Notes under the pieces: model-generated | The model's database searches: none | The model's input: only the letters and a program-made list of their open reading frames with translations | Told to the model about the DNA's origin: nothing | In this document: positions 1 to 64,000 of the stretch, piece after piece | Position numbering within the stretch: the stretch's first letter is position 1 | Layout: every line of letters starts with the position of its first letter | Assembly (NCBI GenBank): GCA_963836075.1 | Contig: CAWIIB010000009.1 | Span: forward strand, 1,760,001-1,824,000 | Length of the DNA: 64,000 bases | Source: an uncultured Acidobacteriota bacterium | GTDB taxonomy: Bacteria; Acidobacteriota; JAQAZP01 | Reading direction: 5' to 3' | Program-made: the position numbers and the translations under genes

Positions 1-158
1 ACGTACCCACATTTTCCAATGCCGTGGTTGGCGATGATCTGCGGTAGCGTTCTTTCAGTTTGCAGCCTGCCCGATCGTGATACACTGAATACCCCGATCG
101 CCGATGCCAGAGAATTTTCCGACCTTTTGCCGGCCACCGTATAGAAGAGGACACCACC

Positions 159-2627
159 ATGAAACGCATCCCATTCATCGTCGTCATGATCCTGTTTCTG
201 TTGCCCCTGTCCGGTTGGGCACTGGACACCGACACCAGGGTGGTCAGCCCGGTCCAATCGTGGAGTGAAGCGGACCTGGCCACCTTCCATGACGGGTGGA
301 TCTACGTGAAGTTCGTCGAGGGATCCGATGTGCTGCTGCGGGACGGGCGGTTCAGCGACGAGAGCGGTCTCCGGCTTCAGACGGTGAACGGCCTGCTCCA
401 GGCCAGCAGCGCCAGCGATGTCCGGCCCACCTTCAAAGGCGACCGCGACCGGTTCCGCCGGCTGAAAGCGTTTGGCGAGGCGAAGTCTGGCGTCACCGGC
501 CCGGATCTCTCCCTCTGGTTCACTCTGCAGGTCCCGGGCGGCAAGGCCGCCCTGGCCCACACGCTCAACGCGCTCAACGCCGACCCGGCGGTGGAGATCG
601 CCCACCCGGCGCCGCAGGTGGAACTGGCAACGGTCCGGCCGGACCACCCGGCCAAAGCCGCGGCGCCCGCGCCGGGCGGCACCCCCGATTTCACCGGCGA
701 GCAGCACTATCTCTACGACCCGCCGGTGGGGCTCAATGCCCCGGCGGCCTGGTCGATTCCCGGGGGCAAGGGCGCGGGGATGAAGTTCATCGACGTGGAA
801 CTGGCCTGGGTGGAAGACCACGAGGATTTCACGGCGGACAACCACTTTTACCTCGGCGGTGCCCCGGAAGATCCGGGGTACAACGACCACGGCACCGCGG
901 TACTGGGCGAGGTGGTGGGCACACACAACAGCTATGGTGTGGACGGCTTTGCCGCCGACGTCCAGTTCGGCATGGTGGCCATCGACATCAACCAGTATCC
1001 CGATACGGCGCAGTACTTCCAGGAGGCGGTGGACAACCTCGATGCCGGCGACGTCTGGCTCATCGAGTTGCAGATGTACCCCTCGGGCCGCGACGCCACC
1101 CCCATGGAATACGTGCAGGTGAACTACGACGTGATATGGACCGGTGTCTTCTCCCGCGGCGTGGTCTGCGTGGAGGCCGGGGCCAACGGCAGCCAGGACC
1201 TGGATTCCGCTGTCTGGGGCGGGATCTTCGACCGCACGGTACGTGATTCGGGCGCGATCATGGTCGGCGCCGGCACCCCCACCGGACGGGTGGCTGAGTC
1301 GTTCACCAACTACGGCAGCCGGATGGATGTCCACGCCTGGGGATCTCAAATTTACACCACCGGATACGGGGACGCTTACAACGGCGGATCACTGCAGACC
1401 GAATACACCGCAAGCTTTGGCGGCACCTCCGGTGCCTCGCCGATGATCGTCGGCTCCTCGCTCTGCCTCCAGGGTATCGCCAGGGCCAACCTCCTGCGGG
1501 TGCTCGAGCCATTGGAGCTGCGGGCACTGCTCCACGATACCGGCATCGAGCACCTCGACCCGTCGCGGGAGATCGGCCCGCGGCCCGATCTCAGCGCAGC
1601 GGCGGCGATGGTGCTCAGCCTCGGCACACCGGTGGTGATCTGCGGCCCCGGACCAGGGATCGGCAACCCGCCGACGGTGCGACTCTTCCCGCCGGAGCAG
1701 GACGCCGGGATGTTGAGCGAGTTCCCGGCCTACGGCGCTTCCGGCTACGGGGTCAATGTGGACTGCGGAACGGTGGGCGGACTATCGGGCACGATCATTA
1801 CCGGTCCCGGCCCGGGGGACATCTACGGCCCCCATGTCCGCGGATTCACCGGCGACGGCACGCCGTTGCCCAGCCTCAGTTTCCTGGCCTACGGCACGCT
1901 GAAATTCGGGGTCAACGTGACCCTCGGCGACCTTGACGGAGACGGTGCCGCCGAGATCGTCACCGGTGCAGGCCCCGGTGCGGTCTTCGGCCCCCATGTC
2001 CGCGCCTTCAGCTACAACGGGTCGTCGGTCACCCCGGTGCCCGGAGTGAGCTATTTCGCTTACGGCACCAACCAGTGGGGGGTCAACGTGGGCTGCGGGG
2101 ACATCGACGGGGACGGCAGTGACGAGATCGTCACCGGCGCCGGGCCGGGCGCCATCTTCGGCCCCCACATTCGCGGTTGGAACGTGGACGGCGGTCCGGT
2201 GGCCACCATCCCGGCGGTGAGCTTCTTTGCTTACGGCACCAACAGGATGGGGGCCAACGTGGCCTGCGGCGACGTGGATGGTGACGGGATCGACGAGATT
2301 CTCACCGCCCCCGGTCCCTCCGGCGTTTTCGGGGCACACGTCCGCGGGTGGAACTTTGACGGGGGCACCGTGGCGGCCATCCCGGGGATCAACTTCTTTG
2401 CCTGGGACTATCCCGCGGTGCGGTTCGGTGCGCGGGTCTCTTCGGGGATCGACTACAACGGGGACGGTGGGGAAGACATGCTGGTCTCCCCGGGCCCCGA
2501 TCCGGAGGCTCCCGCGCAGCTCAAGGTCTTCGGCTACGACGGTTCCACCACATCGCTGCTGTTCTCGCTCAATGCCTTCGATACCGGGATCACCCACGGG
2601 ATCAATGCCGCGGGTGGAATGATCTAG
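159..2627 (+). CDS. Secreted S8 (subtilisin-like) serine peptidase with C-terminal FG-GAP-like tail A
   Basis: Signal peptide; catalytic motifs FIDVE, DHGTAVLG, EAGAN, GGTSGASP; RBS AGAGGA upstream; tail repeats from about 1632. Confidence 0.9.
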   Translation: MKRIPFIVVMILFLLPLSGWALDTDTRVVSPVQSWSEADLATFHDGWIYVKFVEGSDVLLRDGRFSDESGLRLQTVNGLLQASSASDVRPTFKGDRDRFRRLKAFGEAKSGVTGPDLSLWFTLQVPGGKAALAHTLNALNADPAVEIAHPAPQVELATVRPDHPAKAAAPAPGGTPDFTGEQHYLYDPPVGLNAPAAWSIPGGKGAGMKFIDVELAWVEDHEDFTADNHFYLGGAPEDPGYNDHGTAVLGEVVGTHNSYGVDGFAADVQFGMVAIDINQYPDTAQYFQEAVDNLDAGDVWLIELQMYPSGRDATPMEYVQVNYDVIWTGVFSRGVVCVEAGANGSQDLDSAVWGGIFDRTVRDSGAIMVGAGTPTGRVAESFTNYGSRMDVHAWGSQIYTTGYGDAYNGGSLQTEYTASFGGTSGASPMIVGSSLCLQGIARANLLRVLEPLELRALLHDTGIEHLDPSREIGPRPDLSAAAAMVLSLGTPVVICGPGPGIGNPPTVRLFPPEQDAGMLSEFPAYGASGYGVNVDCGTVGGLSGTIITGPGPGDIYGPHVRGFTGDGTPLPSLSFLAYGTLKFGVNVTLGDLDGDGAAEIVTGAGPGAVFGPHVRAFSYNGSSVTPVPGVSYFAYGTNQWGVNVGCGDIDGDGSDEIVTGAGPGAIFGPHIRGWNVDGGPVATIPAVSFFAYGTNRMGANVACGDVDGDGIDEILTAPGPSGVFGAHVRGWNFDGGTVAAIPGINFFAWDYPAVRFGARVSSGIDYNGDGGEDMLVSPGPDPEAPAQLKVFGYDGSTTSLLFSLNAFDTGITHGINAAGGMI
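1632..2627 (+). repeat. Tail A module; other copies at 6242-7243, 20093-21106, 22484-23486, 25885-26886, 54069-55073
   Basis: Six repeats with consensus EIVTGAGPGAVFGPHVRGWNYDG...FFAYGTLKYGVNVACGDIDGDG. Confidence 0.92.
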
Positions 2628-2634
2628 CGCCGGG

Positions 2635-5600
2635 CTAGCCGAAGAGGTCGAAGTCGCCGCCGAGGACGCGGTCGATGCGGCCGGTGCGCCAGCCGTTCAC
2701 CCCGTCACGGACCAGCGGTGACGGTTGTTCACGGTAGCGGCGGACCACCGTGGCGTCGGACGGTTGCGCTTCGCCGAGGGCATCACCGGCCTGCTTGACC
2801 CAGTCGGCCAGGTTGTCCCCGGCCGGCTCGTCCGGTTGGGCGGCCACCCGGACCCGGGCCTTGTCGCGGTGGAAGCCCTTGCCGTCCTGGCCCTCCTCCG
2901 GGGTCTCGAAGACGTGCAGTCCGTGCTCCGGGGCGAGGAAACGGTGGGCGCCGTATCCCGATACCGCGGCCAGCAGGCGGTACGGTTCATCACCGTCGCC
3001 CGATTCTTCCAGCACCCTGAGTTCCATCCGGCGCACCCGGGCCCACTCCTTGTACATCGTGGCGATCCGTCGGGCGAAGCGGTTGTTGCCGCCGGCGGTG
3101 GGCGTCGTGTCGATGGCCGACTCCACCAGCAGAAAGGCGTCCCGCGGCTCGCTGTTGCGCACCGTCTCGCAGGCCGCGTCGAGGAGGAATAGCCGCTGGG
3201 CCAGGCGCTGGACCAGCTGGCGCGGCACCCGCTCGCGGATCCGCTCCCCGTCACCGGTGAGCCGTTGGAACAGCGAGCGGGCGGTGCCGAACCCGGCCTC
3301 GATCCTGTCGAGGTATTCCACCTCGCCGAGGATCGAGAAGCGGTAGGGTGTGGACCAGAAGTCCTCCTGGCCGGTGAGGTCCAGCGCCGCCTGCTTGGTG
3401 TCACGGAATTCGGCCGACTCCACCGCCGTCCTGATCCGCTCGAAATGGGTGGCCAGCAGCTCCACCTCGGCTGCCGTGCCCCGCGGGTCGAGCACCAGTT
3501 TGCCCAGGTCCCGGACATCCTCCTCACCGGTCATGGCCGGCTCAGGTTGGCCGGGTTCCTCTTCCGGGATGTCGGGAGCGTCCGGATCGACGAACTCCAC
3601 CTCCAGCCCCTCGGCACCCCGGCGGAGAAAGAGGAACTGGTCCCCCGAGGGTGCCTCGTGCCCCACGATGGCCGAGGCCAGCGGGGTGAGCAGGTAGCGC
3701 TCCACGGCCCGTTTCAGCGGCCGGGCGCCCAGCTCGGTGGTGAATCCCTTCTCCAGCAGAAACTCCAGGGCCGCCTCGTCCCAGACCACGACCCAGGAGC
3801 GGTTGCGCAGGCCGCGCCGCTGGAAGGCCTCCTCCAGTTCCTTGTTCAGGATGCGGCGGATCACCTCCCGGCCCAGGGGCCGGAAGATCACCACCCGGTC
3901 GAGGCGGTTGAGGAATTCCTTGCGGAAGGCCTTCTGCACCGCGTCCCGCACCTCCCCGGGGTTGAAGGGCGCCTTCTCGCCGGTGAAGCCGAGACCGCCG
4001 GCGCTGCTGATCGCCGCGCCGAGATTCGAGGTGAGGATGAACAGGGCGTGGCGGCAGTCGGTGGTCAGACCGCGCCAGTCGGTGAGCCGGCCGTCGTCGA
4101 AGACCTGGAGAAAGATATCCCAGACCCGGGGGTGGGCTTTTTCGAATTCGTCCAGCAGCACCACCGAGAAGGGCTGTTTGCGGATCTGCTCGGCCAGAGA
4201 GAGCCCGCGCACCTCGGACTGCTCCTCGCCGAAGATCCGGCCCATGCTGTCCGCGGTCTGCAGCTCGCTCATGTCCAGCCGGATCATCCGTTCCGGAGAG
4301 CCGAAGAGGAACTCGGCCAGGGTCTTGGCGATCTCGGTCTTGCCGGTGCCGGTGGGCCCGGCAAAGAGGAAGACTCCGAAGGGCCGGGTGGGATCGTTCA
4401 GCCCGGCCTTGATCATCGTCACCCGGTCCACCAGGCAGTCCACCACTTCGGGTTGGCCCACCACCCGTGAGGTGAACAGCTCGCGAAGACCGGTTATGTC
4501 CAGGGCCTGCCGCTCGTCCAGCAGGCTGGACGGCAGGCCGCTGGTCCGGGCCAGGGTTTCGATCAGGTCGTCGAGGGTCAGCGGCGTGTCGCAGGTGCCT
4601 CCCGGGCCGGCCACCCGGTGGCGGGTCTGCTCCAGCAGGTCCATCAGGCTCCCCGGAGCAGACCGGTGGGCCAGGTACTGGCGAGAGAGGAGCCAGGCCT
4701 CGCGGATGGTCTCCTCACTGAGCAGCGGTTGGCCCGAGCTGGTGGCCAGGCCGGCCGCCCACCGGCCGGCCAGCTGCTGCGCTTCCTCGGCCTGCATCGG
4801 CTCCAGGCGGAGGGCGTCGAAGGCGTCGGCACAGCGGTGGTGGGTCTGCAGCAGCTGTTCAAAGGCCCGGGTGGTCACCTCGCCCAGCACGGTGAACCGG
4901 CTGTTGGCGATCTGGGGCAGGATCACGTCGAGGACGCAGACCGGGCTGGCTGAGTGCTTGCCGGTGTAGGCCAGCATCTGGAAGGCGGGGACATACCACA
5001 GGATGCGGCGGCCGGTCAGCCGGTCGGTGAGCTGGCGCAGCCGTTCCTCCAGCTGGCCGATGTAGACCTGGCCGGCGAGGATGTCCGAGTGGTCCGCCTC
5101 GAAAATCACCCACCCCCGGGCCTGGAGCCGCTGGGCCAGGGTGCGTACCACGGTGGTCTTGCCGGTGCCGGCCTCGCCCACCAGCAGCATGGAACGGGGG
5201 GGCGTGCTCAGCACATTGGCCTCCAGCCGGTCCAACGCCTTCTCCAGCTCAGGTGTGCGTACCAGGCCCTTCGCCGGGGTGTCGCTCCAGACCCGGCCCA
5301 TGCCCTCCAGGAAGCTGATATCCACCGCTGTCCGCTCCATCTCCCGCAGCTCGGCAAGGAGCGGGTCGCCCAGCGAGCGGTCCAGCCGCTGGAGCAGTTC
5401 CACCAGCAGTTCCTTCTTCTCTTCTTCCAGCGGTCTGGTCAGCGAACCGAAGGTCAGTTTCTCACCTTCGGCCACCCTGGCGCGGGCCAGGTCCTCGAAA
5501 AAGGCGAAGGCCTGTGGATTCTGCCAGCTCTCCTCCATGGCGAGCAGGAAGGGGCCCACCAGCGGTTCGTCGGACGGCGTGTGGGCGCGCAGCATTTCCA

Positions 5601-6081
5601 GGCCGAAGAAGCGGGGCCAGGGGGCGATGTGGTTGAGCCTGGTGCGCACGTAGTCGTTCAGCTGCCCCCCGTCCGGCCTGCGGGCCAGCGATTCCAGGGC
5701 CATGCAGGAGAGCAGCTGGTTGTCGCCAAAGGCGAAATCGCGAACGTCGGTGATGGTGAAGGCCGAACTGAGCAGGTGGGCCACCGCCAGCTCGAACTCG
5801 TCGGTTCCCCGCAGGTCGGCCGGGTGGGCCGTGGACTGGTAGAAGCCTTCGATCTCCTGGGCAATGGTGTAGAGCTGGATCCGCAGGGCCACGGCGTCGC
5901 CGCGCTGGGGCGTGGGCGACGGCGGCTCCGGCTGCCCCTGCTTTCCCTCCAGGTCGGCGGGCAGATACGGTGTTTCCTGCACACTCCGCCGTTGCCGCGC
6001 TCTTTTGGCCAGGCGGTCGTTGACCAGGAACACGATGACCATGAACAGGATGCCGAGGCAGAACGCGCCGTAAAATTCCAT
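2635..6081 (-). CDS. Clp/Hsp100-type AAA+ ATPase with N-terminal TM helix and C-terminal release factor 2-like (PCRF) region
   Basis: Walker A GEAGTGKT and GPTGTGKT; D2 motifs VVLLDEFEKAH, DDGRLTD, EFLNRLD, GARPLKR; C-terminus resembles RF2 by eye (MYKEWAR, EHGLH, VRRY..P..LVRD...G..DRVLGGDFD). Confidence 0.85.
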   Translation of the reverse strand: MEFYGAFCLGILFMVIVFLVNDRLAKRARQRRSVQETPYLPADLEGKQGQPEPPSPTPQRGDAVALRIQLYTIAQEIEGFYQSTAHPADLRGTDEFELAVAHLLSSAFTITDVRDFAFGDNQLLSCMALESLARRPDGGQLNDYVRTRLNHIAPWPRFFGLEMLRAHTPSDEPLVGPFLLAMEESWQNPQAFAFFEDLARARVAEGEKLTFGSLTRPLEEEKKELLVELLQRLDRSLGDPLLAELREMERTAVDISFLEGMGRVWSDTPAKGLVRTPELEKALDRLEANVLSTPPRSMLLVGEAGTGKTTVVRTLAQRLQARGWVIFEADHSDILAGQVYIGQLEERLRQLTDRLTGRRILWYVPAFQMLAYTGKHSASPVCVLDVILPQIANSRFTVLGEVTTRAFEQLLQTHHRCADAFDALRLEPMQAEEAQQLAGRWAAGLATSSGQPLLSEETIREAWLLSRQYLAHRSAPGSLMDLLEQTRHRVAGPGGTCDTPLTLDDLIETLARTSGLPSSLLDERQALDITGLRELFTSRVVGQPEVVDCLVDRVTMIKAGLNDPTRPFGVFLFAGPTGTGKTEIAKTLAEFLFGSPERMIRLDMSELQTADSMGRIFGEEQSEVRGLSLAEQIRKQPFSVVLLDEFEKAHPRVWDIFLQVFDDGRLTDWRGLTTDCRHALFILTSNLGAAISSAGGLGFTGEKAPFNPGEVRDAVQKAFRKEFLNRLDRVVIFRPLGREVIRRILNKELEEAFQRRGLRNRSWVVVWDEAALEFLLEKGFTTELGARPLKRAVERYLLTPLASAIVGHEAPSGDQFLFLRRGAEGLEVEFVDPDAPDIPEEEPGQPEPAMTGEEDVRDLGKLVLDPRGTAAEVELLATHFERIRTAVESAEFRDTKQAALDLTGQEDFWSTPYRFSILGEVEYLDRIEAGFGTARSLFQRLTGDGERIRERVPRQLVQRLAQRLFLLDAACETVRNSEPRDAFLLVESAIDTTPTAGGNNRFARRIATMYKEWARVRRMELRVLEESGDGDEPYRLLAAVSGYGAHRFLAPEHGLHVFETPEEGQDGKGFHRDKARVRVAAQPDEPAGDNLADWVKQAGDALGEAQPSDATVVRRYREQPSPLVRDGVNGWRTGRIDRVLGGDFDLFG

Positions 6082-6241
6082 AACTGAAGGATCTCCTACC
6101 GCATCCTAAGCTTTCACTGTGAGGGAAATCAAGGAAGGCTGGTGGCAGGCCCGGTCATGTCCTGTTGCTCCTGAGCGATATCAGGGAGCATAGCGACAGG
6201 AGCGCAGGAGCAACAGGACATGACCGGGCGATATCGGACTC

Positions 6242-8917
6242 TCAGTCTCCGGTGCGGAAGAACTGTCCGCCGGCCACCCGTCCGCCGTGGGTCTGCCCGC
6301 TGATCGCGGAGAAATAAGCGGAGTAGATGATCTGCCCCGTGGCGGAGAGGCTGAAGTAACCCACGTTGCAACCGGTGCCCGGGTCCGGGCCCGGGGCCAC
6401 GATAAACTCGTCCGCACCGTCGCCGTCCAGGTCGGTGCAGGCCACCACGGCGCCGAAGTCGTTGCCGAGGGCGAAGAAGTTGACCTCGGACATGGGGTTC
6501 ACGGCAGCGCCGTCGTAGTTGAACCCGCGGATATGGGCGCCGAAGATCTCACCCGGCCCCGGTCCGGTGATGATCTCCGCCATCCCGTCGCCGTCGATGT
6601 CGCCGCAGGCCACGTTGACCCCGTATTTCAGCGTGCCGTAGGCGAAGAAACTCACTGCCGGGTTGGCAGAGGCCGGCGGGGCGCCGTCGTAGTCCCACCC
6701 GCGCACGTGGGGGCCGAAAACGGCGCCCGGTCCCGCGCCGGTGACGATCTCGTCGAACCCGTCACCATCGATGTCGCCGCAGGCCACGTTGACACCCCAC
6801 TTGAGCGTTCCGTAGGCGAAGTAGCTGGCCCCCGGCAGGGGGATCACCGGAGACGCACCGTCGTAATCCCATCCGCGCACGTGGGGACCGAAGACGGCGC
6901 CCGGTCCCGCGCCGGTGACGATCTCGTCAAAGCCGTCCCCGTCCAGGTCGCCGGCGGTCACATTGACCCCGTACTTGTTGGTGCCGTAGGCGAGGAAGGA
7001 GACCCCGGACAGCGGTGTGCCGTCCAGCTCAAAGGCCCGCACGTGGGGGCCGAACACCGCCCCCGGGCCCGGCCCGGTGAGGATCTCGTCGATGCCGTCC
7101 CCGTCCAGGTCGCCGGCGCCCGGGTTGGCGCCGTAGCGGTCAACCCCGTAGGGCACGATCTCTTCGCCCAACTGGTCGGTGTTGCGTTCAAAGGTCCGCA
7201 CCGCGCAGCGGTTTGTCCCGGCAGGGCCGGGGGCGACCACCGCCCCGCCAGTGCCTCTGAGCTTGTAGAGCAGCCAGAGGTCCGGGTCGAGAATCACTCG
7301 CGTGGGCTGCGGGAGCACGGCGATGGCATAGGTCTCGCTGGCCTGGTGCATTCTGACAGTCTCACGCTGCGTGCCCTCCGGCGTGACGATGGCCAGTTCC
7401 AGCGGCGTGTCGAACAGCGGGGTCTGCGCATTGACCTCCTGCACCTGGTCGACGGTCAGGGAGAGCACGCCCCCGGCCCAGCTCCACTCGTAGCGAAATT
7501 CGGGGTAACCGGCCAGGTAGACCCACTGCTGGAAGAAGGTCTCCAGGTCGAGACCCGAGATATCCTCGGCCGCGGCGATAAAGTCCTCGGTGGTGGCGGT
7601 GGAATAGGCGTGGCGAGTGGCGTACTCGTGGAAGATATCGGCGAACACCTCGTCCCCGGTCATCCGGCGCAGCATGTGCAGCACCCAGGAGCCCTTGTAG
7701 TAGACGGTGAGCCCAAACCAGTAGTCGGGGTCATAGAGCGGGTAGCGGCCCCAGGATTCTTCGTGGCTGAAATACTGCCGGCGGCGGTTCTCCATCCAGC
7801 CCAGGAAGCTGTCGCGGCCGTAGTGGTGTTCGTCGAACAGGGCGTCGAAGTAGGTGGCGAACCCCTCGTTGAGCCAGATGTTCTCCCAGCCGTGGCAACC
7901 AACCAGGTTGCCCCACCAGTGGTGGGCCAGCTCGTGGGCCACCACCCACTCCCAGTCCCGGGAGCCGGTGACCCACTGGGATTCCATGGTGACCATGGTC
8001 TGGTGTTCCATGGTGGACCCGGCGGCGGCCATGGCCTGGCCGAAGGTGGGATAGGGGTAGGGGTAGTAGTTGTCGGAGAAGAAGTCGATCATCTCCGGCA
8101 GGTTCTCCCAGTCGTAGACCGCGTCCTCCATCCGGTCGGGGTAGACGAAGTGTTTGAGCGGCACGCCGCCGGCAGTGGTCTGGGTGTAGTTGTCGTAGTC
8201 CGAGACGGCGAGCATGATCAGGTAGGTGGCGATGGAGTAGTCGTGAAAGTAGTTCCAGGTCATGGTGCCGTCGCCGTTGTCCACCGTGCTCAGCAGGTCG
8301 CCGTTGGAGGCCACCTTCATCGACTGCGGGGCGGTGATGTGCCCGCGGTACCAGTCGGCCCGGTCCTCGGGCAGGTCGCGGCAGGGATACCAGTAGCGGG
8401 ACCCTTCCGGCTCGGTGATCGTCCAGCAAACGCCCCCATTCTGGTCGTCGAAGTGCAGTCCGGTCACCGGTGTTCCGTGGTAGCTGATGGCGAACGACCG
8501 CTCCTCGTCGAGGCCCATGGGCGTGGCCGGCTGAATAATCAACGCCGCGTCGTTGTGATGCCAGGACACCGGGATGGCCCCGCTCTCCACCACGTCCAGA
8601 ACCGTCATCTGCACCAGATCGAGGGTAAAGCCGGTGCACCCCGCTTCCAGGCTGCGCACGCCCACGGTGCAGACGGCGCTGATATATTCCGCGTCGAAGT
8701 CGAGGGTGATGTCGATTTCGTAGGAGACCACATCGATGTTGTCGCTGGAAGAGCTCTCCCTGGTTTCGTGGTTGCGGTGTTCCCAGGCGGGTGCGGGCTG
8801 TGGACCCTTGCCGGCATCGAGGATTTCGTCAGGGATCCTCGCCTCCAGTGGGGCTGAGGGAAGAAGGCCGAGAACGAGGACAAGAAGAAGGACTGCTGCA
8901 CCGCTGCGATTGCGCAT
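6242..8917 (-). CDS. Secreted M1 family zinc aminopeptidase with tail A
   Basis: Signal peptide; HELAHHWWGN...WLNEGFATY (HEXXH-X18-E), STMEH, YYKG; tail repeats in 6242-7243. Confidence 0.92.
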   Translation of the reverse strand: MRNRSGAAVLLLVLVLGLLPSAPLEARIPDEILDAGKGPQPAPAWEHRNHETRESSSSDNIDVVSYEIDITLDFDAEYISAVCTVGVRSLEAGCTGFTLDLVQMTVLDVVESGAIPVSWHHNDAALIIQPATPMGLDEERSFAISYHGTPVTGLHFDDQNGGVCWTITEPEGSRYWYPCRDLPEDRADWYRGHITAPQSMKVASNGDLLSTVDNGDGTMTWNYFHDYSIATYLIMLAVSDYDNYTQTTAGGVPLKHFVYPDRMEDAVYDWENLPEMIDFFSDNYYPYPYPTFGQAMAAAGSTMEHQTMVTMESQWVTGSRDWEWVVAHELAHHWWGNLVGCHGWENIWLNEGFATYFDALFDEHHYGRDSFLGWMENRRRQYFSHEESWGRYPLYDPDYWFGLTVYYKGSWVLHMLRRMTGDEVFADIFHEYATRHAYSTATTEDFIAAAEDISGLDLETFFQQWVYLAGYPEFRYEWSWAGGVLSLTVDQVQEVNAQTPLFDTPLELAIVTPEGTQRETVRMHQASETYAIAVLPQPTRVILDPDLWLLYKLRGTGGAVVAPGPAGTNRCAVRTFERNTDQLGEEIVPYGVDRYGANPGAGDLDGDGIDEILTGPGPGAVFGPHVRAFELDGTPLSGVSFLAYGTNKYGVNVTAGDLDGDGFDEIVTGAGPGAVFGPHVRGWDYDGASPVIPLPGASYFAYGTLKWGVNVACGDIDGDGFDEIVTGAGPGAVFGPHVRGWDYDGAPPASANPAVSFFAYGTLKYGVNVACGDIDGDGMAEIITGPGPGEIFGAHIRGFNYDGAAVNPMSEVNFFALGNDFGAVVACTDLDGDGADEFIVAPGPDPGTGCNVGYFSLSATGQIIYSAYFSAISGQTHGGRVAGGQFFRTGD

Positions 8918-8996
8918 GATCTATCTCCTGGATGTGACGACCTCTGAGTTCCACATCCAGGAGTTTATCACGCGATGGATGCCGGTTCTCTCTTTC

Positions 8997-9605
8997 CTAT
9001 TCGTAGAACATCCAGCTGGCGTATTCGCCGGTGCGGTCCCACTCCTCCCAGCCGTTCTTGTAGTAGGCGATCACGTCCTTGATCTGCTGGGCCTGAAGAA
9101 AGCCGACGTGGACAAAGAGGGTGTGCCCCTTGGGCGAGTATAAGCGGTGCTCGGGCACGGTCTTGTACCAGAGTTCCGCCGCCACCACGCGCTCCTTGGG
9201 CAGGTTGAACCGGGCGGCCCACTCCTTGGCCGTGTCCACGGTGGCATGGTCGTTGTAGGCGTTGCTCTTGCCGGTCATCACGGTGAGGAAGACGATCTCG
9301 TCCCCCAGTTCATGCTCCACGCTCTGGGTCACCGGTGTCTGCTGGGCGCAGGCCGGGCACCAGGTGGCGGCATACTCGCACCAGACAAAGCGCCCCTCGA
9401 AGTCGGTCATCGAGACCCCGCGTCCCAGGGCGTTGGGCCGCGGTTTCTGCGTCCGTCCGGTGGAGTAGGAGTCGTCCCCCATGTTGCCCACCACCTTGTC
9501 CAGGTCCTTCATCTTGCCCCAGGAGCGTTTCACCGGCCCGTCGTCGCCGCAGCCGCACAGGGCGACCATCGTGATGAGAATAGGGAGCAGGCGTGCCTGT
9601 TTCAT
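8997..9605 (-). CDS. TlpA/thioredoxin-like lipoprotein
   Basis: Lipobox-like ALCGC; WCPAC redox motif. Confidence 0.8.
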   Translation of the reverse strand: MKQARLLPILITMVALCGCGDDGPVKRSWGKMKDLDKVVGNMGDDSYSTGRTQKPRPNALGRGVSMTDFEGRFVWCEYAATWCPACAQQTPVTQSVEHELGDEIVFLTVMTGKSNAYNDHATVDTAKEWAARFNLPKERVVAAELWYKTVPEHRLYSPKGHTLFVHVGFLQAQQIKDVIAYYKNGWEEWDRTGEYASWMFYE

Positions 9606-9707
9606 GGTGCGCGTACCTCAACATTGATGATGGTGCTGATGGTGTTGTTGGGCCAAGAATGACGCGAAGCGGGCGGGGAGTCAAGCGGGACTGTACCGTG
9701 CCCGGGT

Positions 9708-10181
9708 TTATCCCCAGGACCAGATGTTGTAGACCGCTTCCTTGGGCAGCTTCTCGCCGGAGATGCGCATGCTGACCACCACCAGGGCGCGGTGGTGCGC
9801 TTCGTGGGCGATGAGGTAGGCGAGGAAGGTGGATGGCGGACCGTTCCAGCCTCTGACCAGCCCGGTGCGCTCACTGGCCTCGAGAAACGCGCCCATCATC
9901 TTGGCCGACCCGGTGAGCGCGGCGATGAGCAGGGCCCGGTTGGGCTGTGCTCCCCGCTCAAAGGTCTGCAGCTTGCCCATGAACTCCGGCCCCCGTTTGT
10001 TCAGGTGGAAGACGCGCACGTTGTGCATGTGGGCCAGCTGGGCGGCCACGGTCCTGGTCCGCGGCGAGTAGCGGTGGGCCAGCGACTTTTCCTGAAGGTG
10101 GTCCAGCAGGTAGAGATTGGCATCGGTGTTTCGCTGCCAGGCGGCAGCCATGCTCGATTCCCTGTCAGACACGTTGATCAC
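9708..10181 (-). CDS. DinB family protein
   Basis: TVAAQLAHMHN and LIAHEAHHR histidine motifs; about 150 aa. Confidence 0.8.
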   Translation of the reverse strand: MINVSDRESSMAAAWQRNTDANLYLLDHLQEKSLAHRYSPRTRTVAAQLAHMHNVRVFHLNKRGPEFMGKLQTFERGAQPNRALLIAALTGSAKMMGAFLEASERTGLVRGWNGPPSTFLAYLIAHEAHHRALVVVSMRISGEKLPKEAVYNIWSWG

Positions 10182-10960
10182 TTCCTTTCGCGCTGTTGCT
10201 CTTCCTCAAGTACGCATAGAGGGCTGTTGCCGCTGCCAGTCCCAGCAGGCTGATCAGCTGGGGCACCGAGACACTGGTCCATGGCGTGGCACCCTCAATT
10301 ATATACCCCCGGCCCGGTCCGCCGCGAAACAGTTCAACCACGTAGCGGATCACCGAGTAGTTGAACAGGTAGAGGCAGAAGACCTGGCCGTCGAACCGCC
10401 TGTGCCTGAAGGCCAGCAGCAGAACGCCGAAGTTCAGCAGGTCGAGAGCCGCTTCGTAGAGCTGCGTCGGGTGCACCGCCTCCAGGTGACCGGGAAACTG
10501 GACGGCCCAGGGCGCCGAGGACGGCCGGCCGAAACAGCAGCCGCCGAGAAAACATCCCACCCGCCCCACGGCGTGCATCAGTGCCGCGGCGGGGACGATG
10601 TTGGAGACCTTCCACAGCGGCAGCCCCACCTTACGAAGATACCAGATGGAGAAGAAGATTCCCACTATGTAGCCGCCGTAAAAGACTCCCATGCTCTTGT
10701 GTTCCAGCAGGGCGGCCCAGCTGACCGGCTGTCCGGCCAGCGCCAGTTCCACCGCGGTGAAAATCATCAGGTAGGCCTTGGCCCCCAGCAGGGAGGCCAT
10801 CACCAGGAAGAGGAGGTAGGTGGCGGTCTCCATCACCGGCAGGCCGTTCTTTCCGGCCAGCAGCAGGGCGACGCCCAGGCCGATCAGCATGGCCAGGGTC
10901 ACCAGGGCCCCGTAGCTGGGCACGGCGGTCTCACCGATCTGGAACAGGACCCGGGTGCAT
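10165..10960 (-). CDS. lgt: Prolipoprotein diacylglyceryl transferase (apparent +1 frameshift in codons 3-4)
   Basis: SYG, GVFYGG, GRVGCFLGGCCFG, HPTQLYE, ELFRG motifs; ATG at 10960 with a GGAG RBS gives MHPVLFQIG if one extra G near 10951 is removed. Confidence 0.85.
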
Positions 10961-11047
10961 CGCGATTCGCTCCGGGTGGAAAGTGTGCCGGAGAGGGGCA
11001 CGGCGTTTGATCGATAGTATGCCGGGAGCATGCCGCATGCAAGAAGA

Positions 11048-11079
11048 AACCCGGGATCCGCTGTCCGGGATCCCGGGTT
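11048..11079 (-). terminator. Probable intrinsic terminator
   Basis: Inverted repeat AACCCGGGATCC / GGATCCCGGGTT followed by a pyrimidine run on the minus strand, downstream of 11129-11509. Confidence 0.55.
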
Positions 11080-11128
11080 ATCCGGTGCCGCTATTCATTT
11101 GTCCGGCCGGCGCCCTCCTGCTTTACGC

Positions 11129-11509
11129 TTAGAAGCGGATCGAGCAGTTCTCGGTCTCGTTGGCGTCGAGGCTGAAGGAGCGGGTGTAGACGTTCTGACC
11201 GTCGTAGGGGTTGCCATACTGGTCAATTGATGCATACACGGTGTAGGAACCGGTGCTGGCGTTGATCGTCTTCTGGTAACCGGCGCTGAGCAGGAAATTG
11301 GTGCGCGTAGGACCGCTGACCGTAACCTGAACACGGACGTTGGAGAAGTTCTGGACCGTGATGGTTCCCGTGGCATCGTCGGAACTGCCGCCGCAGCCGC
11401 TGTCATCGCTGGGAGACGTGGGACTGGCGGCGATGAAGATCACGCAGAGAACCAGGGCGCCGATGAACCGAATCTGCCGGGCGTTATTTTTAAGGATTTC
11501 TGTAAACAT
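11129..11509 (-). CDS. Small exported protein with beta-rich C-terminal domain, unknown function
   Basis: Hydrophobic N-terminal segment, Ser/Gly linker (SDDSGCGGSSDD), beta-strand pattern; purine-rich RBS. Confidence 0.7.
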   Translation of the reverse strand: MFTEILKNNARQIRFIGALVLCVIFIAASPTSPSDDSGCGGSSDDATGTITVQNFSNVRVQVTVSGPTRTNFLLSAGYQKTINASTGSYTVYASIDQYGNPYDGQNVYTRSFSLDANETENCSIRF

Positions 11510-11840
11510 CTCTTTTCCCCCTTTTTTCGTTATTATTTCGACCGTTCCGTTTCAGTTGACGCCCTGGTAATAGTTCAAGATCGGTGCCAGGTATCGATGC
11601 CTGTCTTGGAAGATCTTCTAAATAACTCAAATGATTCGACTTTCGATGTCGGTTGGTCGCCGGCCGCGCGGGGGATCGCTCATCCTCGTGGGGCAGGGTG
11701 TAAGAGGGTTTTACGGTGGGGTGCAGGGATTTTTGCGGATCAGGCCCGAAGCCGGTGATATTTGACCTGGCCGCGCCGGAGGACATATCCTGTAGCCAAG
11801 CGGTTCCGGGAGCATTCCCCGGTCGTCCCATCGAGGCAGC

Positions 11841-13304
11841 ATGCACTGGATTCCACTGGTCATCGTCTTTGTCTACATCTGCGTCCTCTTTGCCGTCACC
11901 TGGTGGGCCCGGCGGCTCACCGCCCGGGGCGGCGGGGGGATCGTCGGCTACCTGCTGGCCGGGCGCGGTCTGCCTGCCGGAGTCTCCGCCGCACTGCTGG
12001 CCGGGCTGGCCGTGGGCGGGGCCTCCACCATCGGCGTGGCCGAGCGGGCCTACGAGGTAGGGTTCTCCGCCGGGTGGTACAACGCGGCCTGGGCCGCCGG
12101 GGCGCTGGTGATGGGGCTTTTTGCCGCCCGCCGCTTCCGCCGCATGGAGATCACCACCCTGCCCGAGCTGTTCGAGCGTCACTACTCCACCACGGCCCGG
12201 GTGATCGGCGTGGCCGGCCAGCTGGTGATCCAGGTGGTGATCACCTCACTGCAATACGTGGCCGGCGGGGCGATCCTCTCCTCGCTGATGCCCGACGTGT
12301 TCAGCTTCCAGCTGGGGATGGCGGTCACCGCCGTGGTCTTTGTCGGCATCACCCTCATCGGCGGGTTCTGGGCCGCCGGCCTGACCAACGTGATCAACGT
12401 GGCGGTGATCTACCTCGGCATCGGTCTGGGGGCGGTGATGACCGTGGGCAAGCTGGGCGGGGTGGCCTCGTTCGCCGAAAAACTGCCCCAGGGGCACCCC
12501 GGGTTCGACCTCTGGGCCGTGGGGGGCGGGCTGATCGCGGCCTGGTTCATGGTGATGATCACCACCGTCCACTCCACCCAGTCGGTGATCCAGATCGGCT
12601 TTGCCGCCAAAGACGAGCGCACGGCGTCGAGGGGCTATCTCTACGGGGCGCTGATCATCCTTCCGGTGGGCTTTATCAGCGCGGTGATAGGCATGGCCGC
12701 GGTAGTGCTGCATCCCGGGATCCTGCCTGCCGAGGCGCTGCCCCGGGTGGTGCTTGGCCTGTCCCCGCTGGCCGCCGGCATCATCCTCGCCGGGCTCTGG
12801 GCCGCCGACGTGAGCACCGCCTCGGCCCTGCTGCTGGGCAGCGCCACCCTGGTCTCCAGCGACATCATCAAGCGCTTCTTCGCCCCCAACCTCAGCCCGG
12901 CCCGCGACCAGCTGGTCTGCCGCATCACCGTGCTGGTGCTCAGCGTCGTCACGTTCGCCCTGGCCCTGACGGTGAGCGGGATTCTGAAGATGCTGCTCAT
13001 CGGCCTGACCCTGACCACCGCCTACACCCTGGTGGTGCTGATGACCATGTTCTGGCCCGCGGTCTGCCGCCGCTCTTCAGCCAGCTGGACGCTGGTGGCC
13101 ACCATGGTCTCGTTGGGGCTCTGGCTCTCCACGCCGCTCTTCGGCCGACTGGCCGAGGGCTGGCCGGCGCTGGCCGGTATCTTCGGCAAGTGGCAGGAAC
13201 TGGTGGCCTTCTTCCCCCACCCGATCTACTTCACCTGGCTGGTCAGCCTGGCCGCCTTCTTCCTGGTCACCCTGCTCGATAAGCGGCGCATTAAGGTCCG
13301 CTGA
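11841..13304 (+). CDS. Sodium:solute symporter family protein
   Basis: GYLLAGRGLP, VGGASTIG, ITTLPELFERHY motifs; many TM segments. Confidence 0.9.
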   Translation: MHWIPLVIVFVYICVLFAVTWWARRLTARGGGGIVGYLLAGRGLPAGVSAALLAGLAVGGASTIGVAERAYEVGFSAGWYNAAWAAGALVMGLFAARRFRRMEITTLPELFERHYSTTARVIGVAGQLVIQVVITSLQYVAGGAILSSLMPDVFSFQLGMAVTAVVFVGITLIGGFWAAGLTNVINVAVIYLGIGLGAVMTVGKLGGVASFAEKLPQGHPGFDLWAVGGGLIAAWFMVMITTVHSTQSVIQIGFAAKDERTASRGYLYGALIILPVGFISAVIGMAAVVLHPGILPAEALPRVVLGLSPLAAGIILAGLWAADVSTASALLLGSATLVSSDIIKRFFAPNLSPARDQLVCRITVLVLSVVTFALALTVSGILKMLLIGLTLTTAYTLVVLMTMFWPAVCRRSSASWTLVATMVSLGLWLSTPLFGRLAEGWPALAGIFGKWQELVAFFPHPIYFTWLVSLAAFFLVTLLDKRRIKVR

Positions 13305-14205
13305 CCCTGCGCCGGCGCCAGGCCGGCTGGACCGTTTGTTTCCGCTTCACCACCAGCCGGATCAGCCACAAGCCCACCGGCAGGGTGAGCAGGCCGGCCA
13401 GCAGCGACGCTTCGATGCCGAAGGTACCGCCGGTGAACCACGCTGGGCCGCTGGTGGAAGATACCAGCCAGCTGGGCAGGGTGGTGAGCCCGGAGTTGGG
13501 CAGGCCGAGGACGCCGTCCTGGCAGAAGTTCCAGCCGGCGTGGAAGCCCCAGACCAGCCAGAGGCGGCGGGTCAGGGCGAAGGCGGCAAAGAGCACCACG
13601 TCACCGACCACCAGGCCGGCAAAGGCCGCCGGGGTGATGTTCTCGTTGACCATGTGGGCCAGGCCGAAAAGGACCGCGGTGAGGCCGAAGGCGAGCCAGG
13701 TGCCCAGCAATTCCTCGCTGAGTCGAAAGAGAATAAGGCGAAAGATCAGCACCTGGATAAAGGCGCCGGAGGAAAAGAGGACCAGGGCCTGGAGCAGTCG
13801 CCAGGGGCTGTTCATCCCCTGCACGTGGAACGCGCCGGCGGCGAAAAGAACCAGCACGGTGCCGAATACCAGGGCGGCGGCCACGGCCAGGCCGCGGGCG
13901 AACTCCGGGGCTGCGCCGCTGAAGGAGAACTCGTGGGTCGGTCGTCCCTCCACCAGTCGCGTGTAGAGGCGGTAGAGCAGGAACATCAGCACCAGGTCCA
14001 CCGGGAACATCATGTCGGAACAGATCTCGAACCACGGGGGCTCCAGTTTTTCAAAGACGAAGATCATCAGCAGGTTGTGCAGGGCAATGGCCGGGGAGAG
14101 GGAGAGGAGCGCCACGACAATGCGCACCAGTGGGAACTGGATGATCTTGCCACCAGGGGATTCCGGCCTCCGGGTGGTGAACAGGTCGGTGGGGGTGATG
14201 CTCAT
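13291..14205 (-). CDS. CPBP (CAAX protease/Abi) family membrane protein
   Basis: FGLAH, HAGWNF, GGTFGIEAS motifs; the first EE motif appears replaced (IQVLIFR). Confidence 0.8.
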   Translation of the reverse strand: MSITPTDLFTTRRPESPGGKIIQFPLVRIVVALLSLSPAIALHNLLMIFVFEKLEPPWFEICSDMMFPVDLVLMFLLYRLYTRLVEGRPTHEFSFSGAAPEFARGLAVAAALVFGTVLVLFAAGAFHVQGMNSPWRLLQALVLFSSGAFIQVLIFRLILFRLSEELLGTWLAFGLTAVLFGLAHMVNENITPAAFAGLVVGDVVLFAAFALTRRLWLVWGFHAGWNFCQDGVLGLPNSGLTTLPSWLVSSTSGPAWFTGGTFGIEASLLAGLLTLPVGLWLIRLVVKRKQTVQPAWRRRRVSGP

Positions 14206-14840
14206 TTTTTTTGTCCCTCGGTGGTGGCGATCCCCCTGGTCAGCATCTGGAAATAGAGCCGGAGGTAATCGTCAGGGTTGAACCGGGCAAAGGAGTAGGC
14301 CGGAAACAGGGCCTTGTTCAGGGCCGTACGCAGGGAATAGGCGTAGTGGCTGATGGTCATATCCACCGGCAGGTCGGGACGCAGGCTGCCGTCCTTTATG
14401 CCCAGGCGGAACGCCTCGCGCAGGCCGTCGATGATTTTCTCGTTGAGCGAGGTGAAAGTGCTGAACAGCGAGGCGCCAACCCGTCTTTTGTCAATGCCGC
14501 GGTAGTCCCAGAAGACCTGGAGCCGCAGGTCGTGGGGTCGTTTGCGGGCGAAACTGAAGAAGGCCCTGCCCCAGGCCAGCACCTTGTCCAGGCCGCGTTT
14601 CTCCCGGGCCATGGCCTTCTGCTGCATGGCCCAGCGGTCGGCCAGCGCCCCGGTGAAGATGGCCAGGCAGATTTCGTCGCGGTTGCGGAAATAGGAGTAG
14701 AGCGTCCGGCGGGTGTACTCCGCCGCCCCGGCAATCTGCTCCATGCTGGTTTCCTCGACACCCTGCTTCTCGAACAGCTTCCGCGCCGCCTCGAGAATGT
14801 GCTGCCGCCGCACCTCGCGTTCCTTCTCCTGTAGTTTCAC
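14202..14840 (-). CDS. TetR/AcrR family transcriptional regulator
   Basis: ILEAARKLF...SMEQIA...TLYSYFRNRDEI helix-turn-helix; GTG at 14840 with GGAGG RBS. Confidence 0.9.
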   Translation of the reverse strand: MKLQEKEREVRRQHILEAARKLFEKQGVEETSMEQIAGAAEYTRRTLYSYFRNRDEICLAIFTGALADRWAMQQKAMAREKRGLDKVLAWGRAFFSFARKRPHDLRLQVFWDYRGIDKRRVGASLFSTFTSLNEKIIDGLREAFRLGIKDGSLRPDLPVDMTISHYAYSLRTALNKALFPAYSFARFNPDDYLRLYFQMLTRGIATTEGQKK

Positions 14841-14941
14841 CGCACCCTCCCGCCGGTTAAGATGCACAGTATGTGTAATCAGCTATACAATACGAATAGT
14901 ATTGAGATTTGTTCGGTGTTGTTCAGCGGATGAAGGGAGAG

Positions 14942-14970
14942 CGGGGGAGGGGCGCCGCCGCCCCTCCCCG
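14942..14970. terminator. GC-rich hairpin, possible terminator
   Basis: GGGGAGGGGCG / CGCCCCTCCCC inverted repeat just after the stop of 14978-15364. Confidence 0.45.
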
Positions 14971-14977
14971 GGGCTTG

Positions 14978-15364
14978 TCATACGGGCCGGGTCGACCGCC
15001 GCCGGACCACGGCCCGCAGGCCGAACCAGACCAGCGATGAGATCAGCAGGATGGTCAGCCCGGAAATCGTCGAGGTCAGGCACTGGGCCAGCCCCATGAA
15101 CACCAGTTTCGGGTTGATCACCGGGGCATGGATTATCACGTTCAGCGATTTGTAGTGACCCAGGACCTGGCCCCAGAAGCCGAGAATGGCGCAGAAGACG
15201 CCCCAGAAGAGGATGGCGTCCAGACCCCGTTCGAGCCCGACCCGGTCGGCGGCGCCGGGGCCGAAGACCTGGATCGACTTTGTAACGGTCAGGACCAGGA
15301 TGACGATCGAGATGATGACCATGATCGGGCCGCTTAGGCCCATCGAGGTGATGAAGAGAATCAT
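14978..15364 (-). CDS. Short MotA/TolQ/ExbB-like membrane protein
   Basis: Three TM segments, ILGFWGQVLG and GLAQCLTSTISGL patterns; ATGA overlap with the upstream gene. Confidence 0.6.
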   Translation of the reverse strand: MILFITSMGLSGPIMVIISIVILVLTVTKSIQVFGPGAADRVGLERGLDAILFWGVFCAILGFWGQVLGHYKSLNVIIHAPVINPKLVFMGLAQCLTSTISGLTILLISSLVWFGLRAVVRRRSTRPV

Positions 15365-15900
15365 GGAGTTTCTCCTTTCGGGCCGTGCGATTTCCCGGTC
15401 TGATCTGGCCGGCCGGGGAAGACCACCCACTTGAAGGGCCACTGCTCGTGGATCCAGTCCCTGACGGCCTGTTCGAGGACCGGGTCGAGCCCCTGGTCAA
15501 AGGCGCTCTGACGCACCCAGAGAAAGACCGCGGCATCGGGTCCGCCGATGCCCTTGTTGATGTAGACGCAGCCGAGAACCCGGCTCTCGTCGGGGGTGAC
15601 CACGGTATAGGTGAAGCTGGTGTGTTTGGCGAAGTGCCGCTCCTTGACAGCCATGTCGGCGCGGTTCTGCTCAAGGGTGAAATTGGTCGGGGGCCAGGCG
15701 TCGCCGAGCAGCGCCTTGTGGATCAGGTCGATGCTTTCCATCACCGCTGCGTAGTCTTTCTCCGCGTCAGCGACAGTGATCGGGCGAATGCGGAACTGCC
15801 CGGTTTCCAGCCCGGGTGGGACCTCGAAGTCAGCGGGGACGATGGCGGGGTGGCAGCCGGCCAGGACGAGGACGAGGATCAATGGAATCATTCGTTTCAT
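15361..15900 (-). CDS. GNAT-fold lipoprotein
   Basis: Lipobox LAGC; RIRPITVADAEKDYAAVM, SFTYTV, VLGCVYI motifs. Confidence 0.7.
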   Translation of the reverse strand: MKRMIPLILVLVLAGCHPAIVPADFEVPPGLETGQFRIRPITVADAEKDYAAVMESIDLIHKALLGDAWPPTNFTLEQNRADMAVKERHFAKHTSFTYTVVTPDESRVLGCVYINKGIGGPDAAVFLWVRQSAFDQGLDPVLEQAVRDWIHEQWPFKWVVFPGRPDQTGKSHGPKGETP

Positions 15901-15991
15901 TGGTTTTCTCTCGAAACAATGGCCCACCCGGCGAGGGTGGATCCGGTTGTCGATTTTTCTTTCGGACGGGGCGGCGGACGCCGCACTCCGA

Positions 15992-16732
15992 TCAGCGCTG
16001 GAGCAGCACTGACAGTTCCGCGTCCTCGATCCTCCGCACGCTGCTGATCAATGCGTACCAGATCAGCACGGTGATGGTGGCCGACATCAGGCTGACCACC
16101 ATGGTGGCCGAGCCGGCGGTGAGCCAGTGGACGAAGGAGACCGGTATGGGCACGCCGTCCTCGGCGATCCGTCTCATCCAGATGTGCAACTCGATGAAGA
16201 ACCCCCAGGCCCCGATGAACAGGGCGCCGCAACCGAGCAGCAGCAGCAACGGCAGGCCGCGGCGCAGGGTGGGGATTCGATGGTCCCTCTTGATGTAGAT
16301 CTTGTAGACCTGGGCCACTGAAAGCAGCAGCACCGTCAGCGACACTCCCAGCACCGGCCAGATATAGACGCTGGCGTTGCGGAAGAATTCGGCGCTGAGC
16401 ATCTCCTTTCCGGCGAAGAAGAGGACGAAGAGCAGGATGGCGATGAGGGTCAGCCGTTCCCAGAGGGTCTGGGCCTGCAGGGAGAGGGAGTCCATCCAGC
16501 GCTGGAACGGGGTGCGGTGGATGTGTATTAGCTCGGTGAGAGCCTCTTCCGAGACGGCGAAGTGCTCCCGCGCCCGGGCTTCGGCCTCCTGTTCATCGAG
16601 CCCCTGCTCGCGGCAGGTCTCGTAGAGGTCTTCCAGGTCGGAGGCCATCTCCAGCAGGATTCTCGACTTGGCCGGCTGGGGCAGGTCGAGGCGGTCGCTG
16701 GTCTGCTGCAGCAGGCTGACAAATCGGTTCAT
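15992..16732 (-). CDS. PadR-associated membrane protein
   Basis: N-terminal ILLEMASDLED...AREHF helical domain typical of PadR partner proteins, followed by about 4 TM segments. Confidence 0.7.
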   Translation of the reverse strand: MNRFVSLLQQTSDRLDLPQPAKSRILLEMASDLEDLYETCREQGLDEQEAEARAREHFAVSEEALTELIHIHRTPFQRWMDSLSLQAQTLWERLTLIAILLFVLFFAGKEMLSAEFFRNASVYIWPVLGVSLTVLLLSVAQVYKIYIKRDHRIPTLRRGLPLLLLLGCGALFIGAWGFFIELHIWMRRIAEDGVPIPVSFVHWLTAGSATMVVSLMSATITVLIWYALISSVRRIEDAELSVLLQR

Positions 16733-17076
16733 GGCTCCACTCCTTCGACGAGGCCGGTAAAGCGGCGGTAAAATTCACTCCATGCCTCCCGCTGCCGGTC
16801 AAAGTAGCTCCGGCCGCGGGGGGTGAGGACGTAGGATTTGCGTTTACGCCCTGGCGAGTCGGGATGCCAGCGGCCCTTGATCAGCCCCTCCTTCTCCAGT
16901 TTGTGCAGGATGGGGTAGAGCGTGCCGTGGTTGAAACGGAAGTAGCCGCCGCTCTCCTCCTCGATGGCCAGGGCCAGCTGGTAGCCGTGACGCTCCCCCC
17001 TGGAGAGGATGGCGAGGATCAGCGCCTCGTTGCAGCTGCGGGCCAGGTTCTGGGTTTCGAGATTCGGTTCGGCCAT
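16729..17076 (-). CDS. PadR family transcriptional regulator
   Basis: HGYQL, GTLYPILHKLEKEGLI, RKSYVLTPRG motifs. Confidence 0.92.
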   Translation of the reverse strand: MAEPNLETQNLARSCNEALILAILSRGERHGYQLALAIEEESGGYFRFNHGTLYPILHKLEKEGLIKGRWHPDSPGRKRKSYVLTPRGRSYFDRQREAWSEFYRRFTGLVEGVEP

Positions 17077-17184
17077 GGTCCGTTCCGCTCTATATGTCTA
17101 CTCTCGTTATATCGATACTCTATATATAGTCCCGGGCTGCCGTCCTGTCAATCGGTTTCGGACATACAAGGATCTCAGAAAGAA

Positions 17185-17228
17185 CTTGACTTTACGACAA
17201 GACAAAACAATATTGAACAATAATGAAC
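17185..17228 (+). promoter_or_regulatory. Putative sigma70-type promoter overlapped by ACAA direct repeats
   Basis: TTGACT followed by GACAA GACAA AACAA TATTGAACAATAAT in an AT-rich gap upstream of the HTH gene. Confidence 0.4.
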
Positions 17229-17296
17229 TATAGAGACCTTTTGTGCGTCATTAATACTGATTGAACCTAGGGCCTCATAACCGGAGGGATTGAAAA

Positions 17297-17608
17297 ATGG
17301 ACGAGTATCCGATGATCCTCACCCTGGAGCAGGCAGCGGAGATGCTCCAGCTCTCCGCCCGGACCGTGCAGCGGATGGTGAGCAAGGGCAAGATGCCTGG
17401 GCGCCGCATCGGCGGCCAGTGGCGTTTTGACCGTGACCAGCTGCGGGAGTGGGTGCGTGGCGCTGATGTGGAGCCGGCAGCGGCACCGGTGAGCCAGGCC
17501 GAGCTGATCGCCCGCGAGGCCCGGCGCATGGGTGTGGACCTGCCCCAGACGCTGATCGACCTCCAGCAGGCGGCCATGAAGCGGCAGGCGGACCGCACGG
17601 AGGAATAG
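17297..17608 (+). CDS. Excisionase-like (HTH_17) DNA-binding protein
   Basis: LTLEQAAEMLQLSARTVQRMV..GKMPGRRIGGQWRF; GGAGG RBS. Confidence 0.88.
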   Translation: MDEYPMILTLEQAAEMLQLSARTVQRMVSKGKMPGRRIGGQWRFDRDQLREWVRGADVEPAAAPVSQAELIAREARRMGVDLPQTLIDLQQAAMKRQADRTEE

Positions 17609-17769
17609 CATGTGTTACCCCGAAGGGGGGTAACCTTCGGGTTTACTTTGCTCCAAAATTGCGGTATGTATAACCCAACGTGTACTGTTTCAATGGGATA
17701 TTGCCCATCGTTGAAATAGTTAAAATCCTCGGTCAACGTCTTTTTTACGTATCAAGGGAGGGATGATTC

Positions 17770-19785
17770 ATGCGGATGTTCTCACACGATCACCTCCGGC
17801 GCCCACTCAGCGCCTTGGGGGTGGTGATGCTTCTGGCCCTTCTCGGCGCGGCACCGGCCGCGGCCAGCGTGGAAACACTCTCCAACGCGTTCGCCGCCGC
17901 ATCACCGGGAAGCGGGTACGACACCCTGCTGGTGCTGGATGGGCAAAATATCTACACCGGTGGCTTAACCCTTCCCCCGGGTAACCACTGCATCCTGGGC
18001 AATGGAGCGGTCCTCAACCTCCAGGGCCTGAGCGTGGAAGCGGGCAACGGGGTGATCCTCGACGTCAGCGGCTGCTCCTTCACCAACGGCGTCATGGGCC
18101 TGGATTTCACTGCCGGTTCCATGGGCCACGTGGAGTGCTGCAATTTCATCGGCAACAATGACGGCCTGCGGGCCTGGGAAGGTTCGTCGGTGACCCTGGT
18201 CAGCAACAACTTTGTCGACAACAGCCACTACGGGGTCTACCGCCACGAGTATGGCGGGGTGTTCAACGCCTACAACAATGCCTGGGGCAACGCGGTTAAC
18301 GACTACGTCTACTATTGCCCCGGGTGAGGCGGCGGATCGGACTCCGCTGAGAGTCCGGTGCCGGGTACCGGCACCATTTACGCTGATCCGCTCTTCGCCA
18401 TGGAATACATCAACGATTTCCACCTCACCGCTCCTTCCCCCTGTGTGGGCACCGGCCTCGACAGCTACGACATCGGCGCTCTGCCGTTCACCGTCCGCGC
18501 CGCAGCCCCCGGCGGCATCTCTGCCACACCGGTGGGGGTCACCGAGGACTGTGACCTCGCCTGGACCAACCCGACCCACGACACCGACGGAAACGTCCTG
18601 GCATCGCTGGACGGGGTCAACGTCTACCGCAACGGCGAACTGCTGACCACCCTGTCCCCGGCCTCGCCCGGCCAGGCGATGAACCATACCGACACCGTTC
18701 CCATCTCCGACTGGTGCCGCTACACCGTTTCGGCGGTGAGCGGGGGCACTGAAGGGCTGCGCGGCAGCCACGCCGAACTATGGGTCGGCGGCGACGTCAC
18801 CGGGATCCTGGTCTGGAACCTCGGCACGCAAAAGGAGAACGGTGAAGCGGTGCGCGACGCCATCCTCAGCCGGTCCTATGACAACGTTGTGCGCCTGGTG
18901 GAACAGCCTGGCCGCTACCCGCTCTCCGACGGCGTGGACGCTGTCTTCGTGCTCCTCGGGGTCTACGGATGGAACTACGTCCTCGGAGACACCGAGAGCC
19001 AGCTGCTGGTGGACTACCTCGACATGGGCGGCAATGTCTACATGGAGGGGAGTGACACCTGGTATTTTGATCTGGCCACGCCCGTTCACACCTACTTCAA
19101 CATCAACGGTGTCGCCGACGGCAGTGCCGACTGCGCCACCGTGCGCGGTGCGGCGGGCACCTTTACCGACGGGATGAACTTCACCTACACCGGCAACAAC
19201 TCCTACATCGACCACCTGGCCCCCATCGGCTCGGCGTTCACCATCCTGAGCAACGTCACCCCGGCCTATGACGCCTGCGTGGCCTACGACAGCGGCAGCT
19301 ACAGGACCATCGGCTGCTCCTTCGACTTTGCCGGCCTCAGCGGCGGCTCGGCGAGGGAAACCCAGGCGGAGCTGATGGCCGCCATGCTCGAATTCTTCGG
19401 CCTGACCAATGGATATGTGGACACCCTGACGGTGGAGCTGGCCTGCACCCCGGACAGCGGCACGCTGCCCTTTGCCTTCCAGCTGGCGGTGTCGATACAG
19501 AACCTCACCGACCAGTCGCGGGTGATGGCCGCCCATCTCGATGTGGTTCTCGCGTCGGGCGCCTCCTATCCCAACTTCCGCGCCGGCTACACCACCATGG
19601 GGCCCGGCGAGACGTTCAGCACCAGCTGGATGCAGACCCTGCCCGCACTGAGTGGGCTGGTGGGAGCCAACCTGATGGTCCTCACCGGCCAGGATGTTAC
19701 GCCTGCGCCCTACAACCAGCCGCCGTACCACCCCTCGGGCGATACGGACGCCACCGCGGTCGAACTGTTCGGCATCCATCCCTAG
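17770..19785 (+). CDS. Secreted beta-helix/Fn3-like protein with tail B; candidate selenoprotein (in-frame TGA at 18325-18327, CPGU)
   Basis: ORFs 17770-18327 and 18358-19785 share a frame and are separated only by one TGA; beta-helix repeats continue into the ADPLF..DFHL..SPC..DIGA cap; signal peptide. Confidence 0.75.
18333..18363 (+). promoter_or_regulatory. SECIS-like stem-loop
   Basis: ATCGGACTC (18336-44), loop CGCTGA, GAGTCCGGT (18351-59); loop starts 17 nt after the TGA with G at loop position 2. Confidence 0.6.
19420..19785 (+). repeat. Tail B module; other copy at 39211-39579, remnant at 53973-54058
   Basis: Shared CxPxSGTxPF, AHLDVVLAxGAxYPNxRAGYT, SWxQ, QDVTPAPYNQPPYxPxGDT. Confidence 0.9.
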
Positions 19786-19794
19786 TTCGCTACG

Positions 19795-19830
19795 CCGCCG
19801 GCCCGGCATTCCCGTCGGGCCGGCATTTTC
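19795..19830 (+). terminator. Intrinsic terminator
   Basis: GCCGGCCCG / CGGGCCGGC stem followed by ATTTTC. Confidence 0.6.
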
Positions 19831-19980
19831 ATGTACGCAATCAGGGGTGGCCACCAACAGCCTGTCAATTTCGTCCTGTCGCCTCTTGCTCAGTTGTATT
19901 AAGATGGGGTGCAGAACAGAATCAGACCGGTGAGCGGTATTCATCCGGACGGTCTGGAACCCACAAAAGGAGCAGCGCAC

Positions 19981-20091
19981 ATGGGCCGCGACAAGGGAAG
20001 TAAGGACAAGGGCAAAAAAGAGCAGCAGAAAGCTCCCAAACTCACACTGAAGGAAAAACGTAAACTGAAGAAAGAGAAGAAGAGCAAATAG
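19981..20091 (+). CDS. 36-aa lysine-rich basic protein
   Basis: AAAGGAG RBS, ATG, MGRDKGSKDKGKKEQQKAPKLTLKEKRKLKKEKKSK. Confidence 0.65.
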   Translation: MGRDKGSKDKGKKEQQKAPKLTLKEKRKLKKEKKSK

Positions 20092-20092
20092 T

Positions 20093-22306
20093 TCAGAATC
20101 GTCCTGCAGCCACCTTTGTCCCGTGAGTCCACCCTTCGGGGTAGGCCTCGAAGGAGAACCAGAGCGTGGCCTGCAGCCCATCGTATGTGAAGACCTTCAC
20201 CGGTGATCCCACTGTCGGATCCGGGCCGCCTCCCACCACGATCTCGTTCCGGCCGTCATCGGTGAGATCGGTGCCGGCAAAAATCTCGGCGCCGTATCGC
20301 GCCTGTTCCAGCGGCCAGGCAAAGAAGCTCAGCCCGGGCATCGGAGCCACCTCAGCCCCGTCGTAGTTCCAGCCGCGGATGTGGGCTGGGAAAAGCGCGC
20401 TCGGGCCTGGAGCGGTGATGATCTCTTCCATGCCGTCGCCGTCCACATCGCCGCAGGTTACTTCCACACCGAACTTGTTGGTGCCGTAGGCCATAAAACT
20501 CACTCCGGGTATGGGGTCGGTGTGCGGGTCGGAGGAGGTGATGAAGCAGTTCCAGCCGCGCACGTGGGGCCCGAAAACCGCCCCGGGACCGGCACCGGTG
20601 ACGATCTCGTCCCTGCCGTCACCGTCGATGTCGCCGGCGGCCACGTTGACCCCCCACTTGTTGGTCCCGTAGGCGAAGAAATTGACGCCGGGCACGGGGA
20701 AGGATCCGGTACCACCATCGCTAAGGAAGGCCCGGACGTGGGGACCGAAGACCGCTCCCGGACCGGGGCCGGTGATGATCTCGTCATGCCCATCGTTGTC
20801 GATGTCTCCGGCTGCGACGTTGACACCCCACTTGTGGGTTCCGTAGGCAATAAATGACGTATAGGGGACAGCATACCCGCTCGGTTCGAAAATACGGACG
20901 TGGGGCCCGAAAACGGCGCCCGGCCCGGCGCCGGTGATAATTTCGGGGGTATCGTCATCGAACAGGTTGCCGGTGGTCACATTGGCTCCGTAGTGTTGGG
21001 AGGAATACGCGTTGAACTCCTCCACCTGCAGCGGGTCCTGGCCCGGGATGAACAGACGTACCCTTGTCGGGTTGTCATATGCCGGACCGGGGCCGGTGAC
21101 CACGGCAGGGCCGTCGTTGGTGCTGAACAGGTCGCTCCACTCGTACTCCAGCCGCGGCGTGTTGCCCGGATCGAGACGCCCCTGGACCCAGATGGTCATC
21201 TCCTCCCGGCCGCGATACGCGACGCTCATCTTGTGCAGGCCGCTCGATCCCATCAGCGACCAGTGGCTCTGCAGGTCCTTGGTCCCGCCCTGGTCGTAGT
21301 AGTCGGCCATGAACTCGGCGCCCGCCGGGGTGTAGGTGCCGTCAGTCCAGGCGTTGGCGGTGAGCAGCACGTCGCCACCGAAGTAGGAGGCCTTGGGCGT
21401 ACGGAGGTCGTAGAAGCCCGAGTCCCGGCTGCAGGTGAAGACGCCGCCGTAGCCAACGGGTACGAAGCAGTTGATGAAGCTGCCGGTCCAGGTGTGGACC
21501 CCTTCCAGATCATGCCAGGAATCGTAGAGGTGTTCATCGATGGACGAAAACCAGTTTGGCTCGGTTGTAATGTAACGCGCCGCCGCGGTGCGCAGCAGGG
21601 CGTCGGCGTGGGGCACGCCGCCGGTGTTGTAGTCGTGCAGCGAGACCTGGGTGCCGTATTCGTTGAGCGTGGTGATGCCCACCACATAGCCGGCCCAGGA
21701 GAGACCCAGCCAGGCAGTGCCGTCACTGGGCTCCCAGGCGCAGAGCACGTGGTGGTTGATCGAGGTGTAGGGGCTGCCGAAGTCGAGGCGGCGGGTGGAG
21801 AGGGTTTTCACCGGCGGCTCGACGAACTGGCCCCAGCAGGAGTGGGAGCGGCAGGCCGGCGGGTAGCTCCAGTCGCCATACCCGTTGGCCACCTTGAGGT
21901 CCAGTTTGTCGATACTCTCCCCGGGGTACAGTTCGGCCAGGGCGTCCACCATGCCGTCCAGTTCACTCTCGATCACCACCGGCATCCAGGTGGCGTCGTC
22001 CATGGCCTGACGCATGGCGTCGTAGCCGCTGCCCAGGATTGACACCATGTCGTTGTGTATGGCAACGATCTCGTCGGCCAGCAGGTAGCCATGGGCATAG
22101 CCCATATCGTAGTGCGAACCCCAGACGTGGAGAACCGTGTAGCCCTTGCCCTCGGCGTCCACCTGCTGGTCGAGAATCACGCCGTTGACGGCCAGGGCCG
22201 GAAGAGCGGCTATTGAAAAGAGAATGAAAACGAAAAAGGCGATGCCGGCGGTGGACCATAACGAAGAGTGATCAATGGAGCGGTTCGGAATCTTGAGATG
22301 AGCCAT
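20093..22306 (-). CDS. Secreted C45-like/Ntn-hydrolase protein with tail A
   Basis: VWGSHYDMGYAHG, a putative autocleavage Cys (ACRSHSCWG), STRRLDF, TTLNEYG; GGAGG RBS at start 22306. Confidence 0.7.
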   Translation of the reverse strand: MAHLKIPNRSIDHSSLWSTAGIAFFVFILFSIAALPALAVNGVILDQQVDAEGKGYTVLHVWGSHYDMGYAHGYLLADEIVAIHNDMVSILGSGYDAMRQAMDDATWMPVVIESELDGMVDALAELYPGESIDKLDLKVANGYGDWSYPPACRSHSCWGQFVEPPVKTLSTRRLDFGSPYTSINHHVLCAWEPSDGTAWLGLSWAGYVVGITTLNEYGTQVSLHDYNTGGVPHADALLRTAAARYITTEPNWFSSIDEHLYDSWHDLEGVHTWTGSFINCFVPVGYGGVFTCSRDSGFYDLRTPKASYFGGDVLLTANAWTDGTYTPAGAEFMADYYDQGGTKDLQSHWSLMGSSGLHKMSVAYRGREEMTIWVQGRLDPGNTPRLEYEWSDLFSTNDGPAVVTGPGPAYDNPTRVRLFIPGQDPLQVEEFNAYSSQHYGANVTTGNLFDDDTPEIITGAGPGAVFGPHVRIFEPSGYAVPYTSFIAYGTHKWGVNVAAGDIDNDGHDEIITGPGPGAVFGPHVRAFLSDGGTGSFPVPGVNFFAYGTNKWGVNVAAGDIDGDGRDEIVTGAGPGAVFGPHVRGWNCFITSSDPHTDPIPGVSFMAYGTNKFGVEVTCGDVDGDGMEEIITAPGPSALFPAHIRGWNYDGAEVAPMPGLSFFAWPLEQARYGAEIFAGTDLTDDGRNEIVVGGGPDPTVGSPVKVFTYDGLQATLWFSFEAYPEGWTHGTKVAAGRF

Positions 22307-22405
22307 TGTGCCCTCCGCAGGTTGGACGTAATCCGGAAGTAATCGCTTCATCAATGAGAGAATTTATATCACGATGAGAGAGGGCCGGCAACGGTGGGGT
22401 AGCAC

Positions 22406-22444
22406 AAAAAAGGGGACCAGCACCGGAAAGTGCCAGTCCCCTTT
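22406..22444 (-). terminator. Intrinsic terminator
   Basis: Minus strand AAAGGGGACTGGCAC-loop-GTGCTGGTCCCCTTTTTT downstream of 22484-25507. Confidence 0.75.
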
Positions 22445-22483
22445 GGGTTCCTTGTCCTGTTATTTCTCGTAAAGCAACCGTTC

Positions 22484-25400
22484 CTAGAAATCCCCTCCGG
22501 CGATCTTACCTCCCTGGACCAGTCCCAGGTCACCATAGGCGTCGAAGTCGATGGTGGTGATGGGCGTCGCCGTTCCGCCGTCCACGTTCCAGGCCCGGGC
22601 CAGGGCCGTCTGGGACGGGTCGGGTCCAGGCATGGTCAGGATCTCGTCAGTCCCGTCTCCGTCCACGTCCGCACCAGCCACCTGCGCACCGTAGAGGGCG
22701 CCGGGGTAGGCGAAGAAGTTGACTCCGGACAGTGAAGTCACCGTGCCGCCATCGTAGTTCCACCCCCGGACCTGCGGTCCGAAGACCACACCCGGTCCGG
22801 GACCGGTGATGATCTCGTCGATCCCGTCGCCGTCGATATCGGCACAGGCCACGTTGACACCGTATTTCAGGGTGCCGTAGGCGAAAAAGCTCACCGCGGG
22901 GATGGATGCGGCCGCGCCGCCGTCGACGTTCCAGCCGCGGACGTGCGGACCGAAGACAGCCCCCGGGCCGGCGCCGGTGACGATCTCGTCGTAGCCGTCG
23001 CCGTCGATGTCACCGCAGTCCACGTTGACCCCCCACTTCAGCGTCCCGTAGGAGAAATAGCTGATGCCGGGGATGGATGCGGCCGCACCGCCGTCCACGT
23101 TCCAGCCGCGGACATGGGGCCCGAAGACGGCCCCCGGGCCGGCGCCGGTGATGATCTCGTCATTGCCGTCGCCGTCGACGTCGCCGCAGGCCACGTTTAC
23201 TCCATACTTCAGTGTGCCGTAGGCGAAGTAGTTGACACCGCTCACGGGAGTGCCGCTGCCGCTAAAGGCCCGGACGTGGGGGCCGAAGATGGCGCCGGGC
23301 CCCGGCCCGGTGACGATCTCGTCGGTACCGTTACCGTCAAGGTCACCGACGGCCACGTTGACGCCATACCCGTCCGCGCCGTAGGCCGACCACTGGGTGA
23401 TGGCGGAAGTGGGGTTGGCGGCATTCCAGGTGCGCACCAGGGTGGGGTTCGCCTGGGCCTGGCCGGGTCCGGTGACCAGCTTCAGCGAACTGGGGGCGGC
23501 AGCGGTGGTGGCGCTGAGCATCAGTTCGTCGACCACGATACGCCCCTCGTCGGAGCCCCATGACGGGCCACAGTCGAAGCGGATCGCCGCCACGTTGGCC
23601 AGGTTGAGGCCGGAACCGTTGTTGAGGAAGTCGGTGAGCCGGATGCGGGTCACTTCCATCTCGTTGTGCCACCCGCTGCTGCGGTCGTAGGGCTGCTCCA
23701 GGCCGCCGCCATACGCCCCGATGTTGATCGAGCTGGTGTTGCCGCTGCCGTCGCGCAGGGTGACGCTGAAGGTCAGGTCGCCCATGACGGCCAGCGTGTT
23801 GGGGTGCCGTGTTCCCTGGGCCCCGCGGAAGGAGAAGTAGTCGTAGTCGGCAAAGTTGCTCAGTCCGGGAACGACTTCCCATTCGATGTAGTGGTCGGCC
23901 CCGGTCCAGTCGAAGACCACCCCCGCGCTGTCGTCTGATCCCTGCGACGAGGCCTGGGTCGCCCCATTGAACGGGTCGCTGGCCGACCAGGCGAAACTGC
24001 TGGTGCTGTCGTCCATACGGCCTTCCGTCACGTTCTCCACCGTGAAGGTGACGGCCCCCCCGGAGCTGCTGACCATGGTGGACGGGCTGCTCTGGAAGTC
24101 GTCGATATAGGCGGTTGTTGACGGGTCACCGTTGCGATACTCGTGGGTCACCACGATGCAGGGGTTGGTGACATCCACGCCGATGGGGTGGAAGCGTTCA
24201 TACTGCCGCCAGAGGAAGTCGTGGGCCGGGATGTTGCCTTCGATGTAGTGCTTGACCAGCGGCAGGAAATATCCCTGCTGGATGAGGTGCGTGTTCTCCT
24301 CGCCGATGGAGCAGGGCCCGGTGAACCAGGAAGTGCCGCCGCCGTCGTGGAACCAGCCGTGGCCGGTGCCCTGCACCACCGTCGACTGCCGGTGGCTGGT
24401 GGCCCGGTCGTGCAGGTGGAAGGTCTGGCAGAGGTCGCAGCCCGCCGAGCCGTCGACGTCCGCGTCCCCCGCGGCCGTCCAGAGGTGGTAGTTGACATCG
24501 TGGGGGTTGGAGCTGTTGGTCTTGAGAAAATCGGTGGGCAGCATGCTGCTCAGTAGTTTTATATCGCTGATGGTGAAGTTGTCCGGGGTGTACGCTCCGT
24601 CGAAGAGCCGGTCGTAGGCCCGGGCAATCCCCTCGCCGCCGCGGCTGTGGCCGATCCAGGTGATGGCGTGGGAGTTGAGGTGCCCGTCCAGCACGCCCCC
24701 GCCGATGGAGCCCTGGTTACCGATGATGTAGTCGGTATTGGTCAGCGTGGTGGTGGAGGCGGTCTCGATCCCCGGCCCGGTGTTGTTCTGGTGAGACATG
24801 ACGATGTAGCCATAGGAGGCCAGGTGGTAGCCGATGTGGTCATACCAAATATATTGGTGGCCGTTGCCGTGGCTGATAACCACCAAGGGCAGCTGGCCCA
24901 TGGTGGCGATGTCGGTGGGGTAGTAGAGATCCTGGCCGAGATAAGACCCGCCGCTGTAGATGATCTCGGTCACATCCAGCGGGCCGGGCTGGGTGGTGTC
25001 GTGCACCATGTAAAATCCGGCCTCGCTGCCGAAACCGTCGATGTAGTCCGGGTCGTCCAGCTGGCCGTTCTGGTTCATGTCGACGACCACGTCATACCCC
25101 ACGCCGAGGCCGGTGCCGGCATCGGCGTCGAGGGTGTCGGCCGCGGCCACCACCCGGCGGTTGTCCTGGATCGAGGCCCCGCTGAAGGTGATGGCCAGCG
25201 GTCCACCGGCCACGTCGGTCAGCGCCGGGTCCGATGTCCACTGGGCTTCGTCTTTCGCCTCGACGATATAGATGTCCGCCGTTTGACCCACGATGCCCGG
25301 GAAACGGAAGGGGTCCATGGCCACGCGCACTTCGGCATCGACGTTGATTGCCCTGACATACTCAAAATAGGGGTAGACGGGACTGTTGTTGCCGGCAAGC

Positions 25401-25507
25401 TCGGTTCGCTGCCCGGCAGGCGGAGGCGCAGCCTGGGCAATGCCTGTGGCGACGATCAGCAGCAAAGCCGCTGTGAGTAGTGAGGCCGTGAAGGCTCTAC
25501 ACACCAT
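22484..25507 (-). CDS. Secreted alpha/beta-hydrolase-fold protein with tail A
   Basis: LPLVVISHGN, HLASYGYIV, nucleophile elbow GHSRGG; signal peptide from ATG 25507 (the ORF extends to 25615). Confidence 0.8.
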   Translation of the reverse strand: MVCRAFTASLLTAALLLIVATGIAQAAPPPAGQRTELAGNNSPVYPYFEYVRAINVDAEVRVAMDPFRFPGIVGQTADIYIVEAKDEAQWTSDPALTDVAGGPLAITFSGASIQDNRRVVAAADTLDADAGTGLGVGYDVVVDMNQNGQLDDPDYIDGFGSEAGFYMVHDTTQPGPLDVTEIIYSGGSYLGQDLYYPTDIATMGQLPLVVISHGNGHQYIWYDHIGYHLASYGYIVMSHQNNTGPGIETASTTTLTNTDYIIGNQGSIGGGVLDGHLNSHAITWIGHSRGGEGIARAYDRLFDGAYTPDNFTISDIKLLSSMLPTDFLKTNSSNPHDVNYHLWTAAGDADVDGSAGCDLCQTFHLHDRATSHRQSTVVQGTGHGWFHDGGGTSWFTGPCSIGEENTHLIQQGYFLPLVKHYIEGNIPAHDFLWRQYERFHPIGVDVTNPCIVVTHEYRNGDPSTTAYIDDFQSSPSTMVSSSGGAVTFTVENVTEGRMDDSTSSFAWSASDPFNGATQASSQGSDDSAGVVFDWTGADHYIEWEVVPGLSNFADYDYFSFRGAQGTRHPNTLAVMGDLTFSVTLRDGSGNTSSINIGAYGGGLEQPYDRSSGWHNEMEVTRIRLTDFLNNGSGLNLANVAAIRFDCGPSWGSDEGRIVVDELMLSATTAAAPSSLKLVTGPGQAQANPTLVRTWNAANPTSAITQWSAYGADGYGVNVAVGDLDGNGTDEIVTGPGPGAIFGPHVRAFSGSGTPVSGVNYFAYGTLKYGVNVACGDVDGDGNDEIITGAGPGAVFGPHVRGWNVDGGAAASIPGISYFSYGTLKWGVNVDCGDIDGDGYDEIVTGAGPGAVFGPHVRGWNVDGGAAASIPAVSFFAYGTLKYGVNVACADIDGDGIDEIITGPGPGVVFGPQVRGWNYDGGTVTSLSGVNFFAYPGALYGAQVAGADVDGDGTDEILTMPGPDPSQTALARAWNVDGGTATPITTIDFDAYGDLGLVQGGKIAGGDF

Positions 25508-25823
25508 GCCGTAATTCTCCCTGCCGGATCTTTCTCTAATTGTGGTCACGAAGTTCTCCTTCTCACCTGTTCGAGGTTCCGGAGGGCATGGCCGGTGGCC
25601 CCCGGTGATCGACACCTACCTGATAGTTTGGAGACGATGCGCCTGTTCCTCATCACCGGGCTGGCTGGCACGCGGGGCAAAGTCCCCGCACCCCGCGACC
25701 GGTTCCCACCATGGGAAACCACCAGGCCGCGGAGGAAGGTGCCGTGCACGGCACCGGTGTCACTGACATCGCGGTGGAGGAAGTTGTGCAGGCGTCCGGC
25801 AAGAATAATAGCACACTGACGAC

Positions 25824-25851
25824 AAAGGGCGCGGGGAAAATCCCCGCGCCC
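25824..25851 (-). terminator. Intrinsic terminator
   Basis: GGGCGCGGGGA / TCCCCGCGCCC perfect stem followed by TTTGT on the minus strand. Confidence 0.65.
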
Positions 25852-25884
25852 GTAATTTAAAAGTTAACTATGTGGAGATCGACC

Positions 25885-28365
25885 CTAGAAGCCTCCCCCC
25901 GCGACCTTGCCGCCGCCCATCAACATCAGGTCACCGTAAGCGTCGGCGTCGATCTCGGTGATGAGCTCCGCCATCCCTCCGTCGACGTTCCAGGCCCGCA
26001 CAACGGCACCAATGGTGGAGTCGGGACCAGGCATGGTCAGGATCTCGTCGAAGCCATCACCGTCCAGGTCGAGCCCCGCCACCCGCGCGCCGTAGAGGGC
26101 GCCGTCATAGGCGAAGAAATTGACACCGGACATCGCCTCCAGAGTGCCGCCGTCGTAATTCCAGCCGCGGATATGCGGACCGAAGATTTCCCCTGTACCC
26201 GGGCCGGTGAGAATCTCGTCGATCCCGTCACCGTCCAGGTCGGCGCAGCCCACGTTCAACCCCCACTTCAGTGTGCCGTAGGCGAAAGCGTTGATACCGG
26301 AGATGGGTGTGAGCGTGCCGCCGTCCACGTCCCAGCCGCGGACGTGGGGGCCGAAGACGGCTCCCGGTCCGGGACCGGTGATGATCTCGTCGAAGCCGTC
26401 GCCGTCCACGTCACCGCAGGCCACGTTGACGCCCCACTTCAGGGTGCCGTAAGCGAAGCCGTTGATACCGGAAATGGACATGGCCGTGCCGCCGTCAACA
26501 TCCCAGCCGCGGACGTGGGGGCCGAAGACGGCTCCCGGGCCGGCGCCGGTGATGATCTCGTCGTATCCGTCACCGTCAACGTCGCCGCAGGCCACGTTCA
26601 CTCCATACTTCAGCGTGCCGTAGGCGAAGAAATTTACCCCGTCCACCGGCGTGCCGTCGGTGCCAAAGGCGCGGACTTGGGGCCCGAAGACCGCCCCCGG
26701 GCCGGGACCGGTGACCACGGAATCGATGCCGTCGTCACCCAGAACACCGCAGGCGACATTGACGCCGTAATCTTCAGCGCCGTAAGCCGGCCACTCGCCG
26801 ATGAGGGCCAGGGAGTCGTTGGGATCCCAGACGCGCACCATCGTCGGATTGTCCGGCGCCGCACCGGGGCCGGTCACGATCAGCGGCATGGTTGGATCCG
26901 GTCCGCCGCCGGTGCTGCAATTGTAGATCTCGCAGGCCAGCGTGGCCCAGTCGCCGGTACCGTAAGTGACTCCGGTATTGCCCGGGCTGTAATAGACCTT
27001 GCGGTCCGCCCGCCAGGCCACGGCCAGGCTGTTGTCCGGGTTGCTGAACGTCCCGTCGGAGACCGCTCCGCTGATTGCCGTGCAAGCGTCGAAATAGTCG
27101 GAGGCGTAGGCGCCGACCCCCTCGTGCACGCAATCGGTACCATCCATGTTGTAGGCGCCACTCTGGTAGGCACTTGCGGTGATGGGGCAATAGGCCTCGG
27201 TCATGATCCTGCCTTCCAGCCAGTTGACCTGGGTGGTATGGAAGCACCACTGGCCCAGCACCACTACGCCACCGCCATCAACGTAGTCCGCGAGGTTGTC
27301 GCCGTAGGCGACGGCATCGGCGAAGGCATAGTTGCCCCAGACGATAACCATGTCATAGCCGGAGAGCGTGGCCAGGTCCGGCGTGGCACTGATCGCGTCG
27401 AAGTAGTCCACATCCACCCCGGTGCAGGCGGCAAGGTCGGCGCGGAAGGTCGCGTTGTCCGCTTCGGACGGAGCGTAGAGGATGGGCCCGCCGCCGGGTC
27501 CACCGTCATCGCAGAGGAACATCTGGCCGGACACCGCGGCCCAGTCTCCGGTGCCGTAGGTGACCCCGGTGTTGCCCGGGCTGTAATAGACCATGCGGTC
27601 CGCCCGCCAGGCCGCGGCCAGGCTGGTATCCGGATTGCTGAACGTCCCGTCGGAGACCGCTCCGCTGATTGCCGTGCAAGCGTCGAAATAGTCGGAGGCG
27701 TAGGCGCCGACCCCCTCGTGCACGCAATCGGTGCCGTCCATGTTGTAGGCGCCACTCTGGTAGGCACTTGCAGTGATGGGGCAATAGGCCTCGGTCATGA
27801 TCCTTCCTTCCAGCCAGTTGACCTGGGTGGTATGGAAGCACCACTGGCCGAGGACCACCTTGCCCCCGCCGTCAACGTAGTCCGCAAGGTTGTCGCCGTA
27901 GGCGACGGCGTCCAAAAAGGCATAGTTGCCCCAGACGATCACCATGTCGTAGCCGGAGAGCGTGGCCACGTCCGGGGTGGCCGCTCTCGGGTCGAAGTAG
28001 TCGACAGTCGCCCCGGTCCAGGTGGCAAGGTCAGCGCGGAAAGTCGAGTTGTCATTTTCGGACGGTGCGTAAAGGATCATCGGTCCGCCCCGGCCGTCAG
28101 GCGGGGTGAGGTCGTGGCCCTGGAAGACATAGGTCAGTGTTTCACCCGTGTTTCCCACCAGCGTCTTCGGCGTCAGGTCGACCACCGCTTGGGGGGTAAT
28201 CTCCTTCTCCTGGGCTGCGGGGATCCACACCTCACCCGTGTTCCCCACCTGCATCTGCGGCGTCGCCTTGTCGATGGTAGCGGCGGACACCGTGGCGGCC
28301 AGAACCGTAACGGCCAGGACCAGGATGCCGGCTACGGTGAGCAATCTGCGTGAGAAATGACTCAT
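25885..28365 (-). CDS. Secreted protein with a tandemly duplicated 198-aa domain and tail A
   Basis: Signal peptide; AAGGAG RBS; two near-identical ILYAPSE...YGTGDWA units. Confidence 0.85.
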   Translation of the reverse strand: MSHFSRRLLTVAGILVLAVTVLAATVSAATIDKATPQMQVGNTGEVWIPAAQEKEITPQAVVDLTPKTLVGNTGETLTYVFQGHDLTPPDGRGGPMILYAPSENDNSTFRADLATWTGATVDYFDPRAATPDVATLSGYDMVIVWGNYAFLDAVAYGDNLADYVDGGGKVVLGQWCFHTTQVNWLEGRIMTEAYCPITASAYQSGAYNMDGTDCVHEGVGAYASDYFDACTAISGAVSDGTFSNPDTSLAAAWRADRMVYYSPGNTGVTYGTGDWAAVSGQMFLCDDGGPGGGPILYAPSEADNATFRADLAACTGVDVDYFDAISATPDLATLSGYDMVIVWGNYAFADAVAYGDNLADYVDGGGVVVLGQWCFHTTQVNWLEGRIMTEAYCPITASAYQSGAYNMDGTDCVHEGVGAYASDYFDACTAISGAVSDGTFSNPDNSLAVAWRADRKVYYSPGNTGVTYGTGDWATLACEIYNCSTGGGPDPTMPLIVTGPGAAPDNPTMVRVWDPNDSLALIGEWPAYGAEDYGVNVACGVLGDDGIDSVVTGPGPGAVFGPQVRAFGTDGTPVDGVNFFAYGTLKYGVNVACGDVDGDGYDEIITGAGPGAVFGPHVRGWDVDGGTAMSISGINGFAYGTLKWGVNVACGDVDGDGFDEIITGPGPGAVFGPHVRGWDVDGGTLTPISGINAFAYGTLKWGLNVGCADLDGDGIDEILTGPGTGEIFGPHIRGWNYDGGTLEAMSGVNFFAYDGALYGARVAGLDLDGDGFDEILTMPGPDSTIGAVVRAWNVDGGMAELITEIDADAYGDLMLMGGGKVAGGGF
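26945..28085 (-). repeat. Intragenic tandem duplication, period 594 bp
   Basis: Matching anchors 28058/27464 and 27541/26947 both differ by 594; long stretches are identical at DNA level. Confidence 0.9.
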
Positions 28366-29005
28366 CTTTACTCTCCTTTACTCTGGGTGCTTCATTGAGA
28401 AACGGTTGACACGCTGAGAGACAATTCCAACCCCCAACCATTCCACGGCAAAAGACAACCACTATTCCAACGCCAACGAAATCCTCACGGCCTCCACGGT
28501 CGTGAACACCTCCCGGAATGGCCATCGACTGCTCGCCAGTCCGGCTCGCACCGCCAATGCCATTACTTTCGCGACCGAACCAGAGCTCGATGCGATCGCA
28601 GATGTTGAAAAAAAGACGTGATGAGATTCAGATATTGCTTGAGATTATTATTACCTGCGCGTCCTGCGCACCATATACTTAAGATAAACTGCCCTCTGCC
28701 CGATCGTCAAGTCTATGTTTCAATTATTGAGCTTCCGGTGCTTTCTCCAATACGAAATTTGTTACGATTCTCCACAGGGCCGGCCGACTGCTGAAACGGT
28801 TTGACCCTGCCGGATCGCTCTTTACAGGGCACCATGCGCCGTTTTCAGCCCCGCAGCAGAGATTTGGTGACTATTGCCGGACGGGCGCGTGGTTGTCGCC
28901 CGGAAAGTAGTGTTAGAATCACCTTGTTGGCCTGCCGGACCGCTGAACCGTCCAGCCTGGAGGCCAAATCTCCACCGATCGGGTTTCCAGCGGCTGAAAT
29001 GGACA

Positions 29006-30364
29006 ATGAAAATACTTATCGTGCAAGCCGGGTTTGGCGGAATTGTCAGGCCGGTGATTGAACGCCTCAGAGAACGGGATGGAGCCGCCGGCATATACCT
29101 CTGCACGGCCTCGGGCGATTGGCGCTACAATTTTTCGGAGGAAGAGGGCCTCGCAGGCTTTCTCGATTTCAGCGCCCTGTCCACCCGCCAGTTGCTGCCC
29201 ACCATTCGACGGCTGCGCAACGAGCGCTTTGATCTGATCGTCGTTACCGACGCCCTGCTGGCTTCAAACCAGTTGGTGGCCAACATCTTCGCGTATTTCT
29301 GCCGCGGGCGGAGGGTGGAGCGTGTGGACAGCAGAACGGGTACGTTTCGCGTCATCGATCATTGGTCGGCATTCCGCAATCTGTTTCGCCGCCATTTCCT
29401 GGTCAAGTTCATCAACCAGTTCCTGGTCAGAGCCTCTCTGAGGCTGCGGCCGTCCCGAACCCTGGGGCAGCCGCTAAAACTTTTTCTCGAATCATGTTCC
29501 CTGTGCAATATCAGCTGTCCGGGGTGTCCGACAGGCCTGAAGAGCCTCTCCCGAAAGCAGGGACTGATGCCGCTGGAGAAGTACAAGGGGCTCCTGGATG
29601 ACTGCGGAAAGTACATCCAGGATATGAGGCTTCACCTCTTTGGCGAACCGCTGCTCAATGAGAACATCGCGGAAATGGTCGCCTACGCCAAAGGAAAAGA
29701 TATCCCGTTCATTGAGATCAGCACCAATGGAAATATCGCCGTTGATGACGAGTATTGCAAAACGTTGATCCGGTCCGGTCTCGACTCCCTGATCATCTCC
29801 ATGGATGGCGTTACCCCCGAGACATATTCGGTCTACCGCAGAGGGGGGAAGATCAGCAAGCTGATCCTGTTCACGGAAAAGATGGCCGCCATGAAGCGTG
29901 AACTGGGTGTTCTGCTACCGGTAATCGATGTGCAGTTTATCGTGATGAAGCACAACGAGCACGAGTTGGCCCAGGCCAGGGAACTGTCCGCCGCACTTGG
30001 TGCGGACAATCTGGTCACCCATTTTTTCGACGTCGGCTTCTGTCCGGAAGGCGTTGATGCGGCACAGTGGTTGCCGGAAAACAACAGCTACAGCCAGTAT
30101 ACGAACGATGATGACGGTTTGCGTGTCAAGGGTGAGAGGGCTGAAACCTGCAGTTCGTTGTGGGATACGTTGTATGTGACCTGGGAGGGCGACATCCTCC
30201 CCTGCTGCTATGATGGCCAGGCCAGGAATGTTCTGGGGAACCTGTTCACATCCGGCGTGCGGAGAACCTGGAACGGAGGCCGGATAAAGGCCTTTCGCAA
30301 ACAGGTCCTGAAAGACAGGAACAGCATCGAGCTTTGCCGGTCCTGCATTGCCCGCCCGCAGTGA
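29006..30364 (+). CDS. Radical SAM/SPASM domain protein
   Basis: CNISCPGC (CxxxCxxC), FGEPLLN, ISTNG, SPASM-type C...GDILPCC...CRSC; likely start MKILIVQ at 29006. Confidence 0.88.
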   Translation: MKILIVQAGFGGIVRPVIERLRERDGAAGIYLCTASGDWRYNFSEEEGLAGFLDFSALSTRQLLPTIRRLRNERFDLIVVTDALLASNQLVANIFAYFCRGRRVERVDSRTGTFRVIDHWSAFRNLFRRHFLVKFINQFLVRASLRLRPSRTLGQPLKLFLESCSLCNISCPGCPTGLKSLSRKQGLMPLEKYKGLLDDCGKYIQDMRLHLFGEPLLNENIAEMVAYAKGKDIPFIEISTNGNIAVDDEYCKTLIRSGLDSLIISMDGVTPETYSVYRRGGKISKLILFTEKMAAMKRELGVLLPVIDVQFIVMKHNEHELAQARELSAALGADNLVTHFFDVGFCPEGVDAAQWLPENNSYSQYTNDDDGLRVKGERAETCSSLWDTLYVTWEGDILPCCYDGQARNVLGNLFTSGVRRTWNGGRIKAFRKQVLKDRNSIELCRSCIARPQ

Positions 30365-31594
30365 CTACTGCTCCTCCGGGACTATTCCAAGCCACTGCAT
30401 GATCTTCGCCGCCCTGTCCCCCCAGCTGCAACTGCTGCGAACGTGATCGGAAACCGCGCGGTTGTCCTGGACCACTGCCCGGCGCAGCATCTGGTTGAAC
30501 TCGTGCCGGTTTTCGGCGATGTGACAGAATTGACCCACATCCTCAATACCGCTGGTTGAGGTCGCCACCACGGGCCGCCCCATTGACAGATATTCGTAGA
30601 TCTTCATCGGGCTGTTGTAGAGGGTGATTCTGTTTCTCCGGTGGGGCAGGATACCGGCATCGAAATGGTAGATATATCTCGGGACCTGGTCATACGGCCT
30701 GGGGCCGAGCCAATGAAGGTTCGGCGCTTCAAAATAGTCGATTTTCTCGATTGCGCCGATCATGACAAATGAGATCCCGGGGTTCTGCTGCACCAGGTAC
30801 TCCAGCAGCCCTGTATCCACGCGATTTTCAAACCGTCCCACATAGCCGGCAATCGGCCCTGGTATTGATGCGAGGTCTGCCGGCGGACCGAGCGCGGCCG
30901 CTCCGGCGGGGTCGAACAGATCGGGATCGACCCCGTTGGGTAGTTCCAGGATCCTTGATTGGTCAGCACCCAACTCGAGGAAAAACCTGGTCATCGGTGT
31001 CCCGTTGGAAATGATCCACACCCCCTCCCGTGCGATGCGGCGGTAACCGGCCAACATTGTATCGGGGCTCATCCAGGAACAGGCTTCACGGGTGATCAGC
31101 TCGCGGGCCATCTCGAGCCAGTTGTCTTCCGTGTCAAACACCTTGATCATTCTGGGGAACTGGTCGTACAAGCCAGCTTCAGCGGCATTGTACAACCAGA
31201 CGATTCCGGGATTTTCCGCTGTCAGCAGCCGGCCGGCACAGGATTTCAACCACGGGTGGAAACCGGCCGGTGTGCCTTTGTGCGCCCATGCGTTCAGGGG
31301 GTTGAGGACGCGCAGCCGGGCGTCCATGGCGGGTCGCCGGATGCCTGTTTGCGGATTGAGATACGGGGGAGTGCAGACGTTCAACAGTGCGTTTTTGAGC
31401 AGGGTCAGTGGTCTCTTGGGAAAGTAGTAGGGGTTTATATACACTATCCGCCCCACTGACTGGAAGGTGAGCAGGGCCTTGAGCAGTTGGCCGTTTCGGG
31501 TGGCGAAGCCGGAGGTGCAACAGGTCTGCCAGCCGTAGACCGACGCGATAACAACGTCGTAACCGGTGTTCTGTGGCAGAGTGTTCACGGTCAT
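30365..31594 (-). CDS. GT-B (GT4-like) glycosyltransferase
   Basis: LPNGVD, GYVG, SPMKIYEYLSMGRPVV. Confidence 0.88.
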   Translation of the reverse strand: MTVNTLPQNTGYDVVIASVYGWQTCCTSGFATRNGQLLKALLTFQSVGRIVYINPYYFPKRPLTLLKNALLNVCTPPYLNPQTGIRRPAMDARLRVLNPLNAWAHKGTPAGFHPWLKSCAGRLLTAENPGIVWLYNAAEAGLYDQFPRMIKVFDTEDNWLEMARELITREACSWMSPDTMLAGYRRIAREGVWIISNGTPMTRFFLELGADQSRILELPNGVDPDLFDPAGAAALGPPADLASIPGPIAGYVGRFENRVDTGLLEYLVQQNPGISFVMIGAIEKIDYFEAPNLHWLGPRPYDQVPRYIYHFDAGILPHRRNRITLYNSPMKIYEYLSMGRPVVATSTSGIEDVGQFCHIAENRHEFNQMLRRAVVQDNRAVSDHVRSSCSWGDRAAKIMQWLGIVPEEQ

Positions 31595-33699
31595 TGTAAA
31601 TAGCCGATGGCCCGGAGCCGGGCCTGAATGTCGTCGCTGAGCCCGGAGCTGTTCCCCTCCAGGCTGCGCGCCAGCTGGTCAAGGGCCTCCACGATGGCCC
31701 TGGCCTTCTCCCCTCCGGGTGAGCCGGGAAGGGGCTGATTTTCCCCGGGGTCGGCAGCCAGGTCGTACCAGGTCTCACTCTCCTGAGAATCCATGATCTC
31801 GCGGATGCACTTCAGCTCCCCCTTCCGTGCGCTCAGGTGGCATGTCGGGCCGGGATAGAGATAGATCGAAGCCGCGGTGGATATGCGGTCGTCGAACCGC
31901 GGCTGCTCCTCCGGGCTCCGGATCAGCGGCCAGAGACTCCTGCCGGGCAGCCCCTCCAGCGGCAGGCCTGCGGCCTCCAGGACCGTCGGCGCCAGGTCCA
32001 GGTTCTGCACCTGCTGCGACACCACGCGAACCCCGGCGGGGGCTGAAGCCGGCGGCTTGATCCACAGCGGCACGTGCAGCAGTTCCCGGTGGACCGAGTG
32101 GACATGTCCCCAGGACCCGTGTTCGAAGAACTCTTCGCCATGGTCCGAGCAGATCAGCAGCAGGCAACGGTCCCAGAGCCCCAGTGCCTTCAGCTGTTCG
32201 AACAGCTGCCCCAGGGCCTGGTCGGTGTGCCGGACTTCGGCATCGTAGCGGGTGAGGAGCTCATGCCGCTGTGCGGCGCCGACCTCGATGGTTCGCGCCT
32301 TTTCCTTCTGGGCGTAGAGAGCGGAGATGGTGATGGTCACCGGGCGATCCGCTCTGGTCATGCCGGCCCCGGGCCTGAAGCCGGGATGATCGTAATACGG
32401 GGTGTGGGGGTCCATCAGGTGGAGGTAGAGATAGAATTTCTGCTCCCGGTTTTGTTCGAGCCAGGAGAGCACCGAGGGAAACAGCCGGTCAACCCCCTGG
32501 TATCCCTGGTGCAGGGCCCGCAGCAGAATGCTGGTCAGGTTGTAGTTGCCTCGAAACAGCGAGTAGTGGTAGAACCGGCCGGGTTTCCCGGTGGAGTGGA
32601 ACTCCCGAAACCCCTGCTGGAACCCGTTGCGCCGTGAAATCAGCTCGTTGTCCGAGAAGGCGGCTGTGCGGTACCCGGCCTGGCCCAGCCGCTCGGCCAG
32701 CGTCACTTCCGATTCCTTCAGCGGGCCGGACACGGTCCCCAACCGGCAGGGATGCAGGCCGGTGAGCATGCTCGAGGTGGAGGGAACCGTCCAGGGCGCC
32801 TGGCTGGTGCAGTCCGCAAACCTCACCGCCCCGTCCTCCTCGAGGGCGGCCAGCAGCGGTGAGGTATCCTGCGGTCCGCCGTACGCCGACATCCGGTCAG
32901 CACGAAGCGTGTCGATGGTCACCATGATGACCGGAGGGCCGTCCGGGTTGTCGCCCGTTGCCGCGGCAGGAACGGGGGGGCGGGCCTTCCTCTCCTGCCA
33001 GCCGGTGATACCCTCCGCCGCCAGGTTCGCACACAGCAGTCCCAGGGCCAGAACGGCCCAGATACGCAGGCTCCGCATCCGGAAGTCCCGCCGATAGCCG
33101 AACAGGGCCAGCCCGCCGGCACAGATGGAAATGCCGGCCAGCACACCGAGGCCGGCAGGCGATAGGCGAGAGAGACCAAGGGTCAGAGGAATGGTCAGCC
33201 CGCTGAACAGCACGGCATTCAGAAAAAAGAGAAGAGCCCGTTGGGCGGCCCATCCCCGTGTCGCGAGGGCCATAGCCCGGGCAAGCTCTACGCTCAAAAT
33301 GAAGTACAGGGTGGGGGGGACGAGAGCGCAGGCCATGGTGTGCACGCTCAAATCGGGATGGATGCGATAGAACGTGGAGAGACGAAGGAAGAGGTGCAGG
33401 CCGGAAGCGGCCCAGCATGCCGTGTAGAACCTGTCGGCATTTGCCTGCCAGAGTGCGCGCCAGCGCAATCCGAAGTACACCGTTCCCGGCAGGGCCCCGA
33501 TTCCAAGGTAGATCAACAGCGCGATGCAGGGCCCTGAACGGAGGGCGGTCAGCGATTCAAAACCCTCCCCGGACATGGTCCCCTGGACGATCATGCCCAG
33601 GGTTTCCAGCATCCAGAGAAGGAGCATGGTCAGGGTGGCGGTCAGCAGGCCGAAGAGCAGTGATCGACCCCATCCAACCTTTTTCGGTGCCTGGGGCAT
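31591..33699 (-). CDS. Membrane-anchored sulfatase-like hydrolase/transferase
   Basis: About 7 N-terminal TM segments; TIDTLRAD, APWTVPSTSSMLTG, DPHTPY, SDHGEEF, ARLRAIGYL. Confidence 0.88.
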   Translation of the reverse strand: MPQAPKKVGWGRSLLFGLLTATLTMLLLWMLETLGMIVQGTMSGEGFESLTALRSGPCIALLIYLGIGALPGTVYFGLRWRALWQANADRFYTACWAASGLHLFLRLSTFYRIHPDLSVHTMACALVPPTLYFILSVELARAMALATRGWAAQRALLFFLNAVLFSGLTIPLTLGLSRLSPAGLGVLAGISICAGGLALFGYRRDFRMRSLRIWAVLALGLLCANLAAEGITGWQERKARPPVPAAATGDNPDGPPVIMVTIDTLRADRMSAYGGPQDTSPLLAALEEDGAVRFADCTSQAPWTVPSTSSMLTGLHPCRLGTVSGPLKESEVTLAERLGQAGYRTAAFSDNELISRRNGFQQGFREFHSTGKPGRFYHYSLFRGNYNLTSILLRALHQGYQGVDRLFPSVLSWLEQNREQKFYLYLHLMDPHTPYYDHPGFRPGAGMTRADRPVTITISALYAQKEKARTIEVGAAQRHELLTRYDAEVRHTDQALGQLFEQLKALGLWDRCLLLICSDHGEEFFEHGSWGHVHSVHRELLHVPLWIKPPASAPAGVRVVSQQVQNLDLAPTVLEAAGLPLEGLPGRSLWPLIRSPEEQPRFDDRISTAASIYLYPGPTCHLSARKGELKCIREIMDSQESETWYDLAADPGENQPLPGSPGGEKARAIVEALDQLARSLEGNSSGLSDDIQARLRAIGYLQ

Positions 33700-33713
33700 T
33701 CGTCGGCTCCGTG

Positions 33714-34958
33714 CTACGGCAGCTCTCCGGCCGCCACGGCCTTGAACAGCTCGCCCAGCAGGGCGGCATTGCGCTTGCGGTCATACTCCCGGAGCACCTT
33801 CTCCCGCCCCGCCTTTCCCATCTGCCGCCGGAGCTCGGGGGCGCGGCCCAGCCGCTCCATCGCCTCGGCCAGCGCCGCGCTGTCACGTTGGGGCACGAGG
33901 ATGCCGGTCACCCCGTTCTCCACTATCTCCGGGATACCGGAGAGCTGGCTGGACACCACCGGCAGGCCGGAGGACATGGCCTCGATGATCACGTTGGGCA
34001 GCCCTTCCCGCAGGCCCTCGGTGGTGTGCACGCTGGGGGTCACGCTGAGGTCGGCCGTGCGCAGGAGCCGGGCCACCTCGTCGCGGGGCAGACTGCCGTG
34101 GATCACGAATTGCTCGCTGAGCCCCGCCGCCGCGATCTGCGCTTCCACCTCGCCGCGCAGCGGCCCGTAACCCACCAGGTGGCAGACGAAGTCCAGGCCG
34201 CGGTCCGCCAGCAGGCGGCAGGCCTCCACCAGGTAGCGGTGGCCCTTCACTTCGAGGAAGGATCCGACGCAGACGATCTGCAGCGGCCCGGAGGGCACCC
34301 GCTGAAAATCGGGCGAGAAGGTGTCGAACTGCACACCGTAGCGGACCACGTTGAACCTGGCCCGCGTCCACTCGCCGTACGATTCGGCCATCAAGTCCCT
34401 GATGTTCTCCGAGCAGCTGACGGCAAAGGATGCGGCGGCGATCTTCCGCTCCAGCATGGTGGTGTCCACGTGCACGTCGTGGCCGTGGGTGGAGAAGCTG
34501 AAGGGCAGGCCGGTGAGCCGGTGGATGATCAGCGCGGCCACGGTGGGGTGGGTGGCGAAGTGGGCGTGGACGTGATCGAAGCCCTGCTCTTCCAGCTCCC
34601 GGGCGAACAGGGTGGCCTTGGGGAAGATCCCGATGGCGCCAACAAAGAAATTGGCGCTGCCCAGGGTGCCGGTGAAAACTTCCCAGAGCACCCTGAAGTA
34701 GGCCACCGGCCGCCGGAACAGATAATAAAGCATGGCCCGGAGGATCTTGAAAGAGAAAAATGGATGGAAATGGGCCTCATCAAGGACTTTTTCCGCTTCT
34801 GGATGGACAATCTTTTCGTTTTCCCGCAGTAGCGGATAGAATTCAACAGAATAGCCCAGCTCCCTCAGGGTCAGAATCTCATAAAGTATGAAAGTTTCCG
34901 TCAGTTTTGGGAAACGGGACATGATGAAGGCGATTTTCAGTGGTTTATTGTCAGTCAA
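33714..34958 (-). CDS. GT4 glycosyltransferase (WcaL-like)
   Basis: FPKLTETFI, HVHAHFA, EGLPNVIIEAM; probable TTG start at 34958 with GGAG RBS. Confidence 0.88.
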   Translation of the reverse strand: MTDNKPLKIAFIMSRFPKLTETFILYEILTLRELGYSVEFYPLLRENEKIVHPEAEKVLDEAHFHPFFSFKILRAMLYYLFRRPVAYFRVLWEVFTGTLGSANFFVGAIGIFPKATLFARELEEQGFDHVHAHFATHPTVAALIIHRLTGLPFSFSTHGHDVHVDTTMLERKIAAASFAVSCSENIRDLMAESYGEWTRARFNVVRYGVQFDTFSPDFQRVPSGPLQIVCVGSFLEVKGHRYLVEACRLLADRGLDFVCHLVGYGPLRGEVEAQIAAAGLSEQFVIHGSLPRDEVARLLRTADLSVTPSVHTTEGLREGLPNVIIEAMSSGLPVVSSQLSGIPEIVENGVTGILVPQRDSAALAEAMERLGRAPELRRQMGKAGREKVLREYDRKRNAALLGELFKAVAAGELP

Positions 34959-35148
34959 ACAGTGCTGCTCCCGGGATGTGGCCGCCTTCTTTCCGTGGAT
35001 CAACGGATGACCTTTGTCTTTCCTGTTGATAAAAACATAACAGATATGTATATTTGATGGCAAGTGGTCCGGCCAGCGATGGCTCCGGACATCTCCACCA
35101 TCCTTCACCCATTGCACCGGCCTGACGGCCACTGGTCATGAGGTTGAA

Positions 35149-36126
35149 ATGCTCGATCTATCCTCGGTCTATTTCGGGAAGAAGGTCTTCATCACCGGAG
35201 GGTGCGGCTTCATCGGCCACGCCGTGGCCACCAGGCTGGTGGAGCTGGGGGCGCTGGTCACCGTTTACGACTGCCGGTTGAGCCGGAAGAATCCCGAGAT
35301 CAATTACATTGAGGGCGATGTCCGTGATCCGGATCGGCTGGAACAGGCCATGGCGGGCCAGCAATACGTGTTCCACACGTCCGCCATCCTGGGCGTGGAG
35401 AAGATCATCGATATCCCGCTGGAGGTGCTGGAGATCAACCTGGGAGGCACGGTACATGCTCTTCGTGCCGCGGCCGCCGTGGGCGCGGAGCGATTCCTCT
35501 TCACCTCCTCTTCGGAAGTCTATGGCGAGCCGCGCAAAACCCCCATCGCCGAGGATGACCTCACGGCCCCCGTCTCCACCTATGGTGTGGCCAAACTGGC
35601 TGCCGAAGCCTGGTGCCGGGCCTTCTGCCAGGAGGCCGGTCTCAACTGCACCATCATCCGGCTGTTCAATATTTACGGACCGGGGCAGACCGAAAAATTC
35701 GTCATGCCCAAGTTCATCGCCCGGGTGATGGACAACCAGCCGCCGATCATCTTCGGCAACGGTGAGCAGTCGCGGTCCTACACCTTCATCACCGATGCTG
35801 TCCGCGGCATCCTGCTGGCCGCCGCCGCGGACGACGCCGTGGGCCAGACTTTCAACATCGGTAACGACCAGGAGATCAGCCTCAATGAACTGGCCCGGTT
35901 CATCATCAATCACTCGGGCTACGACCTGGAGCCGACCTACCGGCCCTTCGGTGACGGCATCCGGGTGGAAACCCGTGAGATTCTGAGGAGGCAGCCCGAT
36001 ATCAGCAAGGCACGCCGTGTCCTCGGATTCAGAATATCGGTACCCTGGCCCGAAGGCGTGGCGCGGTTCACGGAAAGCTATATCCAACAGAACAAGATGT
36101 CCCGACTGCTGTCCGAGCAGCACTGA
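35149..36126 (+). CDS. NAD-dependent nucleotide-sugar epimerase/dehydratase
   Basis: TGGCGFIG, TSSSEVYG, YGVAK, FNIYGPGQ. Confidence 0.92.
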   Translation: MLDLSSVYFGKKVFITGGCGFIGHAVATRLVELGALVTVYDCRLSRKNPEINYIEGDVRDPDRLEQAMAGQQYVFHTSAILGVEKIIDIPLEVLEINLGGTVHALRAAAAVGAERFLFTSSSEVYGEPRKTPIAEDDLTAPVSTYGVAKLAAEAWCRAFCQEAGLNCTIIRLFNIYGPGQTEKFVMPKFIARVMDNQPPIIFGNGEQSRSYTFITDAVRGILLAAAADDAVGQTFNIGNDQEISLNELARFIINHSGYDLEPTYRPFGDGIRVETREILRRQPDISKARRVLGFRISVPWPEGVARFTESYIQQNKMSRLLSEQH

Positions 36127-36169
36127 TCATTTCACTCCGCCGCTTCTACGGATGCTGAGAGGACCAACC

Positions 36170-37390
36170 ATGGAACGGATCAGGATCGCCACCCTGTTCA
36201 ACCGGCTGAACATCGGGGGCGATGAGAACCGGGTGCTCAATTACGCCCGTTCCTATGACCGGGACCGCTTCGACTACCGGATGGTGGTGCTGGTCCGTCC
36301 CACAAAGGAGCAGGAAGATGCCGCCGGTCCCATGCTGGCCCGGTTCGAGGAGCATGGCATCCTGGTGGATTTCCTCGACGAGACAGCGCGCTTGACCTAC
36401 CGCCGCCTCCCCTTTCCCCTTTCCACGTTGCGCGACCTTGGCGCCTTCGGCAGGGTGGGGCTCCGGCTGGTCCGCTATTTTCGCCGGCACCGGATCGATG
36501 TGCTGGACACCCGGGGGGTGAACACCATCGCTCTCGGCTCGCTGGCTGCACGGCTGGCCGGCGTGCCGGTGATCCTGGCCACCGAGTATTTCCTCGACAA
36601 TTGGAAATCCGGCTTCGGGCCTTTTCTTCGCCGGCACCTCTTCCGATTCGTTGATGCCCTGGTCACCGACTCGCACACCCGCACCCGCGATTTCCGGGCC
36701 TACTTCCCGCGCAGCGATGGCCGGGTGTACATGGTGCCCAACGGCATCTTTCCCCCGCAGACCGCCCTCAGCCGTGCGGAAGCCAGAACCCGGATGGGTG
36801 TGCCGGACCACCCGGATACCGTGGTGCTGGGCCAGGTCAGCCGGTTGATCAAGTACAAGGGACATGAAGTGCTGCTCCAGGCCGCGCCGCGGATCCTGGA
36901 GCAGGTGCCCGGAGCCTTCTTCATCATCTGCGGATTCGCCGCACGGTTCTCCGACTACGAAGAGCAGTTGAACCGCATGGCGGTGGAGCTGGGCCTTGCG
37001 GACCGCGTGCGCATTGGCGGCTACCCGGGCCCCATCGCCGATGTCTGGGCCGCGGTGGACCTCCACGTCCACGCCACGGTCTACGATTCCTCGCCCATCG
37101 CGATCCACGAGACCATGGCCCTTGGCCTGCCCGCGGTGGCCTCGGCCACCGGAGACATTCCCGACCTGATCGAGGACGGCCGAACCGGGCTGCTGGTCCC
37201 CCCCGGCGATTCCGATGCCCTGGCCGCCGCGGTGATCCGCGTCCTCACCGAGGACGGACTGGCCGCCCGTCTCGGCGCGGCGGCCCGCCTGCGCTACGAG
37301 GCCAACCACCGCCCCGAGATCATGGCCCGCGGCCTGGAGCGGATCATGCTGGAGATTCTGGGGAAGAAGAGGGGACCGCAGTTACCCTGA
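36170..37390 (+). CDS. GT4 glycosyltransferase
   Basis: VPNGI, SRLIKYKGH, ETMALGLPAVAS, TGLLVPPGD. Confidence 0.88.
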   Translation: MERIRIATLFNRLNIGGDENRVLNYARSYDRDRFDYRMVVLVRPTKEQEDAAGPMLARFEEHGILVDFLDETARLTYRRLPFPLSTLRDLGAFGRVGLRLVRYFRRHRIDVLDTRGVNTIALGSLAARLAGVPVILATEYFLDNWKSGFGPFLRRHLFRFVDALVTDSHTRTRDFRAYFPRSDGRVYMVPNGIFPPQTALSRAEARTRMGVPDHPDTVVLGQVSRLIKYKGHEVLLQAAPRILEQVPGAFFIICGFAARFSDYEEQLNRMAVELGLADRVRIGGYPGPIADVWAAVDLHVHATVYDSSPIAIHETMALGLPAVASATGDIPDLIEDGRTGLLVPPGDSDALAAAVIRVLTEDGLAARLGAAARLRYEANHRPEIMARGLERIMLEILGKKRGPQLP

Positions 37391-37416
37391 GTGGCTCGCC
37401 TCGCCGTGGTCGAAAT

Positions 37417-37632
37417 TCAAATCCCCCCGACGATCGTCTTGATGACTGAGCCGTTGTAAGCGATTGCCCAGCCGGTCTGACTGCCTGCGAAGGAGACGCC
37501 CACGAGGGAAGCAGGCGTGGTGGCATCCTGTTCATTCCAGGTGGCACCGCCGTCATTCGTATGGAGAATCATGCTGGTGTTGTCGTTCCATCCCCCGACG
37601 GCCCAGAGTTTGCCGCTGCCCTGGCACGCAAG
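37417..37632 (-). pseudogene. Fragment of a YCF48/BNR-repeat protein
   Basis: Minus frame reads KLWAVGGWNDNTSMILHTNDGGATWNEQ...VGVSFAGSQTGWAIAYNGSVIKT; in-frame stops upstream and no signal peptide. Confidence 0.65.
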
Positions 37633-37995
37633 TAATCCTGGGCCAGTTCACCCATTTGTTGCGCCGGATGCATGTCATCCTGAGACGATTGACGCATGCG
37701 TCGGTAAGTGCAACATCATCAAACATTACGGAATTTACAGGAGGGAGGTCCGTCTGAATATGTCCGGTAAAATATTCGTTGCATATAATACCTATAGTGT
37801 ATATATTCAATTGCGCTGCACTGGATGACAAGGAATCTGCAATACAGGTTGACAGACTGTTGTATGCCTTGGCCTCTTTGCGTCCTTCCAACTAAAACCT
37901 GATCGAACTTCAAGGCCCTCGGTATCTGTTTTTCAATGAGTATTGCCGTGGAGCTGAACAACTGCGACACACAACAAACAAGAGGAGTCAGGCCA

Positions 37996-39579
37996 ATGAA
38001 GTTCTCTACCATTATTGCCAAGCGCATCCCAGGTTTACTCTTCTGTGCTCTTTTGACCGGAATCGTTATCATCGCCGTCCCGGTCTGGGGCCAGGTGATC
38101 AATGAGGATACCAAGCTGGTGGCAAACGACGGCGCGGCGTATGACGGGTTCGGCAAGTCCGTCGCCATCGCCGGCGGCATGATCGCCATCGGGGCCTGGG
38201 ATGATGACGACAATGGCCCCGGTTCGGGGTCCGCCTACGTGTTCGATGCGGCCACCGGCGGGCAGTTGGTCAAGCTCCTCCCGAACGACGGGGGTGCCGG
38301 TGAAGCATTTGGCATATCCATCGCCATCGACAACGGGATCGTTGCCGTGGGGGCGTGGAGTGACGGGGATAGCGGCACATGGTCCGGCTCCGCCTATCTC
38401 TTCGATGCTTCCACCGGTACACAGCTCTTCAAGCTCCTCTCCACCGATGGAGCCGCGGACGACTGGTTCGGCAGTTCCATCGCCATCGCTGACGGCATCG
38501 TCGCCGTCGGGGCCTACAAAGACGACGACAACGGCACCAACTCCGGCTCCGCCTATCTCTTCGATGCCTCCACCGGAATGCAGCTCTTCAAACTCCTCCC
38601 CGATGACGGCAGTGAGGACGATGAATTCGGCAACTCCATTGCCATCGCTGGGGGAGTGGTCGCCGTTGGGGCGCACCAGGACAACCCCTACGATTCCTGG
38701 TCCGGGTCAGCATATCTGTTCGATGCGTCCACCGGCCTGCAGCTCGCCAAACTCATCCCGCTTGACGGAGAAGCCCTCGACCAGTTCGGCGAGTCGATCG
38801 ACATCGACGGTGATGTTGTTGCCGTCGGGGCACGGTTCGGCGATACCTTCGGCCATGGCTGGGCGTATCTGTTCGATGCCACCTCCGGCGCTCAGACGGC
38901 CAAACTCGTTCCAGCCGACCCGGCGATCGGAGCCAACTTCGGCATGTCCGTCGGCATCGACAATGGTGAGGTGGTTGTTGGGGCCTTCAAGGACGACGAC
39001 AATGGTTTCCAGTCCGGCTCCGCGTACCGTTTTGATGCTTCCAGCGGAGCAGAGACCGCCAAACTCCTCCCCAGCGACGGAGCGTCGGGAGACTACTTCG
39101 GCCAGTCCATCGCCATCGAAAATGGTGTCGTCGTCGTTGGAGCACTCCAGGACGACGACAACGGCCTCAGCTCCGGCTCCGCCTATGTTTTTGGCACCCC
39201 GGGTTTCACGTCCACGGTGTCGGCAGCGATGACCTGCAAGCCGTCCTCGGGAACGGTGCCCTTCGTGACGCTGATGACGGTGACGCTGAATAACCTATAC
39301 CTGGATCAGATCCGGCGGGTGTCGGCCCATCTGGACGTGGTATTGGCCGGCGGCGCCGAGTACCCCAACTGGCGGGCCGGGTATACCAACGTGGCTGCGG
39401 GGTCCAGCCTCATCTCCTCCTGGAACCAGAACATCCCGTCACTGGGCGCAGTGATCGGGAACAATGTGTTCACGGTGGTGGCCCAGGACGTGACGCCTGC
39501 GCCATACAACCAGCCGCCCTACCCGCCGGCGGGGGACACGGCCACTGCCGGCTGCACGGTTACCGGGGTATCGCCATAG
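37996..39579 (+). CDS. Secreted FG-GAP repeat (integrin alpha-like propeller) protein with tail B
   Basis: Seven FGxSIAI..VAVGA..DDDNG..SGSAYLFD repeats; signal peptide; GAGGAG RBS. Confidence 0.9.
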   Translation: MKFSTIIAKRIPGLLFCALLTGIVIIAVPVWGQVINEDTKLVANDGAAYDGFGKSVAIAGGMIAIGAWDDDDNGPGSGSAYVFDAATGGQLVKLLPNDGGAGEAFGISIAIDNGIVAVGAWSDGDSGTWSGSAYLFDASTGTQLFKLLSTDGAADDWFGSSIAIADGIVAVGAYKDDDNGTNSGSAYLFDASTGMQLFKLLPDDGSEDDEFGNSIAIAGGVVAVGAHQDNPYDSWSGSAYLFDASTGLQLAKLIPLDGEALDQFGESIDIDGDVVAVGARFGDTFGHGWAYLFDATSGAQTAKLVPADPAIGANFGMSVGIDNGEVVVGAFKDDDNGFQSGSAYRFDASSGAETAKLLPSDGASGDYFGQSIAIENGVVVVGALQDDDNGLSSGSAYVFGTPGFTSTVSAAMTCKPSSGTVPFVTLMTVTLNNLYLDQIRRVSAHLDVVLAGGAEYPNWRAGYTNVAAGSSLISSWNQNIPSLGAVIGNNVFTVVAQDVTPAPYNQPPYPPAGDTATAGCTVTGVSP

Positions 39580-39605
39580 TGTGAAGCACCACAGGTGCCG
39601 GGACG

Positions 39606-39642
39606 AAAATGGGGACTGGCAGCTTTTTGCCTGTCCCCGATT
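39606..39642. terminator. Hairpin between convergent genes
   Basis: GGGGACTGGCAG / TTGCCTGTCCCC. Confidence 0.55.
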
Positions 39643-39656
39643 ATTTCCCGGGCAGA

Positions 39657-40412
39657 TCATTTCTTCCCCGAAATCCTGGCCTTCAGCCTGGCGATCCGTG
39701 CCTTGCACTCGTCCTGCTCCAGTGACCAGAGCTGCTGCTCCAGTTCCAGACTTACGGCTTCGCCATGGTCGGTCACCGCGGCCATGCCACGCATGGTGGA
39801 CTTGAGACGCCGGGCCAGTTCCGGCGGTGTTGAGGCGGCGTGCCGGGCCAGACGGATGGCTTCCTCGAGCAGCACATCGTCATCGACGCACTTCCAGGCC
39901 AACCCGCGGTCAACTGCCGCCTCGCCGACCAGTGGTTCTCCGCAGAGCACCACCGCCGCCGCTCCCTGGGGACCGAGCAGCTGCTGCATCATCCAGGTGT
40001 GGCCGCCCCCCGGGTGCAGGGCGATGTCGATGAAGCGGGACTCGAATCGGGCTTTACTTGAGGCCACTCTCACGTCGCAGGCCAGGGCGAGGTTCAGCCC
40101 GGCGCCCACGGCCGGACCGTTCACCGCGGCGATGGTGGGGTAGGGGAAGTTGGCCACGGCCAGGAACCCGCTGTAGATCCGCTCCAGCTTTTTCCGGTCG
40201 GCCTGCTCCAGGTCGTCGAGAACCGCGCCGGCGGAAAAGGCCGGCGGCGCGCCGGTGATTACCAGCGCTCCGGTTTCACCCGCGGCCAACAGTCCGTCGA
40301 GGGCGCCGACGATATCTTCGGCCAGGGCCAGTGAGATGGCGTTGCGGCGGCCCGGGTCGTTGAGGGTGAGGACGGCCACGCGGTCCTGGGTTTCGATGCG
40401 GATCAGGTTCAT
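39657..40412 (-). CDS. Enoyl-CoA hydratase/isomerase family protein
   Basis: LNDPGRRNAI, AFSAG, AVNGPAVGAG..LALACD. Confidence 0.9.
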   Translation of the reverse strand: MNLIRIETQDRVAVLTLNDPGRRNAISLALAEDIVGALDGLLAAGETGALVITGAPPAFSAGAVLDDLEQADRKKLERIYSGFLAVANFPYPTIAAVNGPAVGAGLNLALACDVRVASSKARFESRFIDIALHPGGGHTWMMQQLLGPQGAAAVVLCGEPLVGEAAVDRGLAWKCVDDDVLLEEAIRLARHAASTPPELARRLKSTMRGMAAVTDHGEAVSLELEQQLWSLEQDECKARIARLKARISGKK

Positions 40413-43265
40413 TTTTTCCCCTTAAGCGCCTTCAAGATCTTCTCCGGCGTGATCGGCAGGTCCTTGATCCAGACGCCGGTGGCGTTGGCGATGGCGTGGG
40501 CCACCGAGCCGAGCACCGGGAGGGTCGATCCCTCGCCGATCTCCTTGGCGCCGAAGGGTCCCTGGGGTTCGTAGGAGTCGACGATGCCGCTGAAGATCTC
40601 CGGGGCGTCCTTGATGGTCATGATCAGGTAGCCGTGGAGGTCGGGGTTGAGGATGCGGCCCCGTTCGTCGAACTGCACGTCCTCCATCAGCGTTTCGCTG
40701 GCCCCCATGACGATGGCCCCCTCCACCTGGCCGTGCACCGCCTGGGGATTGATCGGCGTGCCGCAGTCGTGGGAGTCGGTGAAGCGCTCGATGTCCACCT
40801 TGCCGGTGCCCATGTCCACCTGCAGCTCGCAGACCGATGAGCCGAAGGAGTAGGCCGGGCTGGTGCCCACCGTGGCGCCCTTGTAGTCGCCGCCCAGGCC
40901 GTCCGGCGGCTTGTAGCAGCCGGTGCCCACCAGCGGGCCCTTGTCGTTGAAGTACTTGCGGGCCGCTTCGGCCCAGGGTTCGCTCTTTTCCTCGTTGCCG
41001 CGGACAAAGACCTTGCCGCCGCCCACCTCCACCTCGTCCTCGCTGCACTCCAGCAGTTTGGCGGCGTAGGGCCGCATCTTGTTCACCACGTCCTCGCCGG
41101 CCCGGGAGACGGCGTGGCCGCCCATCAGGGTGATCCGCGAGGAGTAGGCGCCGAGGTCGATGGGCGAGATGTCGCTGTCCTCGCTGCGCATCCTGAGCTT
41201 GGACACCGGGATGCCCAGCGACTGGGCGCACATCTGGGAGAGCACCGTGTCCGAGCCCTGGCCGATCTCGGCGGCGCCGATCATCAGCACCGCCGCTTCG
41301 CCGTCCTCGGTGACCTTCACCACCGCGTTGGAGTGGGGGAAGATCGACTTCTTCTGGAAGTGCTCGCGCCCCTTCTCGTGGGACAGCTGCACCTGGCCGC
41401 GGTAGATGCTGTAGCCGGCGCCGGAGACAAAGCCGCCGCAGCCGATGCCGATGCCCCGGCCCTCGGGCAGCAGGCCGTACTTCTCCTTCCAGCCGCTGTC
41501 CTTTTCCACCGCGTCGAGGGTGGCCCGGAACTCGCAGCTGTCGATGTCCAGGTCGTTCACCGTCGTCGTCTTCGGCGTCATGGCATTTCTTTTGCGGATG
41601 GTGATCGGGTCGATGCCCATGTCGTCGGCCATCATCGAGAGCAGGCACTCGAAGGCGAAGCGGGGCTGGGGCACGCCGTGGCCGCGCATGGCGCCGCAGG
41701 CCGGCTTGTTGGTCATCACCCGGTAGCCGTCATACTTGTAGTTGGGGATGTGGTAGAGCGTGGGCATCATCGAGCCGGCGTAGTACGCCGTGGCCACGCC
41801 GAACGAGGTGTAGGCCCCGCCATCGAGGTGGATCTCGCTCTGGAAGGCCTTGATCACCCCGTCCTTGTCCAGGCCCAGCTTCATCTTCATGTGCTGCTTG
41901 TGCCGGCCGCGGCCGTAGTGGAACATCTCCGACCGCGAGTAGACCATCTTCACCGGCCGGCCGGTCTCGCGGCTGAGCAGCGCCGAGAGAATGTCCAGCG
42001 GCGTGGTGGCCGCCTTGCCGCCGAACCCGCCGCCCACCGTGGGGCGGATCACCCGGATGCGGCCCAGGGGGATGTGCAGCACGTGGGCCATCATGTACTG
42101 CACGTAGTGCGGGACCTGGGTGGACGAGTAGAGCAGCAGGGAGCCGTCGTGCTCCCAGGTGGAGATGGAGGCGTGGGGCTCCAGCGGCGACTGGTAGATG
42201 CTGTTGCCGGTGAAGGTTTCCTCGCGCACCTGGAATGACTCGGCGAAACCTTGCTCGATGTCACCGAAGTTCTGCTTGACGTGGGTGCCCACGTTCCTGG
42301 TGTAACGGTCGTGGAGCTGGGGTGCGCCTTCGGCCATGGCCGACTGGGGGTCGAGCACCGCCGGCAGTTCCTCGGTACTCCACCTCGATCAGTTCCAGCG
42401 CCTGTTCGGCGGTCTTTTCGTCGATGGCGGCCACCGCGGCCACCTCGTCCCCCACGTGACGCACCTTGCCGCCGATCTTGGCCAGCACGTGCTCGTCGTA
42501 GCGGGCCGGTGAGACGCCGTACTTGGTGTCGGTGACCTCGTCACCGGTGAGCACGCAGAGCACCCCGGGCAGGGCCCGGGCCTTTGACGCGTCCACCTTC
42601 TTCACGATGGCGTGGGCGTAAGGCGAACCGAGGATCTTGCCGTGGATCATGTTCGGCAGCTGGATGTCGGCGGTGTAGACCGCCCGGCCGGTGACTTTGT
42701 CCGCCGAGTCCACCCGGGGGATGGGGACACCCACCCCGCCGTCCTTGGGGTCGGAGATCGGCGGCTTGGTGCCGTGGTCCACCCTGGGCGGAGCGTCGCC
42801 GTCGCCGGCGTATTCCTTGTAGCGCCTCACCGCCCGCATGATGCCGCCGTAGCCGGTGCAGCGGCAGAGGTTGCCGGAGAGCGCGGTCTTGATCTCATCG
42901 TCGGTGGGGTCTGGGTTCTTGCTGATCAGGGCCGTGGCCGAGATCACCGTGCCCGGTGTGCAGAAACCGCACTGGATTCCGCCTTCCTCAACGAAAGCCC
43001 GCTGCATGGCACTCAGCTTGCCGTTATCGGCCAGACCCTCGATGGTGGTGATCTCTTTCCCCTCCATCTCGGCGGCCAGCAGCAGGCAGCTGTTCAGCGG
43101 CTCGCCGTCCACCAGCACGGTGCAGGCGCCGCAGTCGCCCACATTGCAGCCTTTCTTGGTTCCTGTGAGACCGAGTTTCACACGCAGGGCGTCCAGCAGG
43201 GTGTCGCTGGTCTCCACCACTGTCTTGTAAGGCTGGCCATTGACCTTCAGCGTCAGGGTGATCAT
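40409..43265 (-). CDS. Xanthine dehydrogenase family: 2x[2Fe-2S] domain fused to molybdopterin subunit (HcrA-like); apparent +1 frameshift near 42374
   Basis: GCNVGDCGAC, QCGFC, NLCRC, VGGGFGGK, GAMRGHG, GAKEIGEG; EVEYEELPAVLDP is restored by removing one C. Confidence 0.85.
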
Positions 43266-44162
43266 CGGCTCACCTCCCCGGCCCCGGGGCCGCCTGTTGC
43301 CCGACTCAATGCGCCCCCCAGCGCCCTGGTGGCCAGCACTCCAACCACGTCCCGGCGGTAGTCTTTCGAGCCGCGCACGTCGGAGATCGGCTCTGCCGCC
43401 TTCTCCGCCGCAGCGGCCGCCTCGGCGAACGCCGCGGCGTCGGCCTTGCGGCCCGCCAGCAGCGCTCCCGCCTCCTCGGCGTAAAGCGGTATCGGCGCCA
43501 CCGCACCCAGCACCAGTCCGCGCCTCCTCGATCACGCCAGTGCCATCCAGCTTCAGGCCGGCGGCCACCGCGGCCACGGCGATGCCGTTGCCGTTACGCA
43601 GCGCCAGCCGGGCATAGGCCGCGCCGAAACCGGCGGGAGGCTCGGGCACCACCACCGAGGTGAGCACTTCGCCCTCCTTCATCACGGTCTGCCGCGGGCC
43701 GAGGAAGAACGACTCCAGCGGGACATTCCGTTCGCCGCCCGCGGACCAGAGAACGACCTCGGCCTTCATGGTGATCAGCAGCGGGGGCAGGTCGGCGCAG
43801 GGCACGGCGCTGGCGATGTTGCCGCCCACCGTGGCCGCGTTGCGGATCTGGTGCGCCGCCATCCGTGTGGTGGCGTCGCGGAGCGCGGAGAACGCGCCGT
43901 CGAGCAGCGGGGAGGCGTTCAACTGGTTGACCGTGGTCAGCGCGCCGATGCGCAGCGTCCCGCCGTCCATCTCCATGCCGCGCAGCCCGTCGATGCTGTG
44001 CAGCGAAACCACGTGGTCGGCCACCACCCGGCCGGTCTTCAGGTCCACCAGCAGGTCGGTGCCGCCGGCCAGCAGCCGGGCGTCCAGGCCGTATTGCTTC
44101 AGCAGGGCGCCGGCCTGGTCCAGGGTGGACGGTCTGTGAAGTTCAAAATCAGGTATGTACAC
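43262..44162 (-). CDS. Xanthine dehydrogenase family FAD-binding subunit; apparent +1 frameshift near 43517
   Basis: LAGGTDL, QIRNAATVGGN; the C-terminus LGAVAPIP...PISDVRGSKDYR is in the adjacent frame. Confidence 0.85.
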
Positions 44163-44840
44163 CGCTCAGTCTCCCGGTTGTCAATTAAGCTTGCGGTCTG
44201 CTTATGGAATTCATTTGCAGAGCCTGGTGACCAAATTTCCGAAACCCGGGGTGGCTACTTGTTCCCCGAGTGTCAGTGAAGATTGCAACCTTGATCTACG
44301 AAAAGTAGACGTTTACATCCTGATTCTATCTTAAAGCTTCTTCCCGCTGTTTCCAACTGCCGGCCCGAACGTAGCCCACCCGGCGATCAGCCCGGTGAAG
44401 GATTGAGGAATATGCTGCCGTCTTTCCGTCAAGATGTTGACGGGCCTTGAGCGGTTCCGCACCTGGAGCCACCCCGGACAAGGAATCGGCCATAGTTGAT
44501 ATTTTTTTGGGGATTTTATTGGCCGGCTGCATCATGGCAAGATCCGGCTCGCCATAATTCGATGAACCACGAATCCGGGGCAAATAAGGGTGAAGTCGGT
44601 CTATAAGGCTTGAATCTGCTGTGATTTGTGCCATAATTCCGTGTATCGCGAAATCGGACCAGTCCGTGGGCCGCAGCACAAATCCTTGAATATTTGTTAC
44701 TTGCGAGTTCGAACGTCCGTTCGCATTTTCTTCCCAATTCGCAGGTTGCGGTAAGCAACAACCGAATCGATACCCGAGTCCCGCCTCCGGCGCGGCAGGT
44801 GGCCCGGCGTGACTCACATCCCAAGTGGGCAGGACACATC

Positions 44841-45584
44841 ATGACACTGGAAGGAAAAAAGGCGATCGTCACCGGCGGCAGCCTGGGCATCGGCACTGCC
44901 ATCGCCAAGGAACTGGCCCGGCAGGGCGCCGACGTGGCGATCAACTACCGGAAACACGACACCGAGGCCAACCAGGTGGTGGCCGAGATCGAGGCCATGG
45001 GCCGCAAGGGCCTGGCGGTGAAGGCCGACGTGTCCAGCTTCGACGACGCCCAGCGCATGGTGGATACGGTGGCCGAGACCTTCGGCGGCCTCGACATCCT
45101 GGTCAACAACGCCGGCATCAACCGTGACGGCGTGATCTGGAAGATGACCGAGGAGCAGTGGGACCAGGTGCTGGACATCAACCTCAAGGGCTACTTCAAC
45201 TACACCCGCGCCGCGGTGCCGATCTTCCGCGAGCAGAAGTCGGGCAAGATCATCAACGTCACCTCGATCAACGGCCTGCGGGGCAAGTTCGGCCAGACCA
45301 ACTACTCGGCCTCCAAGGCCGGGATCATCGGCTTCACCAAGGCCCTGGCCCGCGAGCTGGGCCGGGCCAGCGTCAACGTCAACGCCGTGGCCCCGGGCCT
45401 GATCGAGACCGACATGATGCGCGAGGCGCCGCAGAAGGTGCTCGACGCCGCGCTGGCCGAGATCGTTCTGGGACGGCTGGGCCAGCCGGAAGAAGTGGCC
45501 ACCGTGGTGGCCTTCCTCTGCAGCGAGGCGGCGCGGCACGTCACCGGCCAGGTGCTCCAGGTGGACGGCGGACAATACATCTAA
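44841..45584 (+). CDS. FabG-like short-chain dehydrogenase (3-oxoacyl-ACP/CoA reductase)
   Basis: TGGSLGIG, NNAGI, YSASKAG. Confidence 0.92.
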   Translation: MTLEGKKAIVTGGSLGIGTAIAKELARQGADVAINYRKHDTEANQVVAEIEAMGRKGLAVKADVSSFDDAQRMVDTVAETFGGLDILVNNAGINRDGVIWKMTEEQWDQVLDINLKGYFNYTRAAVPIFREQKSGKIINVTSINGLRGKFGQTNYSASKAGIIGFTKALARELGRASVNVNAVAPGLIETDMMREAPQKVLDAALAEIVLGRLGQPEEVATVVAFLCSEAARHVTGQVLQVDGGQYI

Positions 45585-45598
45585 GGGAGAAGCGAACC

Positions 45599-46791
45599 GT
45601 GGAACTTATCCGACATCGTGGCAATCAGCGCCGTGCGCACCCCCATGGGCCGCTTCGGCGGGACCATCCGTGACATCGCCTCCTACGACATCGGGGCGGT
45701 GGCCATCCGGGCGGCCTACGAGCGGGCCGGCATCAGCGGCGGCGACGTGGACGACGTGATCTTCGGCTCCTGCCGCCAGGCGGGCAACGGCCCCAACCCG
45801 GCGCGAACCGCTTCCGTCCGCGGCGGTGTGCCCACCGAAGTGCCGGTGATCACCCTCAACATGGCCTGCCCCTCGGGCATGCGCGCCATTGCCATGGCTG
45901 CCCAGGCGATCCGCCTCGGCGAGAGCAAGGCGGTGCTGGTTGGCGGCATGGACAGCATGAGCACCATTCCCTACCTGATGAAGAACTGCCGCTGGGACGG
46001 CTTCAAGATGGGCGATCGCAAGCTGGAGGACGGCTGGTGCGACAGCGTCGACCCGCTCTGCGGTGTGGGCATGGGCGCCACCGCCGAGAACCTCGTCGAG
46101 AAGTACGGCATCTCCCGCGAAGCCCAGGACCAGTTCGCCGTGGAGAGCCACCACAAGGCGGCCAGGGCCCAGGCCAATGGCTGGTTCGACGATGAGATCG
46201 TCCCGGTGATCGTGCCGGCCAAACGCAAGCAGCCCGAAGTGACCTTTGACAAGGACGAGACCATCCGCGGCGACACCACCCTGGAGAAGATGGCCCGGCT
46301 GAAACCGGTGTTCAAGAAGGACGGCACGGTCACCGCGGCCAACGCCTGCGGCATGTCCGACGGCGCCTGCGGCCTGGTGATCACCTCCCGCGAGCATGCC
46401 GAAAGCCCTGGGGGCAACGCCGCTCTTTTCGCTGGTGACCTATTCCAAGGTGGCCTGTGACCCCCAGACCATGGGCGAGGGGCCTGGCGTGGCCATCCCC
46501 GCGGCCCTCGACGCGGCCGGCATGACCCTGGACCAGATGGATCTGATCGAGGTCAACGAGGCCTTTGCCATCCAGGTGCTGGCCAACGAGGCGGTGCTCG
46601 GCTGGGACCGCAGCAAACTCAACGTCCACGGCGGCGCCATCGCCCTGGGCCATCCCACCGGCATCAGCGGGGCGCGCATCGTGGTCACCCTCTACCACGC
46701 GCTGAAGGGCAACGACAAGGAGCTGGGCATCGCCAGTATCTGCGGCGGCGGCGGTGTGAGCATGGCCCTGATCATCAAGCGGGAGTCCTGA
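45599..46791 (+). CDS. Thiolase (acetyl-CoA acyltransferase); two apparent +1 frameshifts near 45606 and 46402
   Basis: RTPMGRFGG, NMACPSG, EVNEAFA, HGGAIALGHP, SICGGGG. Confidence 0.88.
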
Positions 46792-46794
46792 GTC

Positions 46795-47568
46795 ATGAGC
46801 GATTACGAATTCCTGCAGTTCGAGCGGGCCGGCGGGGTGGCCACCATCACCCTCGACCGCGAGCCGCTCAACGTGCTGCACAACCCGATGATGGCCGAAC
46901 TGAACGCTCTGCTCGACCAGGTGCTGGGCGGCGACGACCTGCCGGCAGCGCTGGTTTTCCGTGCCAATCACAAGGCGTTCTGCGCCGGCGTCGACGTGGC
47001 CGACCACACCGACGACAAGGTCGGTGAGATGATCGACTGCTTCCACGGCATCTTCCGCCGCCTGGCCGCCACCGACGTGCTGACCATCGCCGCGGTGGGC
47101 CGGGCCGCCCTGGGCGGCGGCTGCGAGCTGGCCTGCTTCTGCGACATCGTCCTCGCCTCGGAGAAGGCCAAGTTCGGCCAGCCCGAGGTGCAGGTGGGGG
47201 TGCTGCCCCCGGTGGCCGCCTGCATCCTGCCCCAGCAGGTGGGGCTGAAGAAAGCGGTGGAGCTGAACGCCCTGGGTGCCGTCATCGGTGCGGTCGAGGC
47301 AAAGGAGATCGGTCTGGTGAACCAGGTCTTCCCCGTGGAAGAGTTCGAGACGAAGGTGGACGAGTATCTGGCCCACATCGACACGCTTTCCCGCCCGGTG
47401 GTGCGCATGGCCAAGAAGACCACCGTGTTGGCCGAGCGCGAGCGGATGCTCGAGCACCTCGAACGGGTGGAGAAGATCTATCTCGACGAGCTGATGAAGC
47501 TGGCCGACGCCCACGAAGGGATCGCCGCCTTCCTCGAGAAGCGGGCGCCGGAGTGGAAGCACGAGTAA
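46795..47568 (+). CDS. Crotonase resembling cyclohexa-1,5-dienecarbonyl-CoA hydratase
   Basis: PLNVL, FCAGVDVADH, GGGCEL, FGQPEV, YLDELM..DAHEGIAAFLEKR. Confidence 0.75.
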   Translation: MSDYEFLQFERAGGVATITLDREPLNVLHNPMMAELNALLDQVLGGDDLPAALVFRANHKAFCAGVDVADHTDDKVGEMIDCFHGIFRRLAATDVLTIAAVGRAALGGGCELACFCDIVLASEKAKFGQPEVQVGVLPPVAACILPQQVGLKKAVELNALGAVIGAVEAKEIGLVNQVFPVEEFETKVDEYLAHIDTLSRPVVRMAKKTTVLAERERMLEHLERVEKIYLDELMKLADAHEGIAAFLEKRAPEWKHE

Positions 47569-47571
47569 TCG

Positions 47572-47671
47572 TGTCATCGCGAGGAGCAGGCGTAGCCTGC
47601 GACGTGGCGATCTAGAAGGTCGTTCGGAAAACAGGAGATTGCTTCGTCGCCTTTGGCTCCTCGCAATGACA
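47572..47671. repeat. 100-bp palindromic intergenic element (REP/MITE-like)
   Basis: Terminal inverted repeats TGTCATCGCGAGGAGC / GCTCCTCGCAATGACA; inner GCGACGTGGCGATCT / AGATTGCTTCGTCGC. Confidence 0.8.
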
Positions 47672-47707
47672 ATCGTTATCACCAATTGTTCCTGAGGGAT
47701 GTAACGC

Positions 47708-50700
47708 ATGCTGAAAGCAGGAGAAGTCGGCGTCCATCCCCCCGGTGCGCTGGGGGTCGCGTTCTTCGTCCACACCAATGCCGAGTGCTTCATCGGCCGG
47801 GGCGGGGACGGTATCACCCAGCCTCTGAAAGATGCCGGCTGCTTTCAGCTGGACGACCACGGCCAGATCCGCACCATCGCCCTGCGCAACAAGATCTTTT
47901 CCAACCTGCTGGAGGCCGAAGCCCTCGACCGGCTCCCCGAACTGCTCTTTGTCTGCTGCAACCCGGACCAGCTGATTCTCTTCACCGCCGAGCTGACCCG
48001 TTTCCTCGAGATTCTCGCCGAACGGGGCCGTTTGAAGAGCGTAGAGGACGTCCGGCGTGAAGTGCCGATCCTGCTCATCCTGCCCAACGGTATCCTCAGC
48101 GAAAAGACGATGACCGACTACGCCGAGCAGCTGCACGAGTCGATCCTGATGCAGCGGCTCCCGGGGGTCACCGAGGAGATGCGCCTGGCCCTGCTGGACC
48201 GGGTGGTGCGCGGGGTCTCGCTGCAGGCCGGCGGCCGGCGGGGCAGCGGTGCCGAAACGATCTACATCCACGAGCGCAAGGGCATGGTGGTCTTTGCCGG
48301 CGGCGGCGAGGAAGAGCGGGAACGGGTGGTCGAACTGTTCTCCACCCACGATTATCCCTTCAAGCATGCCGAGGGGGTGCCGGGCACGCGGGTGGAGTTC
48401 GACAAGGCGATGATCTCCATCGTGCTCAACGTCGGCGGGTTGATCCACACCGTCAACCCCGACGGCTCGCTGATCGACCTGCGGATGGGCGACCTCTGCA
48501 AAGACCCGGACAAGCAGGACTTCGTGCAGAAGATCACCCACGCCGTGTTTGCCACCGGCCAGGCCGCCGGGGCCTATCCGCCCGAGGCGACCTACGACGA
48601 TATCTGGGCCACCCACCGGGCCACCATCCTGGCCCACCAGGGCCATGTCACCAGCTCGCTGAAAACCTTTCGCGATGCCCTGAAATTCGGGCTCTCGGGG
48701 GTCAGCCTCTTCTCCAACGAGGAGTGGATCCTCACCCCGCTGATCGCCTATGCCGCCAGGGCCGGGCTGCAGGAGGAAGAGCGGCTTTTCAAGGATCTCA
48801 AACGCCGGGTTCAGGAGTCGATGGCCAAGGCGATCCGCCACCGCGAGCAGTCCTCTGCAGGCGGGGCGGGCAATCAGAGGACCAGCAAGATGAAACTCAT
48901 CGGGCAGCGCAATTTCAACATCGAGCTATACGAAGACGAATCGGACTACCTGCTGATGGTGGGCACCATGCTCGACGCCCACCACCTGATCAAGCTCGAG
49001 CTGACCCTCTTCCTGCCTGACGAGCAGATCACCCGCAGCAAGCTGCAGATGAGCCGGGTGCCCTTCCCGGTCTGCTGCGAGATCGAGCCGCTGGCCGACC
49101 GGCTGGTGGGGCTGCGCATCCAGCGCGGGGTGGTCAACGAGATCGGCCGCCGGGTGGGCGGACACGCCGGTTGCTCGCACATCAAGGAACTGGCGATGAA
49201 CCTGGTCTACTTCGCCGCGTCCAACCTGGTGGGCCGCCAGGTGAACATCGACGGCAAGTCTCCGGATGAGCGGTTCGAGCTGACCAAGGAACTGCTCAAC
49301 GATTCCTGTCTCGCTTACGGCCAGACCACCGCCTGGGGGCTGGACGAGCGGATCGGGATCAAGAAGGTCGGGGAGGAGCACGGCAACCCCATCCCCCTCG
49401 GCGACTACGAACCCTCCTTCGGAGTGCTGCTCCGCGACCGCACCGAACGGTGGGGGGACAAGGTCTACCTGCGCTACTGCAGCGACGAACAGCCGCAGTC
49501 GTTGAGCTGGAACGAGTTCACCGGCCGGGTGCACAAGATCGCCAGACACTACATCGACCTCGGCATTCGCAAGGGCGACCGGATCGGCATGATCTCGGAG
49601 AACCGGCCGGAGATGTACATGGCCGAGCTGGCGGCGATGATCATCGGCGCGGTCACCGTGCCGATCTTCTCCGACCATACCCCGCAACAGGTGACCTACG
49701 TGCTCAACCGGGCCAAGCCGCGGTTCGCCATCGTTTCCGGAAAGCACCAGCTGGACAAGATCGAGATCGGCAAGCATCCCTGGGTGGACAAGTTCTTCGC
49801 CATGGACTTCGATTCCGACTGCCGCAAGTGGGGGGCGCTCGATTTTGCCGAGCTGCTGGGGGAGGGCGGCGCCTCGGAGGAAGAGTTGACCTCCCGGGTG
49901 GACGGTGTCCGTCCCGACGACCTCTGCGTGATCATGTTCACCTCGGGCACCACCGGTGCGCCCAAGGGCGTTCGGCTGGGACACAGGCACCTGATCTCCC
50001 AGCAGAAGGCGATGTCGCTGATCTGGGACGTCAATGAGAATGATGTCTTCCTCAACTACCTGCCCTGGCACCACAGCTTCGGCGGGCTGTTCGAGCGGTT
50101 CATGAGCCTCTACACTGGCGCCGAGCTCTGCCTCGACGAAGGCCGGGGCAAGGACATCGACCGTCTGATCAGGAACTGGGACGCCTTTGAACCCACGGTT
50201 TTCTTCAGTATCCCGCGGGTCCACGACATGCTGGTGGCCAGGAGCTCCGAGAGCGGTGACGCCGAAGAGATCATCTGGGGTGGGCGCCTGCGCCTCGCCT
50301 TCACCGCAGGGGCGCCGCTCCCCGGCCATGTGGAGGCGGCCTACCGCGAACACGGCATCCCGATCCTCGAGGGCTGGGGGCTGATCGAGGCCGCGCCCTG
50401 CGTCACCGTCTGCACCACCGACCGCGCCTGGCGCCGGGGCTGTGTGGGTTTCCCGCTTCCCGGGGTCAAGATCCGGATCAACCACAACCAGGAGATCCTG
50501 GCCAAGGGGCCCAACGTGATGGACGGCTACCTCCACGACGAGGAGGCCACGGCCCACATGCTCACCGAGGACGGCTGGCTGCGCACCGGCGACCTGGGCG
50601 AGATCACCCCTGACGGGCTCCGCCTGCTTGGCCGCAAGGACGGCACCTTCAAGCTGACCACCGGCGAGAAAGTCCATCCGCCGCGGATCGAGACCGTGCT

Positions 50701-51088
50701 GGTCAACGAGTCGCCGTACATCAGCGAGGCGGTGGTGGTGGGGGCGGGCAAGGACTTTGTCAGCGCGTTGATCTACCCCGATTTCGCCACTCTCGAGCTC
50801 TGGCTGAAAAAGCGACACGTGCCGGTGGAGCAGGCGCTCACCGATCCGGCGGTACACGAGTTGTATGCTTCCGAGATCGCCCGGATCAACCCGATGATCG
50901 ATTACAAGTTCCAGCAGGTGCGGCGGGCCACCGTGGCCCAGCGGATGCCCTCTCTGGACAACGGCGAGCTGACGCCTTCCGGGAAGCTGGTGCGCAAGAC
51001 GATCATGAACAATTTCAAGGCCCAGATCGACGCCCTGTTCGAGGCCGATGTGCCGCCTGAGGTGATCGAGATCCCAAAGACGGGCTGA
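47708..51088 (+). CDS. Fusion: ketopantoate reductase-like region + DUF2889-like domain + long-chain acyl-CoA synthetase
   Basis: AMP-binding motifs FTSGTTGAPKG, EGWGLIE, RTGDLG; central RVGGHAGCSHIKEL; N-terminal PPGALG, LILPNG, HVTSSL. Confidence 0.75.
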   Translation: MLKAGEVGVHPPGALGVAFFVHTNAECFIGRGGDGITQPLKDAGCFQLDDHGQIRTIALRNKIFSNLLEAEALDRLPELLFVCCNPDQLILFTAELTRFLEILAERGRLKSVEDVRREVPILLILPNGILSEKTMTDYAEQLHESILMQRLPGVTEEMRLALLDRVVRGVSLQAGGRRGSGAETIYIHERKGMVVFAGGGEEERERVVELFSTHDYPFKHAEGVPGTRVEFDKAMISIVLNVGGLIHTVNPDGSLIDLRMGDLCKDPDKQDFVQKITHAVFATGQAAGAYPPEATYDDIWATHRATILAHQGHVTSSLKTFRDALKFGLSGVSLFSNEEWILTPLIAYAARAGLQEEERLFKDLKRRVQESMAKAIRHREQSSAGGAGNQRTSKMKLIGQRNFNIELYEDESDYLLMVGTMLDAHHLIKLELTLFLPDEQITRSKLQMSRVPFPVCCEIEPLADRLVGLRIQRGVVNEIGRRVGGHAGCSHIKELAMNLVYFAASNLVGRQVNIDGKSPDERFELTKELLNDSCLAYGQTTAWGLDERIGIKKVGEEHGNPIPLGDYEPSFGVLLRDRTERWGDKVYLRYCSDEQPQSLSWNEFTGRVHKIARHYIDLGIRKGDRIGMISENRPEMYMAELAAMIIGAVTVPIFSDHTPQQVTYVLNRAKPRFAIVSGKHQLDKIEIGKHPWVDKFFAMDFDSDCRKWGALDFAELLGEGGASEEELTSRVDGVRPDDLCVIMFTSGTTGAPKGVRLGHRHLISQQKAMSLIWDVNENDVFLNYLPWHHSFGGLFERFMSLYTGAELCLDEGRGKDIDRLIRNWDAFEPTVFFSIPRVHDMLVARSSESGDAEEIIWGGRLRLAFTAGAPLPGHVEAAYREHGIPILEGWGLIEAAPCVTVCTTDRAWRRGCVGFPLPGVKIRINHNQEILAKGPNVMDGYLHDEEATAHMLTEDGWLRTGDLGEITPDGLRLLGRKDGTFKLTTGEKVHPPRIETVLVNESPYISEAVVVGAGKDFVSALIYPDFATLELWLKKRHVPVEQALTDPAVHELYASEIARINPMIDYKFQQVRRATVAQRMPSLDNGELTPSGKLVRKTIMNNFKAQIDALFEADVPPEVIEIPKTG

Positions 51089-51467
51089 CCAACTTGGTCT
51101 CACCGGCCTGACCCTGGAAGCAAGGCCGTTTCACTCCCTTAGAGTAGCGTTGATACTGGCCGGACTGATGATCCATACTGGCTGAAGTGTCCTTCGCAGG
51201 TCTCAGTGCTGACAACCCGGTTTTCCGCCCGGTGCCCAGCAGACTGCCGACTGCACCCTCTGATCTCCGGCCCCGATCGCGCTCTTCCTGGTCCGCATGG
51301 ACCAGGCCGCGACGAGCATTTACCGGCCCCGGCGGCCGGAGCGGACCGACCGGCACCTCGAGCTGTCCCAGCCGGGGTTCCGCGCCATGGTCACGGTGCC
51401 GGGGCACGAGGCCGAAGATGTTATAGTCAGACAGGAGACCTTACAGAACGAAACAGAGAGGGAGAAA

Positions 51468-53969
51468 ATGGAATCCGAAACAGGTGTCTGGTCCGGCTGG
51501 CAGGAAACACCCATATCCCAGGGCGAGATCGATATCAGTCTCGTCGAGGACCGGCTGGCGGAATTTCTGGGTCGCTACGGCGAGAAGAGCGTCGTCGGGC
51601 CGCGGCTGGCCGAGGTGCTGGGCCCGGGCGACGGCGAGGAGCGCCTGGCGCGGCTGATCGCGGCCTGCGGGTTCGAGGACCGGTCCGAGGCCTTTATCCG
51701 CACGGTTCTCGACCAGTTGAGCCGGACGTCGCCCCAATCCGTGGCGGACATCCGCCTGGGGGCCATCGTCCTGCCGCAGGAGATCCTGCTGCTCTTCCTC
51801 GAGGAGCTGCTGCCGGGCTCAGGTTTCGTCAACGTCCGCGAACTGGAGCACTATGAGGCTCTCTGCAACATCACGGTCCCCGATGAAGAGCGCGACCGCA
51901 TCCGCCGGGTGCTCCGCGAATACCCGGTGCGGCTGTCCCACCACACGCTGCGCCAGGTCCGGCTGTCCGAGGGAATCGGCTACCAGTACCTTCCCTTTGC
52001 CGACGAACTCTCGGAGGAGGGGCAGGTCCACACCTGGATTGGCCAGTTCCACCAGGGCGTGGTCGAGCAGATGTACGACAACCGGGTCATCATGGTGCTC
52101 CACATGAGCTGTCCGGTCTACTGCCGCTTCTGCTTCCGCAAGCACAAGGAGACTCGGGAACAGCTGCCGCCCACCATGGAGGACATCGACGCGGCGCTGG
52201 GCTACATCGCGGGCAACGACCACATCAGAGAGGTCGTGCTCACCGGCGGCGAGCCGCTGATGAACCGCAAGACGGTGGAGCAGTCGATCTACGGGCTGGC
52301 GCGCATCCCCCACATCGAGACCGTGCGCCTCGCCGCCCGCACCATCTCCTACCACCCCCAGATGCTGCGCCGCCGCAACGAGTTCTGGATGCGCTTTCTG
52401 ATCAAGGCGCGAGAGGACCTGGCGGTGGTCGGCAAGCACCTCGAGGTGGCCGGGCACTACATCCATCCGGACGAGGCGTCCATCGCCTCGCTCGAGGTCA
52501 TCGCCGAACTGGCACGAAACGGCATCCCGGTCTACGTCCAGACGCCCTTCCTCGCCGGCTGCAACGACGACGGCGAGGTCCTGGCCCGGCTCTATCACGA
52601 GCTGCGGCTGCGCGGGGCGGAGATGCACTACATCTTCTTCCCCTGCAGCGCGATCAAGGGGAACCGCCGCTACTGGAGCCCGATCGCGGCGGCGTTGCGC
52701 GCCGGCAACGAGTTGCGGGCCCTGCTCTCGGACCGGGCGATCCCTCACCTGACCACGGCGACCAGGATCGGCAAGATCGACTGGCTGACCAGCGGCTGGG
52801 CGGTGGAGCGCGACGAGGCGGACACCGCCTTCATCTGGATCCGGACACCCTACACCCGGCAGTACTTCTCCCAGTTCGTCGAGGCCGTGGAAGAGATCGA
52901 CGGTGTGCGCGAGAACGCGGACGGCATGCTCGAGGCGCGATTCATGGCCGATATCGGCGACGAGGCGCTCTTCGTCCGGCCCCGGGTCGAACTGCCGGAT
53001 GTCGACCAGGTGGACGACGAGGACCTGCCCTACGACGAGGAGCAGATCGCCGAGCTTTACGACTACCTGCCTGATATCGGACCCGATATCGTCTCCAGCG
53101 GCCTCGAGAAGCTCTGCCGCGTGCACCGCACCCGCGTCGAGCTGCGCGTGGATTGCGACGACGGGCAGCTCGGGCGGATCGTCGACTACGTGGCGGCCCA
53201 CCCGGCGATCACCGATGCCGTGCTGCGCACCGATACGCCCCTGCCGGACTCCCTGGACGAGATCGAACGCGCCGTCGCCGCCCTGCGAGCCGGCACCGAC
53301 GTGCGGTCGTTCCGGATGCGCAGCCGCATCTTTCACGAGGAGCCTTTGCTCTACGACGCCTCGGTGGTGGAGCGCTATGCGGCCCTGCAGAACCTCGACG
53401 TGGCCGACCCCGTGCGTTTCGAACTGGAGACGCTGGTGCTGAGCGCGGACCAGCTCGACGACAGCCACCGCCGGGTCGTGGAAAGCCTGCACCAGAACGG
53501 CGTGACCATCTATCTCAACAGCTGCCTGCTGCACAACGTCAACGACAGCGCCGCCGCGATGCGGGCGCTGTCGTCGAAGTGCCGCCGTTTCGGTTTCGAG
53601 TTCCACCACCTCTATGTCGCCGGCGCGCAGACCCAGCGTCGCTGGAACGCCGGACGGCCGGTGGACCTGGACACGATCATCGGCATCGCCACCGAGCTGC
53701 GCCGCACCGGCAGCGGCCGCGAACTCCCCCGCCTGATCGTCTCCACCGAACTGGGGGAGGTGGATTTCGGCCCGGGTTGCCACATCCGCCCCGGTCCCGC
53801 GCGCGGCACGGCGGAGATCACGCTGTGGCCCTACACCTTGGACTACTTCCGGGCCATGGACCCCGCCTTCGAGTGGCCGGAAGGGGTCCGCGAGGACGGG
53901 GGGTACCCGGTGGTCACCACGCCCGGGCTGCGCTGCAGGCACAGCTGGGGACCGCCGCGGCGCCCGTAA
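51468..53969 (+). CDS. KamA family (aminomutase-like) radical SAM protein with a degenerate second domain
   Basis: CPVYCRFCFRK, LTGGEPL, HYIHPDE, IGKID; RBS GAGAGGGAG and TGTTATAGT upstream of ATG 51468. Confidence 0.85.
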   Translation: MESETGVWSGWQETPISQGEIDISLVEDRLAEFLGRYGEKSVVGPRLAEVLGPGDGEERLARLIAACGFEDRSEAFIRTVLDQLSRTSPQSVADIRLGAIVLPQEILLLFLEELLPGSGFVNVRELEHYEALCNITVPDEERDRIRRVLREYPVRLSHHTLRQVRLSEGIGYQYLPFADELSEEGQVHTWIGQFHQGVVEQMYDNRVIMVLHMSCPVYCRFCFRKHKETREQLPPTMEDIDAALGYIAGNDHIREVVLTGGEPLMNRKTVEQSIYGLARIPHIETVRLAARTISYHPQMLRRRNEFWMRFLIKAREDLAVVGKHLEVAGHYIHPDEASIASLEVIAELARNGIPVYVQTPFLAGCNDDGEVLARLYHELRLRGAEMHYIFFPCSAIKGNRRYWSPIAAALRAGNELRALLSDRAIPHLTTATRIGKIDWLTSGWAVERDEADTAFIWIRTPYTRQYFSQFVEAVEEIDGVRENADGMLEARFMADIGDEALFVRPRVELPDVDQVDDEDLPYDEEQIAELYDYLPDIGPDIVSSGLEKLCRVHRTRVELRVDCDDGQLGRIVDYVAAHPAITDAVLRTDTPLPDSLDEIERAVAALRAGTDVRSFRMRSRIFHEEPLLYDASVVERYAALQNLDVADPVRFELETLVLSADQLDDSHRRVVESLHQNGVTIYLNSCLLHNVNDSAAAMRALSSKCRRFGFEFHHLYVAGAQTQRRWNAGRPVDLDTIIGIATELRRTGSGRELPRLIVSTELGEVDFGPGCHIRPGPARGTAEITLWPYTLDYFRAMDPAFEWPEGVREDGGYPVVTTPGLRCRHSWGPPRRP

Positions 53970-53972
53970 GGA

Positions 53973-54058
53973 TCAGGGGGATTCCTGTCACCTGGCAACT
54001 GTCCAGGTCAGTGTTTCCGGCCGGCGGATACGGCGGCTGGTTGTAGGGAAACGGCGCC
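53973..54058 (-). pseudogene. Orphaned 3' end of a tail B module
   Basis: Minus frame APFPYNQPPYPPAGNTDLDSCQVTGIP matches the C-termini ending at 19785 and 39579. Confidence 0.8.
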
Positions 54059-54068
54059 CTTCATCCAT

Positions 54069-57000
54069 TCAGAACCTTCCTGCCGCCACCACGGTGCCGT
54101 GGGTCAGGTTATGGTCCCCAAAGGCATCCAGCGAGAACCACTCGGTTACCTGGCCCCCATCATAACGATAAACTTTGACCGGCGTGGCCACTGAAGGATC
54201 AGGGCCCGCACCAACCACCATTTCATCGCTCCCGTCGCCGTCCAGATCGGCCCCGGCAAACACATTTGCGCCGTAGCGGGACTCGCCCGGATCCCAGGCA
54301 AAGAAGTTGATCGATGAGATGGCGGTCAGGGATGCACCATCATAGTTCCAGCCACGGACGTGGGCCCCGAACACAGCCCCGGGTCCGGCACCGGTGATGA
54401 TTTCGTCCAGTCCGTCGCTATCAATATCGCCGCAGGTCACGTTCACGCCAAACTTGTTCGTTCCGTAAGCGAGGAAGCTCACGCCCGATATGGGCGTGAC
54501 GGCGACGTTGTCATAGTTCCAGGCACGGACGTGCGGACCGTAAACCGCACCAGGACCGGCGCCGGTGACGATCTCGTCATACCCGTCACCGTCGATATCA
54601 CCGGTGGTCACGTTCACCCCCCACTTGGGAGTGCCGTAGGCGAAGAAGCTCACATCGGACATTGGGCTCACCGAACCACTACCGTCATAGTTCCAACCTC
54701 GGACATGGGGCCCGAACACGGCTCCGGGACCGGCCCCGGTGATGACTTCGTCAAACCCGTCACCGTCGATGTCGCCGCCGGTCACGTTCACGCCAAACTT
54801 GTTGGTTCCGTAGGCCAGGAAGCTGAGGCCAGGCAGCGGGGTTCCGTCAACCCGGAAGCCCCGGACGTGCGGCCCGTACACCGCCCCCGGGCCCGCCCCG
54901 GTGAGGATCTCGTCGAAATCGGTGCTGGTCAGGTGGGCGCAACTCACGTTGACCCCATACTGGGGAACGCCGTATGCGTCGAACTCGTTGATGAAAGCCC
55001 CATCGGGTTCCGGACGAAACAGGCGGACCAGCGGCGGATTGGTCGGGCCGGGTCCCGGCCCCACCGCCAGTTTCGTCAAACCGGTCGCGTTGAGCAGCAC
55101 CGACACGGTGTCGCTCCCCGAGTTTGCCGTAGCCAGGTCGGGCAGACCGTTGTGGTCCAGATCGCCAACGGCCACCCAGAGGGGATCCACACCGGTGCCA
55201 TAGTGCATGTCCGGCTGAAAGGTGCCGTCCCCGTTACCCCGGAAGATATGGAGTTGACCTTGGCTTTCCATGACGAGGATCAGATCCAGCGCTCCATCCT
55301 GGTCCAGATCCCGGGTGACCAGGGAAATAGGCCCAACCCAGGGGGCCACCTGCAGATACTCGGCAGGGAGGAAGGTGCCGTCACCGTATCCCCGAAGGAT
55401 CGCCACACGTGAATCGTTCGCATGAGCCACGGCCAGATCCAGGTGGCCGTCCTGGTCCAGATCTCCCAGGGCCATGGCGACGGGACGCGATCCCACACCG
55501 AAATGCGATTCGACCTGGAAGGTGCCGTCACCACGGCCCAACCAGACGGTGACATCGCCGCTCATCAGGTTCGTCGCGGCCAGGTCGGGCACACCGTCGC
55601 CGTTCAGGTCTCCCACAGCCACGAAATTGGGCGTGTCGCCGGCGTCATAGTCCACGGCGCTCTCGAAAGAACCGTCACCACGGCCCAGGAGGACGGAGAT
55701 GTTGTCACCCCAGTTGTTCGCCGTCACCAGGTCCAGGTTGGTGTCCCCGTCCAGGTCTGCCATGGCCACGGCACTGGCGCCCCAGTCCACCTCGTGGTTC
55801 ACCGGTGGTCCGAAGCTGCCGTCGCCGTTACCGGGCAGGACGGAAACACTTTTCTGCGGCGCGCTGGTCACCGCCAGGTCGAGATCACCGTCCCGGTCCA
55901 CATCCCCCAGGGCCAGTCCCCGGGGCAGCTCAAAGGTGACGAACTGCGCGGCGTCCCTGAACACGCCGTTCCCAAGGCCCATAAGGATGGAGACCGTGTC
56001 CCCCATGGGGTTTGTCACGGCCAGATCGGGGTGACCGTCACCGTCCAGATCGCCGACGGCCACTGATCCGGGGGACACACCGGCCCCGTACTCCGGTGTG
56101 GTTTGAAACGTTCCGTCGCCGAAGCCCGCCAGGACGCAGATACCGCCACCGGTCATGGCCAGATCAGGGTGGCCGTTTCCGTCGATGTCCTCGGCCACGA
56201 TCCCCGTGGCACCTACCGAGGCCGGGAACTGCACCGCGGGCTGGAATGTGCCGTCCCCGTTGCCGGTCAGAACAGCGACATCGTCACTCCACCTGTTCGC
56301 CACGGCCAGATCCCTGGCGCCATCCCCGTTCAGTTCGGCCACGATGACGGAATTTGATCCCTCTCCGGCGGCGTAATTTACCGCGGCCTGGAATGTGCCG
56401 TCCCCGTATCCGAGTTGGATGGAAACCTGGCCGCCCGACAGAAGGGTCACCGCCAGGTCGGTGTGGCCGTCACCGTCGAGATCGTCAAGGGCGATCCCGT
56501 TGGGCTGTACACCGACACCGTGATCTACTGCGCCCTGAAAAGACCCGTCCCCGTTGCCGAAGAGGATCGAGACGGAATCGCTGCTGAAGTTGACCACCGC
56601 CAGATCCAGGAAGCCGTCTTCGTCGAGATCGTCCGCGGCAATGGCAGAGGGCCAATCTCCCACCGCGTAATTCACAGCGCCCTGAAAGGTGCCATCACCA
56701 TTTCCCAGAAGGACGGCGACATCGTCGCTGGCTTTGTTTGCCGCGGCCAGGTCGGGATGACCGTCCGAATCGAAATCAGCCACGGCGATGTACTCCGGGG
56801 TTTCACCGGTGGGATAGGAAACCGCTTCCCGGAACGTACCGTCGCCATTGCCCGGCAGGATCGAAATGTAGTCCCCCCAGGAATTGGCCACCACCAGGTC
56901 GGGGGCACCGTCGCCATCCAGGTCCTCGGCGGTGACAAATACGGGGCGTTCCCCCGCGCCGTAGTGAACGGCCTCCCGGAAGCTCCATCCACCGTCCCCC

Positions 57001-57300
57001 AGCCTGACTGCAACGGTATCCGCATCCCGGTTGGCCGAGGCCAGGTCCGGACGACCGTCACCATTCAGGTCGGCAACGACCACCGAATACGTCGCCTCGC
57101 CAACCGAGGTACTCGAACTGCCCTTCGAACAGAATGGCCGCTTCAGCCGCCTGGGGCATGGCAACATGGGAGAAGATCGTGAAGAGAATCATAGCCGTGA
57201 GAACGGCCAGGATATTGAAGGGGGGAGTGCGGCGTTCGGCGGAAAAGGCAAGCAACCGGGCAAAGCAGACGACGACCGTGAGTTCTGCTCGTGTATCCAT
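54069..57300 (-). CDS. Secreted FG-GAP/VCBS repeat protein with tail A; apparent +1 frameshift near 57108 separates the leader peptide
   Basis: About 13 DLDGDGxxDLAVAN...VSILLGxGDGTF repeats; leader in ORF 57058-57300; QFEYSVGEAT is restored by removing one C. Confidence 0.85.
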
Positions 57301-57583
57301 GAAAAGCCTCTTAATCTTGGATACTAGGTAAAAGGCTGTTCATTCGTCAAGCCGAACTTTGTCTGCACAGTGCCTGATTGGCGGCCATTCTTGAAGCGGT
57401 TCAGAGCTTGCGGATTTCCTAACGCAGGTTCGATGGCTGGCTGCGGAAGCGGCGCTGGTGAAGGTCATCGGGGAATGATAGCCACCTGAATGATCAGATG
57501 CTCCAATAATCTACACTTTTAGTGTCACACCTGCTATGGTGAGTCAATAGAGTCAATAGTATGTGGGGAGGAAACGAGGATAC

Positions 57584-58085
57584 GCCCGACATCAGGCCCG
57601 ATATCGTCTCCAGCGGCCTCGAGAAGCTCTGCCGCGTGCACCGCACCCGTGTCGAGCTGCGCGTGGATTGCGACGACGGGCAGCTCAGGCGGATCGTCGA
57701 CTACGTGGCGGCCCACCCGGCGATCACCGATGCAGTGCTGCGCACCGATACGCCCCTGCCGGACTCCCTGGACGAGATCGAACGCGCCGTCGCCGCCGAG
57801 CTGCGCCGCACCGGCAGCGGCCGCGAACTCCCCCGCCTGATCGTCTCCACCGAACTGGGGGAGGTGGATTTCGGCCCGGGCTGCCACATCCGCCCCGGTC
57901 CCGAGCGCGGCACGGCGGAGATCACGCTGTGGCCCTACACCTTGGACTACTTCCGGGCCATGGACCCCGCCTTCGAGTGGCCGGAAGGGGTCCGCGAGGA
58001 CGGGGGGTACCCGGTGGTCACCACGCCCGGGCTGCGCTGCAGGCACAGCTGGGGACCGCCGCGGCGCCCGTAAGGATCAGGGGGA
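57584..58085 (+). pseudogene. Duplicated, internally deleted 3' end of the KamA-like gene
   Basis: Near-identical to 53069-53282 plus 53694-53981; 411-bp in-frame deletion; a few substitutions. Confidence 0.9.
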
Positions 58086-58219
58086 CCGCCACACGACGGC
58101 CCGGTGCAGCTGGACCAGTTCGGCCGGGCGATCGCTCGCTGGGATTCTTGACGCCAGGAAAGGAAGTCCCTATCCTTTTCCGCATTGGTCTCCGCTGCAG
58201 AAAACTCGGGATTCTCAAA

Positions 58220-59428
58220 TTGTCCGTTATAAAAACCATCTCGGGAAGCTACCACTGGCAAACCGCTGATGCCATCAAGTGGCCTGTGACAACCGAAACC
58301 GGCCCAGGTCTGCGCGGCGTCATTGCTTGTGACACACGCGTTAGCTGGCTCGACCCATCCAGCGGACTGCTGATGTATCGCGGCGAACCCGTGGAGCGGT
58401 TGGCGGGGTCGGTAAGTTTCGAAGATGTGGCCTTCTTATTAATCACCGGTGTCCCCGCAACGGTCGACCCCCAGCGCGCCACCGCGTTCGCGCAAAGACT
58501 GCGTTCCAGCCGGGAGTTGCCTCAGGATGTTGTGGCTCTGGTCCGTTCGATCGACCCCGGCGTTCACCCGACACGGATCTTACGCGCCGGTGTGTCGGCC
58601 CTGGGTTGTCACGAACTCTCGGTCACAGATGAACTTTCCGGGTCGAATCACTGGCGTGAGCTGCGCATCGTTGGGCAGGTTGCCGCCCTGGTGGCACTGA
58701 TAGCACGTCATCGCCGCGGGCTCGATCCCATCGCGGTCCCTGCGGACTGCAGCCTTGCCGCGGGCATGCTGCTGGCCCTCACCGGCCGTGAACCGGAACC
58801 CGAGGACGTGCGGGTGCTCGAGATGCTCTGGGTGCTTTACGCCGATCACGGGCTCGACGCGCCGACCTTCACATCCATGATTGTCGCCAGCTGCCACGCC
58901 GATCCGTATTACAACATTGTTGCCGGACTCTCAGCGCTGCGGGGCCCGCTGCTGGGCGGCGCCACCGAGTCGGTGCTTGAGCAGCTGTTGCCGCTGTCCA
59001 CACCCGCTGCTGCCCGCCAGTGGACCCGGCAGACCATCGCCAACGGTGCCCGGATCGCCGGCTTCGGCCACCGCCTGTACCACATGGCCGATCCCCGGGC
59101 GGTCGTGCTGCGCCGCGAGCTGGCCATCAGCGCCCGCCGGCATGGACAATCGAAGCTCTTCGATGTGGCAAGAGCTGTCGAGGAGGAAGCGGGGCGCACT
59201 CTGGCCGCCAGGGGCGTGCACGTCAATATCAATTTCTATGCCGCGCCGTTGTTCCACCTGGTGGGAGCCGAGGCGCCGCTGGTCCCGTGCCTCTATGCGG
59301 TTGGCCGGATGGCCGGTCTGGTGGCGCGCGTGTATGAATCACTCGAGTCGGACCGGCTCTATCGCCCGTTGAGCAACTACGTCGGCCCCGGGACACGGGC
59401 ACTGACCAGCCCTGGGTCATCCTCATGA
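58220..59428 (+). CDS. Citrate synthase-like protein lacking catalytic His and Asp (start uncertain, 58220 or 58286)
   Basis: GLRGV, LMYRG, ADHG, GPLLGGA, GFGHRLY, NINFY, RLYRP..YVGP. Confidence 0.8.
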   Translation: MSVIKTISGSYHWQTADAIKWPVTTETGPGLRGVIACDTRVSWLDPSSGLLMYRGEPVERLAGSVSFEDVAFLLITGVPATVDPQRATAFAQRLRSSRELPQDVVALVRSIDPGVHPTRILRAGVSALGCHELSVTDELSGSNHWRELRIVGQVAALVALIARHRRGLDPIAVPADCSLAAGMLLALTGREPEPEDVRVLEMLWVLYADHGLDAPTFTSMIVASCHADPYYNIVAGLSALRGPLLGGATESVLEQLLPLSTPAAARQWTRQTIANGARIAGFGHRLYHMADPRAVVLRRELAISARRHGQSKLFDVARAVEEEAGRTLAARGVHVNINFYAAPLFHLVGAEAPLVPCLYAVGRMAGLVARVYESLESDRLYRPLSNYVGPGTRALTSPGSSS

Positions 59429-60552
59429 TCGGTAATTCAATAGTGCCGGCCGTGCAGACGTACGGGCAGGGACTGGAGGGGCTGGTCGTGGGCGACACGT
59501 CGATCTCTAATATCGACGGCACCCAGGGCAAGCTGTGGTACCGCGGCTATGATGTCGAAGAACTCGCGCGGAATTGCTGCTTCGAGACGGTCAGCTATCT
59601 GGTGCTCTACGGTGAGCTGCCCAGCGACGAACGCCTCGACGCCTGGCGCCGGGAGCTGGCGCGCTGGCGCGTTCCCCCGAAAAGCGCGCTGGACGCTCTG
59701 ACCCGCGTGCCCGAGGCGGCCCACCCTCTGGCAAAGTATCGAACGATGCTCACTGTGGCGGCGTGTGAAGCCCAGGCCGTAGATGCGTCGAGCGACGATC
59801 TGAACTGGACACGACCGGCTCGCATCCTCTCGTGGTCGTCGAGCCTCGCCGCGGCGGCTGTCCGTCACCTCGATGGTGAAGGACCCGTTCAACCTCGCGA
59901 CGACCTCACCCACGCCGAGGCTTTCCTGTATCAGACCCTGGGACATGTTCCGTCCGAGCCGGAGACGCGGGCATTTGAGGTGTCGCTGATCGTGCAAGCC
60001 GAGCACGGCATTCACGCCGCTGCCCTGGCCGCACTCACCGTCAGTTCAACGGGGGCAGATATGGGCAGCGCGGTGCTGGCGGGCATGGGAGCCCTGTCGG
60101 GGATCCGTCACGGCGGTGCCAATCAACTGGCTTACGAGGCCATGGTGCCGCTGGCCGATGCTGCGGCTGCCAGACAGTGGGTGCGTGCGGGTCTGGAACG
60201 CCGTACGCGTTTCCCAGGTTTCGGACACCGTGTTTACCGCTGTCCCGATCCTCGTGTTCGCGTACTTGAACCGTATGCCGAGGCCTTACTCAGAAGCCAT
60301 GGTCTGGTCGAGCGCTGGGATGTCTACTGCGCACTCAAGAAAGGGGTCGAAGCGGCACTTGGCAGCAAGGGGATTTTCGCCAACGTCGACGGCATCACCG
60401 GTCTGATATACGGCCCGCTGGGTTTGCCGTCGAGCGCATTCCCGATCCCCTTCTGTCTCGCGATTCAAACCGGATGGATGGCCCACTGTCTCGAATATGC
60501 CCCCGGGGGCACCATGCTGGAGCCGGGGGCGGTATATGTTTCGGCACTGTAG
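59425..60552 (+). CDS. Citrate/2-methylcitrate synthase family protein
   Basis: GLEGL, LWYRGY, AEHG, RHGGAN, GFGHRVY..PDPR, NVD; ATGA overlap with the upstream paralog. Confidence 0.85.
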   Translation: MIGNSIVPAVQTYGQGLEGLVVGDTSISNIDGTQGKLWYRGYDVEELARNCCFETVSYLVLYGELPSDERLDAWRRELARWRVPPKSALDALTRVPEAAHPLAKYRTMLTVAACEAQAVDASSDDLNWTRPARILSWSSSLAAAAVRHLDGEGPVQPRDDLTHAEAFLYQTLGHVPSEPETRAFEVSLIVQAEHGIHAAALAALTVSSTGADMGSAVLAGMGALSGIRHGGANQLAYEAMVPLADAAAARQWVRAGLERRTRFPGFGHRVYRCPDPRVRVLEPYAEALLRSHGLVERWDVYCALKKGVEAALGSKGIFANVDGITGLIYGPLGLPSSAFPIPFCLAIQTGWMAHCLEYAPGGTMLEPGAVYVSAL

Positions 60553-60670
60553 GCGGGAAAAAGGGACTTGACCCGGGATGGCAGGGAACGCGCCTGGGCG
60601 TGAGCACGGTTGTTCCCCGGGCCGCCGGGGTGGACTGTGGATAACGAATGGCGGAGGCGGGGCAAAATCG

Positions 60671-60699
60671 TTGACGCTGGGAAAGGAATTCCCTACACT
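60671..60699 (+). promoter_or_regulatory. Sigma70-type promoter
   Basis: TTGACG-N17-TACACT upstream of the lipoprotein pair. Confidence 0.6.
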
Positions 60700-60745
60700 T
60701 TGGCCGCACGCCGGAAAACGAGTTGATGGTCCGCTGTGACATGGA

Positions 60746-61579
60746 GTGCGCCCGAATCAGATGTTGGATCAAATGAGACTGCTGCACGGGCCGGCAACGG
60801 CTCTGATCTTCTGCATGGTCCTGGCCGGCTGCCAGGATAGGACTCCGCAGGATGTGGAGCTGGAGCTTCCGCCACCCGAACTCTTCACCTGGACCACGGG
60901 ACAGCCGGTCTCCTTCTCGCCACCGCCGGATACCTGGAATCGCTCCCGATACCAGAACGGCGGGGCGGAGGGCGCGAGCTACGTCCTGGCCGGCTCCAAA
61001 GGCGAGCAGATCCTCGTCGCCGAGCGCTTTTTTCTGGGCCGGCGCGATCGCTGCGCGAAGCTGAAGGAGATCCTGGAGAAGATGCAGGACTACGACCGTT
61101 CCAGCTTTGTTAGCGCCGTCGGCATGGCGCGGCTTTACGATCGCGAACCCTATAATGGCCATGAGAAACGAACCGTCGCCGCGGTCAACGAAACCCTGGA
61201 ACGGGCCAATGAAGCATTCCAGCAGGCGGACACCACGGCGGCGCGTTTGGATCTGGAGTGGGCACTGGAACAGGCCGCCACGATCCGATACACCGTGGAG
61301 GAAACGGTGGAGGAGGTCCTCTTTACCCGCGAGAAGAACACGGTCTACCCGGCGCTCCGGGTGGACGAGCCAGTCCCGGGCGAGGTGGCTGGTGAGCGGG
61401 CGCTGGTGGTGGGCTTCACCTTCCAGGGTCACGGAACGCCGATGGTCGGGCGCAGAGTCTACGTGGTGAAGAACAACCGCATGTTCGAGTTCGGCTTCCA
61501 GGGCCTCCAGGGGAACCTGGCGCTGTTCGAAAAGGTCCTCGATTCGGTGACCTTTCCGCCGGGAGCGTGCGAACATTGA
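60746..61579 (+). CDS. Lipoprotein, unknown function
   Basis: Lipobox VLAGC; the start may be 60758 or 60773. Confidence 0.75.
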   Translation: MRPNQMLDQMRLLHGPATALIFCMVLAGCQDRTPQDVELELPPPELFTWTTGQPVSFSPPPDTWNRSRYQNGGAEGASYVLAGSKGEQILVAERFFLGRRDRCAKLKEILEKMQDYDRSSFVSAVGMARLYDREPYNGHEKRTVAAVNETLERANEAFQQADTTAARLDLEWALEQAATIRYTVEETVEEVLFTREKNTVYPALRVDEPVPGEVAGERALVVGFTFQGHGTPMVGRRVYVVKNNRMFEFGFQGLQGNLALFEKVLDSVTFPPGACEH

Positions 61580-62331
61580 GACGATTCGGCCCAGCCATCA
61601 CCCTGATCTGCCTGTTGGCCACTGCCTGTGAGCGCGTGCCGGAGCCCCCGCCCTCCCCGACCCGGGTCGATATCGGCATCCACGAAATCTCGTTCCTTGT
61701 TCCGCAGGGGTGGGAGCACCTGGACCACGGCCGGGAGCATCGATTTCACCGTGAGCTTTCGCAGATCTCCGCGGCCGACCTGGGGCCGGTGACTCGCGAA
61801 GGCTATCTGAGGGATCTGCGCCGCGCCTACCAGCTTTTCCGCGAGGATCGCATCGACGATGCGGATGCCCACGTCGGTGGTCTGGATTTGTCACCGGCAT
61901 TCCCCGAGGGGAAGCCGCGAAATGAGTTTCTCGAGTCGTGGCGGAAGGCCCTGGACGGGGGGCGCTCCACCAGCATTTCCTGGGGGGATGCCCAGATCGC
62001 CTGGGAGTACATCCTGGAAGAAGTCGAGTTCCTCCCCGACTCCGCCCCCGACCTGGCGACCCTCGTCAAGGACTTGTTTCCATCGATCGAGACCGCGGCA
62101 CACCGCGAGATCGGCGCGCAAAATCCGGTGGAACTGTCCGGTCGGCCGGCGATCCGGATCGAGACGTGGGACCGTTTGAGCCACGACCACCGCCAGTCCT
62201 ATATCTTCGTGCTCAACGAGGAGAACCTGTTCCTGCTCCGGATGGAAATGGGGCCATACGCCGAGATGAAACCGGCATTCGAGGCGCTTGCGGGCTCGTT
62301 GGCGTTTCACTCCGCGTCGTCCGCCTCGTAA
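61567..62331 (+). CDS. Lipoprotein, unknown function
   Basis: Lipobox-like LATAC; overlaps the upstream stop. Confidence 0.75.
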   Translation: MRTLRRFGPAITLICLLATACERVPEPPPSPTRVDIGIHEISFLVPQGWEHLDHGREHRFHRELSQISAADLGPVTREGYLRDLRRAYQLFREDRIDDADAHVGGLDLSPAFPEGKPRNEFLESWRKALDGGRSTSISWGDAQIAWEYILEEVEFLPDSAPDLATLVKDLFPSIETAAHREIGAQNPVELSGRPAIRIETWDRLSHDHRQSYIFVLNEENLFLLRMEMGPYAEMKPAFEALAGSLAFHSASSAS

Positions 62332-63470
62332 CGAAGGAGCTTCTGCGACCCGTCGTCCGGGCCACGCCGCTGCTGCTCGCCCACGGCCCAGGCGTGCCGC
62401 TCGTCCAGGACGTGGATCGACAGCATCGCCTCGGACCCGACCCGCGCCTGCTCGCTCCACGTTTCCCCGGCGTCCGAGGTCCAGAGGACCACAGCCGTGC
62501 CGTTGTCGCGCTCGAAGCCCACGACCCAGCCGCGCATCCCGTCGAGGAAGTCGACGTCGGTCAGGGTGTCACGGACGCCGCTGTTCTGGTGCTCCCAGCC
62601 ATTGCCCCCGTCCGTGGTGTGCAGGATGGTGCCGTTGTCGCCCACCGCCCACCCCTCCAGGCGATCGACGAAGTCCACGCCCCGCAGGTGCGGATTCTCC
62701 GATCGCTGCTCCTGGAGAAGCTCCCAGCTCTCGCCGCCGTCGCTGCTGCGGCGAATCAACCCGTGCCTCCCCACCAGCCAGCCGCGGTCCGGGTCCACGT
62801 AGGACAGAGCCTGACCGTGAGTGGGGCTGGACTTCCTGGCCTCGGGATCAAGCACCAGCGGCCCCCTCCACGTTTCGCCACCGTCCACCGTCCGCACCAG
62901 GCCGCCGCTGCCGATGGCCCAGCCGTGTCTGTGGTCCACGAACTGCAGGTCCTGCAGGTGGGCCCAGACCCGGGTGTCTGACGGGACCCGGTGCCACTGA
63001 ATCCCGCCGTCTATGGTGCGGAGAATCTGGAAGCCGTCTCCGACGATGATGCCGGTCTGCTCGTCCAGGAACCAGATGGCGTTGAGGTGGAAGCTGGTGG
63101 CCCGCCTTGAGGGCCGGCTGAGCCCGCTGTCGAACCTCCACGTCCGACCGCCGTCGGTGGTGCCGCCGAGGATTCCGCCCTCGATGTTGATGCCTCCACC
63201 GACGATCCAGCCACGCTGCTCGTCCAGGAAGAACACGTCCCGGAACGTGGCTTGCGTGCCCAGTTCCTGCACCACCCAGCGCACGGAAGGCTCTTCTTCC
63301 TTATCCACGGCGCAGGCCGAGAGCAGGAGAGTGGAGATGATTGCGACGAGGAGAACTCTCAAAACGAATCCGGAATCTGTTCGCCATGATGCACCGTCCT
63401 CCACCAGCCACCCTCCCCGCAGGGGAGCGGAATATCCTTGTATCTCATTGTTTTCGGAATATTGGAGCAC
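62307..63470 (-). CDS. YCF48-like BNR/Asp-box propeller lipoprotein (true start probably downstream, near 63362)
   Basis: Repeated F.D...GW.VG..G.I..T.DGG.TW; lipobox LSAC. Confidence 0.85.
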   Translation of the reverse strand: MLQYSENNEIQGYSAPLRGGWLVEDGASWRTDSGFVLRVLLVAIISTLLLSACAVDKEEEPSVRWVVQELGTQATFRDVFFLDEQRGWIVGGGINIEGGILGGTTDGGRTWRFDSGLSRPSRRATSFHLNAIWFLDEQTGIIVGDGFQILRTIDGGIQWHRVPSDTRVWAHLQDLQFVDHRHGWAIGSGGLVRTVDGGETWRGPLVLDPEARKSSPTHGQALSYVDPDRGWLVGRHGLIRRSSDGGESWELLQEQRSENPHLRGVDFVDRLEGWAVGDNGTILHTTDGGNGWEHQNSGVRDTLTDVDFLDGMRGWVVGFERDNGTAVVLWTSDAGETWSEQARVGSEAMLSIHVLDERHAWAVGEQQRRGPDDGSQKLLRYEADDAE

Positions 63471-63557
63471 GGAATCAATGCACGAGCGTTGTGATTTTTC
63501 CGTTCATTCGATGTTCAATCGGGCAAAACCGAGGCCCGCCACACTTTCCGGAAAGCA

Positions 63558-64000
63558 CTAAATCGTCAAGCGGATGGAGCCGTAGGGGGACGGGGAGTGT
63601 GCCAGGTCCTGACCCAACTCCAGGTCGAACTCCGGCTCGCCCACGGTGACGATGCCCAGATGGCCGTCCACGGTGACCAGGTCGCCGTCTGCGAGGAGCT
63701 CCGCGGCCTGGCGCACGCCGTTGACGCAGGGGATGCCCAGCTCGCGGGCGATGATCGCGCCGTGGATCAGCATGCCGCCGCGCCGCTCGACGATGGCGCC
63801 GGCCAGCGGCACGAGGTGGGTCATCGTGGGCTGGATCGCGTCGCAGACCAGGACCTCGCCCCGCCGGAAAGCCCCAGGTCCTCCGCGTCCGCGGATGCAG
63901 CGCACCAGCCCGGTGGCCAGCCCCGGCGAGGCCGGCTGGCCGACCAGCTGCCGCGGCGTCTCGCCCGGGCGCGTGCGCTGACGGCCGGCGTCTCGCGGCC
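63558..64000 (-). CDS. C-terminal PEP-utilising phosphohistidine swivel domain (gene continues beyond the window)
   Basis: GQPASPG, GEVLVC, GGMLIHGAIIARELGIPCV, VDGHLG. Confidence 0.85.
   Translation of the reverse strand, partial: PRDAGRQRTRPGETPRQLVGQPASPGLATGLVRCIRGRGGPGAFRRGEVLVCDAIQPTMTHLVPLAGAIVERRGGMLIHGAIIARELGIPCVNGVRQAAELLADGDLVTVDGHLGIVTVGEPEFDLELGQDLAHSPSPYGSIRLTI

Follow-up and report, generated by a model that had tools for sequence, protein, structure and literature searches.

A shared C-terminal beta-propeller on unrelated exported proteins of an uncultured Acidobacteriota-labelled lineage: a candidate surface-anchoring module

Why would six proteins with unrelated N-terminal parts, all encoded in one 64-kb stretch of DNA (hereafter the window), end in the same large module? 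A first-pass annotation had proposed that this ending serves as an export, anchoring or docking tag. Using an HMM built from the six tails, we searched the stop-to-stop frames in a six-frame translation of the window and recovered exactly six frames and no others, each belonging to an ORF that ends in a shared module of ~332 aa (E 1e-165 to 1e-181), which we refer to as tail A (Table 1). That one C-terminal module is common to six unrelated proteins is thereby confirmed; in the same search the generic FG-GAP repeats of gene 6 stayed below significance.

The tail-A genes of the window

Table 1. Positions of the tail-A genes, their tails and associated leader features in the window
Feature	Position	Strand	Evidence
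Gene 1: leader, subtilase (S8), tail A	159..2627	+	PF00082, E 1.5e-9
Gene 1 leader (MKRIPF...)			KD 3.27
Gene 1 tail A	1635-2624	+	Tail HMM, E 6.9e-170; residues 519-848 of frame 81-2624
Gene 2: leader, M1 aminopeptidase, tail A	6242..8917	-	PF01433, E 9.4e-32; PF17900
Gene 2 tail A	6260-7243	-	Tail HMM, E 1.1e-164; 5 extra residues after tail
Gene 3: leader, C45-like domain, tail A	20093..22354	-	NF040521 C45_proenzyme
Gene 3 tail A	20096-21103	-	Tail HMM, E 1.2e-175
Gene 4: leader, alpha/beta-hydrolase-like region, tail A	22484..25615	-	Weak Pfam matches
Gene 4 tail A	22487-23482	-	Tail HMM, E 2.2e-173
Gene 5: leader, tandemly duplicated ~198-aa domain of unknown family, tail A	25885..28365	-	
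Gene 5 tail A	25888-26880	-	Tail HMM, E 1.7e-171
Gene 6: 14 FG-GAP_3 (VCBS-type) repeats, tail A	54069..57167	-	PF13517, E 5.9e-117
Gene 6 tail A	54072-55073	-	Tail HMM, E 1.4e-180
Out-of-frame leader-like hydrophobic segment upstream of gene 6	57058..57339	-	Stop-to-stop frames and DNA

The tails of genes 2-6 are 53-61% identical to that of gene 1, and each window tail consists of five FG-GAP-like units and a split sixth blade, with 3-5 strict DxDGDG-type loops. Four of the six end exactly in [VI]A[AG]GxF, while one carries this motif 5 residues before its end and another ends in ...AAGGMI, in keeping with the annotated (V/I)AxGxF at or near the C-terminus of most copies. The cargos are identified with varying certainty. 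Gene 2 also matches TIGR02412 (E 8e-35, under the model's cutoff), the C45-like identity of gene 3 comes from a single match (E 4.6e-8, likewise under the cutoff), and gene 4 has weak Pfam matches to PAF-AH_p_II, Chlorophyllase and PETase (E 8e-5 to 2e-4). Pfam found no cargo domain in gene 5, where a 300-nt direct repeat is present in copies that are 94% identical and spaced 594 nt apart.

All six proteins had been described as carrying leaders, which holds in frame for five. The frame of gene 6 has none (best N-terminal hydrophobicity only 1.07), and the leader-like stretch lies in another frame that meets that of gene 6 near 57100-57110, which calls for a frame break, whether genuine or introduced by the assembly; joining both frames would be consistent with the repeat pattern of gene 6 in its first FG-GAP_3 unit. 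On a wider scale, a leader-like N-terminus is found in 87 of the 102 5'-complete ORFs from genome loci and window and in 208 of the 244 best database proteins with tail A. The expected co-occurrence with a signal peptide therefore stands for the majority but not for a conserved subfamily of ~503 aa (12 clusters), whose members share one start position and have no annotated leader, nor for several tail-only ORFs annotated likewise. A tblastn search found no member of this subfamily among the genome loci examined. If real, these leaderless proteins clash with a purely extracytoplasmic anchor.

Fold, family and conservation

The AlphaFold2 (AF2) model of tail A, made from the sequence of gene 3 (pLDDT 92.6, pTM 0.93), is a six-bladed FG-GAP-type beta-propeller. 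It is all-beta with four strands per unit, and its N- and C-terminal strands lie in one blade: five blades are four-stranded by themselves, whereas the sixth combines the last strand (328-330) with the first three (2-4, 13-17, 25-30). In the model, the terminal (V/I)AxGxF motif is the strand that closes the propeller ring, rather than a separate signal. Since all six window proteins exceed the gathering scores of PF01839 and PF13517 and carry DxDGDG loops, and the AF2 propeller is closed, the annotated nature of the module as an FG-GAP propeller with Ca loops is upheld; with six blades by both strand count and repeat count, it falls outside the seven-bladed integrin-alpha-type class. Blades 1, 5 and 6 have position-specific features, and blades 1-4 keep common loop motifs (GPGAVFGPHVRGW, AYGTxK) and are mutually 52-69% identical within one protein, which suggests multivalency. 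Our assignment of loops to faces of the propeller is provisional, being borrowed from integrin topology rather than taken from the coordinates of the model.

To place the module among known families, we used Pfam, NCBIfam, a profile of 58 tails against PDB sequences, and Foldseek against the PDB. No Pfam, NCBIfam or PDB entry covers tail A over its full length. An already characterised domain was rejected as an identity, as these searches gave only repeat-level or distant matches, such as integrin alpha-V with the 58-tail profile (E 5e-6); the full-length match that the first-pass annotation had named as counter-evidence was thus looked for and not found. A full-text literature search likewise found no paper on the module. 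The family is unnamed and comprises 1838 clusters at 50% identity (E<=1e-30). Among the 244 best database proteins, the distance from the end of tail A to the C-terminus is at most 6 aa in 229 and at most 30 aa in all 244, so that the always-C-terminal position is borne out with no internal case. Its span is 315-345 aa in 238 of these proteins; the predicted constancy of repeat number holds to this extent but fails in P0154, which has a long array of inner repeats instead of a fixed-length tail. A scan of the genome contigs gave 280 matching stretches, and the 71 loci retained from the best 80 of them hold ~100 tail-A copies and represent two MAGs with dozens of copies each. Look-alikes in the ESM Atlas were short FG-GAP/VCBS clusters only, in which the commonest known phylum was Planctomycetota or Acidobacteriota; they give no more than a hint of taxonomic range.

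Tails on unrelated cargos (paralogous tails) are 53-65% identical, and an alignment of 58 tails has 52 invariant columns, suggesting a common ligand. The tail had been described as far more conserved than its cargo, which is true only across unrelated cargos and appeared so because the cargos in the window are unrelated; between orthologues (five pairs), identity is 73-86% for the cargo and 69-85% for the tail. As the tail evolves as fast as its cargo in orthologues, nothing points to an additional constraint imposed by a partner that co-evolves with it. Concerted evolution of tails within a genome was rejected because orthologous tails (69-85% identity) are closer than paralogous ones (53-65%).

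Cargo and exchange of tails

The proteins that carry tail A are typical exoenzymes, with S8, M1, C1, C25, M28, PAD, GDSL, beta-helix and CotH cargos, among which the gingipain-type C25 carries its propeptide. At least 31 cargo classes occur among 98 full ORFs, and they are mostly peptidases, lipases, beta-helix and repeat proteins rather than glycoside hydrolases, which argues against a substrate-targeting CBM. A second C-terminal module of 120 aa, tail B, stands in for tail A in the same genomes, on the same cargo families and in a mutually exclusive manner, suggesting that both behave as exchangeable address or anchor modules.

Could tail A instead be a stable Ca-binding domain that spread by duplication and aids folding, solubility or protease resistance, with no role as an address? 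The equal rates of divergence of tail and cargo in orthologues speak for this, as does a tail tree that partly follows cargo class (43 changes of cargo label, compared with 58-68 when labels were shuffled). However, for 31 unrelated cargo classes this is 13 changes above the minimum of 30, indicating that tails were exchanged between cargos, and thousands of proteins retain the position-specific signatures of the blades and the invariant loop residues, which is more than fold stability requires. We regard this explanation as extremely improbable.

The same cargo invites comparison with the type IX secretion system (T9SS), as gingipain-type C25, PAD_porph, S8, C1 and M28 are classic T9SS cargo. 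T9SS C-terminal domains (CTDs) are likewise shared by many Sec-exported hydrolases, C25, PAD_porph and S8 being cargo families in common, and their type A (TIGR04183) and type B (TIGR04131) resemble tails A and B as two tail classes in one genome. Tail A might accordingly be a folded sorting signal for a dedicated outer-membrane translocation or attachment machinery, with tail B as the second class of signal. Its strict C-terminal position and fixed length, the dozens of substrates per genome, the cargo overlap (including C25 with its propeptide) and the mutual exclusion of tails A and B on the same cargo families are all in line with such a role, and the leaderless members would fit a tail that directs export itself. 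Yet T9SS CTDs are beta-sandwiches of about 80-100 aa, whereas tail A, a propeller of 330 aa, is larger than the known CTD signals by a factor of three to four, and neither TIGR04183 nor TIGR04131 matched the six tail-A or two tail-B proteins at E<=0.01 in the NCBIfam search. The terminal motif, moreover, is accounted for structurally as the closing strand. Neighbouring genes also count against a dedicated machinery: all-against-all clustering of 545 non-tail ORFs from the 71 loci and the window gave as recurrent groups only tail-B proteins, generic two-component regulators and sulfatase-family lipoproteins, with no recurrent translocon or scaffold gene beside the tail genes, and the Pfam scan of the 64-kb window revealed no secretion genes, T9SS included. 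We consider a sorting signal unlikely.

A module that plugs cargo onto a scaffold or surface lattice through protein-protein contacts, in the manner of dockerins, was also weighed. Like dockerin in the dockerin-cohesin pairs of cellulosomes, tail A is a terminal module, rich in Ca loops, that is common to many secreted enzymes; peptide binding on one face is common among beta-propellers, and one database member, P0246, bears an N-terminal Dockerin_1 besides tail A. Dockerins, though, are about 70 aa long with two EF-hand-like loops, and Pfam gave no PF00404 match in the six window proteins. Near the tail genes of the 71 loci and the window we found no cohesin-like scaffold and no protein with repeated receptor modules, and tails A and B occur as one copy per protein, on enzymes rather than scaffolds. 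A dockerin-like role therefore seems very unlikely.

Tail A as a possible lectin-like anchor

The closest Foldseek match to tail A is 9oee_A (E 1.5e-7, TMq 0.62, 16% identity), the lectin that forms the C-terminal six-bladed propeller of UmbA4, in complex with teichuronic acid. FG-GAP propellers, comprising integrin alpha and fungal lectins, reach TMq 0.44-0.53 (integrins about 0.5; the fungal GlcNAc lectins PVL, PAL and AAL-2, 0.44-0.52). Although the top matches are lectins (13-16% identity), the likeness to the lectin fold is modest, at 10-18% identity and TMq of 0.62 or less, and six-bladed Kelch propellers are nearly equal to the lectins (TMq 0.55-0.57). With glycan-binding lectins as its nearest folds, tail A is more readily seen as an anchor than as an export signal. 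The integrin alpha head and PVL, PAL and AAL-2 share FG-GAP or FG-GAP_3 repeats and DxDGDG Ca loops with tail A, but they are not terminal tags, and their propellers are seven-bladed whereas tail A is six-bladed.

Among the Streptomyces umbrella toxins (PMC13274773), UmbA resembles tail A in having a C-terminal six-bladed propeller with Ca-type loops behind an unrelated N-terminal domain, and the UmbA4 propeller holds a cell-wall glycopolymer at its blade pockets. This raises the possibility that tail A works as a lectin or adhesin that targets a substrate outside the cell, for instance the walls of other microbes, detritus or prey surfaces, and so concentrates degradative enzymes there. The best fold match is a lectin aimed at the cell-wall polymer of another bacterium (PMC13274773), and the cargo does amount to a degradative arsenal of peptidases, lipases, arginine deiminase family proteins and CotH. 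However, the UmbA-type targeting lectins have diversified into many families for different targets (PMC13274773) and belong to one particle, whereas tail A is near-uniform on dozens of enzymes per genome and its paralogues all keep the same loops, which indicates a single constant ligand. Non-enzymatic repeat proteins carry tail A as well, and we hold external targeting to be improbable.

Based on these comparisons, we suggest, with a probability of roughly 45%, that tail A is a multivalent, Ca-dependent, lectin-like module for retention or anchoring. It would be a self-contained, non-catalytic binding module at the end of Sec-exported proteins, folding with Ca2+ after export, and the near-identical loops of blades 1-4 would bind a ligand of repeating structure that the cell produces itself, most probably a glycan of the envelope or matrix. 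In this way, dozens of different hydrolases and adhesin-like proteins would be retained at the surface of the cell or within its matrix instead of diffusing away. By analogy, we favour non-covalent anchoring of the SLH/CWB2 type as the functional model. SLH modules and the CWB2 triplets of Clostridioides difficile Cwp proteins are similarly conserved on tens of paralogues with diverse enzymatic domains, and both are modules of a few hundred residues that bind a cell-envelope glycopolymer. They differ from tail A in their folds and in belonging to Gram-positive envelopes, and both are absent from the Pfam matches of tail proteins at E<=1e-3.

Between the tail genes, at 30.4-37.4 kb, lies a polysaccharide-type cluster with three GT4 genes, an epimerase and a sulfatase/PEA-transferase-like membrane protein; it lends weak support to this reading and may be a coincidence. 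Tail-A proteins would presumably cross the outer membrane by a general route, and the unexplained passage of a folded 330-aa propeller counts against the anchor. Overall, the proposal of an export, anchoring or docking tag gains from the terminal position, the fixed length and the leader in most proteins, but not from the neighbourhood, which has no recurrent translocon or scaffold gene, nor from the orthologues, where the tail is not the more conserved part. The data do not separate export, anchoring and docking from each other.

More broadly, it is possible, if doubtful, that this uncultured Acidobacteriota-labelled lineage has an undescribed system for surface display or secretion in which tails A and B are the two address labels and a whole six-bladed Ca-propeller is the recognised or anchoring element of dozens of exoenzymes per cell. 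The tail-A family amounts to thousands of database proteins, which are named 'hypothetical' or, at most, generic FG-GAP. Should tail A prove to be an anchor or address, it would label the degradative proteins that a widespread uncultured lineage exposes at its surface, and the tail HMM would predict the localisation of dozens of enzymes per genome. A whole propeller, in place of a small sandwich or repeat triplet, would then join the T9SS CTD, SLH, CWB2 and dockerin as a new structural solution, and could provide a ready-made display scaffold, while the occurrence of tails A and B on the same cargo families offers a natural experiment on tag exchange.

Tail A in the window

Six long ORFs of the window (G+C ~64%) carry FG-GAP-type repeats at their C-terminal ends in Pfam searches (see table). 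Their last ~332 residues, tail A, can be aligned from end to end; the other five tails are 53-61% identical to the first, and mean column identity is 70%. An HMM built from the six tails matched precisely these six in the six-frame translated window (E 1e-165 to 1e-181), whereas the N-terminal FG-GAP repeats of gene 6 did not score (E>1), showing that tail A is a distinct entity and not merely "some FG-GAP repeats". The common module that the first-pass annotation had seen on six proteins is therefore genuine and far above chance.

Coordinates of tail-bearing genes and other features in the window
Feature	Position	Strand	Description
Tail-A gene 1	159-2627	+	822 aa, Peptidase_S8
ClpB/ClpA-like	2635-6081	-	1148 aa, double AAA+, long N-terminal extension
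Tail-A gene 2	6242-8917	-	891 aa, Peptidase_M1 + its N-domain
Beta_helix ORF	17770-18327	+	185 aa
Tail-B ORF	18358-19785	+	begins mid-domain
Tail-A gene 3	20093-22354	-	753 aa, C45 match sub-threshold (NCBIfam)
Tail-A gene 4	22484-25615	-	1043 aa, weak PAF-AH/Chlorophyllase/PETase matches
Tail-A gene 5	25885-28365	-	826 aa, tandem duplication (copies 300 nt, 94% identical, 594 nt apart)
Cluster between tail-A and tail-B genes	28874-37390		radical SAM/SPASM protein, three GT4 glycosyltransferases, NAD-dependent epimerase/dehydratase; 702-aa sulfatase/phosphoethanolamine-transferase-like membrane protein ending ...IGYLQ
Tail-B ORF	37936-39579	+	
Xanthine-dehydrogenase family	40409-42358	-	overlaps the next ORF by ~100 nt
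Xanthine-dehydrogenase family	42261-44162	-	
Thiolase ORF	45618-46460	+	Thiolase_N
Thiolase ORF	46396-46791	+	Thiolase_C
DUF2889 + AMP-binding enzyme	47708-51088	+	1126 aa, unusually long fusion
KamA-family radical SAM aminomutase-like	51297-53969	+	890 aa, large extensions, unusually long
Tail-A gene 6	54069-57167	-	1032 aa, 14 FG-GAP_3 repeats
Leader-like stretch	57058-57339	-	just upstream of gene 6, other frame

Genes 3-5 (C45-like, alpha/beta hydrolase and duplicated-domain proteins) are syntenic with positions 2995-11008 of L059, a MAG locus, at 69-82% protein identity, so the array is older than the split of these species. The ClpB/ClpA-like gene adjoins the S8 tail-A gene, a pairing kept in one MAG (locus L002, 3408-6851), and sulfatase-family proteins with C-terminal motifs similar to that of the 702-aa protein recur in 7 loci.

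Leaders had been assigned to all six proteins at first pass. A hydrophobic N-terminal leader is clear in five but absent in gene 6, where the leader-like stretch lies out of frame and the frames join near 57100-57110, which points to a frame break, genuine or an assembly indel. Assembly indels are plausible given other split genes in the window: a thiolase seems divided between overlapping ORFs in different frames. A further split gene may be represented by the two xanthine-dehydrogenase-family ORFs, which share ~100 nt and carry a hammerhead domain in one and MoCo-binding domains in the other.

Fold and family

Each tail A contains five units of ~57 aa in the alignment ([YW]GVNV..GD.DGDG.DEI.TGAGPGAVFGPHVRGW..DG, ~10 variable residues, S[FY].AYGT.K), starting with a half unit (VTGPGPG..NP..VR.F...) and ending with a short strand (HG..VAAGRF). 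In keeping with the propeller expected at first pass, AlphaFold2 predicted from 58 tails a six-bladed all-beta propeller (pLDDT 92.6, pTM 0.93), in which five four-stranded blades would be completed by a sixth, made of the last strand (328-330) and the first three (2-4, 13-17, 25-30). Such "velcro" closure is customary in propellers, and the predicted ring closure would account for three features correctly noted before: the specialised first and last repeats, the constant length and the terminal (V/I)AxGxF strand. Blades at the same position in different proteins (0.67-0.76 alike, blades 1-3) resemble each other more than different blades within one protein (0.52-0.69), so the six-blade unit is old and moves whole; blade 5 is the most divergent (0.34-0.39 to other blades).

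No Pfam or NCBIfam model covers tail A in the six window proteins, a full-text literature search found no description of the module, and a profile of the 58 tails matched integrin alpha propellers alone in the PDB (best E 5e-6). The first Foldseek match in the PDB was an UmbA4 chain with teichuronic acid bound (9oee_A, E 1.5e-7, TMq 0.62), followed by fungal GlcNAc lectins (TMq 0.44-0.52) and integrins (~0.5), with six-bladed Kelch and designed propellers further on (TMq 0.55-0.58). In UmbA4, as described in PMC13274773, the C-terminal part is a six-bladed beta-propeller lectin whose pockets, at or between blades, bind a glycopolymer of the cell wall. By its predicted fold, tail A would likewise be a C-terminal six-bladed propeller. 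An already characterised domain is ruled out, as none of these comparisons gave a full-coverage match. We conclude that tail A is a widespread module without a name, a fixed FG-GAP propeller of six blades placed at the C-terminus; the nearest kinds are FG-GAP propeller lectins and shared terminal anchoring domains.

Searched against 1.84 billion representatives (50%-identity clusters), the tail-A profile matched 15723 proteins at E<=1e-3, 7449 at E<=1e-10 and 1838 at E<=1e-30; a word-indexed search at E<=1e-20 found at least 3411 proteins of 591-2000 aa and at least 2859 of 181-590 aa. In their source records the matches listed go by "hypothetical protein" or by a handful of generic titles (fibronectin-binding autotransporter adhesin, predicted outer membrane repeat protein); a single name, agmatine/peptidylarginine deiminase, refers to the cargo. 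We re-mapped tail A in the 244 best-scoring database proteins (P0007-P0250): all 244 have its end no more than 30 aa from the C-terminus and 229 no more than 6 aa, while in 98 it coincides with the last residue; its span is 315-345 aa in 238. The C-terminal position thus holds among these best members, and the constant length in 238 of them; P0154 has a long array of inner repeats in place of the six-blade unit, and P0170 has an additional partial match upstream. A genome scan matched 364 stretches, 280 of them encoding relatives, and the best 80 of the 280 yielded 71 loci from two MAGs (38 in one labelled Acidobacteriota, 33 in "uncultured bacterium"). A six-frame HMM search of these loci gave 111 tail-bearing frames (at least one duplicated by overlapping loci), nearly all ending a few codons from the stop (longest extension 47 aa), and at least 17 listed tail-A proteins lie on one 3,516,849-base contig, that of P0001 and P0002.

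Cargo, leaders and a second tail

The 98 full-length tail ORFs of loci and window carry 31 unrelated cargo classes, the largest of which (n=30) has N-termini resembling those of beta-helix proteins seen elsewhere. Pfam families in the cargo of 29 database members include Peptidase_C1, S8, C25 + propeptide, M28, PAD_porph, GDSL lipase, Beta_helix/NosD, CotH + LTD, Lcl_C, Invasin_D3/fn3, BNR/Sortilin, SBBP and further FG-GAP arrays. A FastTree tail tree requires 43 cargo-class changes, a count to which poor resolution may add noise, between the minimum of 30 and the 58-68 of shuffled labels; tails therefore partly travel with their cargo and are partly exchanged. The claim that the tail is far more conserved than its cargo did not hold among orthologues: in five pairs between window and MAGs, cargo is 73-86% and tail 69-85% identical, so the tail is under no visibly stronger constraint than the cargo enzymes. 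The same identities rule out concerted homogenising of tails within a genome.

A simple hydropathy rule found a leader-like N-terminus in 208 of the 244 best database proteins, and many of the other 36 begin mid-domain and look truncated; the co-occurrence of leader and tail expected at first pass thus holds for most of these members. A ~503-aa subfamily is annotated without a leader in 12 clusters (P0014, P0261, P0267, P0277, P0279, P0281, P0284, P0288, P0294, P0300, P0311, P0332), one on the window's own replicon, with identical start position; its N-domain (170 aa) begins at the annotated Met and matches Omp28 weakly, below the Pfam threshold. The same replicon has four tail-only ORFs of 332-339 aa, which could be halves of indel-split genes, as seen in the window. 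This subfamily and the tail-only ORFs count against a simple picture of tail A.

When the non-tail ORFs were clustered, another shared C-terminal module came to light: tail B, of ~120 aa, whose end consists of a proline-rich stretch and CTVTGxAP (DVTPAPYNQPPYPP...CTVTGxAP). It occurs on 31 ORFs, two in the window and 29 in loci L004-L070, and its motif is in none of the 107 tail-A ORFs. AlphaFold2 predicted an eight-strand beta-sandwich (pLDDT 94.2), with the Vibrio biofilm matrix protein RbmA as best PDB match (TMq 0.67); no match was found in Pfam or NCBIfam. One window copy lies directly 3' of the Beta_helix ORF; a stop or a change of frame may have split a single gene into these two. Tail B is present in 386 database proteins at E<=1e-10, in the same genomes as tail A, on contigs equal in length to those with tail A. 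Its cargo families are also those of tail A (CotH+LTD, M28, S8, C1, beta-helix, GDSL and purple acid phosphatase-type domains). That the two tails are interchangeable on one pool of cargo makes it more credible that both are address or anchor modules. It is very improbable that tail A has no common address function.

Possible function of tail A

Fixed in form, terminal and present in many copies on exported proteins, tail A behaves as shared anchoring or sorting domains do, and the earlier "tag" reading is partly supported. These properties would also suit a true sorting signal for unknown machinery, which we consider unlikely, or a candidate scaffold-docking module, which is less probable still; clustered neighbours at the 71 loci and the window included no recurrent secretion, attachment or scaffold gene near tail genes.

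From sequence and predicted fold, we tentatively favour a lectin-like anchor (probability roughly 0.45), since its closest structural neighbours bind surface glycans; the same loops recur in four to five blades, suggesting a repeating ligand, and are retained by all paralogues, suggesting a single constant ligand. A CBM role is disfavoured because the cargo is not carbohydrate-active. Targeting of foreign surfaces by tail A is considered as unlikely as the sorting signal. A polysaccharide-type gene cluster lies between tail genes at 30.4-37.4 kb, only a hint of a link to a glycan ligand.

Integrin FG-GAP blades have all their Ca loops on one face. The Ca loops of tail A would likewise occupy one face and the conserved GPGAVFGPH and AYGTxK loops the opposite one, where their aromatic and basic side chains would make a ring fit for binding an acidic glycan. 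We suggest that, if tail A acts as a tag, the most likely mechanism would be anchoring by glycan binding.

Follow-up and report, generated by a model that had tools for sequence, protein, structure and literature searches.

The locus described here is a single long gene on the reverse strand of a 64-kb window (the whole stretch of DNA that was analysed), with an inverted repeat between it and the upstream gene. The encoded protein belongs to a family of two-ring (class-I) Clp/Hsp100-type AAA+ ATPases that is widespread but has no name, and we can state with high confidence that its anatomy is that of a Clp-type ATPase with a C-terminal RF2-derived module. Coordinates of all the features are collected in Table 1. 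A first-pass annotation, made from the sequence alone, had proposed a Clp/Hsp100 ATPase fused to an RF2-like region without the GGQ domain. The five peptides that it quoted are indeed present, in the order given, in the C-terminal part of the 1148-residue product. Its ATPase assignment is borne out by the Pfam matches to AAA_2 and ClpB_D2-small (Table 1), together with a second P-loop at residues ~296-365.

Table 1. Features of the ATPase-RF2 gene and its product (positions are those of the window)
Feature	Residues	Position	Strand	Basis
Whole gene (protein P0001), 1148 codons + stop	1-1148	2635..6081	-	ORF list and translation
Inverted repeat, 28 nt, 96% complementary, 25-nt loop		6149..6229	.	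between the stop of the upstream gene and the start of this gene
Hydrophobic helix, probable membrane anchor, then Arg/Lys cluster	2-33	5983..6078	-	AF2, Kyte-Doolittle
Pro/Glu-rich linker, low model confidence	34-59	5905..5982	-	AF2, alignment
All-alpha helical-repeat N-domain, at the Clp_N position	60-260	5302..5904	-	AF2 DSSP
AAA+ ring D1	~275-500	4582..5259	-	alignment with E. coli ClpB, ClpA
AAA+ ring D2 (Pfam AAA_2, 566-729)	~520-730	3892..4524	-	AAA_2 E 2.9e-43
GGLGFTG, putative ClpP-docking loop	695-701	3979..3999	-	alignment with ClpA/ClpB
D2 small domain (ClpB_D2-small), sensor 2 GARPLKRA 785-792	736-815	3637..3876	-	Pfam E 5.1e-15
End of D2-small and acidic Pro/Glu/Ala-rich linker	816-860	3502..3636	-	alignment
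RF2 domain-1-like four-helix region	870-975	3157..3474	-	family profile, hhalign, AF2
RF2 domain-2-like beta/alpha region	982-1081	2839..3138	-	profile, AF2, Foldseek, hhalign
Short insert, QPDEP motif and one helix, replacing RF2 domain 3 (GGQ)	1082-1111	2749..2838	-	AF2, spacing
RF2 domain-4-like region, VVRRYRE.PSPLVRD...WRTGR.DRVL.GDFDL	1112-1148	2638..2748	-	HMM, AF2, conservation

The protein begins with a hydrophobic helix that is modelled confidently by AF2 (pLDDT 86-96 per 10-residue block). The helix is a common feature of the family: a 19-residue Kyte-Doolittle window reaching at least 1.6 occurs within the first 70 residues of 159 of the 188 family proteins, and one reaching at least 1.2 in 172. 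By the positive-inside rule, the N terminus would lie outside the membrane and the C-terminal part inside. The linker that follows varies in length across the family alignment and has pLDDT below 50 at residues 35-51 in the AF2 model. The next domain consists of helices only, most of it modelled at pLDDT 95-98. Residues 1-300 have no match at E<=10 in either Pfam or NCBIfam, Clp_N included. Foldseek of the N-domain against the PDB returned 0 matches at E<=1e-3 (the weak matches above this threshold include several ARM/HEAT/TPR/PUF-type repeat proteins), and the ESM Atlas search yielded no usable match. The N-domain is a helical-repeat domain of no known family or fold.

To characterize the ATPase rings, motifs were counted over 188 full-length relatives (1000-1400 residues), with the corresponding columns defined by alignment with E. 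coli ClpB and ClpA. In D1, the Walker A motif (GEAGTGKT, residues 302-309) retains its lysine in 182/188 proteins, and the pore loop (336-347), which has a tyrosine here, keeps an aromatic residue (Y/F/W) in 180/188. The Walker B motif is degenerate (ILWYVPAF, 360-367), its Asp being replaced with Pro in 172/188 proteins and its catalytic Glu remaining in 12/188. The Arg fingers (416-422) are lost as well, the two positions being kept in 4/188 and 0/188. Judging by these motifs, D1 is a nucleotide-binding, hydrolysis-dead ring that has retained the pore-loop aromatic. The D2 motifs (Walker A 575-582, Walker B 640-650, sensor 1 683-688, Arg finger 723-728) are nearly invariant: the Walker A Lys is kept in 187, the Walker B Asp and Glu in 186 and 187, and the Arg finger and sensor-2 Arg in all of the 188 proteins. 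The D2 pore loop (618-630) is short, acidic (mean family net charge about -2) and devoid of aromatic residues; the column of the ClpB tyrosine is gapped in 186/188 proteins, and any Y/F/W within the 13-residue loop is found in 28/188. D2 is an active, fully equipped motor ring minus the GYVG-type pore tyrosine.

ClpA, ClpX and ClpC dock ClpP through an IGL-type tripeptide. In the ATPases that partner ClpP (ClpA, ClpC, ClpX and ClpE), a hydrophobic-Gly-Phe/Leu surface loop follows sensor 1 of the last ring. The GGLGFTG segment of D2 aligns to the IGL of E. coli ClpA, at a place where ClpB has a three-residue gap, and its hydrophobic residue ([ILVM]), Gly and Phe are kept in 182, 187 and 187 of the 188 proteins. 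This nearly invariant ClpA-type [ILVM]-G-F loop suggests ClpP docking. No ClpP gene was found within the 64-kb window. Coupling to ClpP would be mechanistically puzzling, because the active ring is without the pore-loop aromatic of threading unfoldases.

Two AAA+ rings, AAA_2 and D2-small are features that the family shares with ClpA/ClpC and ClpB. Like ClpA, it has no ClpB-type middle domain and carries the hydrophobic-Gly-Phe loop at the IGL position. It differs from all three in having a membrane helix and a helical repeat instead of Clp_N, in the C-terminal RF2-like module, and in the loss of the D1 Walker B motif, the D1 Arg fingers and the D2 pore tyrosine. We also considered whether the protein is an orthologue of a named Clp ATPase (ClpA, ClpB, ClpV, ClpK or ClpG). 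This was rejected, as the scores fall far below every NCBIfam equivalog cut-off (294.8 bits against 1232.1 for ClpB, 290.7 against 993.15 for ClpA, 232.5 against 884.95 for ClpV, and ~230 against 1900 for ClpK and ClpG). The membrane helix, the non-Clp N-domain, the [ILVM]-G-F loop, the dead D1 and the tyrosine-less D2 were all absent from the first-pass annotation.

The C-terminal module comprises the last 288 residues. As a single sequence it is recognized at borderline levels: Pfam PCRF scores 22.8 bits (E 9.2e-5) against a cut-off of 24, NCBIfam prfB 18.9 bits (E 6e-4) against a cut-off of 370, and phmmer against RF2 in the PDB gives E ~0.09. Family-level and structural comparisons are all highly significant. 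A profile built from 30 family C-termini matches E. coli RF2 in the PDB at E 3.5e-18, with profile positions 4-190 corresponding to RF2 residues 9-200, and 41 of the 44 PDB sequences that it matches at E<=1 are RF1, RF2 or mitochondrial release factors. PCRF is matched at E<=0.01 by 28 of the 30 members, and hhalign against RF2 and RF1 gives 98% probability (E 2e-13). RF2 is preferred over RF1 both by the profile (E 3.5e-18 versus ~1e-12) and by individual members (prfB in 28/30 versus RF1 in 20/30). The AF2 model of the module is confident (pLDDT 93.6, pTM 0.91); in Foldseek it retrieves class-I release factors only (52 matches at E<=1e-3, the best being RF2 in 7oj0 at E 1.8e-12), with alignments that extend over the full release factor length. 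The RF2-like nature of the C-terminus proposed from the sequence alone therefore stands. Its start does not: the region had been placed at window positions 2635-3420 (residues ~888-1148), and the module begins about 27 residues earlier, at residue ~861 (window position 3501), since the initial helix of RF2 domain 1 belongs to it.

The linker that connects the ATPase to the module has a median length of 27 residues and a median net charge of -5 (149 family linkers located by motif). The domain-1-like region contains the conserved motif FW..P.RF..LG..EY.DRIEAG, and its helices occupy module positions 10-27, 30-43, 54-82 and 94-115 in the AF2 model. The domain-2-like region carries helix alpha5 (MY..WA..RRM) and the E.GLH strand. 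At the place of the RF2 SPF loop (residues 1060-1074) it reads TPEEGQDGKGFHRDK, with no SPF; among the 154/188 family proteins matched by motif, most have 12-13 residues in this loop, which carries F.R at its ends and a conserved Pro. Where RF2 has domain 3 there is a short insert, whose helix (module positions 231-244 in the AF2 model) aligns to the end of the long helix of RF2 in the second HMM stretch. This stretch, a weak one, lies around residues 320-351 of RF2 and covers the domain-4-like region, modelled by AF2 as two strands and a helix. Domain 4 is the most conserved part of the module, the majority residue reaching at least 80% at 27 of the 33 positions from 1113 to 1145 (188 proteins).

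That the GGQ domain and SPF are missing, as had been noticed from the sequence alone, holds for the family as a whole. The protein has no match to the Pfam RF-1 (GGQ) domain at E<=10, GGQ occurs within the last 330 residues in 3/188 family proteins, and SPF in 1/188. Strands 4 and 6 are separated by a median of 56 residues (176/188 measured), as against 126 in E. coli RF2, whose GGQ comes 53 residues past strand 4; about 70 residues have been deleted in the family. The other stop-codon-reading elements are not conserved either, since the N terminus of alpha5 is variable, and so is the stretch preceding domain 4, the place of the RF2 switch loop. In its domain 2/4 region the family exceeds E. 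coli RF2 in basic character (median +1 and +2 versus -2 and -1).

Domains 1, 2 and 4 share their fold and succession with those of RF2 (prfB; PDB 1gqe, 5mgp, 7oj0). Also common to both are the W..P.R turn of domain 1, MY..WA of alpha5, the E.G.H strand and the domain-4 motif R.Y...D...RTG....VL.G..D. The family module differs in being without the ~70-residue GGQ domain 3 and SPF, in the unconserved alpha5 tip and switch-loop region, in stopping just past the domain-4 helix and in being fused behind an 860-residue ATPase. Derived from RF2, the module has kept domains 1, 2 and 4 but lost domain 3 (GGQ), and its SPF loop has been rewritten. Without the GGQ domain it is no release factor, being unable to hydrolyse peptidyl-tRNA.

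The fusion is by no means confined to this genome. Among the 8000 candidates scored, 434 proteins match the family at E<=1e-3; at the same threshold there are 753 cluster representatives, and species genomes give 291 matches. PF03462 is present on about 109 of the 120 matches listed. The same architecture, free of interruptions, is seen in 188 full-length proteins and at 81/81 loci. The 80 loci that we retrieved all come from metagenome-assembled genomes (MAGs), whose taxon labels number more than 10 at the phylum level, the main ones being Acidobacteriota, Gemmatimonadota, Eisenbacteria and Calditrichota. The family is common in soil and sediment phyla that are abundant yet little studied, and its members bear no annotation beyond 'AAA family ATPase' or 'ClpC'; neither the wide spread of the family nor the PCRF domain that Pfam already marks on most members had been pointed out in the first-pass annotation. 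Our literature check found no paper that describes a Clp ATPase-RF2 fusion.

Genomic context is variable. No neighbouring gene is conserved across the 81 loci, and there is no translation, rescue or ClpP gene as a conserved neighbour among them. The largest non-overlapping neighbour cluster occurs at 14/81 loci, all from one acidobacterial group; the neighbours are housekeeping genes that differ by lineage. The inverted repeat upstream of the gene is unique in the window and is missing from an 88%-identical relative (L001), which shares the ~60 nt immediately before the ATG. The repeat could be a terminator, which would isolate the ATPase-RF2 gene as its own transcription unit. No Rfam families were found in the window.

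There are precedents for dead release-factor paralogues and for release-factor-like proteins working with AAA+ ATPases (PMC6514570). Dom34/Pelota is a catalytically dead release-factor-shaped protein on stalled ribosomes, and in Vms1-Cdc48 a release-factor-shaped protein is partnered with an AAA+ ATPase, likewise at stalled ribosomes (PMC6514570). Both resemble our family in logic only: Dom34/Pelota and Vms1 have an eRF1-superfamily fold that is unrelated to bacterial RF2, are separate polypeptides and work with other ATPases. Plastid PrfB3 of plants is presented in PMC5897788 as an RF2 relative without SPF and GGQ that binds the petB 3' UTR and stands off the termination pathway. It is like the family module in having lost both functional tripeptides and in its non-termination role. 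It differs in being a stand-alone eukaryotic organellar protein acting on one mRNA 3' UTR, and the two are likened by description, not by sequence. Since PrfB3 works as an RNA-binding protein without GGQ and SPF, the RF2 fold can be repurposed (PMC5897788). PrfH of the RtcB-PrfH repair system is also a specialised RF2 paralogue for abnormal ribosomes. However, PrfH is described as acting in release and rescue together with RtcB, whereas our family has no GGQ domain, RtcB or conserved neighbour, and the PrfH model has no match at E<=0.01 among the NCBIfam results of 30 members.

What might such a module do on a Clp ATPase? The first-pass annotation had suggested docking on stalled ribosomes or a role as a repurposed adaptor, either of them within a machine for translation quality control. 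Ribosome docking is a plausible idea. Our tentative answer, to which we give somewhat less than even confidence, is that it is the ribosome-targeting domain of the ATPase. The module would bring a membrane-tethered hexamer, with six modules, to the ribosome and take the place of RF2 there, domains 2/4 at the small-subunit decoding centre and domain 1 at the stalk base, with no reading of the stop codon. The D2 motor might then remodel or extract something on the ribosome, either the nascent chain or ribosomal proteins; alternatively, that target might be degraded through ClpP docked on the [ILVM]-G-F loops. We infer both the targeting step and the coupling to ClpP. Conservation of the whole module across phyla, indicating strong purifying selection, fits a universally conserved partner such as the ribosome. 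We also count for targeting the homology of the module to RF2 together with its loss of the GGQ domain and SPF, the attachment of the module by its N terminus to a flexible acidic linker, the basic character of its domain 2/4 region relative to E. coli RF2, and the large size of the family with its fixed architecture and its preserved D2 motor motifs and [ILVM]-G-F loop. The dead release-factor paralogues and the release-factor-like partners of AAA+ ATPases mentioned above (PMC6514570) serve as precedents.

Several observations speak against targeting. The unconserved stop-codon-reading elements weaken a simple picture of an unfoldase acting on stalled ribosomes. Clp unfoldases thread their substrates by means of the pore-loop tyrosine, and a hydrolysis-dead D1 together with a sole competent ring, D2, that has no threading tyrosine weakens this picture too. 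The lack of translation, rescue or ClpP genes among conserved neighbours, the restriction of all the retrieved loci to MAGs and the repurposing of the fold in PrfB3 also count against targeting.

Bacterial stalled-ribosome rescue is thought to rest on tmRNA, ArfA/RF2, ArfB and RqcH-type RQC, and we know of none among these four routes that uses a Clp motor itself aimed at the ribosome. In the fusion, a release-factor-shaped probe that lacks the catalytic domain sits on a membrane-anchored AAA+ motor bearing a ClpP-type loop. A more elaborate proposal, which we regard as doubtful, is an undescribed ribosome-associated quality-control or turnover pathway. In such a pathway, a membrane-tethered, ClpP-coupled hexamer would use the dead RF2 module as an A-site probe and both extract and degrade nascent chains or basic ribosomal proteins. 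By convergence, it would be the fused equivalent of Pelota/ABCE1 or Vms1/Cdc48. Its D2 pore loops, acidic and without the tyrosine, might be suited to gripping such substrates. If the module does bind ribosomes, the family would offer a testable link between the state of the ribosome and ATP-dependent proteolysis at the membrane, as well as a natural case of the RF2 decoding superdomain uncoupled from catalysis. The combination of a dead D1 that has the pore tyrosine with a live D2 that has none would then be an unusual AAA+ design challenging the standard threading model.

Ribosome targeting has to be weighed against other explanations. The borderline single-sequence scores (PCRF and phmmer) might raise the suspicion of a chance similarity, of a chimaera created in assembly or of a pseudogene in decay. 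We put the probability of this close to nil and reject it, given the significance of the profile, profile-profile and Foldseek matches and the recurrence of the same uninterrupted architecture throughout the family. It also seems very improbable that the protein is a sensor-effector in anti-phage or inter-bacterial conflict, with the dead RF2 module sensing ribosomes that are damaged or hijacked and the ATPase triggering a response. PrfH, an RF2 paralogue, is described as acting on toxin-damaged ribosomes, and PADLOC AAA+ models match the D2 core (DolB at E 3e-32, residues 528-687). However, the PADLOC matches (DolB, PDC-M37B) are limited to the generic AAA+ core (residues 528-688), neither a PrfH match (30 members) nor RtcB or any other conserved partner (81 loci) was found, and the high sequence conservation is unlike that of fast-evolving defence genes.

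The two remaining explanations place the module off the A site. It could be an RNA-binding domain that, as PrfB3 does on mRNA 3' ends, tethers particular RNAs or RNPs or hands them to the ATPase. We consider this improbable. PrfB3 on the petB 3' UTR (PMC5897788) sets a precedent, and the basic domain 2/4 region would agree with RNA binding; yet the plant protein stands alone and has a target restricted to its lineage, whereas our family is conserved over many phyla. Moreover, no neighbouring RNA or gene is conserved, no Rfam family occurs in the window, and the acidic D2 pore loops would be unfavourable to the threading of RNA. Alternatively, the module may work off the ribosome as an adaptor or regulatory domain that binds a protein or peptide, such as a degron, a small ArfA-like protein or the ATPase itself. 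It would in this way gate which substrates a membrane-anchored Clp protease takes or how active the protease is. This is unlikely in our estimate, but more probable than RNA binding. A small protein can bind to the RF2 domain 2/4 sheet by strand addition, and ArfA-RF2 and BrfA-RF2 complexes are among the Foldseek matches of the module. Clp ATPases commonly bear accessory domains that bind a substrate or an adaptor, and the ClpP-type loop and membrane anchor would suit a dedicated protease; the loss of conservation in the stop-codon-reading elements and switch-loop region is also in line with a role off the ribosome. On the other hand, one would expect a partner specific to the family to co-evolve with it and, in many cases, to have its gene close by, and none of the neighbours is conserved; domain 4 and the domain-1 motif are very highly conserved over more than 10 phylum-level labels, which fits a universal partner better. 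Should the module not bind ribosomes, the family would still be the first case found in which a chaperone or protease reuses the bacterial RF2 fold as an accessory domain.

The Clp-RF2 gene is a single unbroken ORF of 1148 codons, and the stretch singled out in the first-pass annotation (window 2635-3420) corresponds to its final 262 codons, stop included. Translation recovered every peptide string quoted there in the C-terminal part of the encoded protein (hereafter P0001), in the order in which they had been listed. According to Pfam, the body of P0001 is a two-ring Clp/Hsp100-type ATPase. The NCBIfam ClpB and ClpA models match it at E ~1e-87, with scores of 294.8 and 290.7 bits, respectively, and the corresponding ortholog cut-offs (1232 and 993 bits) lie far above these values. 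Judged by its sequence, P0001 is a Clp/Hsp100-type ATPase and not an ortholog of ClpA, ClpB, ClpC, ClpV, ClpK or ClpG.

Features of P0001 and of the surrounding genes, with residue numbers and window positions
Feature	Residues of P0001	Window position (strand)	Basis or remark
Clp-RF2 gene		2635-6081 (-)	
Helix	2-33		AF2 model
Linker, low confidence	35-51		AF2 model
Helices only	60-260		AF2 model
Earlier P-loop	~296-365		Pfam
AAA_2	566-729		Pfam, E 2.9e-43
D2 pore loop	618-630	4192-4230	Acidic, three residues shorter than in ClpA/ClpB
Loop aligned to ClpA IGL	695-701		GGLGFTG
ClpB_D2-small	736-815		Pfam, E 5.1e-15
Four helices, RF2 domain 1	870-887, 890-903, 914-942, 954-975		AF2 model
Strand-helix-strand-strand-helix-strand-strand, RF2 domain 2	982-1081		AF2 model
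Single helix	1091-1104		AF2 model
Two strands and helix, RF2 domain 4	1112-1146		AF2 model
Inverted repeat, two arms		6149-6176, 6202-6229	
FG-GAP genes, + strand		159-2627, 37936-39579 (+)	
FG-GAP genes, - strand		6242-8917, 20093-22354, 22484-25615, 25885-28365, 54069-57167 (-)	6242-8917: M1-peptidase gene, 891 aa
Citrate synthase family genes		57563-59428 (+), 59425-60552 (+)	Adjacent, overlapping
Radical-SAM genes		28874-30364 (+), 51297-53969 (+)	One product with SPASM domain
AMP-binding/DUF2889 fusion		47708-51088	

To characterize the two rings, we first aligned ten members of the family (proteins with the same Clp-RF2 architecture) with E. coli ClpB and ClpA; no ClpB-type middle domain is present in this alignment. 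Family-wide counts were then taken from 188 full-length proteins (1000-1400 aa) aligned with the same two references, with 79 shorter proteins omitted. In the D1 ring the Walker A lysine (182/188) and the pore-loop aromatic residue (Tyr in 139, Phe in 39 and Trp in 2) are retained. The Walker B aspartate is replaced by proline in 172 proteins, the catalytic glutamate is kept in only 12, and the two Arg-finger positions hold arginine in four proteins and in none. Since Walker A is kept and both Walker B and the Arg fingers are lost, the D1 ring is predicted to bind nucleotide and should not hydrolyse it. The D2 ring has the Walker A lysine in 187 of the 188 proteins, the Walker B aspartate in 186 and glutamate in 187, and the Arg finger and sensor-2 arginine in all. 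The column of the ClpB GYVG tyrosine is a gap in 186 proteins, and only 28 have any aromatic residue in the 13-residue D2 pore loop, where Gly, Ala, Ser, Glu and Asp abound and the mean net charge is about -2. To our knowledge, a dead D1 with its pore tyrosine combined with a short acidic D2 pore loop that usually has no aromatic residue has not been described among Clp ATPases. Compared with ClpB, the family carries three extra residues after sensor 1, which align to the IGL of ClpA, the position at which the tripeptide of ClpA, ClpX and ClpC docks ClpP. This loop is nearly invariant (of 188 proteins, 182 have the [ILVM] residue, 187 the Gly and 187 the Phe), and P0001 bears the sequence hallmark of ClpP partners.

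The relationship of the C-terminus to RF2 is borderline when only a single sequence is considered. P0001 matches Pfam PCRF at E 9.2e-5 with 22.8 bits (gathering score 24) and NCBIfam prfB at E 6e-4, while phmmer against solved RF2 gives E ~0.09, below chance matches to a zinc-finger protein. Including relatives removes the ambiguity: a profile built from 30 family C-termini (alignment A1) matches E. coli RF2 at E 3.5e-18, its positions 4-190 covering RF2 residues 9-200, and there is a second, weak stretch near RF2 residues 320-351. When the same profile was run against the PDB, 41 of the 44 sequences found at E<=1 were RF1, RF2 or mitochondrial release factors, the three others having E>=0.29. 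Among the 30 members of A1, 28 match Pfam PCRF at E<=0.01; of the NCBIfam models, prfB is matched by 28, RF1 models by 20 and a PrfH model by none. Alignment of A1 with E. coli RF2 and RF1 by hhalign gives 98% probability (E 2e-13, 160 columns). The AlphaFold2 model of residues 861-1148 based on A1 has a mean pLDDT of 93.6 and a pTM of 0.91. A Foldseek search of the PDB with this model returned 52 matches at E<=1e-3, of which ranks 1-50 are all class-I release factors; the best match is RF2 in 7oj0 (E 1.8e-12), and the top TM-score among the best 50 is 0.58, to free RF2 (1gqe). The RF2-like region proposed in the first-pass annotation is therefore real, although its start had been placed some 27 residues too far downstream.

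The module (residues ~861-1148) shares a series of landmarks with E. coli RF2: the W..P.R turn, MY..WA in helix alpha5, the E.G.H strand and the R.Y...D..RTG....VL.G..D end. The distance between the E.G.H and R.Y strands is 126 residues in E. coli RF2, with GGQ 53 residues in, versus a median of 56 residues (range 38-83) in the 176 of 188 family proteins in which both motifs could be matched, the other 12 being left out. Consequently, about 70 residues, equivalent to domain 3, are missing from the module. GGQ occurs within the last 330 residues in only three of the 188 proteins and SPF in one, and Pfam RF-1 has no match in P0001 at E<=10. The absence of the GGQ domain and of SPF, noted initially from P0001 alone, thus holds for the family at large, and the P0001 tail fails to show these two defining release-factor features. 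The module thus derives from RF2 but cannot be a peptidyl-tRNA hydrolase.

The entire module is under strong purifying selection. Domain 4 is the best-conserved stretch (a majority residue of at least 80% at 27 of the 33 positions 1113-1145 in the 188 proteins), followed by the domain-1 motif FW.SP.RF.VLG..EY.DRIEAG and helix alpha5. RF2 reads codons with the alpha5 tip, the SPF loop and the switch loop. Across the family, the alpha5 tip varies, as does the stretch preceding domain 4, which takes the place of the switch loop; the loop found in place of SPF is 12-13 residues long in 115 of the 154 proteins matched and is conserved only at its ends, as a Pro and F.R. Family members are more basic than E. 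coli RF2 in the domain 2/4 region, with a median net charge of +1 versus -2 for domain 2 and +2 versus -1 for domain 4. The module is carried by an acidic linker with a median length of 27 residues.

At the other end of the protein, an AF2 model of the N-terminus (alignment A4, 22 sequences) has a pLDDT of 85.1. A membrane-like hydrophobic window lies within the first 70 residues in 159 of the 188 family proteins (172 at a laxer threshold) and elsewhere in 17. An Arg/Lys cluster comes after the N-terminal helix, which would place most of the protein in the cytoplasm. The N-terminal helical domain has no match in Pfam, NCBIfam or the ESM Atlas, nor in the PDB by Foldseek at E<=1e-3.

The fusion first noticed in P0001 belongs to a recurring family. 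Searching the clustered protein database with the module region and scoring 8000 candidates gave 434 proteins at E<=1e-3, mostly 1100-1300 aa long; those with a name are called 'AAA family ATPase' or 'ClpC'. An exhaustive search of representatives yielded 753 cluster representatives at E<=1e-3, 483 at E<=1e-10 and 247 at E<=1e-30, and among the best 150 of the 753 the match in long representatives is at the C-terminal end. We also looked for stand-alone or split modules among the 79 family proteins shorter than 1000 aa. In 27 of the 79 the alignment is confined to P0001 residues >=830; their first residues are scattered over 858-1000, and 14 of the 27 start with Met. These 27 look like truncated gene calls, so that a true stand-alone form seems less likely among them.

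In contigs representing one genome per species, 291 stretches encode a relative. We analyzed 80 of these loci, all titled metagenome-assembled genomes; taxa were tallied from our reading of the titles. They comprise 33 Acidobacteriota (22 Pyrinomonadaceae and 11 others), seven Eisenbacteria, six Deltaproteobacteria/Thermodesulfobacteriota, five Calditrichia, four each of Gemmatimonadota, Actinomycetota and loci labelled Heliomicrobium, two each of Planctomycetota, Methylomirabilota/Rokubacteria, Bacteroidota and Alphaproteobacteria, one Latescibacterota, one Verrucomicrobiia and seven unclassified. The closest relative (P0004, at locus L001) is 88% identical to P0001. The architecture is already visible in databases, though perhaps undiscussed, since automated annotation marks PCRF (PF03462) on ~109 of the 120 relatives listed among the 434, as read from their precomputed Pfam lists; the list of P0001 itself does not include it. 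Full-text literature searches found no paper describing a Clp-PCRF or Clp-RF2 fusion. In the main text of a survey of release-factor evolution, 'Clp' and 'PCRF' are absent and AAA+ appears only for Cdc48 (PMC6514570).

For the analysis of neighbours, a total of 3330 ORFs of at least 100 aa, taken from the 80 loci and from window positions up to 20 kb, were clustered by all-against-all BLASTP; at least 2 kb of flank was available upstream in 54 loci and downstream in 65. The sole cluster spanning all 81 loci is the Clp-RF2 gene, and the next ones (75, 74, 23, 21, 17 and 16 loci) are other-frame ORFs overlapping it. No conserved neighbour gene was found across the 81 loci. The largest non-overlapping clusters (14, 13 and 12 of 81 loci) are an S46 peptidase, an M48 peptidase and aconitase. 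We rejected them as operon partners: all of these loci are of Pyrinomonadaceae type, and the clusters therefore reflect lineage synteny.

Taken as a targeting domain rather than an enzyme, the module would have the ribosome as its simplest partner, because it is conserved over more than 10 phylum-level taxon labels without a co-located gene. The N-terminus of RF2 points away from the ribosome, so a module tethered at that end by a flexible linker would seem able to dock in the A site. The nearly invariant G-F loop argues for a putative coupling to ClpP, and the membrane helix for putative action at the membrane. We tentatively infer that the Clp-RF2 protein acts on stalled ribosomes, which we regard as a real possibility rather than a probability. 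Two observations fit this reading badly. The codon-reading elements are lost, so that whatever the module recognizes would not be a stop codon; the sole live ring is without the pore tyrosine, which makes classical threading into ClpP hard to picture. As a speculation, the acidic pore loops might fit strongly basic clients, for example ribosomal proteins.

Alternatively, the module may be a repurposed adaptor that binds proteins or peptides, which we consider rather unlikely. It may also bind RNA off the ribosome by analogy with plant PrfB3, which provides a precedent (PMC5897788); we hold this to be improbable. A role of the protein as a conflict-system sensor is very doubtful, as PADLOC matches were to the generic AAA+ core only, and on the same grounds we rejected a known defence system. 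That the architecture is an artefact is scarcely credible.

The genes around it encode Lgt, a transporter and two FG-GAP-repeat peptidases (S8 and M1), none of them translation-related. No ClpP, ribosomal, tmRNA or rescue gene was found within the 64-kb window, and no Rfam family reached its gathering score on either strand over its whole length. Two secreted FG-GAP peptidases flank the Clp-RF2 gene; the one encoded on the + strand is convergent with it, and 7 nt separate the two stop codons. On the other side, a 160-nt spacer lies between the Clp-RF2 gene and the M1-peptidase/FG-GAP gene and holds a 28-nt inverted repeat (96% complementary arms, 25-nt loop). This repeat occurs nowhere else in the window, nor in L001 or any of the 84 loci compared, and may represent a terminator or a small inserted element. 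The last ~60 nt ahead of the ATG are shared with L001. Given this stretch and the upstream repeat, the Clp-RF2 gene looks like its own transcription unit. A scan of window 2300-6500 gave no promoter-like site; terminator-like sites there were all within coding sequence, their number near the shuffle expectation. In ORF clustering, the M1-peptidase gene has no counterpart in L001 save a short C-terminal match: a short ORF of L001 (~7180-7362), just upstream of its Clp-RF2 gene, ends nearly as the M1-peptidase/FG-GAP C-terminus does. This may reflect a rearrangement, a remnant or a difference in assembly.

Of the seven large FG-GAP repeat proteins encoded in the window, one is fused to an S8 and another to an M1 peptidase domain. 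The products of 159-2627 and 6242-8917 have signal-peptide-like N-termini, and their C-terminal repeat regions look like paralogues. Of the two citrate synthase family genes, the first encodes a protein with an N-terminal extension of ~250 residues that has no Pfam match. The two radical-SAM genes lie near glycosyltransferase genes and the AMP-binding/DUF2889 fusion.

Follow-up and report, generated by a model that had tools for sequence, protein, structure and literature searches.

A conserved in-frame UGA, probably read as selenocysteine, in a family of beta-helix proteins predicted to be exported

Introduction

Few families of selenoproteins are known; a 2026 review catalogued 119 in prokaryotes, most of the characterised ones having a thioredoxin-like fold (PMC13188914). 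Several catalogued bacterial families carry selenocysteine (Sec) in a CxxU motif, including the SelW-like (PF10262), AhpD-like (TIGR01926), and GrdA (PF04723) proteins (PMC13188914, Table 1). The locus described here resembles them in having a single in-frame UGA, a cysteine three residues upstream, a hairpin just downstream within the coding region, and Cys-containing homologues. The catalogued CxxU proteins, however, are mostly small and cytoplasmic with thioredoxin-like or AhpD-like folds, whereas the protein considered here is a 671-aa multidomain protein, predicted to be exported, that would carry Sec on a right-handed beta-helix. Selenoproteins located outside the cytoplasm, like the predicted product of our locus, are also in the catalogue, and the TonB-dependent receptor type among them likewise has a CxxU motif (PMC13188914), but these have a beta-barrel fold, belong to another family, and give no sequence match to our protein.

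The locus lies in a 64-kb stretch of DNA with 64% G+C, analysed as a whole and referred to below as the window (features in Table 1). We conclude that the in-frame TGA at 18325-27 is very probably a genuine Sec codon within a single gene. Decisive support for judging this TGA real comes from the comparison with relatives and not from the window alone, and the reading of one gene with Sec is supported in that it passes every comparative sequence test that we ran.

Results

A single frame interrupted by one TGA

Two open reading frames (ORFs) are predicted at the locus: an upstream ORF at 17770-18327 (185 aa, with an ATG start and the TGA as its stop) and a downstream ORF at 18358-19785 (475 aa, with a GTG start). 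As the preliminary description had proposed, both belong to one frame (offset 588 nt) with the TGA as the sole interruption, and the fused translation (...NDYVYYCPG-U-GGGSDSAESPVPGTGTIYADPLF...) agrees with the read-through protein of 671 aa with Sec at residue 186 that was put forward there, in the motif C183-P-G-U186-GGGS. The strong Shine-Dalgarno-like site ahead of the upstream ORF has no comparable conserved counterpart ahead of the start of the second ORF, and no terminator-like site was found between the two ORFs, the sole one following position 19785.

TGA is a normal stop codon in the window, where it ends 17 of the 27 Pfam-supported ORFs. A scan of both window strands for TGA codons with at least 60 open codons and coding-like GC3 on each side returned five sites (18325, 46789, 40332, 55410, and 60048). 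The site at 46789 is a stop with a start codon directly after it, and those at 40332 and 55410 lie antisense to Pfam-supported genes; with 60048 left aside, 18325 is the only one that lacks such an ordinary explanation.

Table 1. Features of the candidate selenoprotein locus, in window coordinates
Feature	Position	Strand	Basis or remark
Shine-Dalgarno-like site AAGGGAGGG	17754..17762	+	7 nt upstream of the ATG; read from the sequence
Candidate selenoprotein gene read as one unit: 671 codons, UGA186 among them, then TAG stop	17770..19785	+	full-length orthologues with the same TGA (L001-L007, L009)
Probable Sec-type signal peptide (residues 1-33) with a basic n-region, then a hydrophobic core, and AAAS ahead of VETL	17770..17868	+	predicted from the sequence
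Predicted right-handed beta-helix, residues ~34-240, across the UGA	17869..18489	+	Pfam (just below cut-off), AF2, continuous Cys-type homologues
C183-P-G-U186 motif (TGC CCC GGG TGA)	18316..18327	+	C183 and U186 invariant in 9/9 orthologues
In-frame UGA, probably read as selenocysteine	18325..18327	+	same column in 9/9 loci
GGGS codons right after the UGA	18328..18339	+	invariant as protein; synonymous sites vary
First hairpin, 9 bp with one U-G pair, loop CGCUGA (18336-44/18351-59)	18336..18359	+	window only, not conserved
Conserved SECIS-like hairpin, 8-bp stem GGUGCCGG/CCGGCACC, loop GUA	18357..18375	+	9/9 loci, covariation
Beta-sandwich, probably Ig/Fn3-like, residues ~245-335	18502..18774	+	AF2: 7-8 strands, pLDDT ~90
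Alpha/beta domain, class-I glutamine-amidotransferase-like (flavodoxin-like) fold, residues ~340-545	18787..19404	+	Foldseek
C-terminal ~120 residues, lineage-specific	19411..19782	+	pLDDT <50; T9SS sorting domain here in Calditrichaceae orthologues instead
Terminator-like hairpin (11 bp), then ATTTTCATGT	19797..19834	+	12 nt past the TAG

Conservation of the TGA and its surroundings

Nine loci with DNA and the N-terminal domain were compared, namely that of the window and those of eight relatives (L001-L007 and L009), mostly from Calditrichaceae MAGs. The TGA stands at the identical column in all nine, at protein identities ranging from 82% down to 33-36%. Among the GGGS codons, the first glycine is encoded by GGC, GGA, GGG, or GGT, the third by GGA, GGT, or GGC, and the serine by TCG, TCA, or TCC, and the invariant residues beyond this motif are P196, P198, G199, G201, P207, and F209. 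The first in-frame start past the TGA lies 9, 11, 11, 24, 24, 29, 32, 32, and 49 codons away in the nine loci, none of which shares a conserved restart codon. Since the conserved residues precede these first starts, and the starts vary in position, re-initiation cannot explain the conservation. In the orthologue alignment, both halves of the gene are under purifying selection.

The division at the TGA recurs among predicted proteins. Proteins that consist of the downstream ORF only (437-476 aa) make up 7 of the 12 matches to the fused protein, and of the 13 matches to the upstream ORF, 12 have lengths of 183-185 aa, with CPG as the C-terminal end in 11 of these 12. Three upstream and downstream pairs come from contigs of equal size (4714, 48306, and 449674). 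A tblastn search with residues 31-250 against the window and 51 loci found no copies beyond the nine already known, and no gene partner conserved between clades appeared among the 57 flank ORFs of L001, L002, L004, L005, and L006 that were searched with Pfam.

Truncated and cysteine-containing relatives

The more distant family was sampled as 149 representatives of clusters at 50% identity. Judged from predicted proteins and not from DNA, 45 of the 149 end exactly at the Sec position, with C-x-x last in 35 of them, C-x in 9, and C in 1. Another 13 read through with CGC, CSC, CDC, or CAC and thereby place Cys at the Sec column, an assignment that involves a one-residue indel because the CxxU of the window is one residue longer than CxC; the CxC representatives correspond exactly to the nine clusters that end in C-x. 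In a tree built from the N-terminal domain, Sec-type rows are mixed with Cys-type rows, and at least six changes between the two types are needed. The preliminary description had looked to homologues with TGA or Cys at this column, and both kinds exist, the former in all nine loci and the latter in these 13 representatives. One further relative, P0021, has tryptophan at the Sec column (CPGWGS in the predicted protein). Generic beta-helix modules have neither Cys nor Sec at this turn, as for example in P0113 (...YSDVQGG...).

Two hairpins downstream of the UGA

A 9-bp hairpin with the loop CGCUGA had earlier been put forward as the SECIS element. It is present in the window as described, with its loop starting 17 nt past the UGA and an energy of -12.8 kcal/mol when folded alone, but it is not conserved: at the homologous place, the eight relatives have stems of 3-5 bp with energies of -2.4 to -9.0 kcal/mol and different loops, mostly without an early G. 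Because it is specific to the window, we rejected it as a conserved SECIS, although it may yet have a part in this lineage.

What is conserved instead is the hairpin at 18357-18375, found in all nine loci with a stem of 7-8 bp, energies of -9.0 to -14.6 kcal/mol, and the loop invariably 37 nt after the UGA. The apical loop is GUA in seven loci, GUG in one, and GAA in one (L006). Bases are paired in 97.2% of the cells of the stem alignment, compared with 21-44% after a shift of the partner columns by one to three positions, and the covariation score was reached by none of 500 shuffles. Double-sided changes occur in four of the eight pairs and amount to few events, the split between two clades and one event within the Calditrichaceae; two of these pairs connect third codon positions that are synonymous, one between Pro198 and Thr200 and the other between codon 197 and Gly201. 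The peptide encoded by the hairpin, P-x-P-G-T-G, is also kept in Cys-type homologues, so part of the nucleotide conservation is driven by the protein. Folding statistics in the window are unusual to differing degrees: the 61 nt from the UGA give z = -3.09 (2 of 200 shuffles as good), and the 70 nt at 18316-18385 are weakly unusual (z = -1.77, 11 of 200 as good). Local folding in the relatives is unremarkable (z from -0.03 to -1.27), and the minimum-energy folds of L004 and L006 individually prefer other pairings.

The hairpin at 18357-18375 resembles the consensus bacterial SECIS (Zhang and Gladyshev type, as set out in section 5 of PMC13188914) in being a stem-loop within the coding region with G first in a small apical loop, a stem of 7-8 bp, and a minimum free energy at or below -9 kcal/mol. 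It has the early loop G and falls within the bSECIS distance of 16-37 nt downstream, but its 37-nt spacing is the upper limit of that range, the gap is occupied by a second, variable hairpin, and the loop has only 3 nt, which in L006 (GAA) leaves the G without a following G or U. Rfam gave 0 matches over the whole window at the gathering threshold, and six chance-level, unrelated matches and no SECIS family on 18250-18450 at E up to 10.

Protein architecture and export

The segment that we read as a signal peptide is modelled by AF2 as an isolated, low-confidence helix at residues 13-26, and orthologues have classic N-terminal signal-like segments. The Beta_helix model (PF13229, cut-off 25.9 bits) scores 25.1 bits over residues 60-162 of the window protein and 22.0, 27.8, 29.7, and 35.1 bits in L001, L002, L004, and L006, the last three above the cut-off. 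AF2 predicts a ladder of strands over residues 45-219, mostly with pLDDT >90, and carries the beta-helix across the junction (strands 177-183, 190-193, 209-211, and 216-219) with pLDDT 69-77 at the motif and >88 on both sides. The repeat architecture is that of right-handed parallel beta-helix proteins (PF13229, and NosD, PF05048) and choice-of-anchor Q modules (NF041518), with which our protein also shares a C-terminal cap motif (DP.F...DF.L...SPC..G...D.GA), and many of the matches are modules of this kind within giant surface proteins. It differs from them in the Cys and putative Sec at the turn and in a NosD score that stays below the cut-off (13.9 against 23.6 bits); L004 (24.6 bits) and L006 (26.2 bits) barely exceed it over a short repeat region only, and TIGR04247 scores are far under the cut-off of 300 bits.

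Conservation in the protein is highest in the alpha/beta domain that follows the beta-sandwich, where GGNVYMEG.DTWY does not vary; this domain has no Pfam match. Against the PDB, Foldseek aligned it with non-catalytic domains of GH42 beta-galactosidases (8ibt_B, E 4.3e-6), the N-terminal domain of IFT52 (5fms_A, TMt 0.60), and ADC synthase. Foldseek explained this domain alone and returned nothing informative for the Sec-bearing beta-helix, and a PDB search with an orthologue profile matched only segments resembling FlgD-Ig or T9SS tails and left both the beta-helix and the alpha/beta domain unmatched. At the C-terminus, Calditrichaceae orthologues and several Cys-type homologues resemble type A cargo of the type IX secretion system (T9SS) in carrying a sorting domain above the cut-off (TIGR04183, 23 bits; 30.2 in L002, 32.2 in L005, and 41.7 in L006). 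The window protein differs in having no TIGR04183 match and no detectable T9SS domain, and its poorly modelled last residues form a different segment. Together, the TGA in nine of nine loci, the conservation right after it, the Cys homologues, the conserved hairpin, and the use of TGA as a normal stop support the earlier proposal of an exported beta-helix protein with Sec in a CxxU motif.

Alternative readings of the UGA

Other accounts of the in-frame UGA were weighed against Sec insertion. We consider it improbable that the codon is read through as something other than Sec, whether by hairpin-stimulated, near-cognate insertion of Trp, Cys, or Arg or by a lineage-specific suppressor tRNA, in hosts without Sec machinery. 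This account would fit the tryptophan of P0021, the spacing of the hairpin, which is borderline for a bSECIS, and the failure of Pfam searches to find selA, selB, or selD among 41 ORFs of the 64-kb window or in the ~14-kb flanks of L001, L002, L004, L005, and L006 (57 ORFs), together with the lack of any tRNA or tRNA-Sec in the window by ARAGORN. We regard the absence of sel genes from the window and flanks as uninformative rather than negative. The partner of the UGA column in homologues that read through is Cys, in 13 CxC proteins, and exchange between Sec and Cys is a signature of Sec and not of Trp or Gly read-through. A further Cys lies two or three residues upstream, which gives the CxU or CxxU typical of catalogued selenoproteins, and the hairpin agrees with the bSECIS consensus; we know of no conserved hairpin-stimulated stop-codon read-through of such a kind in bacteria.

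It is very unlikely that the UGA is a true stop between two genes, one for a secreted beta-helix stub of 185 aa and one for a 475-aa protein translated by coupling or re-initiation. Gene callers in every source predicted the split, and in the window and L001 a GTG lies 11 codons past the TGA; in the window, a weak GAGAG stands a few nucleotides before this GTG. Yet such a restart codon is not conserved among loci, the residues GGGS...P.PG.G...P.F ahead of the scattered starts never vary although their codons do at synonymous sites, and all nine loci keep the same frame. The downstream product would also lack a signal peptide and yet carry a T9SS sorting domain in orthologues, the Cys-type homologues are single continuous chains, and the predicted beta-helix crosses the junction.

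The view of the TGA as a lesion in a pseudogene, or as a mistake of assembly or sequencing, has only the presence of a stop codon in its favour. It is effectively refuted by the same TGA in nine independent assemblies, by the identical end position of 12 close-relative clusters and 45 distant ones, and by purifying selection on both halves. A genome-wide sense TGA, either as Trp (table 4) or as Gly (table 25, which would give C-P-G-G-G-G-G-S, a plausible glycine loop), is refuted by the regular termination of window ORFs at TGA and by the finding of one credible in-frame TGA only in 64 kb, and the lineages known to us to recode TGA are unlike the 64% G+C of the window.

Discussion

On the reading of a single gene with a Sec codon, UGA186 would be recoded during translation by the standard bacterial route, in which an mRNA hairpin within the coding sequence, a short way past the codon, presumably brings in SelB with GTP and Sec-tRNA(Sec). 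The 8-bp, GUA-loop hairpin is the likeliest candidate for this role, and the variable hairpin that precedes it may serve as a spacer or accessory stem. The product would be exported through its signal peptide, with the addition of a T9SS sorting domain in Calditrichaceae orthologues, and in it the beta-helix would be followed by a beta-sandwich, an alpha/beta domain with a GATase1-like fold, and a C-terminal domain. In the predicted structure, Cys183-x-x-Sec186 sits in a glycine-rich turn of one of the last beta-helix rungs. C183 and U186 could form a reversible selenenylsulfide, providing a redox-active or metal- or chalcogen-binding centre outside the cytoplasm, and in Cys-type homologues this role would fall to the CxC motif; we offer a redox-centre function of the CxxU pair tentatively.

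These proteins appear, on the evidence of sequence comparison, to form a selenoprotein family that is widespread and missing from current catalogues, in line with the initial suspicion of an unrecognised family. The full list of 119 families (PMC13188914, Table 1) has no beta-helix or NosD-like entry and describes none of them as T9SS cargo (the strings "secret" and "signal peptide" occur 0 times in the text). NCBIfam release 20.0 gave 0 matches for the window protein at E up to 1, the orthologues matched only T9SS, FlgD-Ig, and beta-helix repeat models and no selenoprotein model, and no selenoprotein or SECIS family of Pfam or Rfam matched. Literature searches returned nothing relevant tying selenoproteins or selenocysteine to bacterial beta-helix, parallel beta, or NosD proteins, and nothing tying Calditrichota to selenocysteine or type IX secretion to selenocysteine or selenoproteins. 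The main texts of PMC13188914 and PMC12013277 hold nothing relevant on helix, NosD, pectin, secretion, or extracellular, and that of PMC5029168 names neither Caldithrix nor Calditrich-; the supplements of the latter two papers might list further unnamed candidate families.

More broadly, extracellular selenoproteins built on a beta-helix may make up a large superfamily that has been overlooked, with this protein as the first member to be recognised. They would be exported by way of the Sec pathway and T9SS; their CxxU or CxU centre, for which CxC can substitute, would perform redox or metal/chalcogen chemistry outside the cell, and the SECIS would sit at the outer limit of the consensus spacing. 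We raise this possibility with some reserve, rating it a little short of an even chance. If it is true, these genes are divided systematically, by SECIS-based prediction as well as by annotation pipelines, and selenoprotein counts for uncultivated phyla, Calditrichota for example, are too low. Every source that holds these genes annotates them as hypothetical proteins of 185 aa and 475 aa, and at least 45 diverged clusters appear truncated likewise. For SECIS predictors, an element at the 37-nt limit of the model is a useful test case. If Sec is indeed carried on a secreted beta-helix, delivered in some lineages by T9SS, selenium biochemistry would reach a new fold and the cell exterior, and the interchange of CxU and CxC across the family would make it possible to ask, in natural proteins, what advantage Sec has over Cys under oxidising conditions outside the cell.

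A UGA conserved within one reading frame

The two ORFs of the candidate selenoprotein gene, which the preliminary description had read as one frame interrupted only by a TGA, are indeed in frame, and translating through both gives 671 codons (...NDYVYYC-P-G-U-GGGSDSAESPVPGTGTIYADPLF...) in which codon 186 is the UGA, proposed to encode selenocysteine (Sec). This is the sole credible in-frame TGA in a scan of the 64 kb, and no terminator-like hairpin was found in the window sequence between the two ORFs.

Features of the candidate selenoprotein gene and its predicted product
Feature	Position	Strand	Description
Shine-Dalgarno-like AAGGGAGGG	7 nt upstream of ATG 17770	+	sequence inspection
Upstream ORF	17770-18327	+	ATG start, 185 aa, stop TGA 18325-27
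Downstream ORF	18358-19785	+	GTG start, 475 aa, stop TAG
Hairpin first described	18336-44/18351-59	+	9 bp, loop CGCUGA, -12.8 kcal/mol folded alone
Conserved hairpin	18357-18364/18368-18375	+	GGUGCCGG/CCGGCACC, loop GUA; kept in 9/9 loci
Terminator-like hairpin	19797-19824	+	3' of TAG
Beta-sandwich	residues about 245-335		AF2 model
Alpha/beta domain	residues about 340-545		AF2 model

Searches with the fused protein and with the upstream ORF returned 12 and 13 proteins, respectively. The seven nearest relatives of the fused protein (72-100% identity, 437-476 aa) match just its downstream part (65-71% of the query), and four start, like the window's second ORF, at V/M-PGTG; 12 of the 13 upstream-ORF relatives are 183-185 aa long (62-96% identity), ending in ...CPG in 11 cases and ...ISPG in one. 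Three upstream/downstream pairs originate from equally long contigs. Since relatives are split at the same point, the split is a trait of the entire clade, not of the window's assembly. One close upstream-ORF relative, P0169, ends in ...NDYENISPG rather than ...DYVYYCPG, with serine for the partner cysteine (S-x-x-stop) and an unchanged truncation point.

Of the 51 loci from a search of genome contigs, eight (L001-L007 and L009) also code for the N-terminal domain. The L001 protein shares 82% identity with that of the window; the remaining seven (33-36%) are from Calditrichaceae MAGs and one MAG with a Deltaproteobacteria label. Each of the eight carries a TGA in frame at the same column, within [WF]-C-[PETS]-[GS]-TGA-G-G-G-S, and its frame stays open for another 471-485 codons. 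L002 is titled 'Deltaproteobacteria bacterium', but its gene and flanks barely differ from those of L003 and L009, both Calditrichaceae MAGs, and the title probably stems from a labelling or binning mismatch.

Cysteine homologues and alternative readings

With the first 270 residues, HMMER found 209 matches (E up to 1e-3) among 1.84 billion cluster representatives, and we inspected 149 of them (P0014 to P0162). Homologues with cysteine at the UGA column, which the preliminary description had suggested seeking alongside those with TGA, occur here too: 13 of the 149 read on through the junction with CGC, CSC, CDC or CAC. Another 45, known only as predicted proteins, end exactly at the junction, in C-x-x (35), C-x (9) or C (1). 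The CxC forms are the Cys counterpart of the C-x-U form, one residue shorter than the C-x-x-U of the window protein; some relatives carry neither Cys nor Sec there (for example, W-GG-W forms). In a quick maximum-likelihood phylogeny built from 67 N-terminal-domain rows (strong support on 13 of 64 inner branches), truncated and Cys-type rows are interleaved with at least six state changes, the pattern usual for Sec/Cys exchange. P0021 (298 aa, ...ENCPGWGSIW...), inside a clade of C-x-x-truncated proteins, has tryptophan at the Sec column, either a genuine TGG or a TGA translated by its source under table 4. Nine short Cys-type homologues (P0023, P0033, P0053, P0057, P0061, P0062, P0075, P0081 and P0093; 116-293 aa) have no further domain and terminate a few residues past a conserved W-G-x-[IL]-K-x-x-[FY]-R, which looks like a distinct C-terminal signal.

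Read-through of the UGA with a standard amino acid instead of Sec does not fit these Cys partners, and we consider it improbable. That the ORFs are two separate genes and the UGA a real stop is very unlikely. C183, U186, G187-G188-G189-S190, P196, P198, G199, G201, P207 and F209 are invariant across the nine loci (the window and its eight orthologues), the GGGS codons differ at synonymous positions only, and the first in-frame ATG, GTG or TTG lies 9 to 49 codons 3' of the TGA, depending on the locus; the invariant residues directly after the TGA can therefore be made only via translation through it. Conservation of TGA and frame among relatives excludes a sequencing error or pseudogene, and a code with TGA as sense is ruled out because TGA is the usual terminator here, ending 17 of 27 Pfam-supported ORFs in the window.

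RNA structure downstream of the UGA

Taken by itself, the window sequence gives a modest RNA signal, with z = -1.77 across 18316-18385 and z = -3.09 across the 61 nt starting at the UGA. The SECIS-like hairpin first described is present in the window but is not conserved: L001 forms a different 5-bp stem at the homologous site, where the stems of the Calditrichaceae genes reach only 3-5 bp (-2.4 to -7.5 kcal/mol) and have loops lacking an early G. The hairpin conserved in homologues is instead the next one, predicted by RNAalifold from the nine loci, with energies of -9.0 to -14.6 kcal/mol and a loop beginning 37 nt past the UGA in every locus. Its cells are paired in 97.2% of cases versus 21-44% with slid partners, four of its eight pairs show double-sided changes, and its covariation score was matched by none of 500 column shuffles, although the nine sequences form only two deep clades and independent compensatory events are thus few. 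Two covarying pairs (Pro198/Thr200 and codon 197/Gly201) join third positions synonymous on both sides and are therefore not explicable by protein selection. Further points weaken the case for this element: Cys homologues also keep the encoded peptide, P-x-P-G-T-G; in L006 the loop reads GAA; L004 and L006 favor other pairings when folded to minimum energy; and Rfam has no match.

Protein architecture and genomic setting

The only Pfam hit of the window protein is a near-threshold Beta_helix covering residues 60-162 (25.1 bits; cut-off 25.9), a cut-off that some orthologues pass. It matches no NCBIfam model, and the orthologues match only type IX secretion system (T9SS), FlgD-Ig and beta-helix-repeat models. 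In an AF2 model from a 42-row alignment (mean pLDDT 78.1), a strand ladder (45-219) spans the junction; pLDDT is mostly 80-97 over residues 34-545, 69-79 in a handful of 10-residue blocks, among them the motif turn (CPGUGGGS, 69-77), and below 50 over most of 548-671. Foldseek relates the alpha/beta domain to GATase1-like, flavodoxin-like domains (GH42 galactosidase non-catalytic domains, the IFT52 N-terminal domain, ADC synthase). The Calditrichaceae orthologues resemble T9SS cargo in ending with a type A sorting domain (TIGR04183; 30-42 bits, cut-off 23), whereas the window protein's tail differs.

Genes flanking the locus offer no hint of function and show no conservation from one clade to the other. 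The gene is set among seven large ORFs with FG-GAP repeats (159-2627, 6242-8917, 20093-22354, 22484-25615, 25885-28365, 37936-39579 and 54069-57167), including one S8 and one M1 peptidase with C-terminal FG-GAP, and its downstream FG-GAP neighbor is retained in L001; FG-GAP may act as the surface-anchoring module of this lineage, replacing the T9SS tail. Elsewhere, a xanthine-dehydrogenase-like gene (40409-44162, -) comprises two ORFs in different frames overlapping by 98 nt, 42261-44162 (-; FAD_binding_5, two 2Fe-2S domains, a/b-hammerhead) and 40409-42358 (-; MoCoBD_1 and MoCoBD_2), and could reflect a frameshift, whether erroneous or programmed, or else a naturally split gene. Tandem citrate-synthase-family genes (57563-59428 and 59425-60552, +) overlap by 4 nt, the first with an N-terminal extension of ~250 aa. 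In 44326-47817, long minus-strand ORFs have no Pfam match, and the plus-strand ORFs 44694-45584, 45618-46460 and 46795-47568 (GC3 0.88-0.92) are probably the real genes.

Proposed function and family status

We propose that the whole gene would be translated into one chain, a step well supported by the sequence comparisons, with SelB-dependent insertion of Sec at UGA186 guided by the conserved hairpin, and that the selenoprotein would be exported. CxxU and CxC motifs are known for redox behavior. Going by motif type, Cys183/Sec186 on the glycine-rich beta-helix turn may form a selenenylsulfide redox or metal/chalcogen-binding centre, of which CxC would be the sulfur version; such motifs usually signal redox proteins (PMC13188914). 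The preliminary description did not recognize the fold as that of a selenoprotein family, and the 119 prokaryotic families and subfamilies in Table 1 of the 2026 selenoprotein catalogue (PMC13188914) likewise include no beta-helix or NosD-like entry. The accessible part of the deep-Sep paper names no beta-helix family among its new ones, NCBIfam release 20.0 holds no model for this selenoprotein or its orthologues, and a full-text literature search returned nothing relevant, though supplementary tables may hold unnamed candidate families. Because catalogue, literature and NCBIfam have no entry for it, we file the gene as a new family within bacterial selenoproteins, one that is unusual in fold and in location and whose SECIS lies at the limit of the current model.
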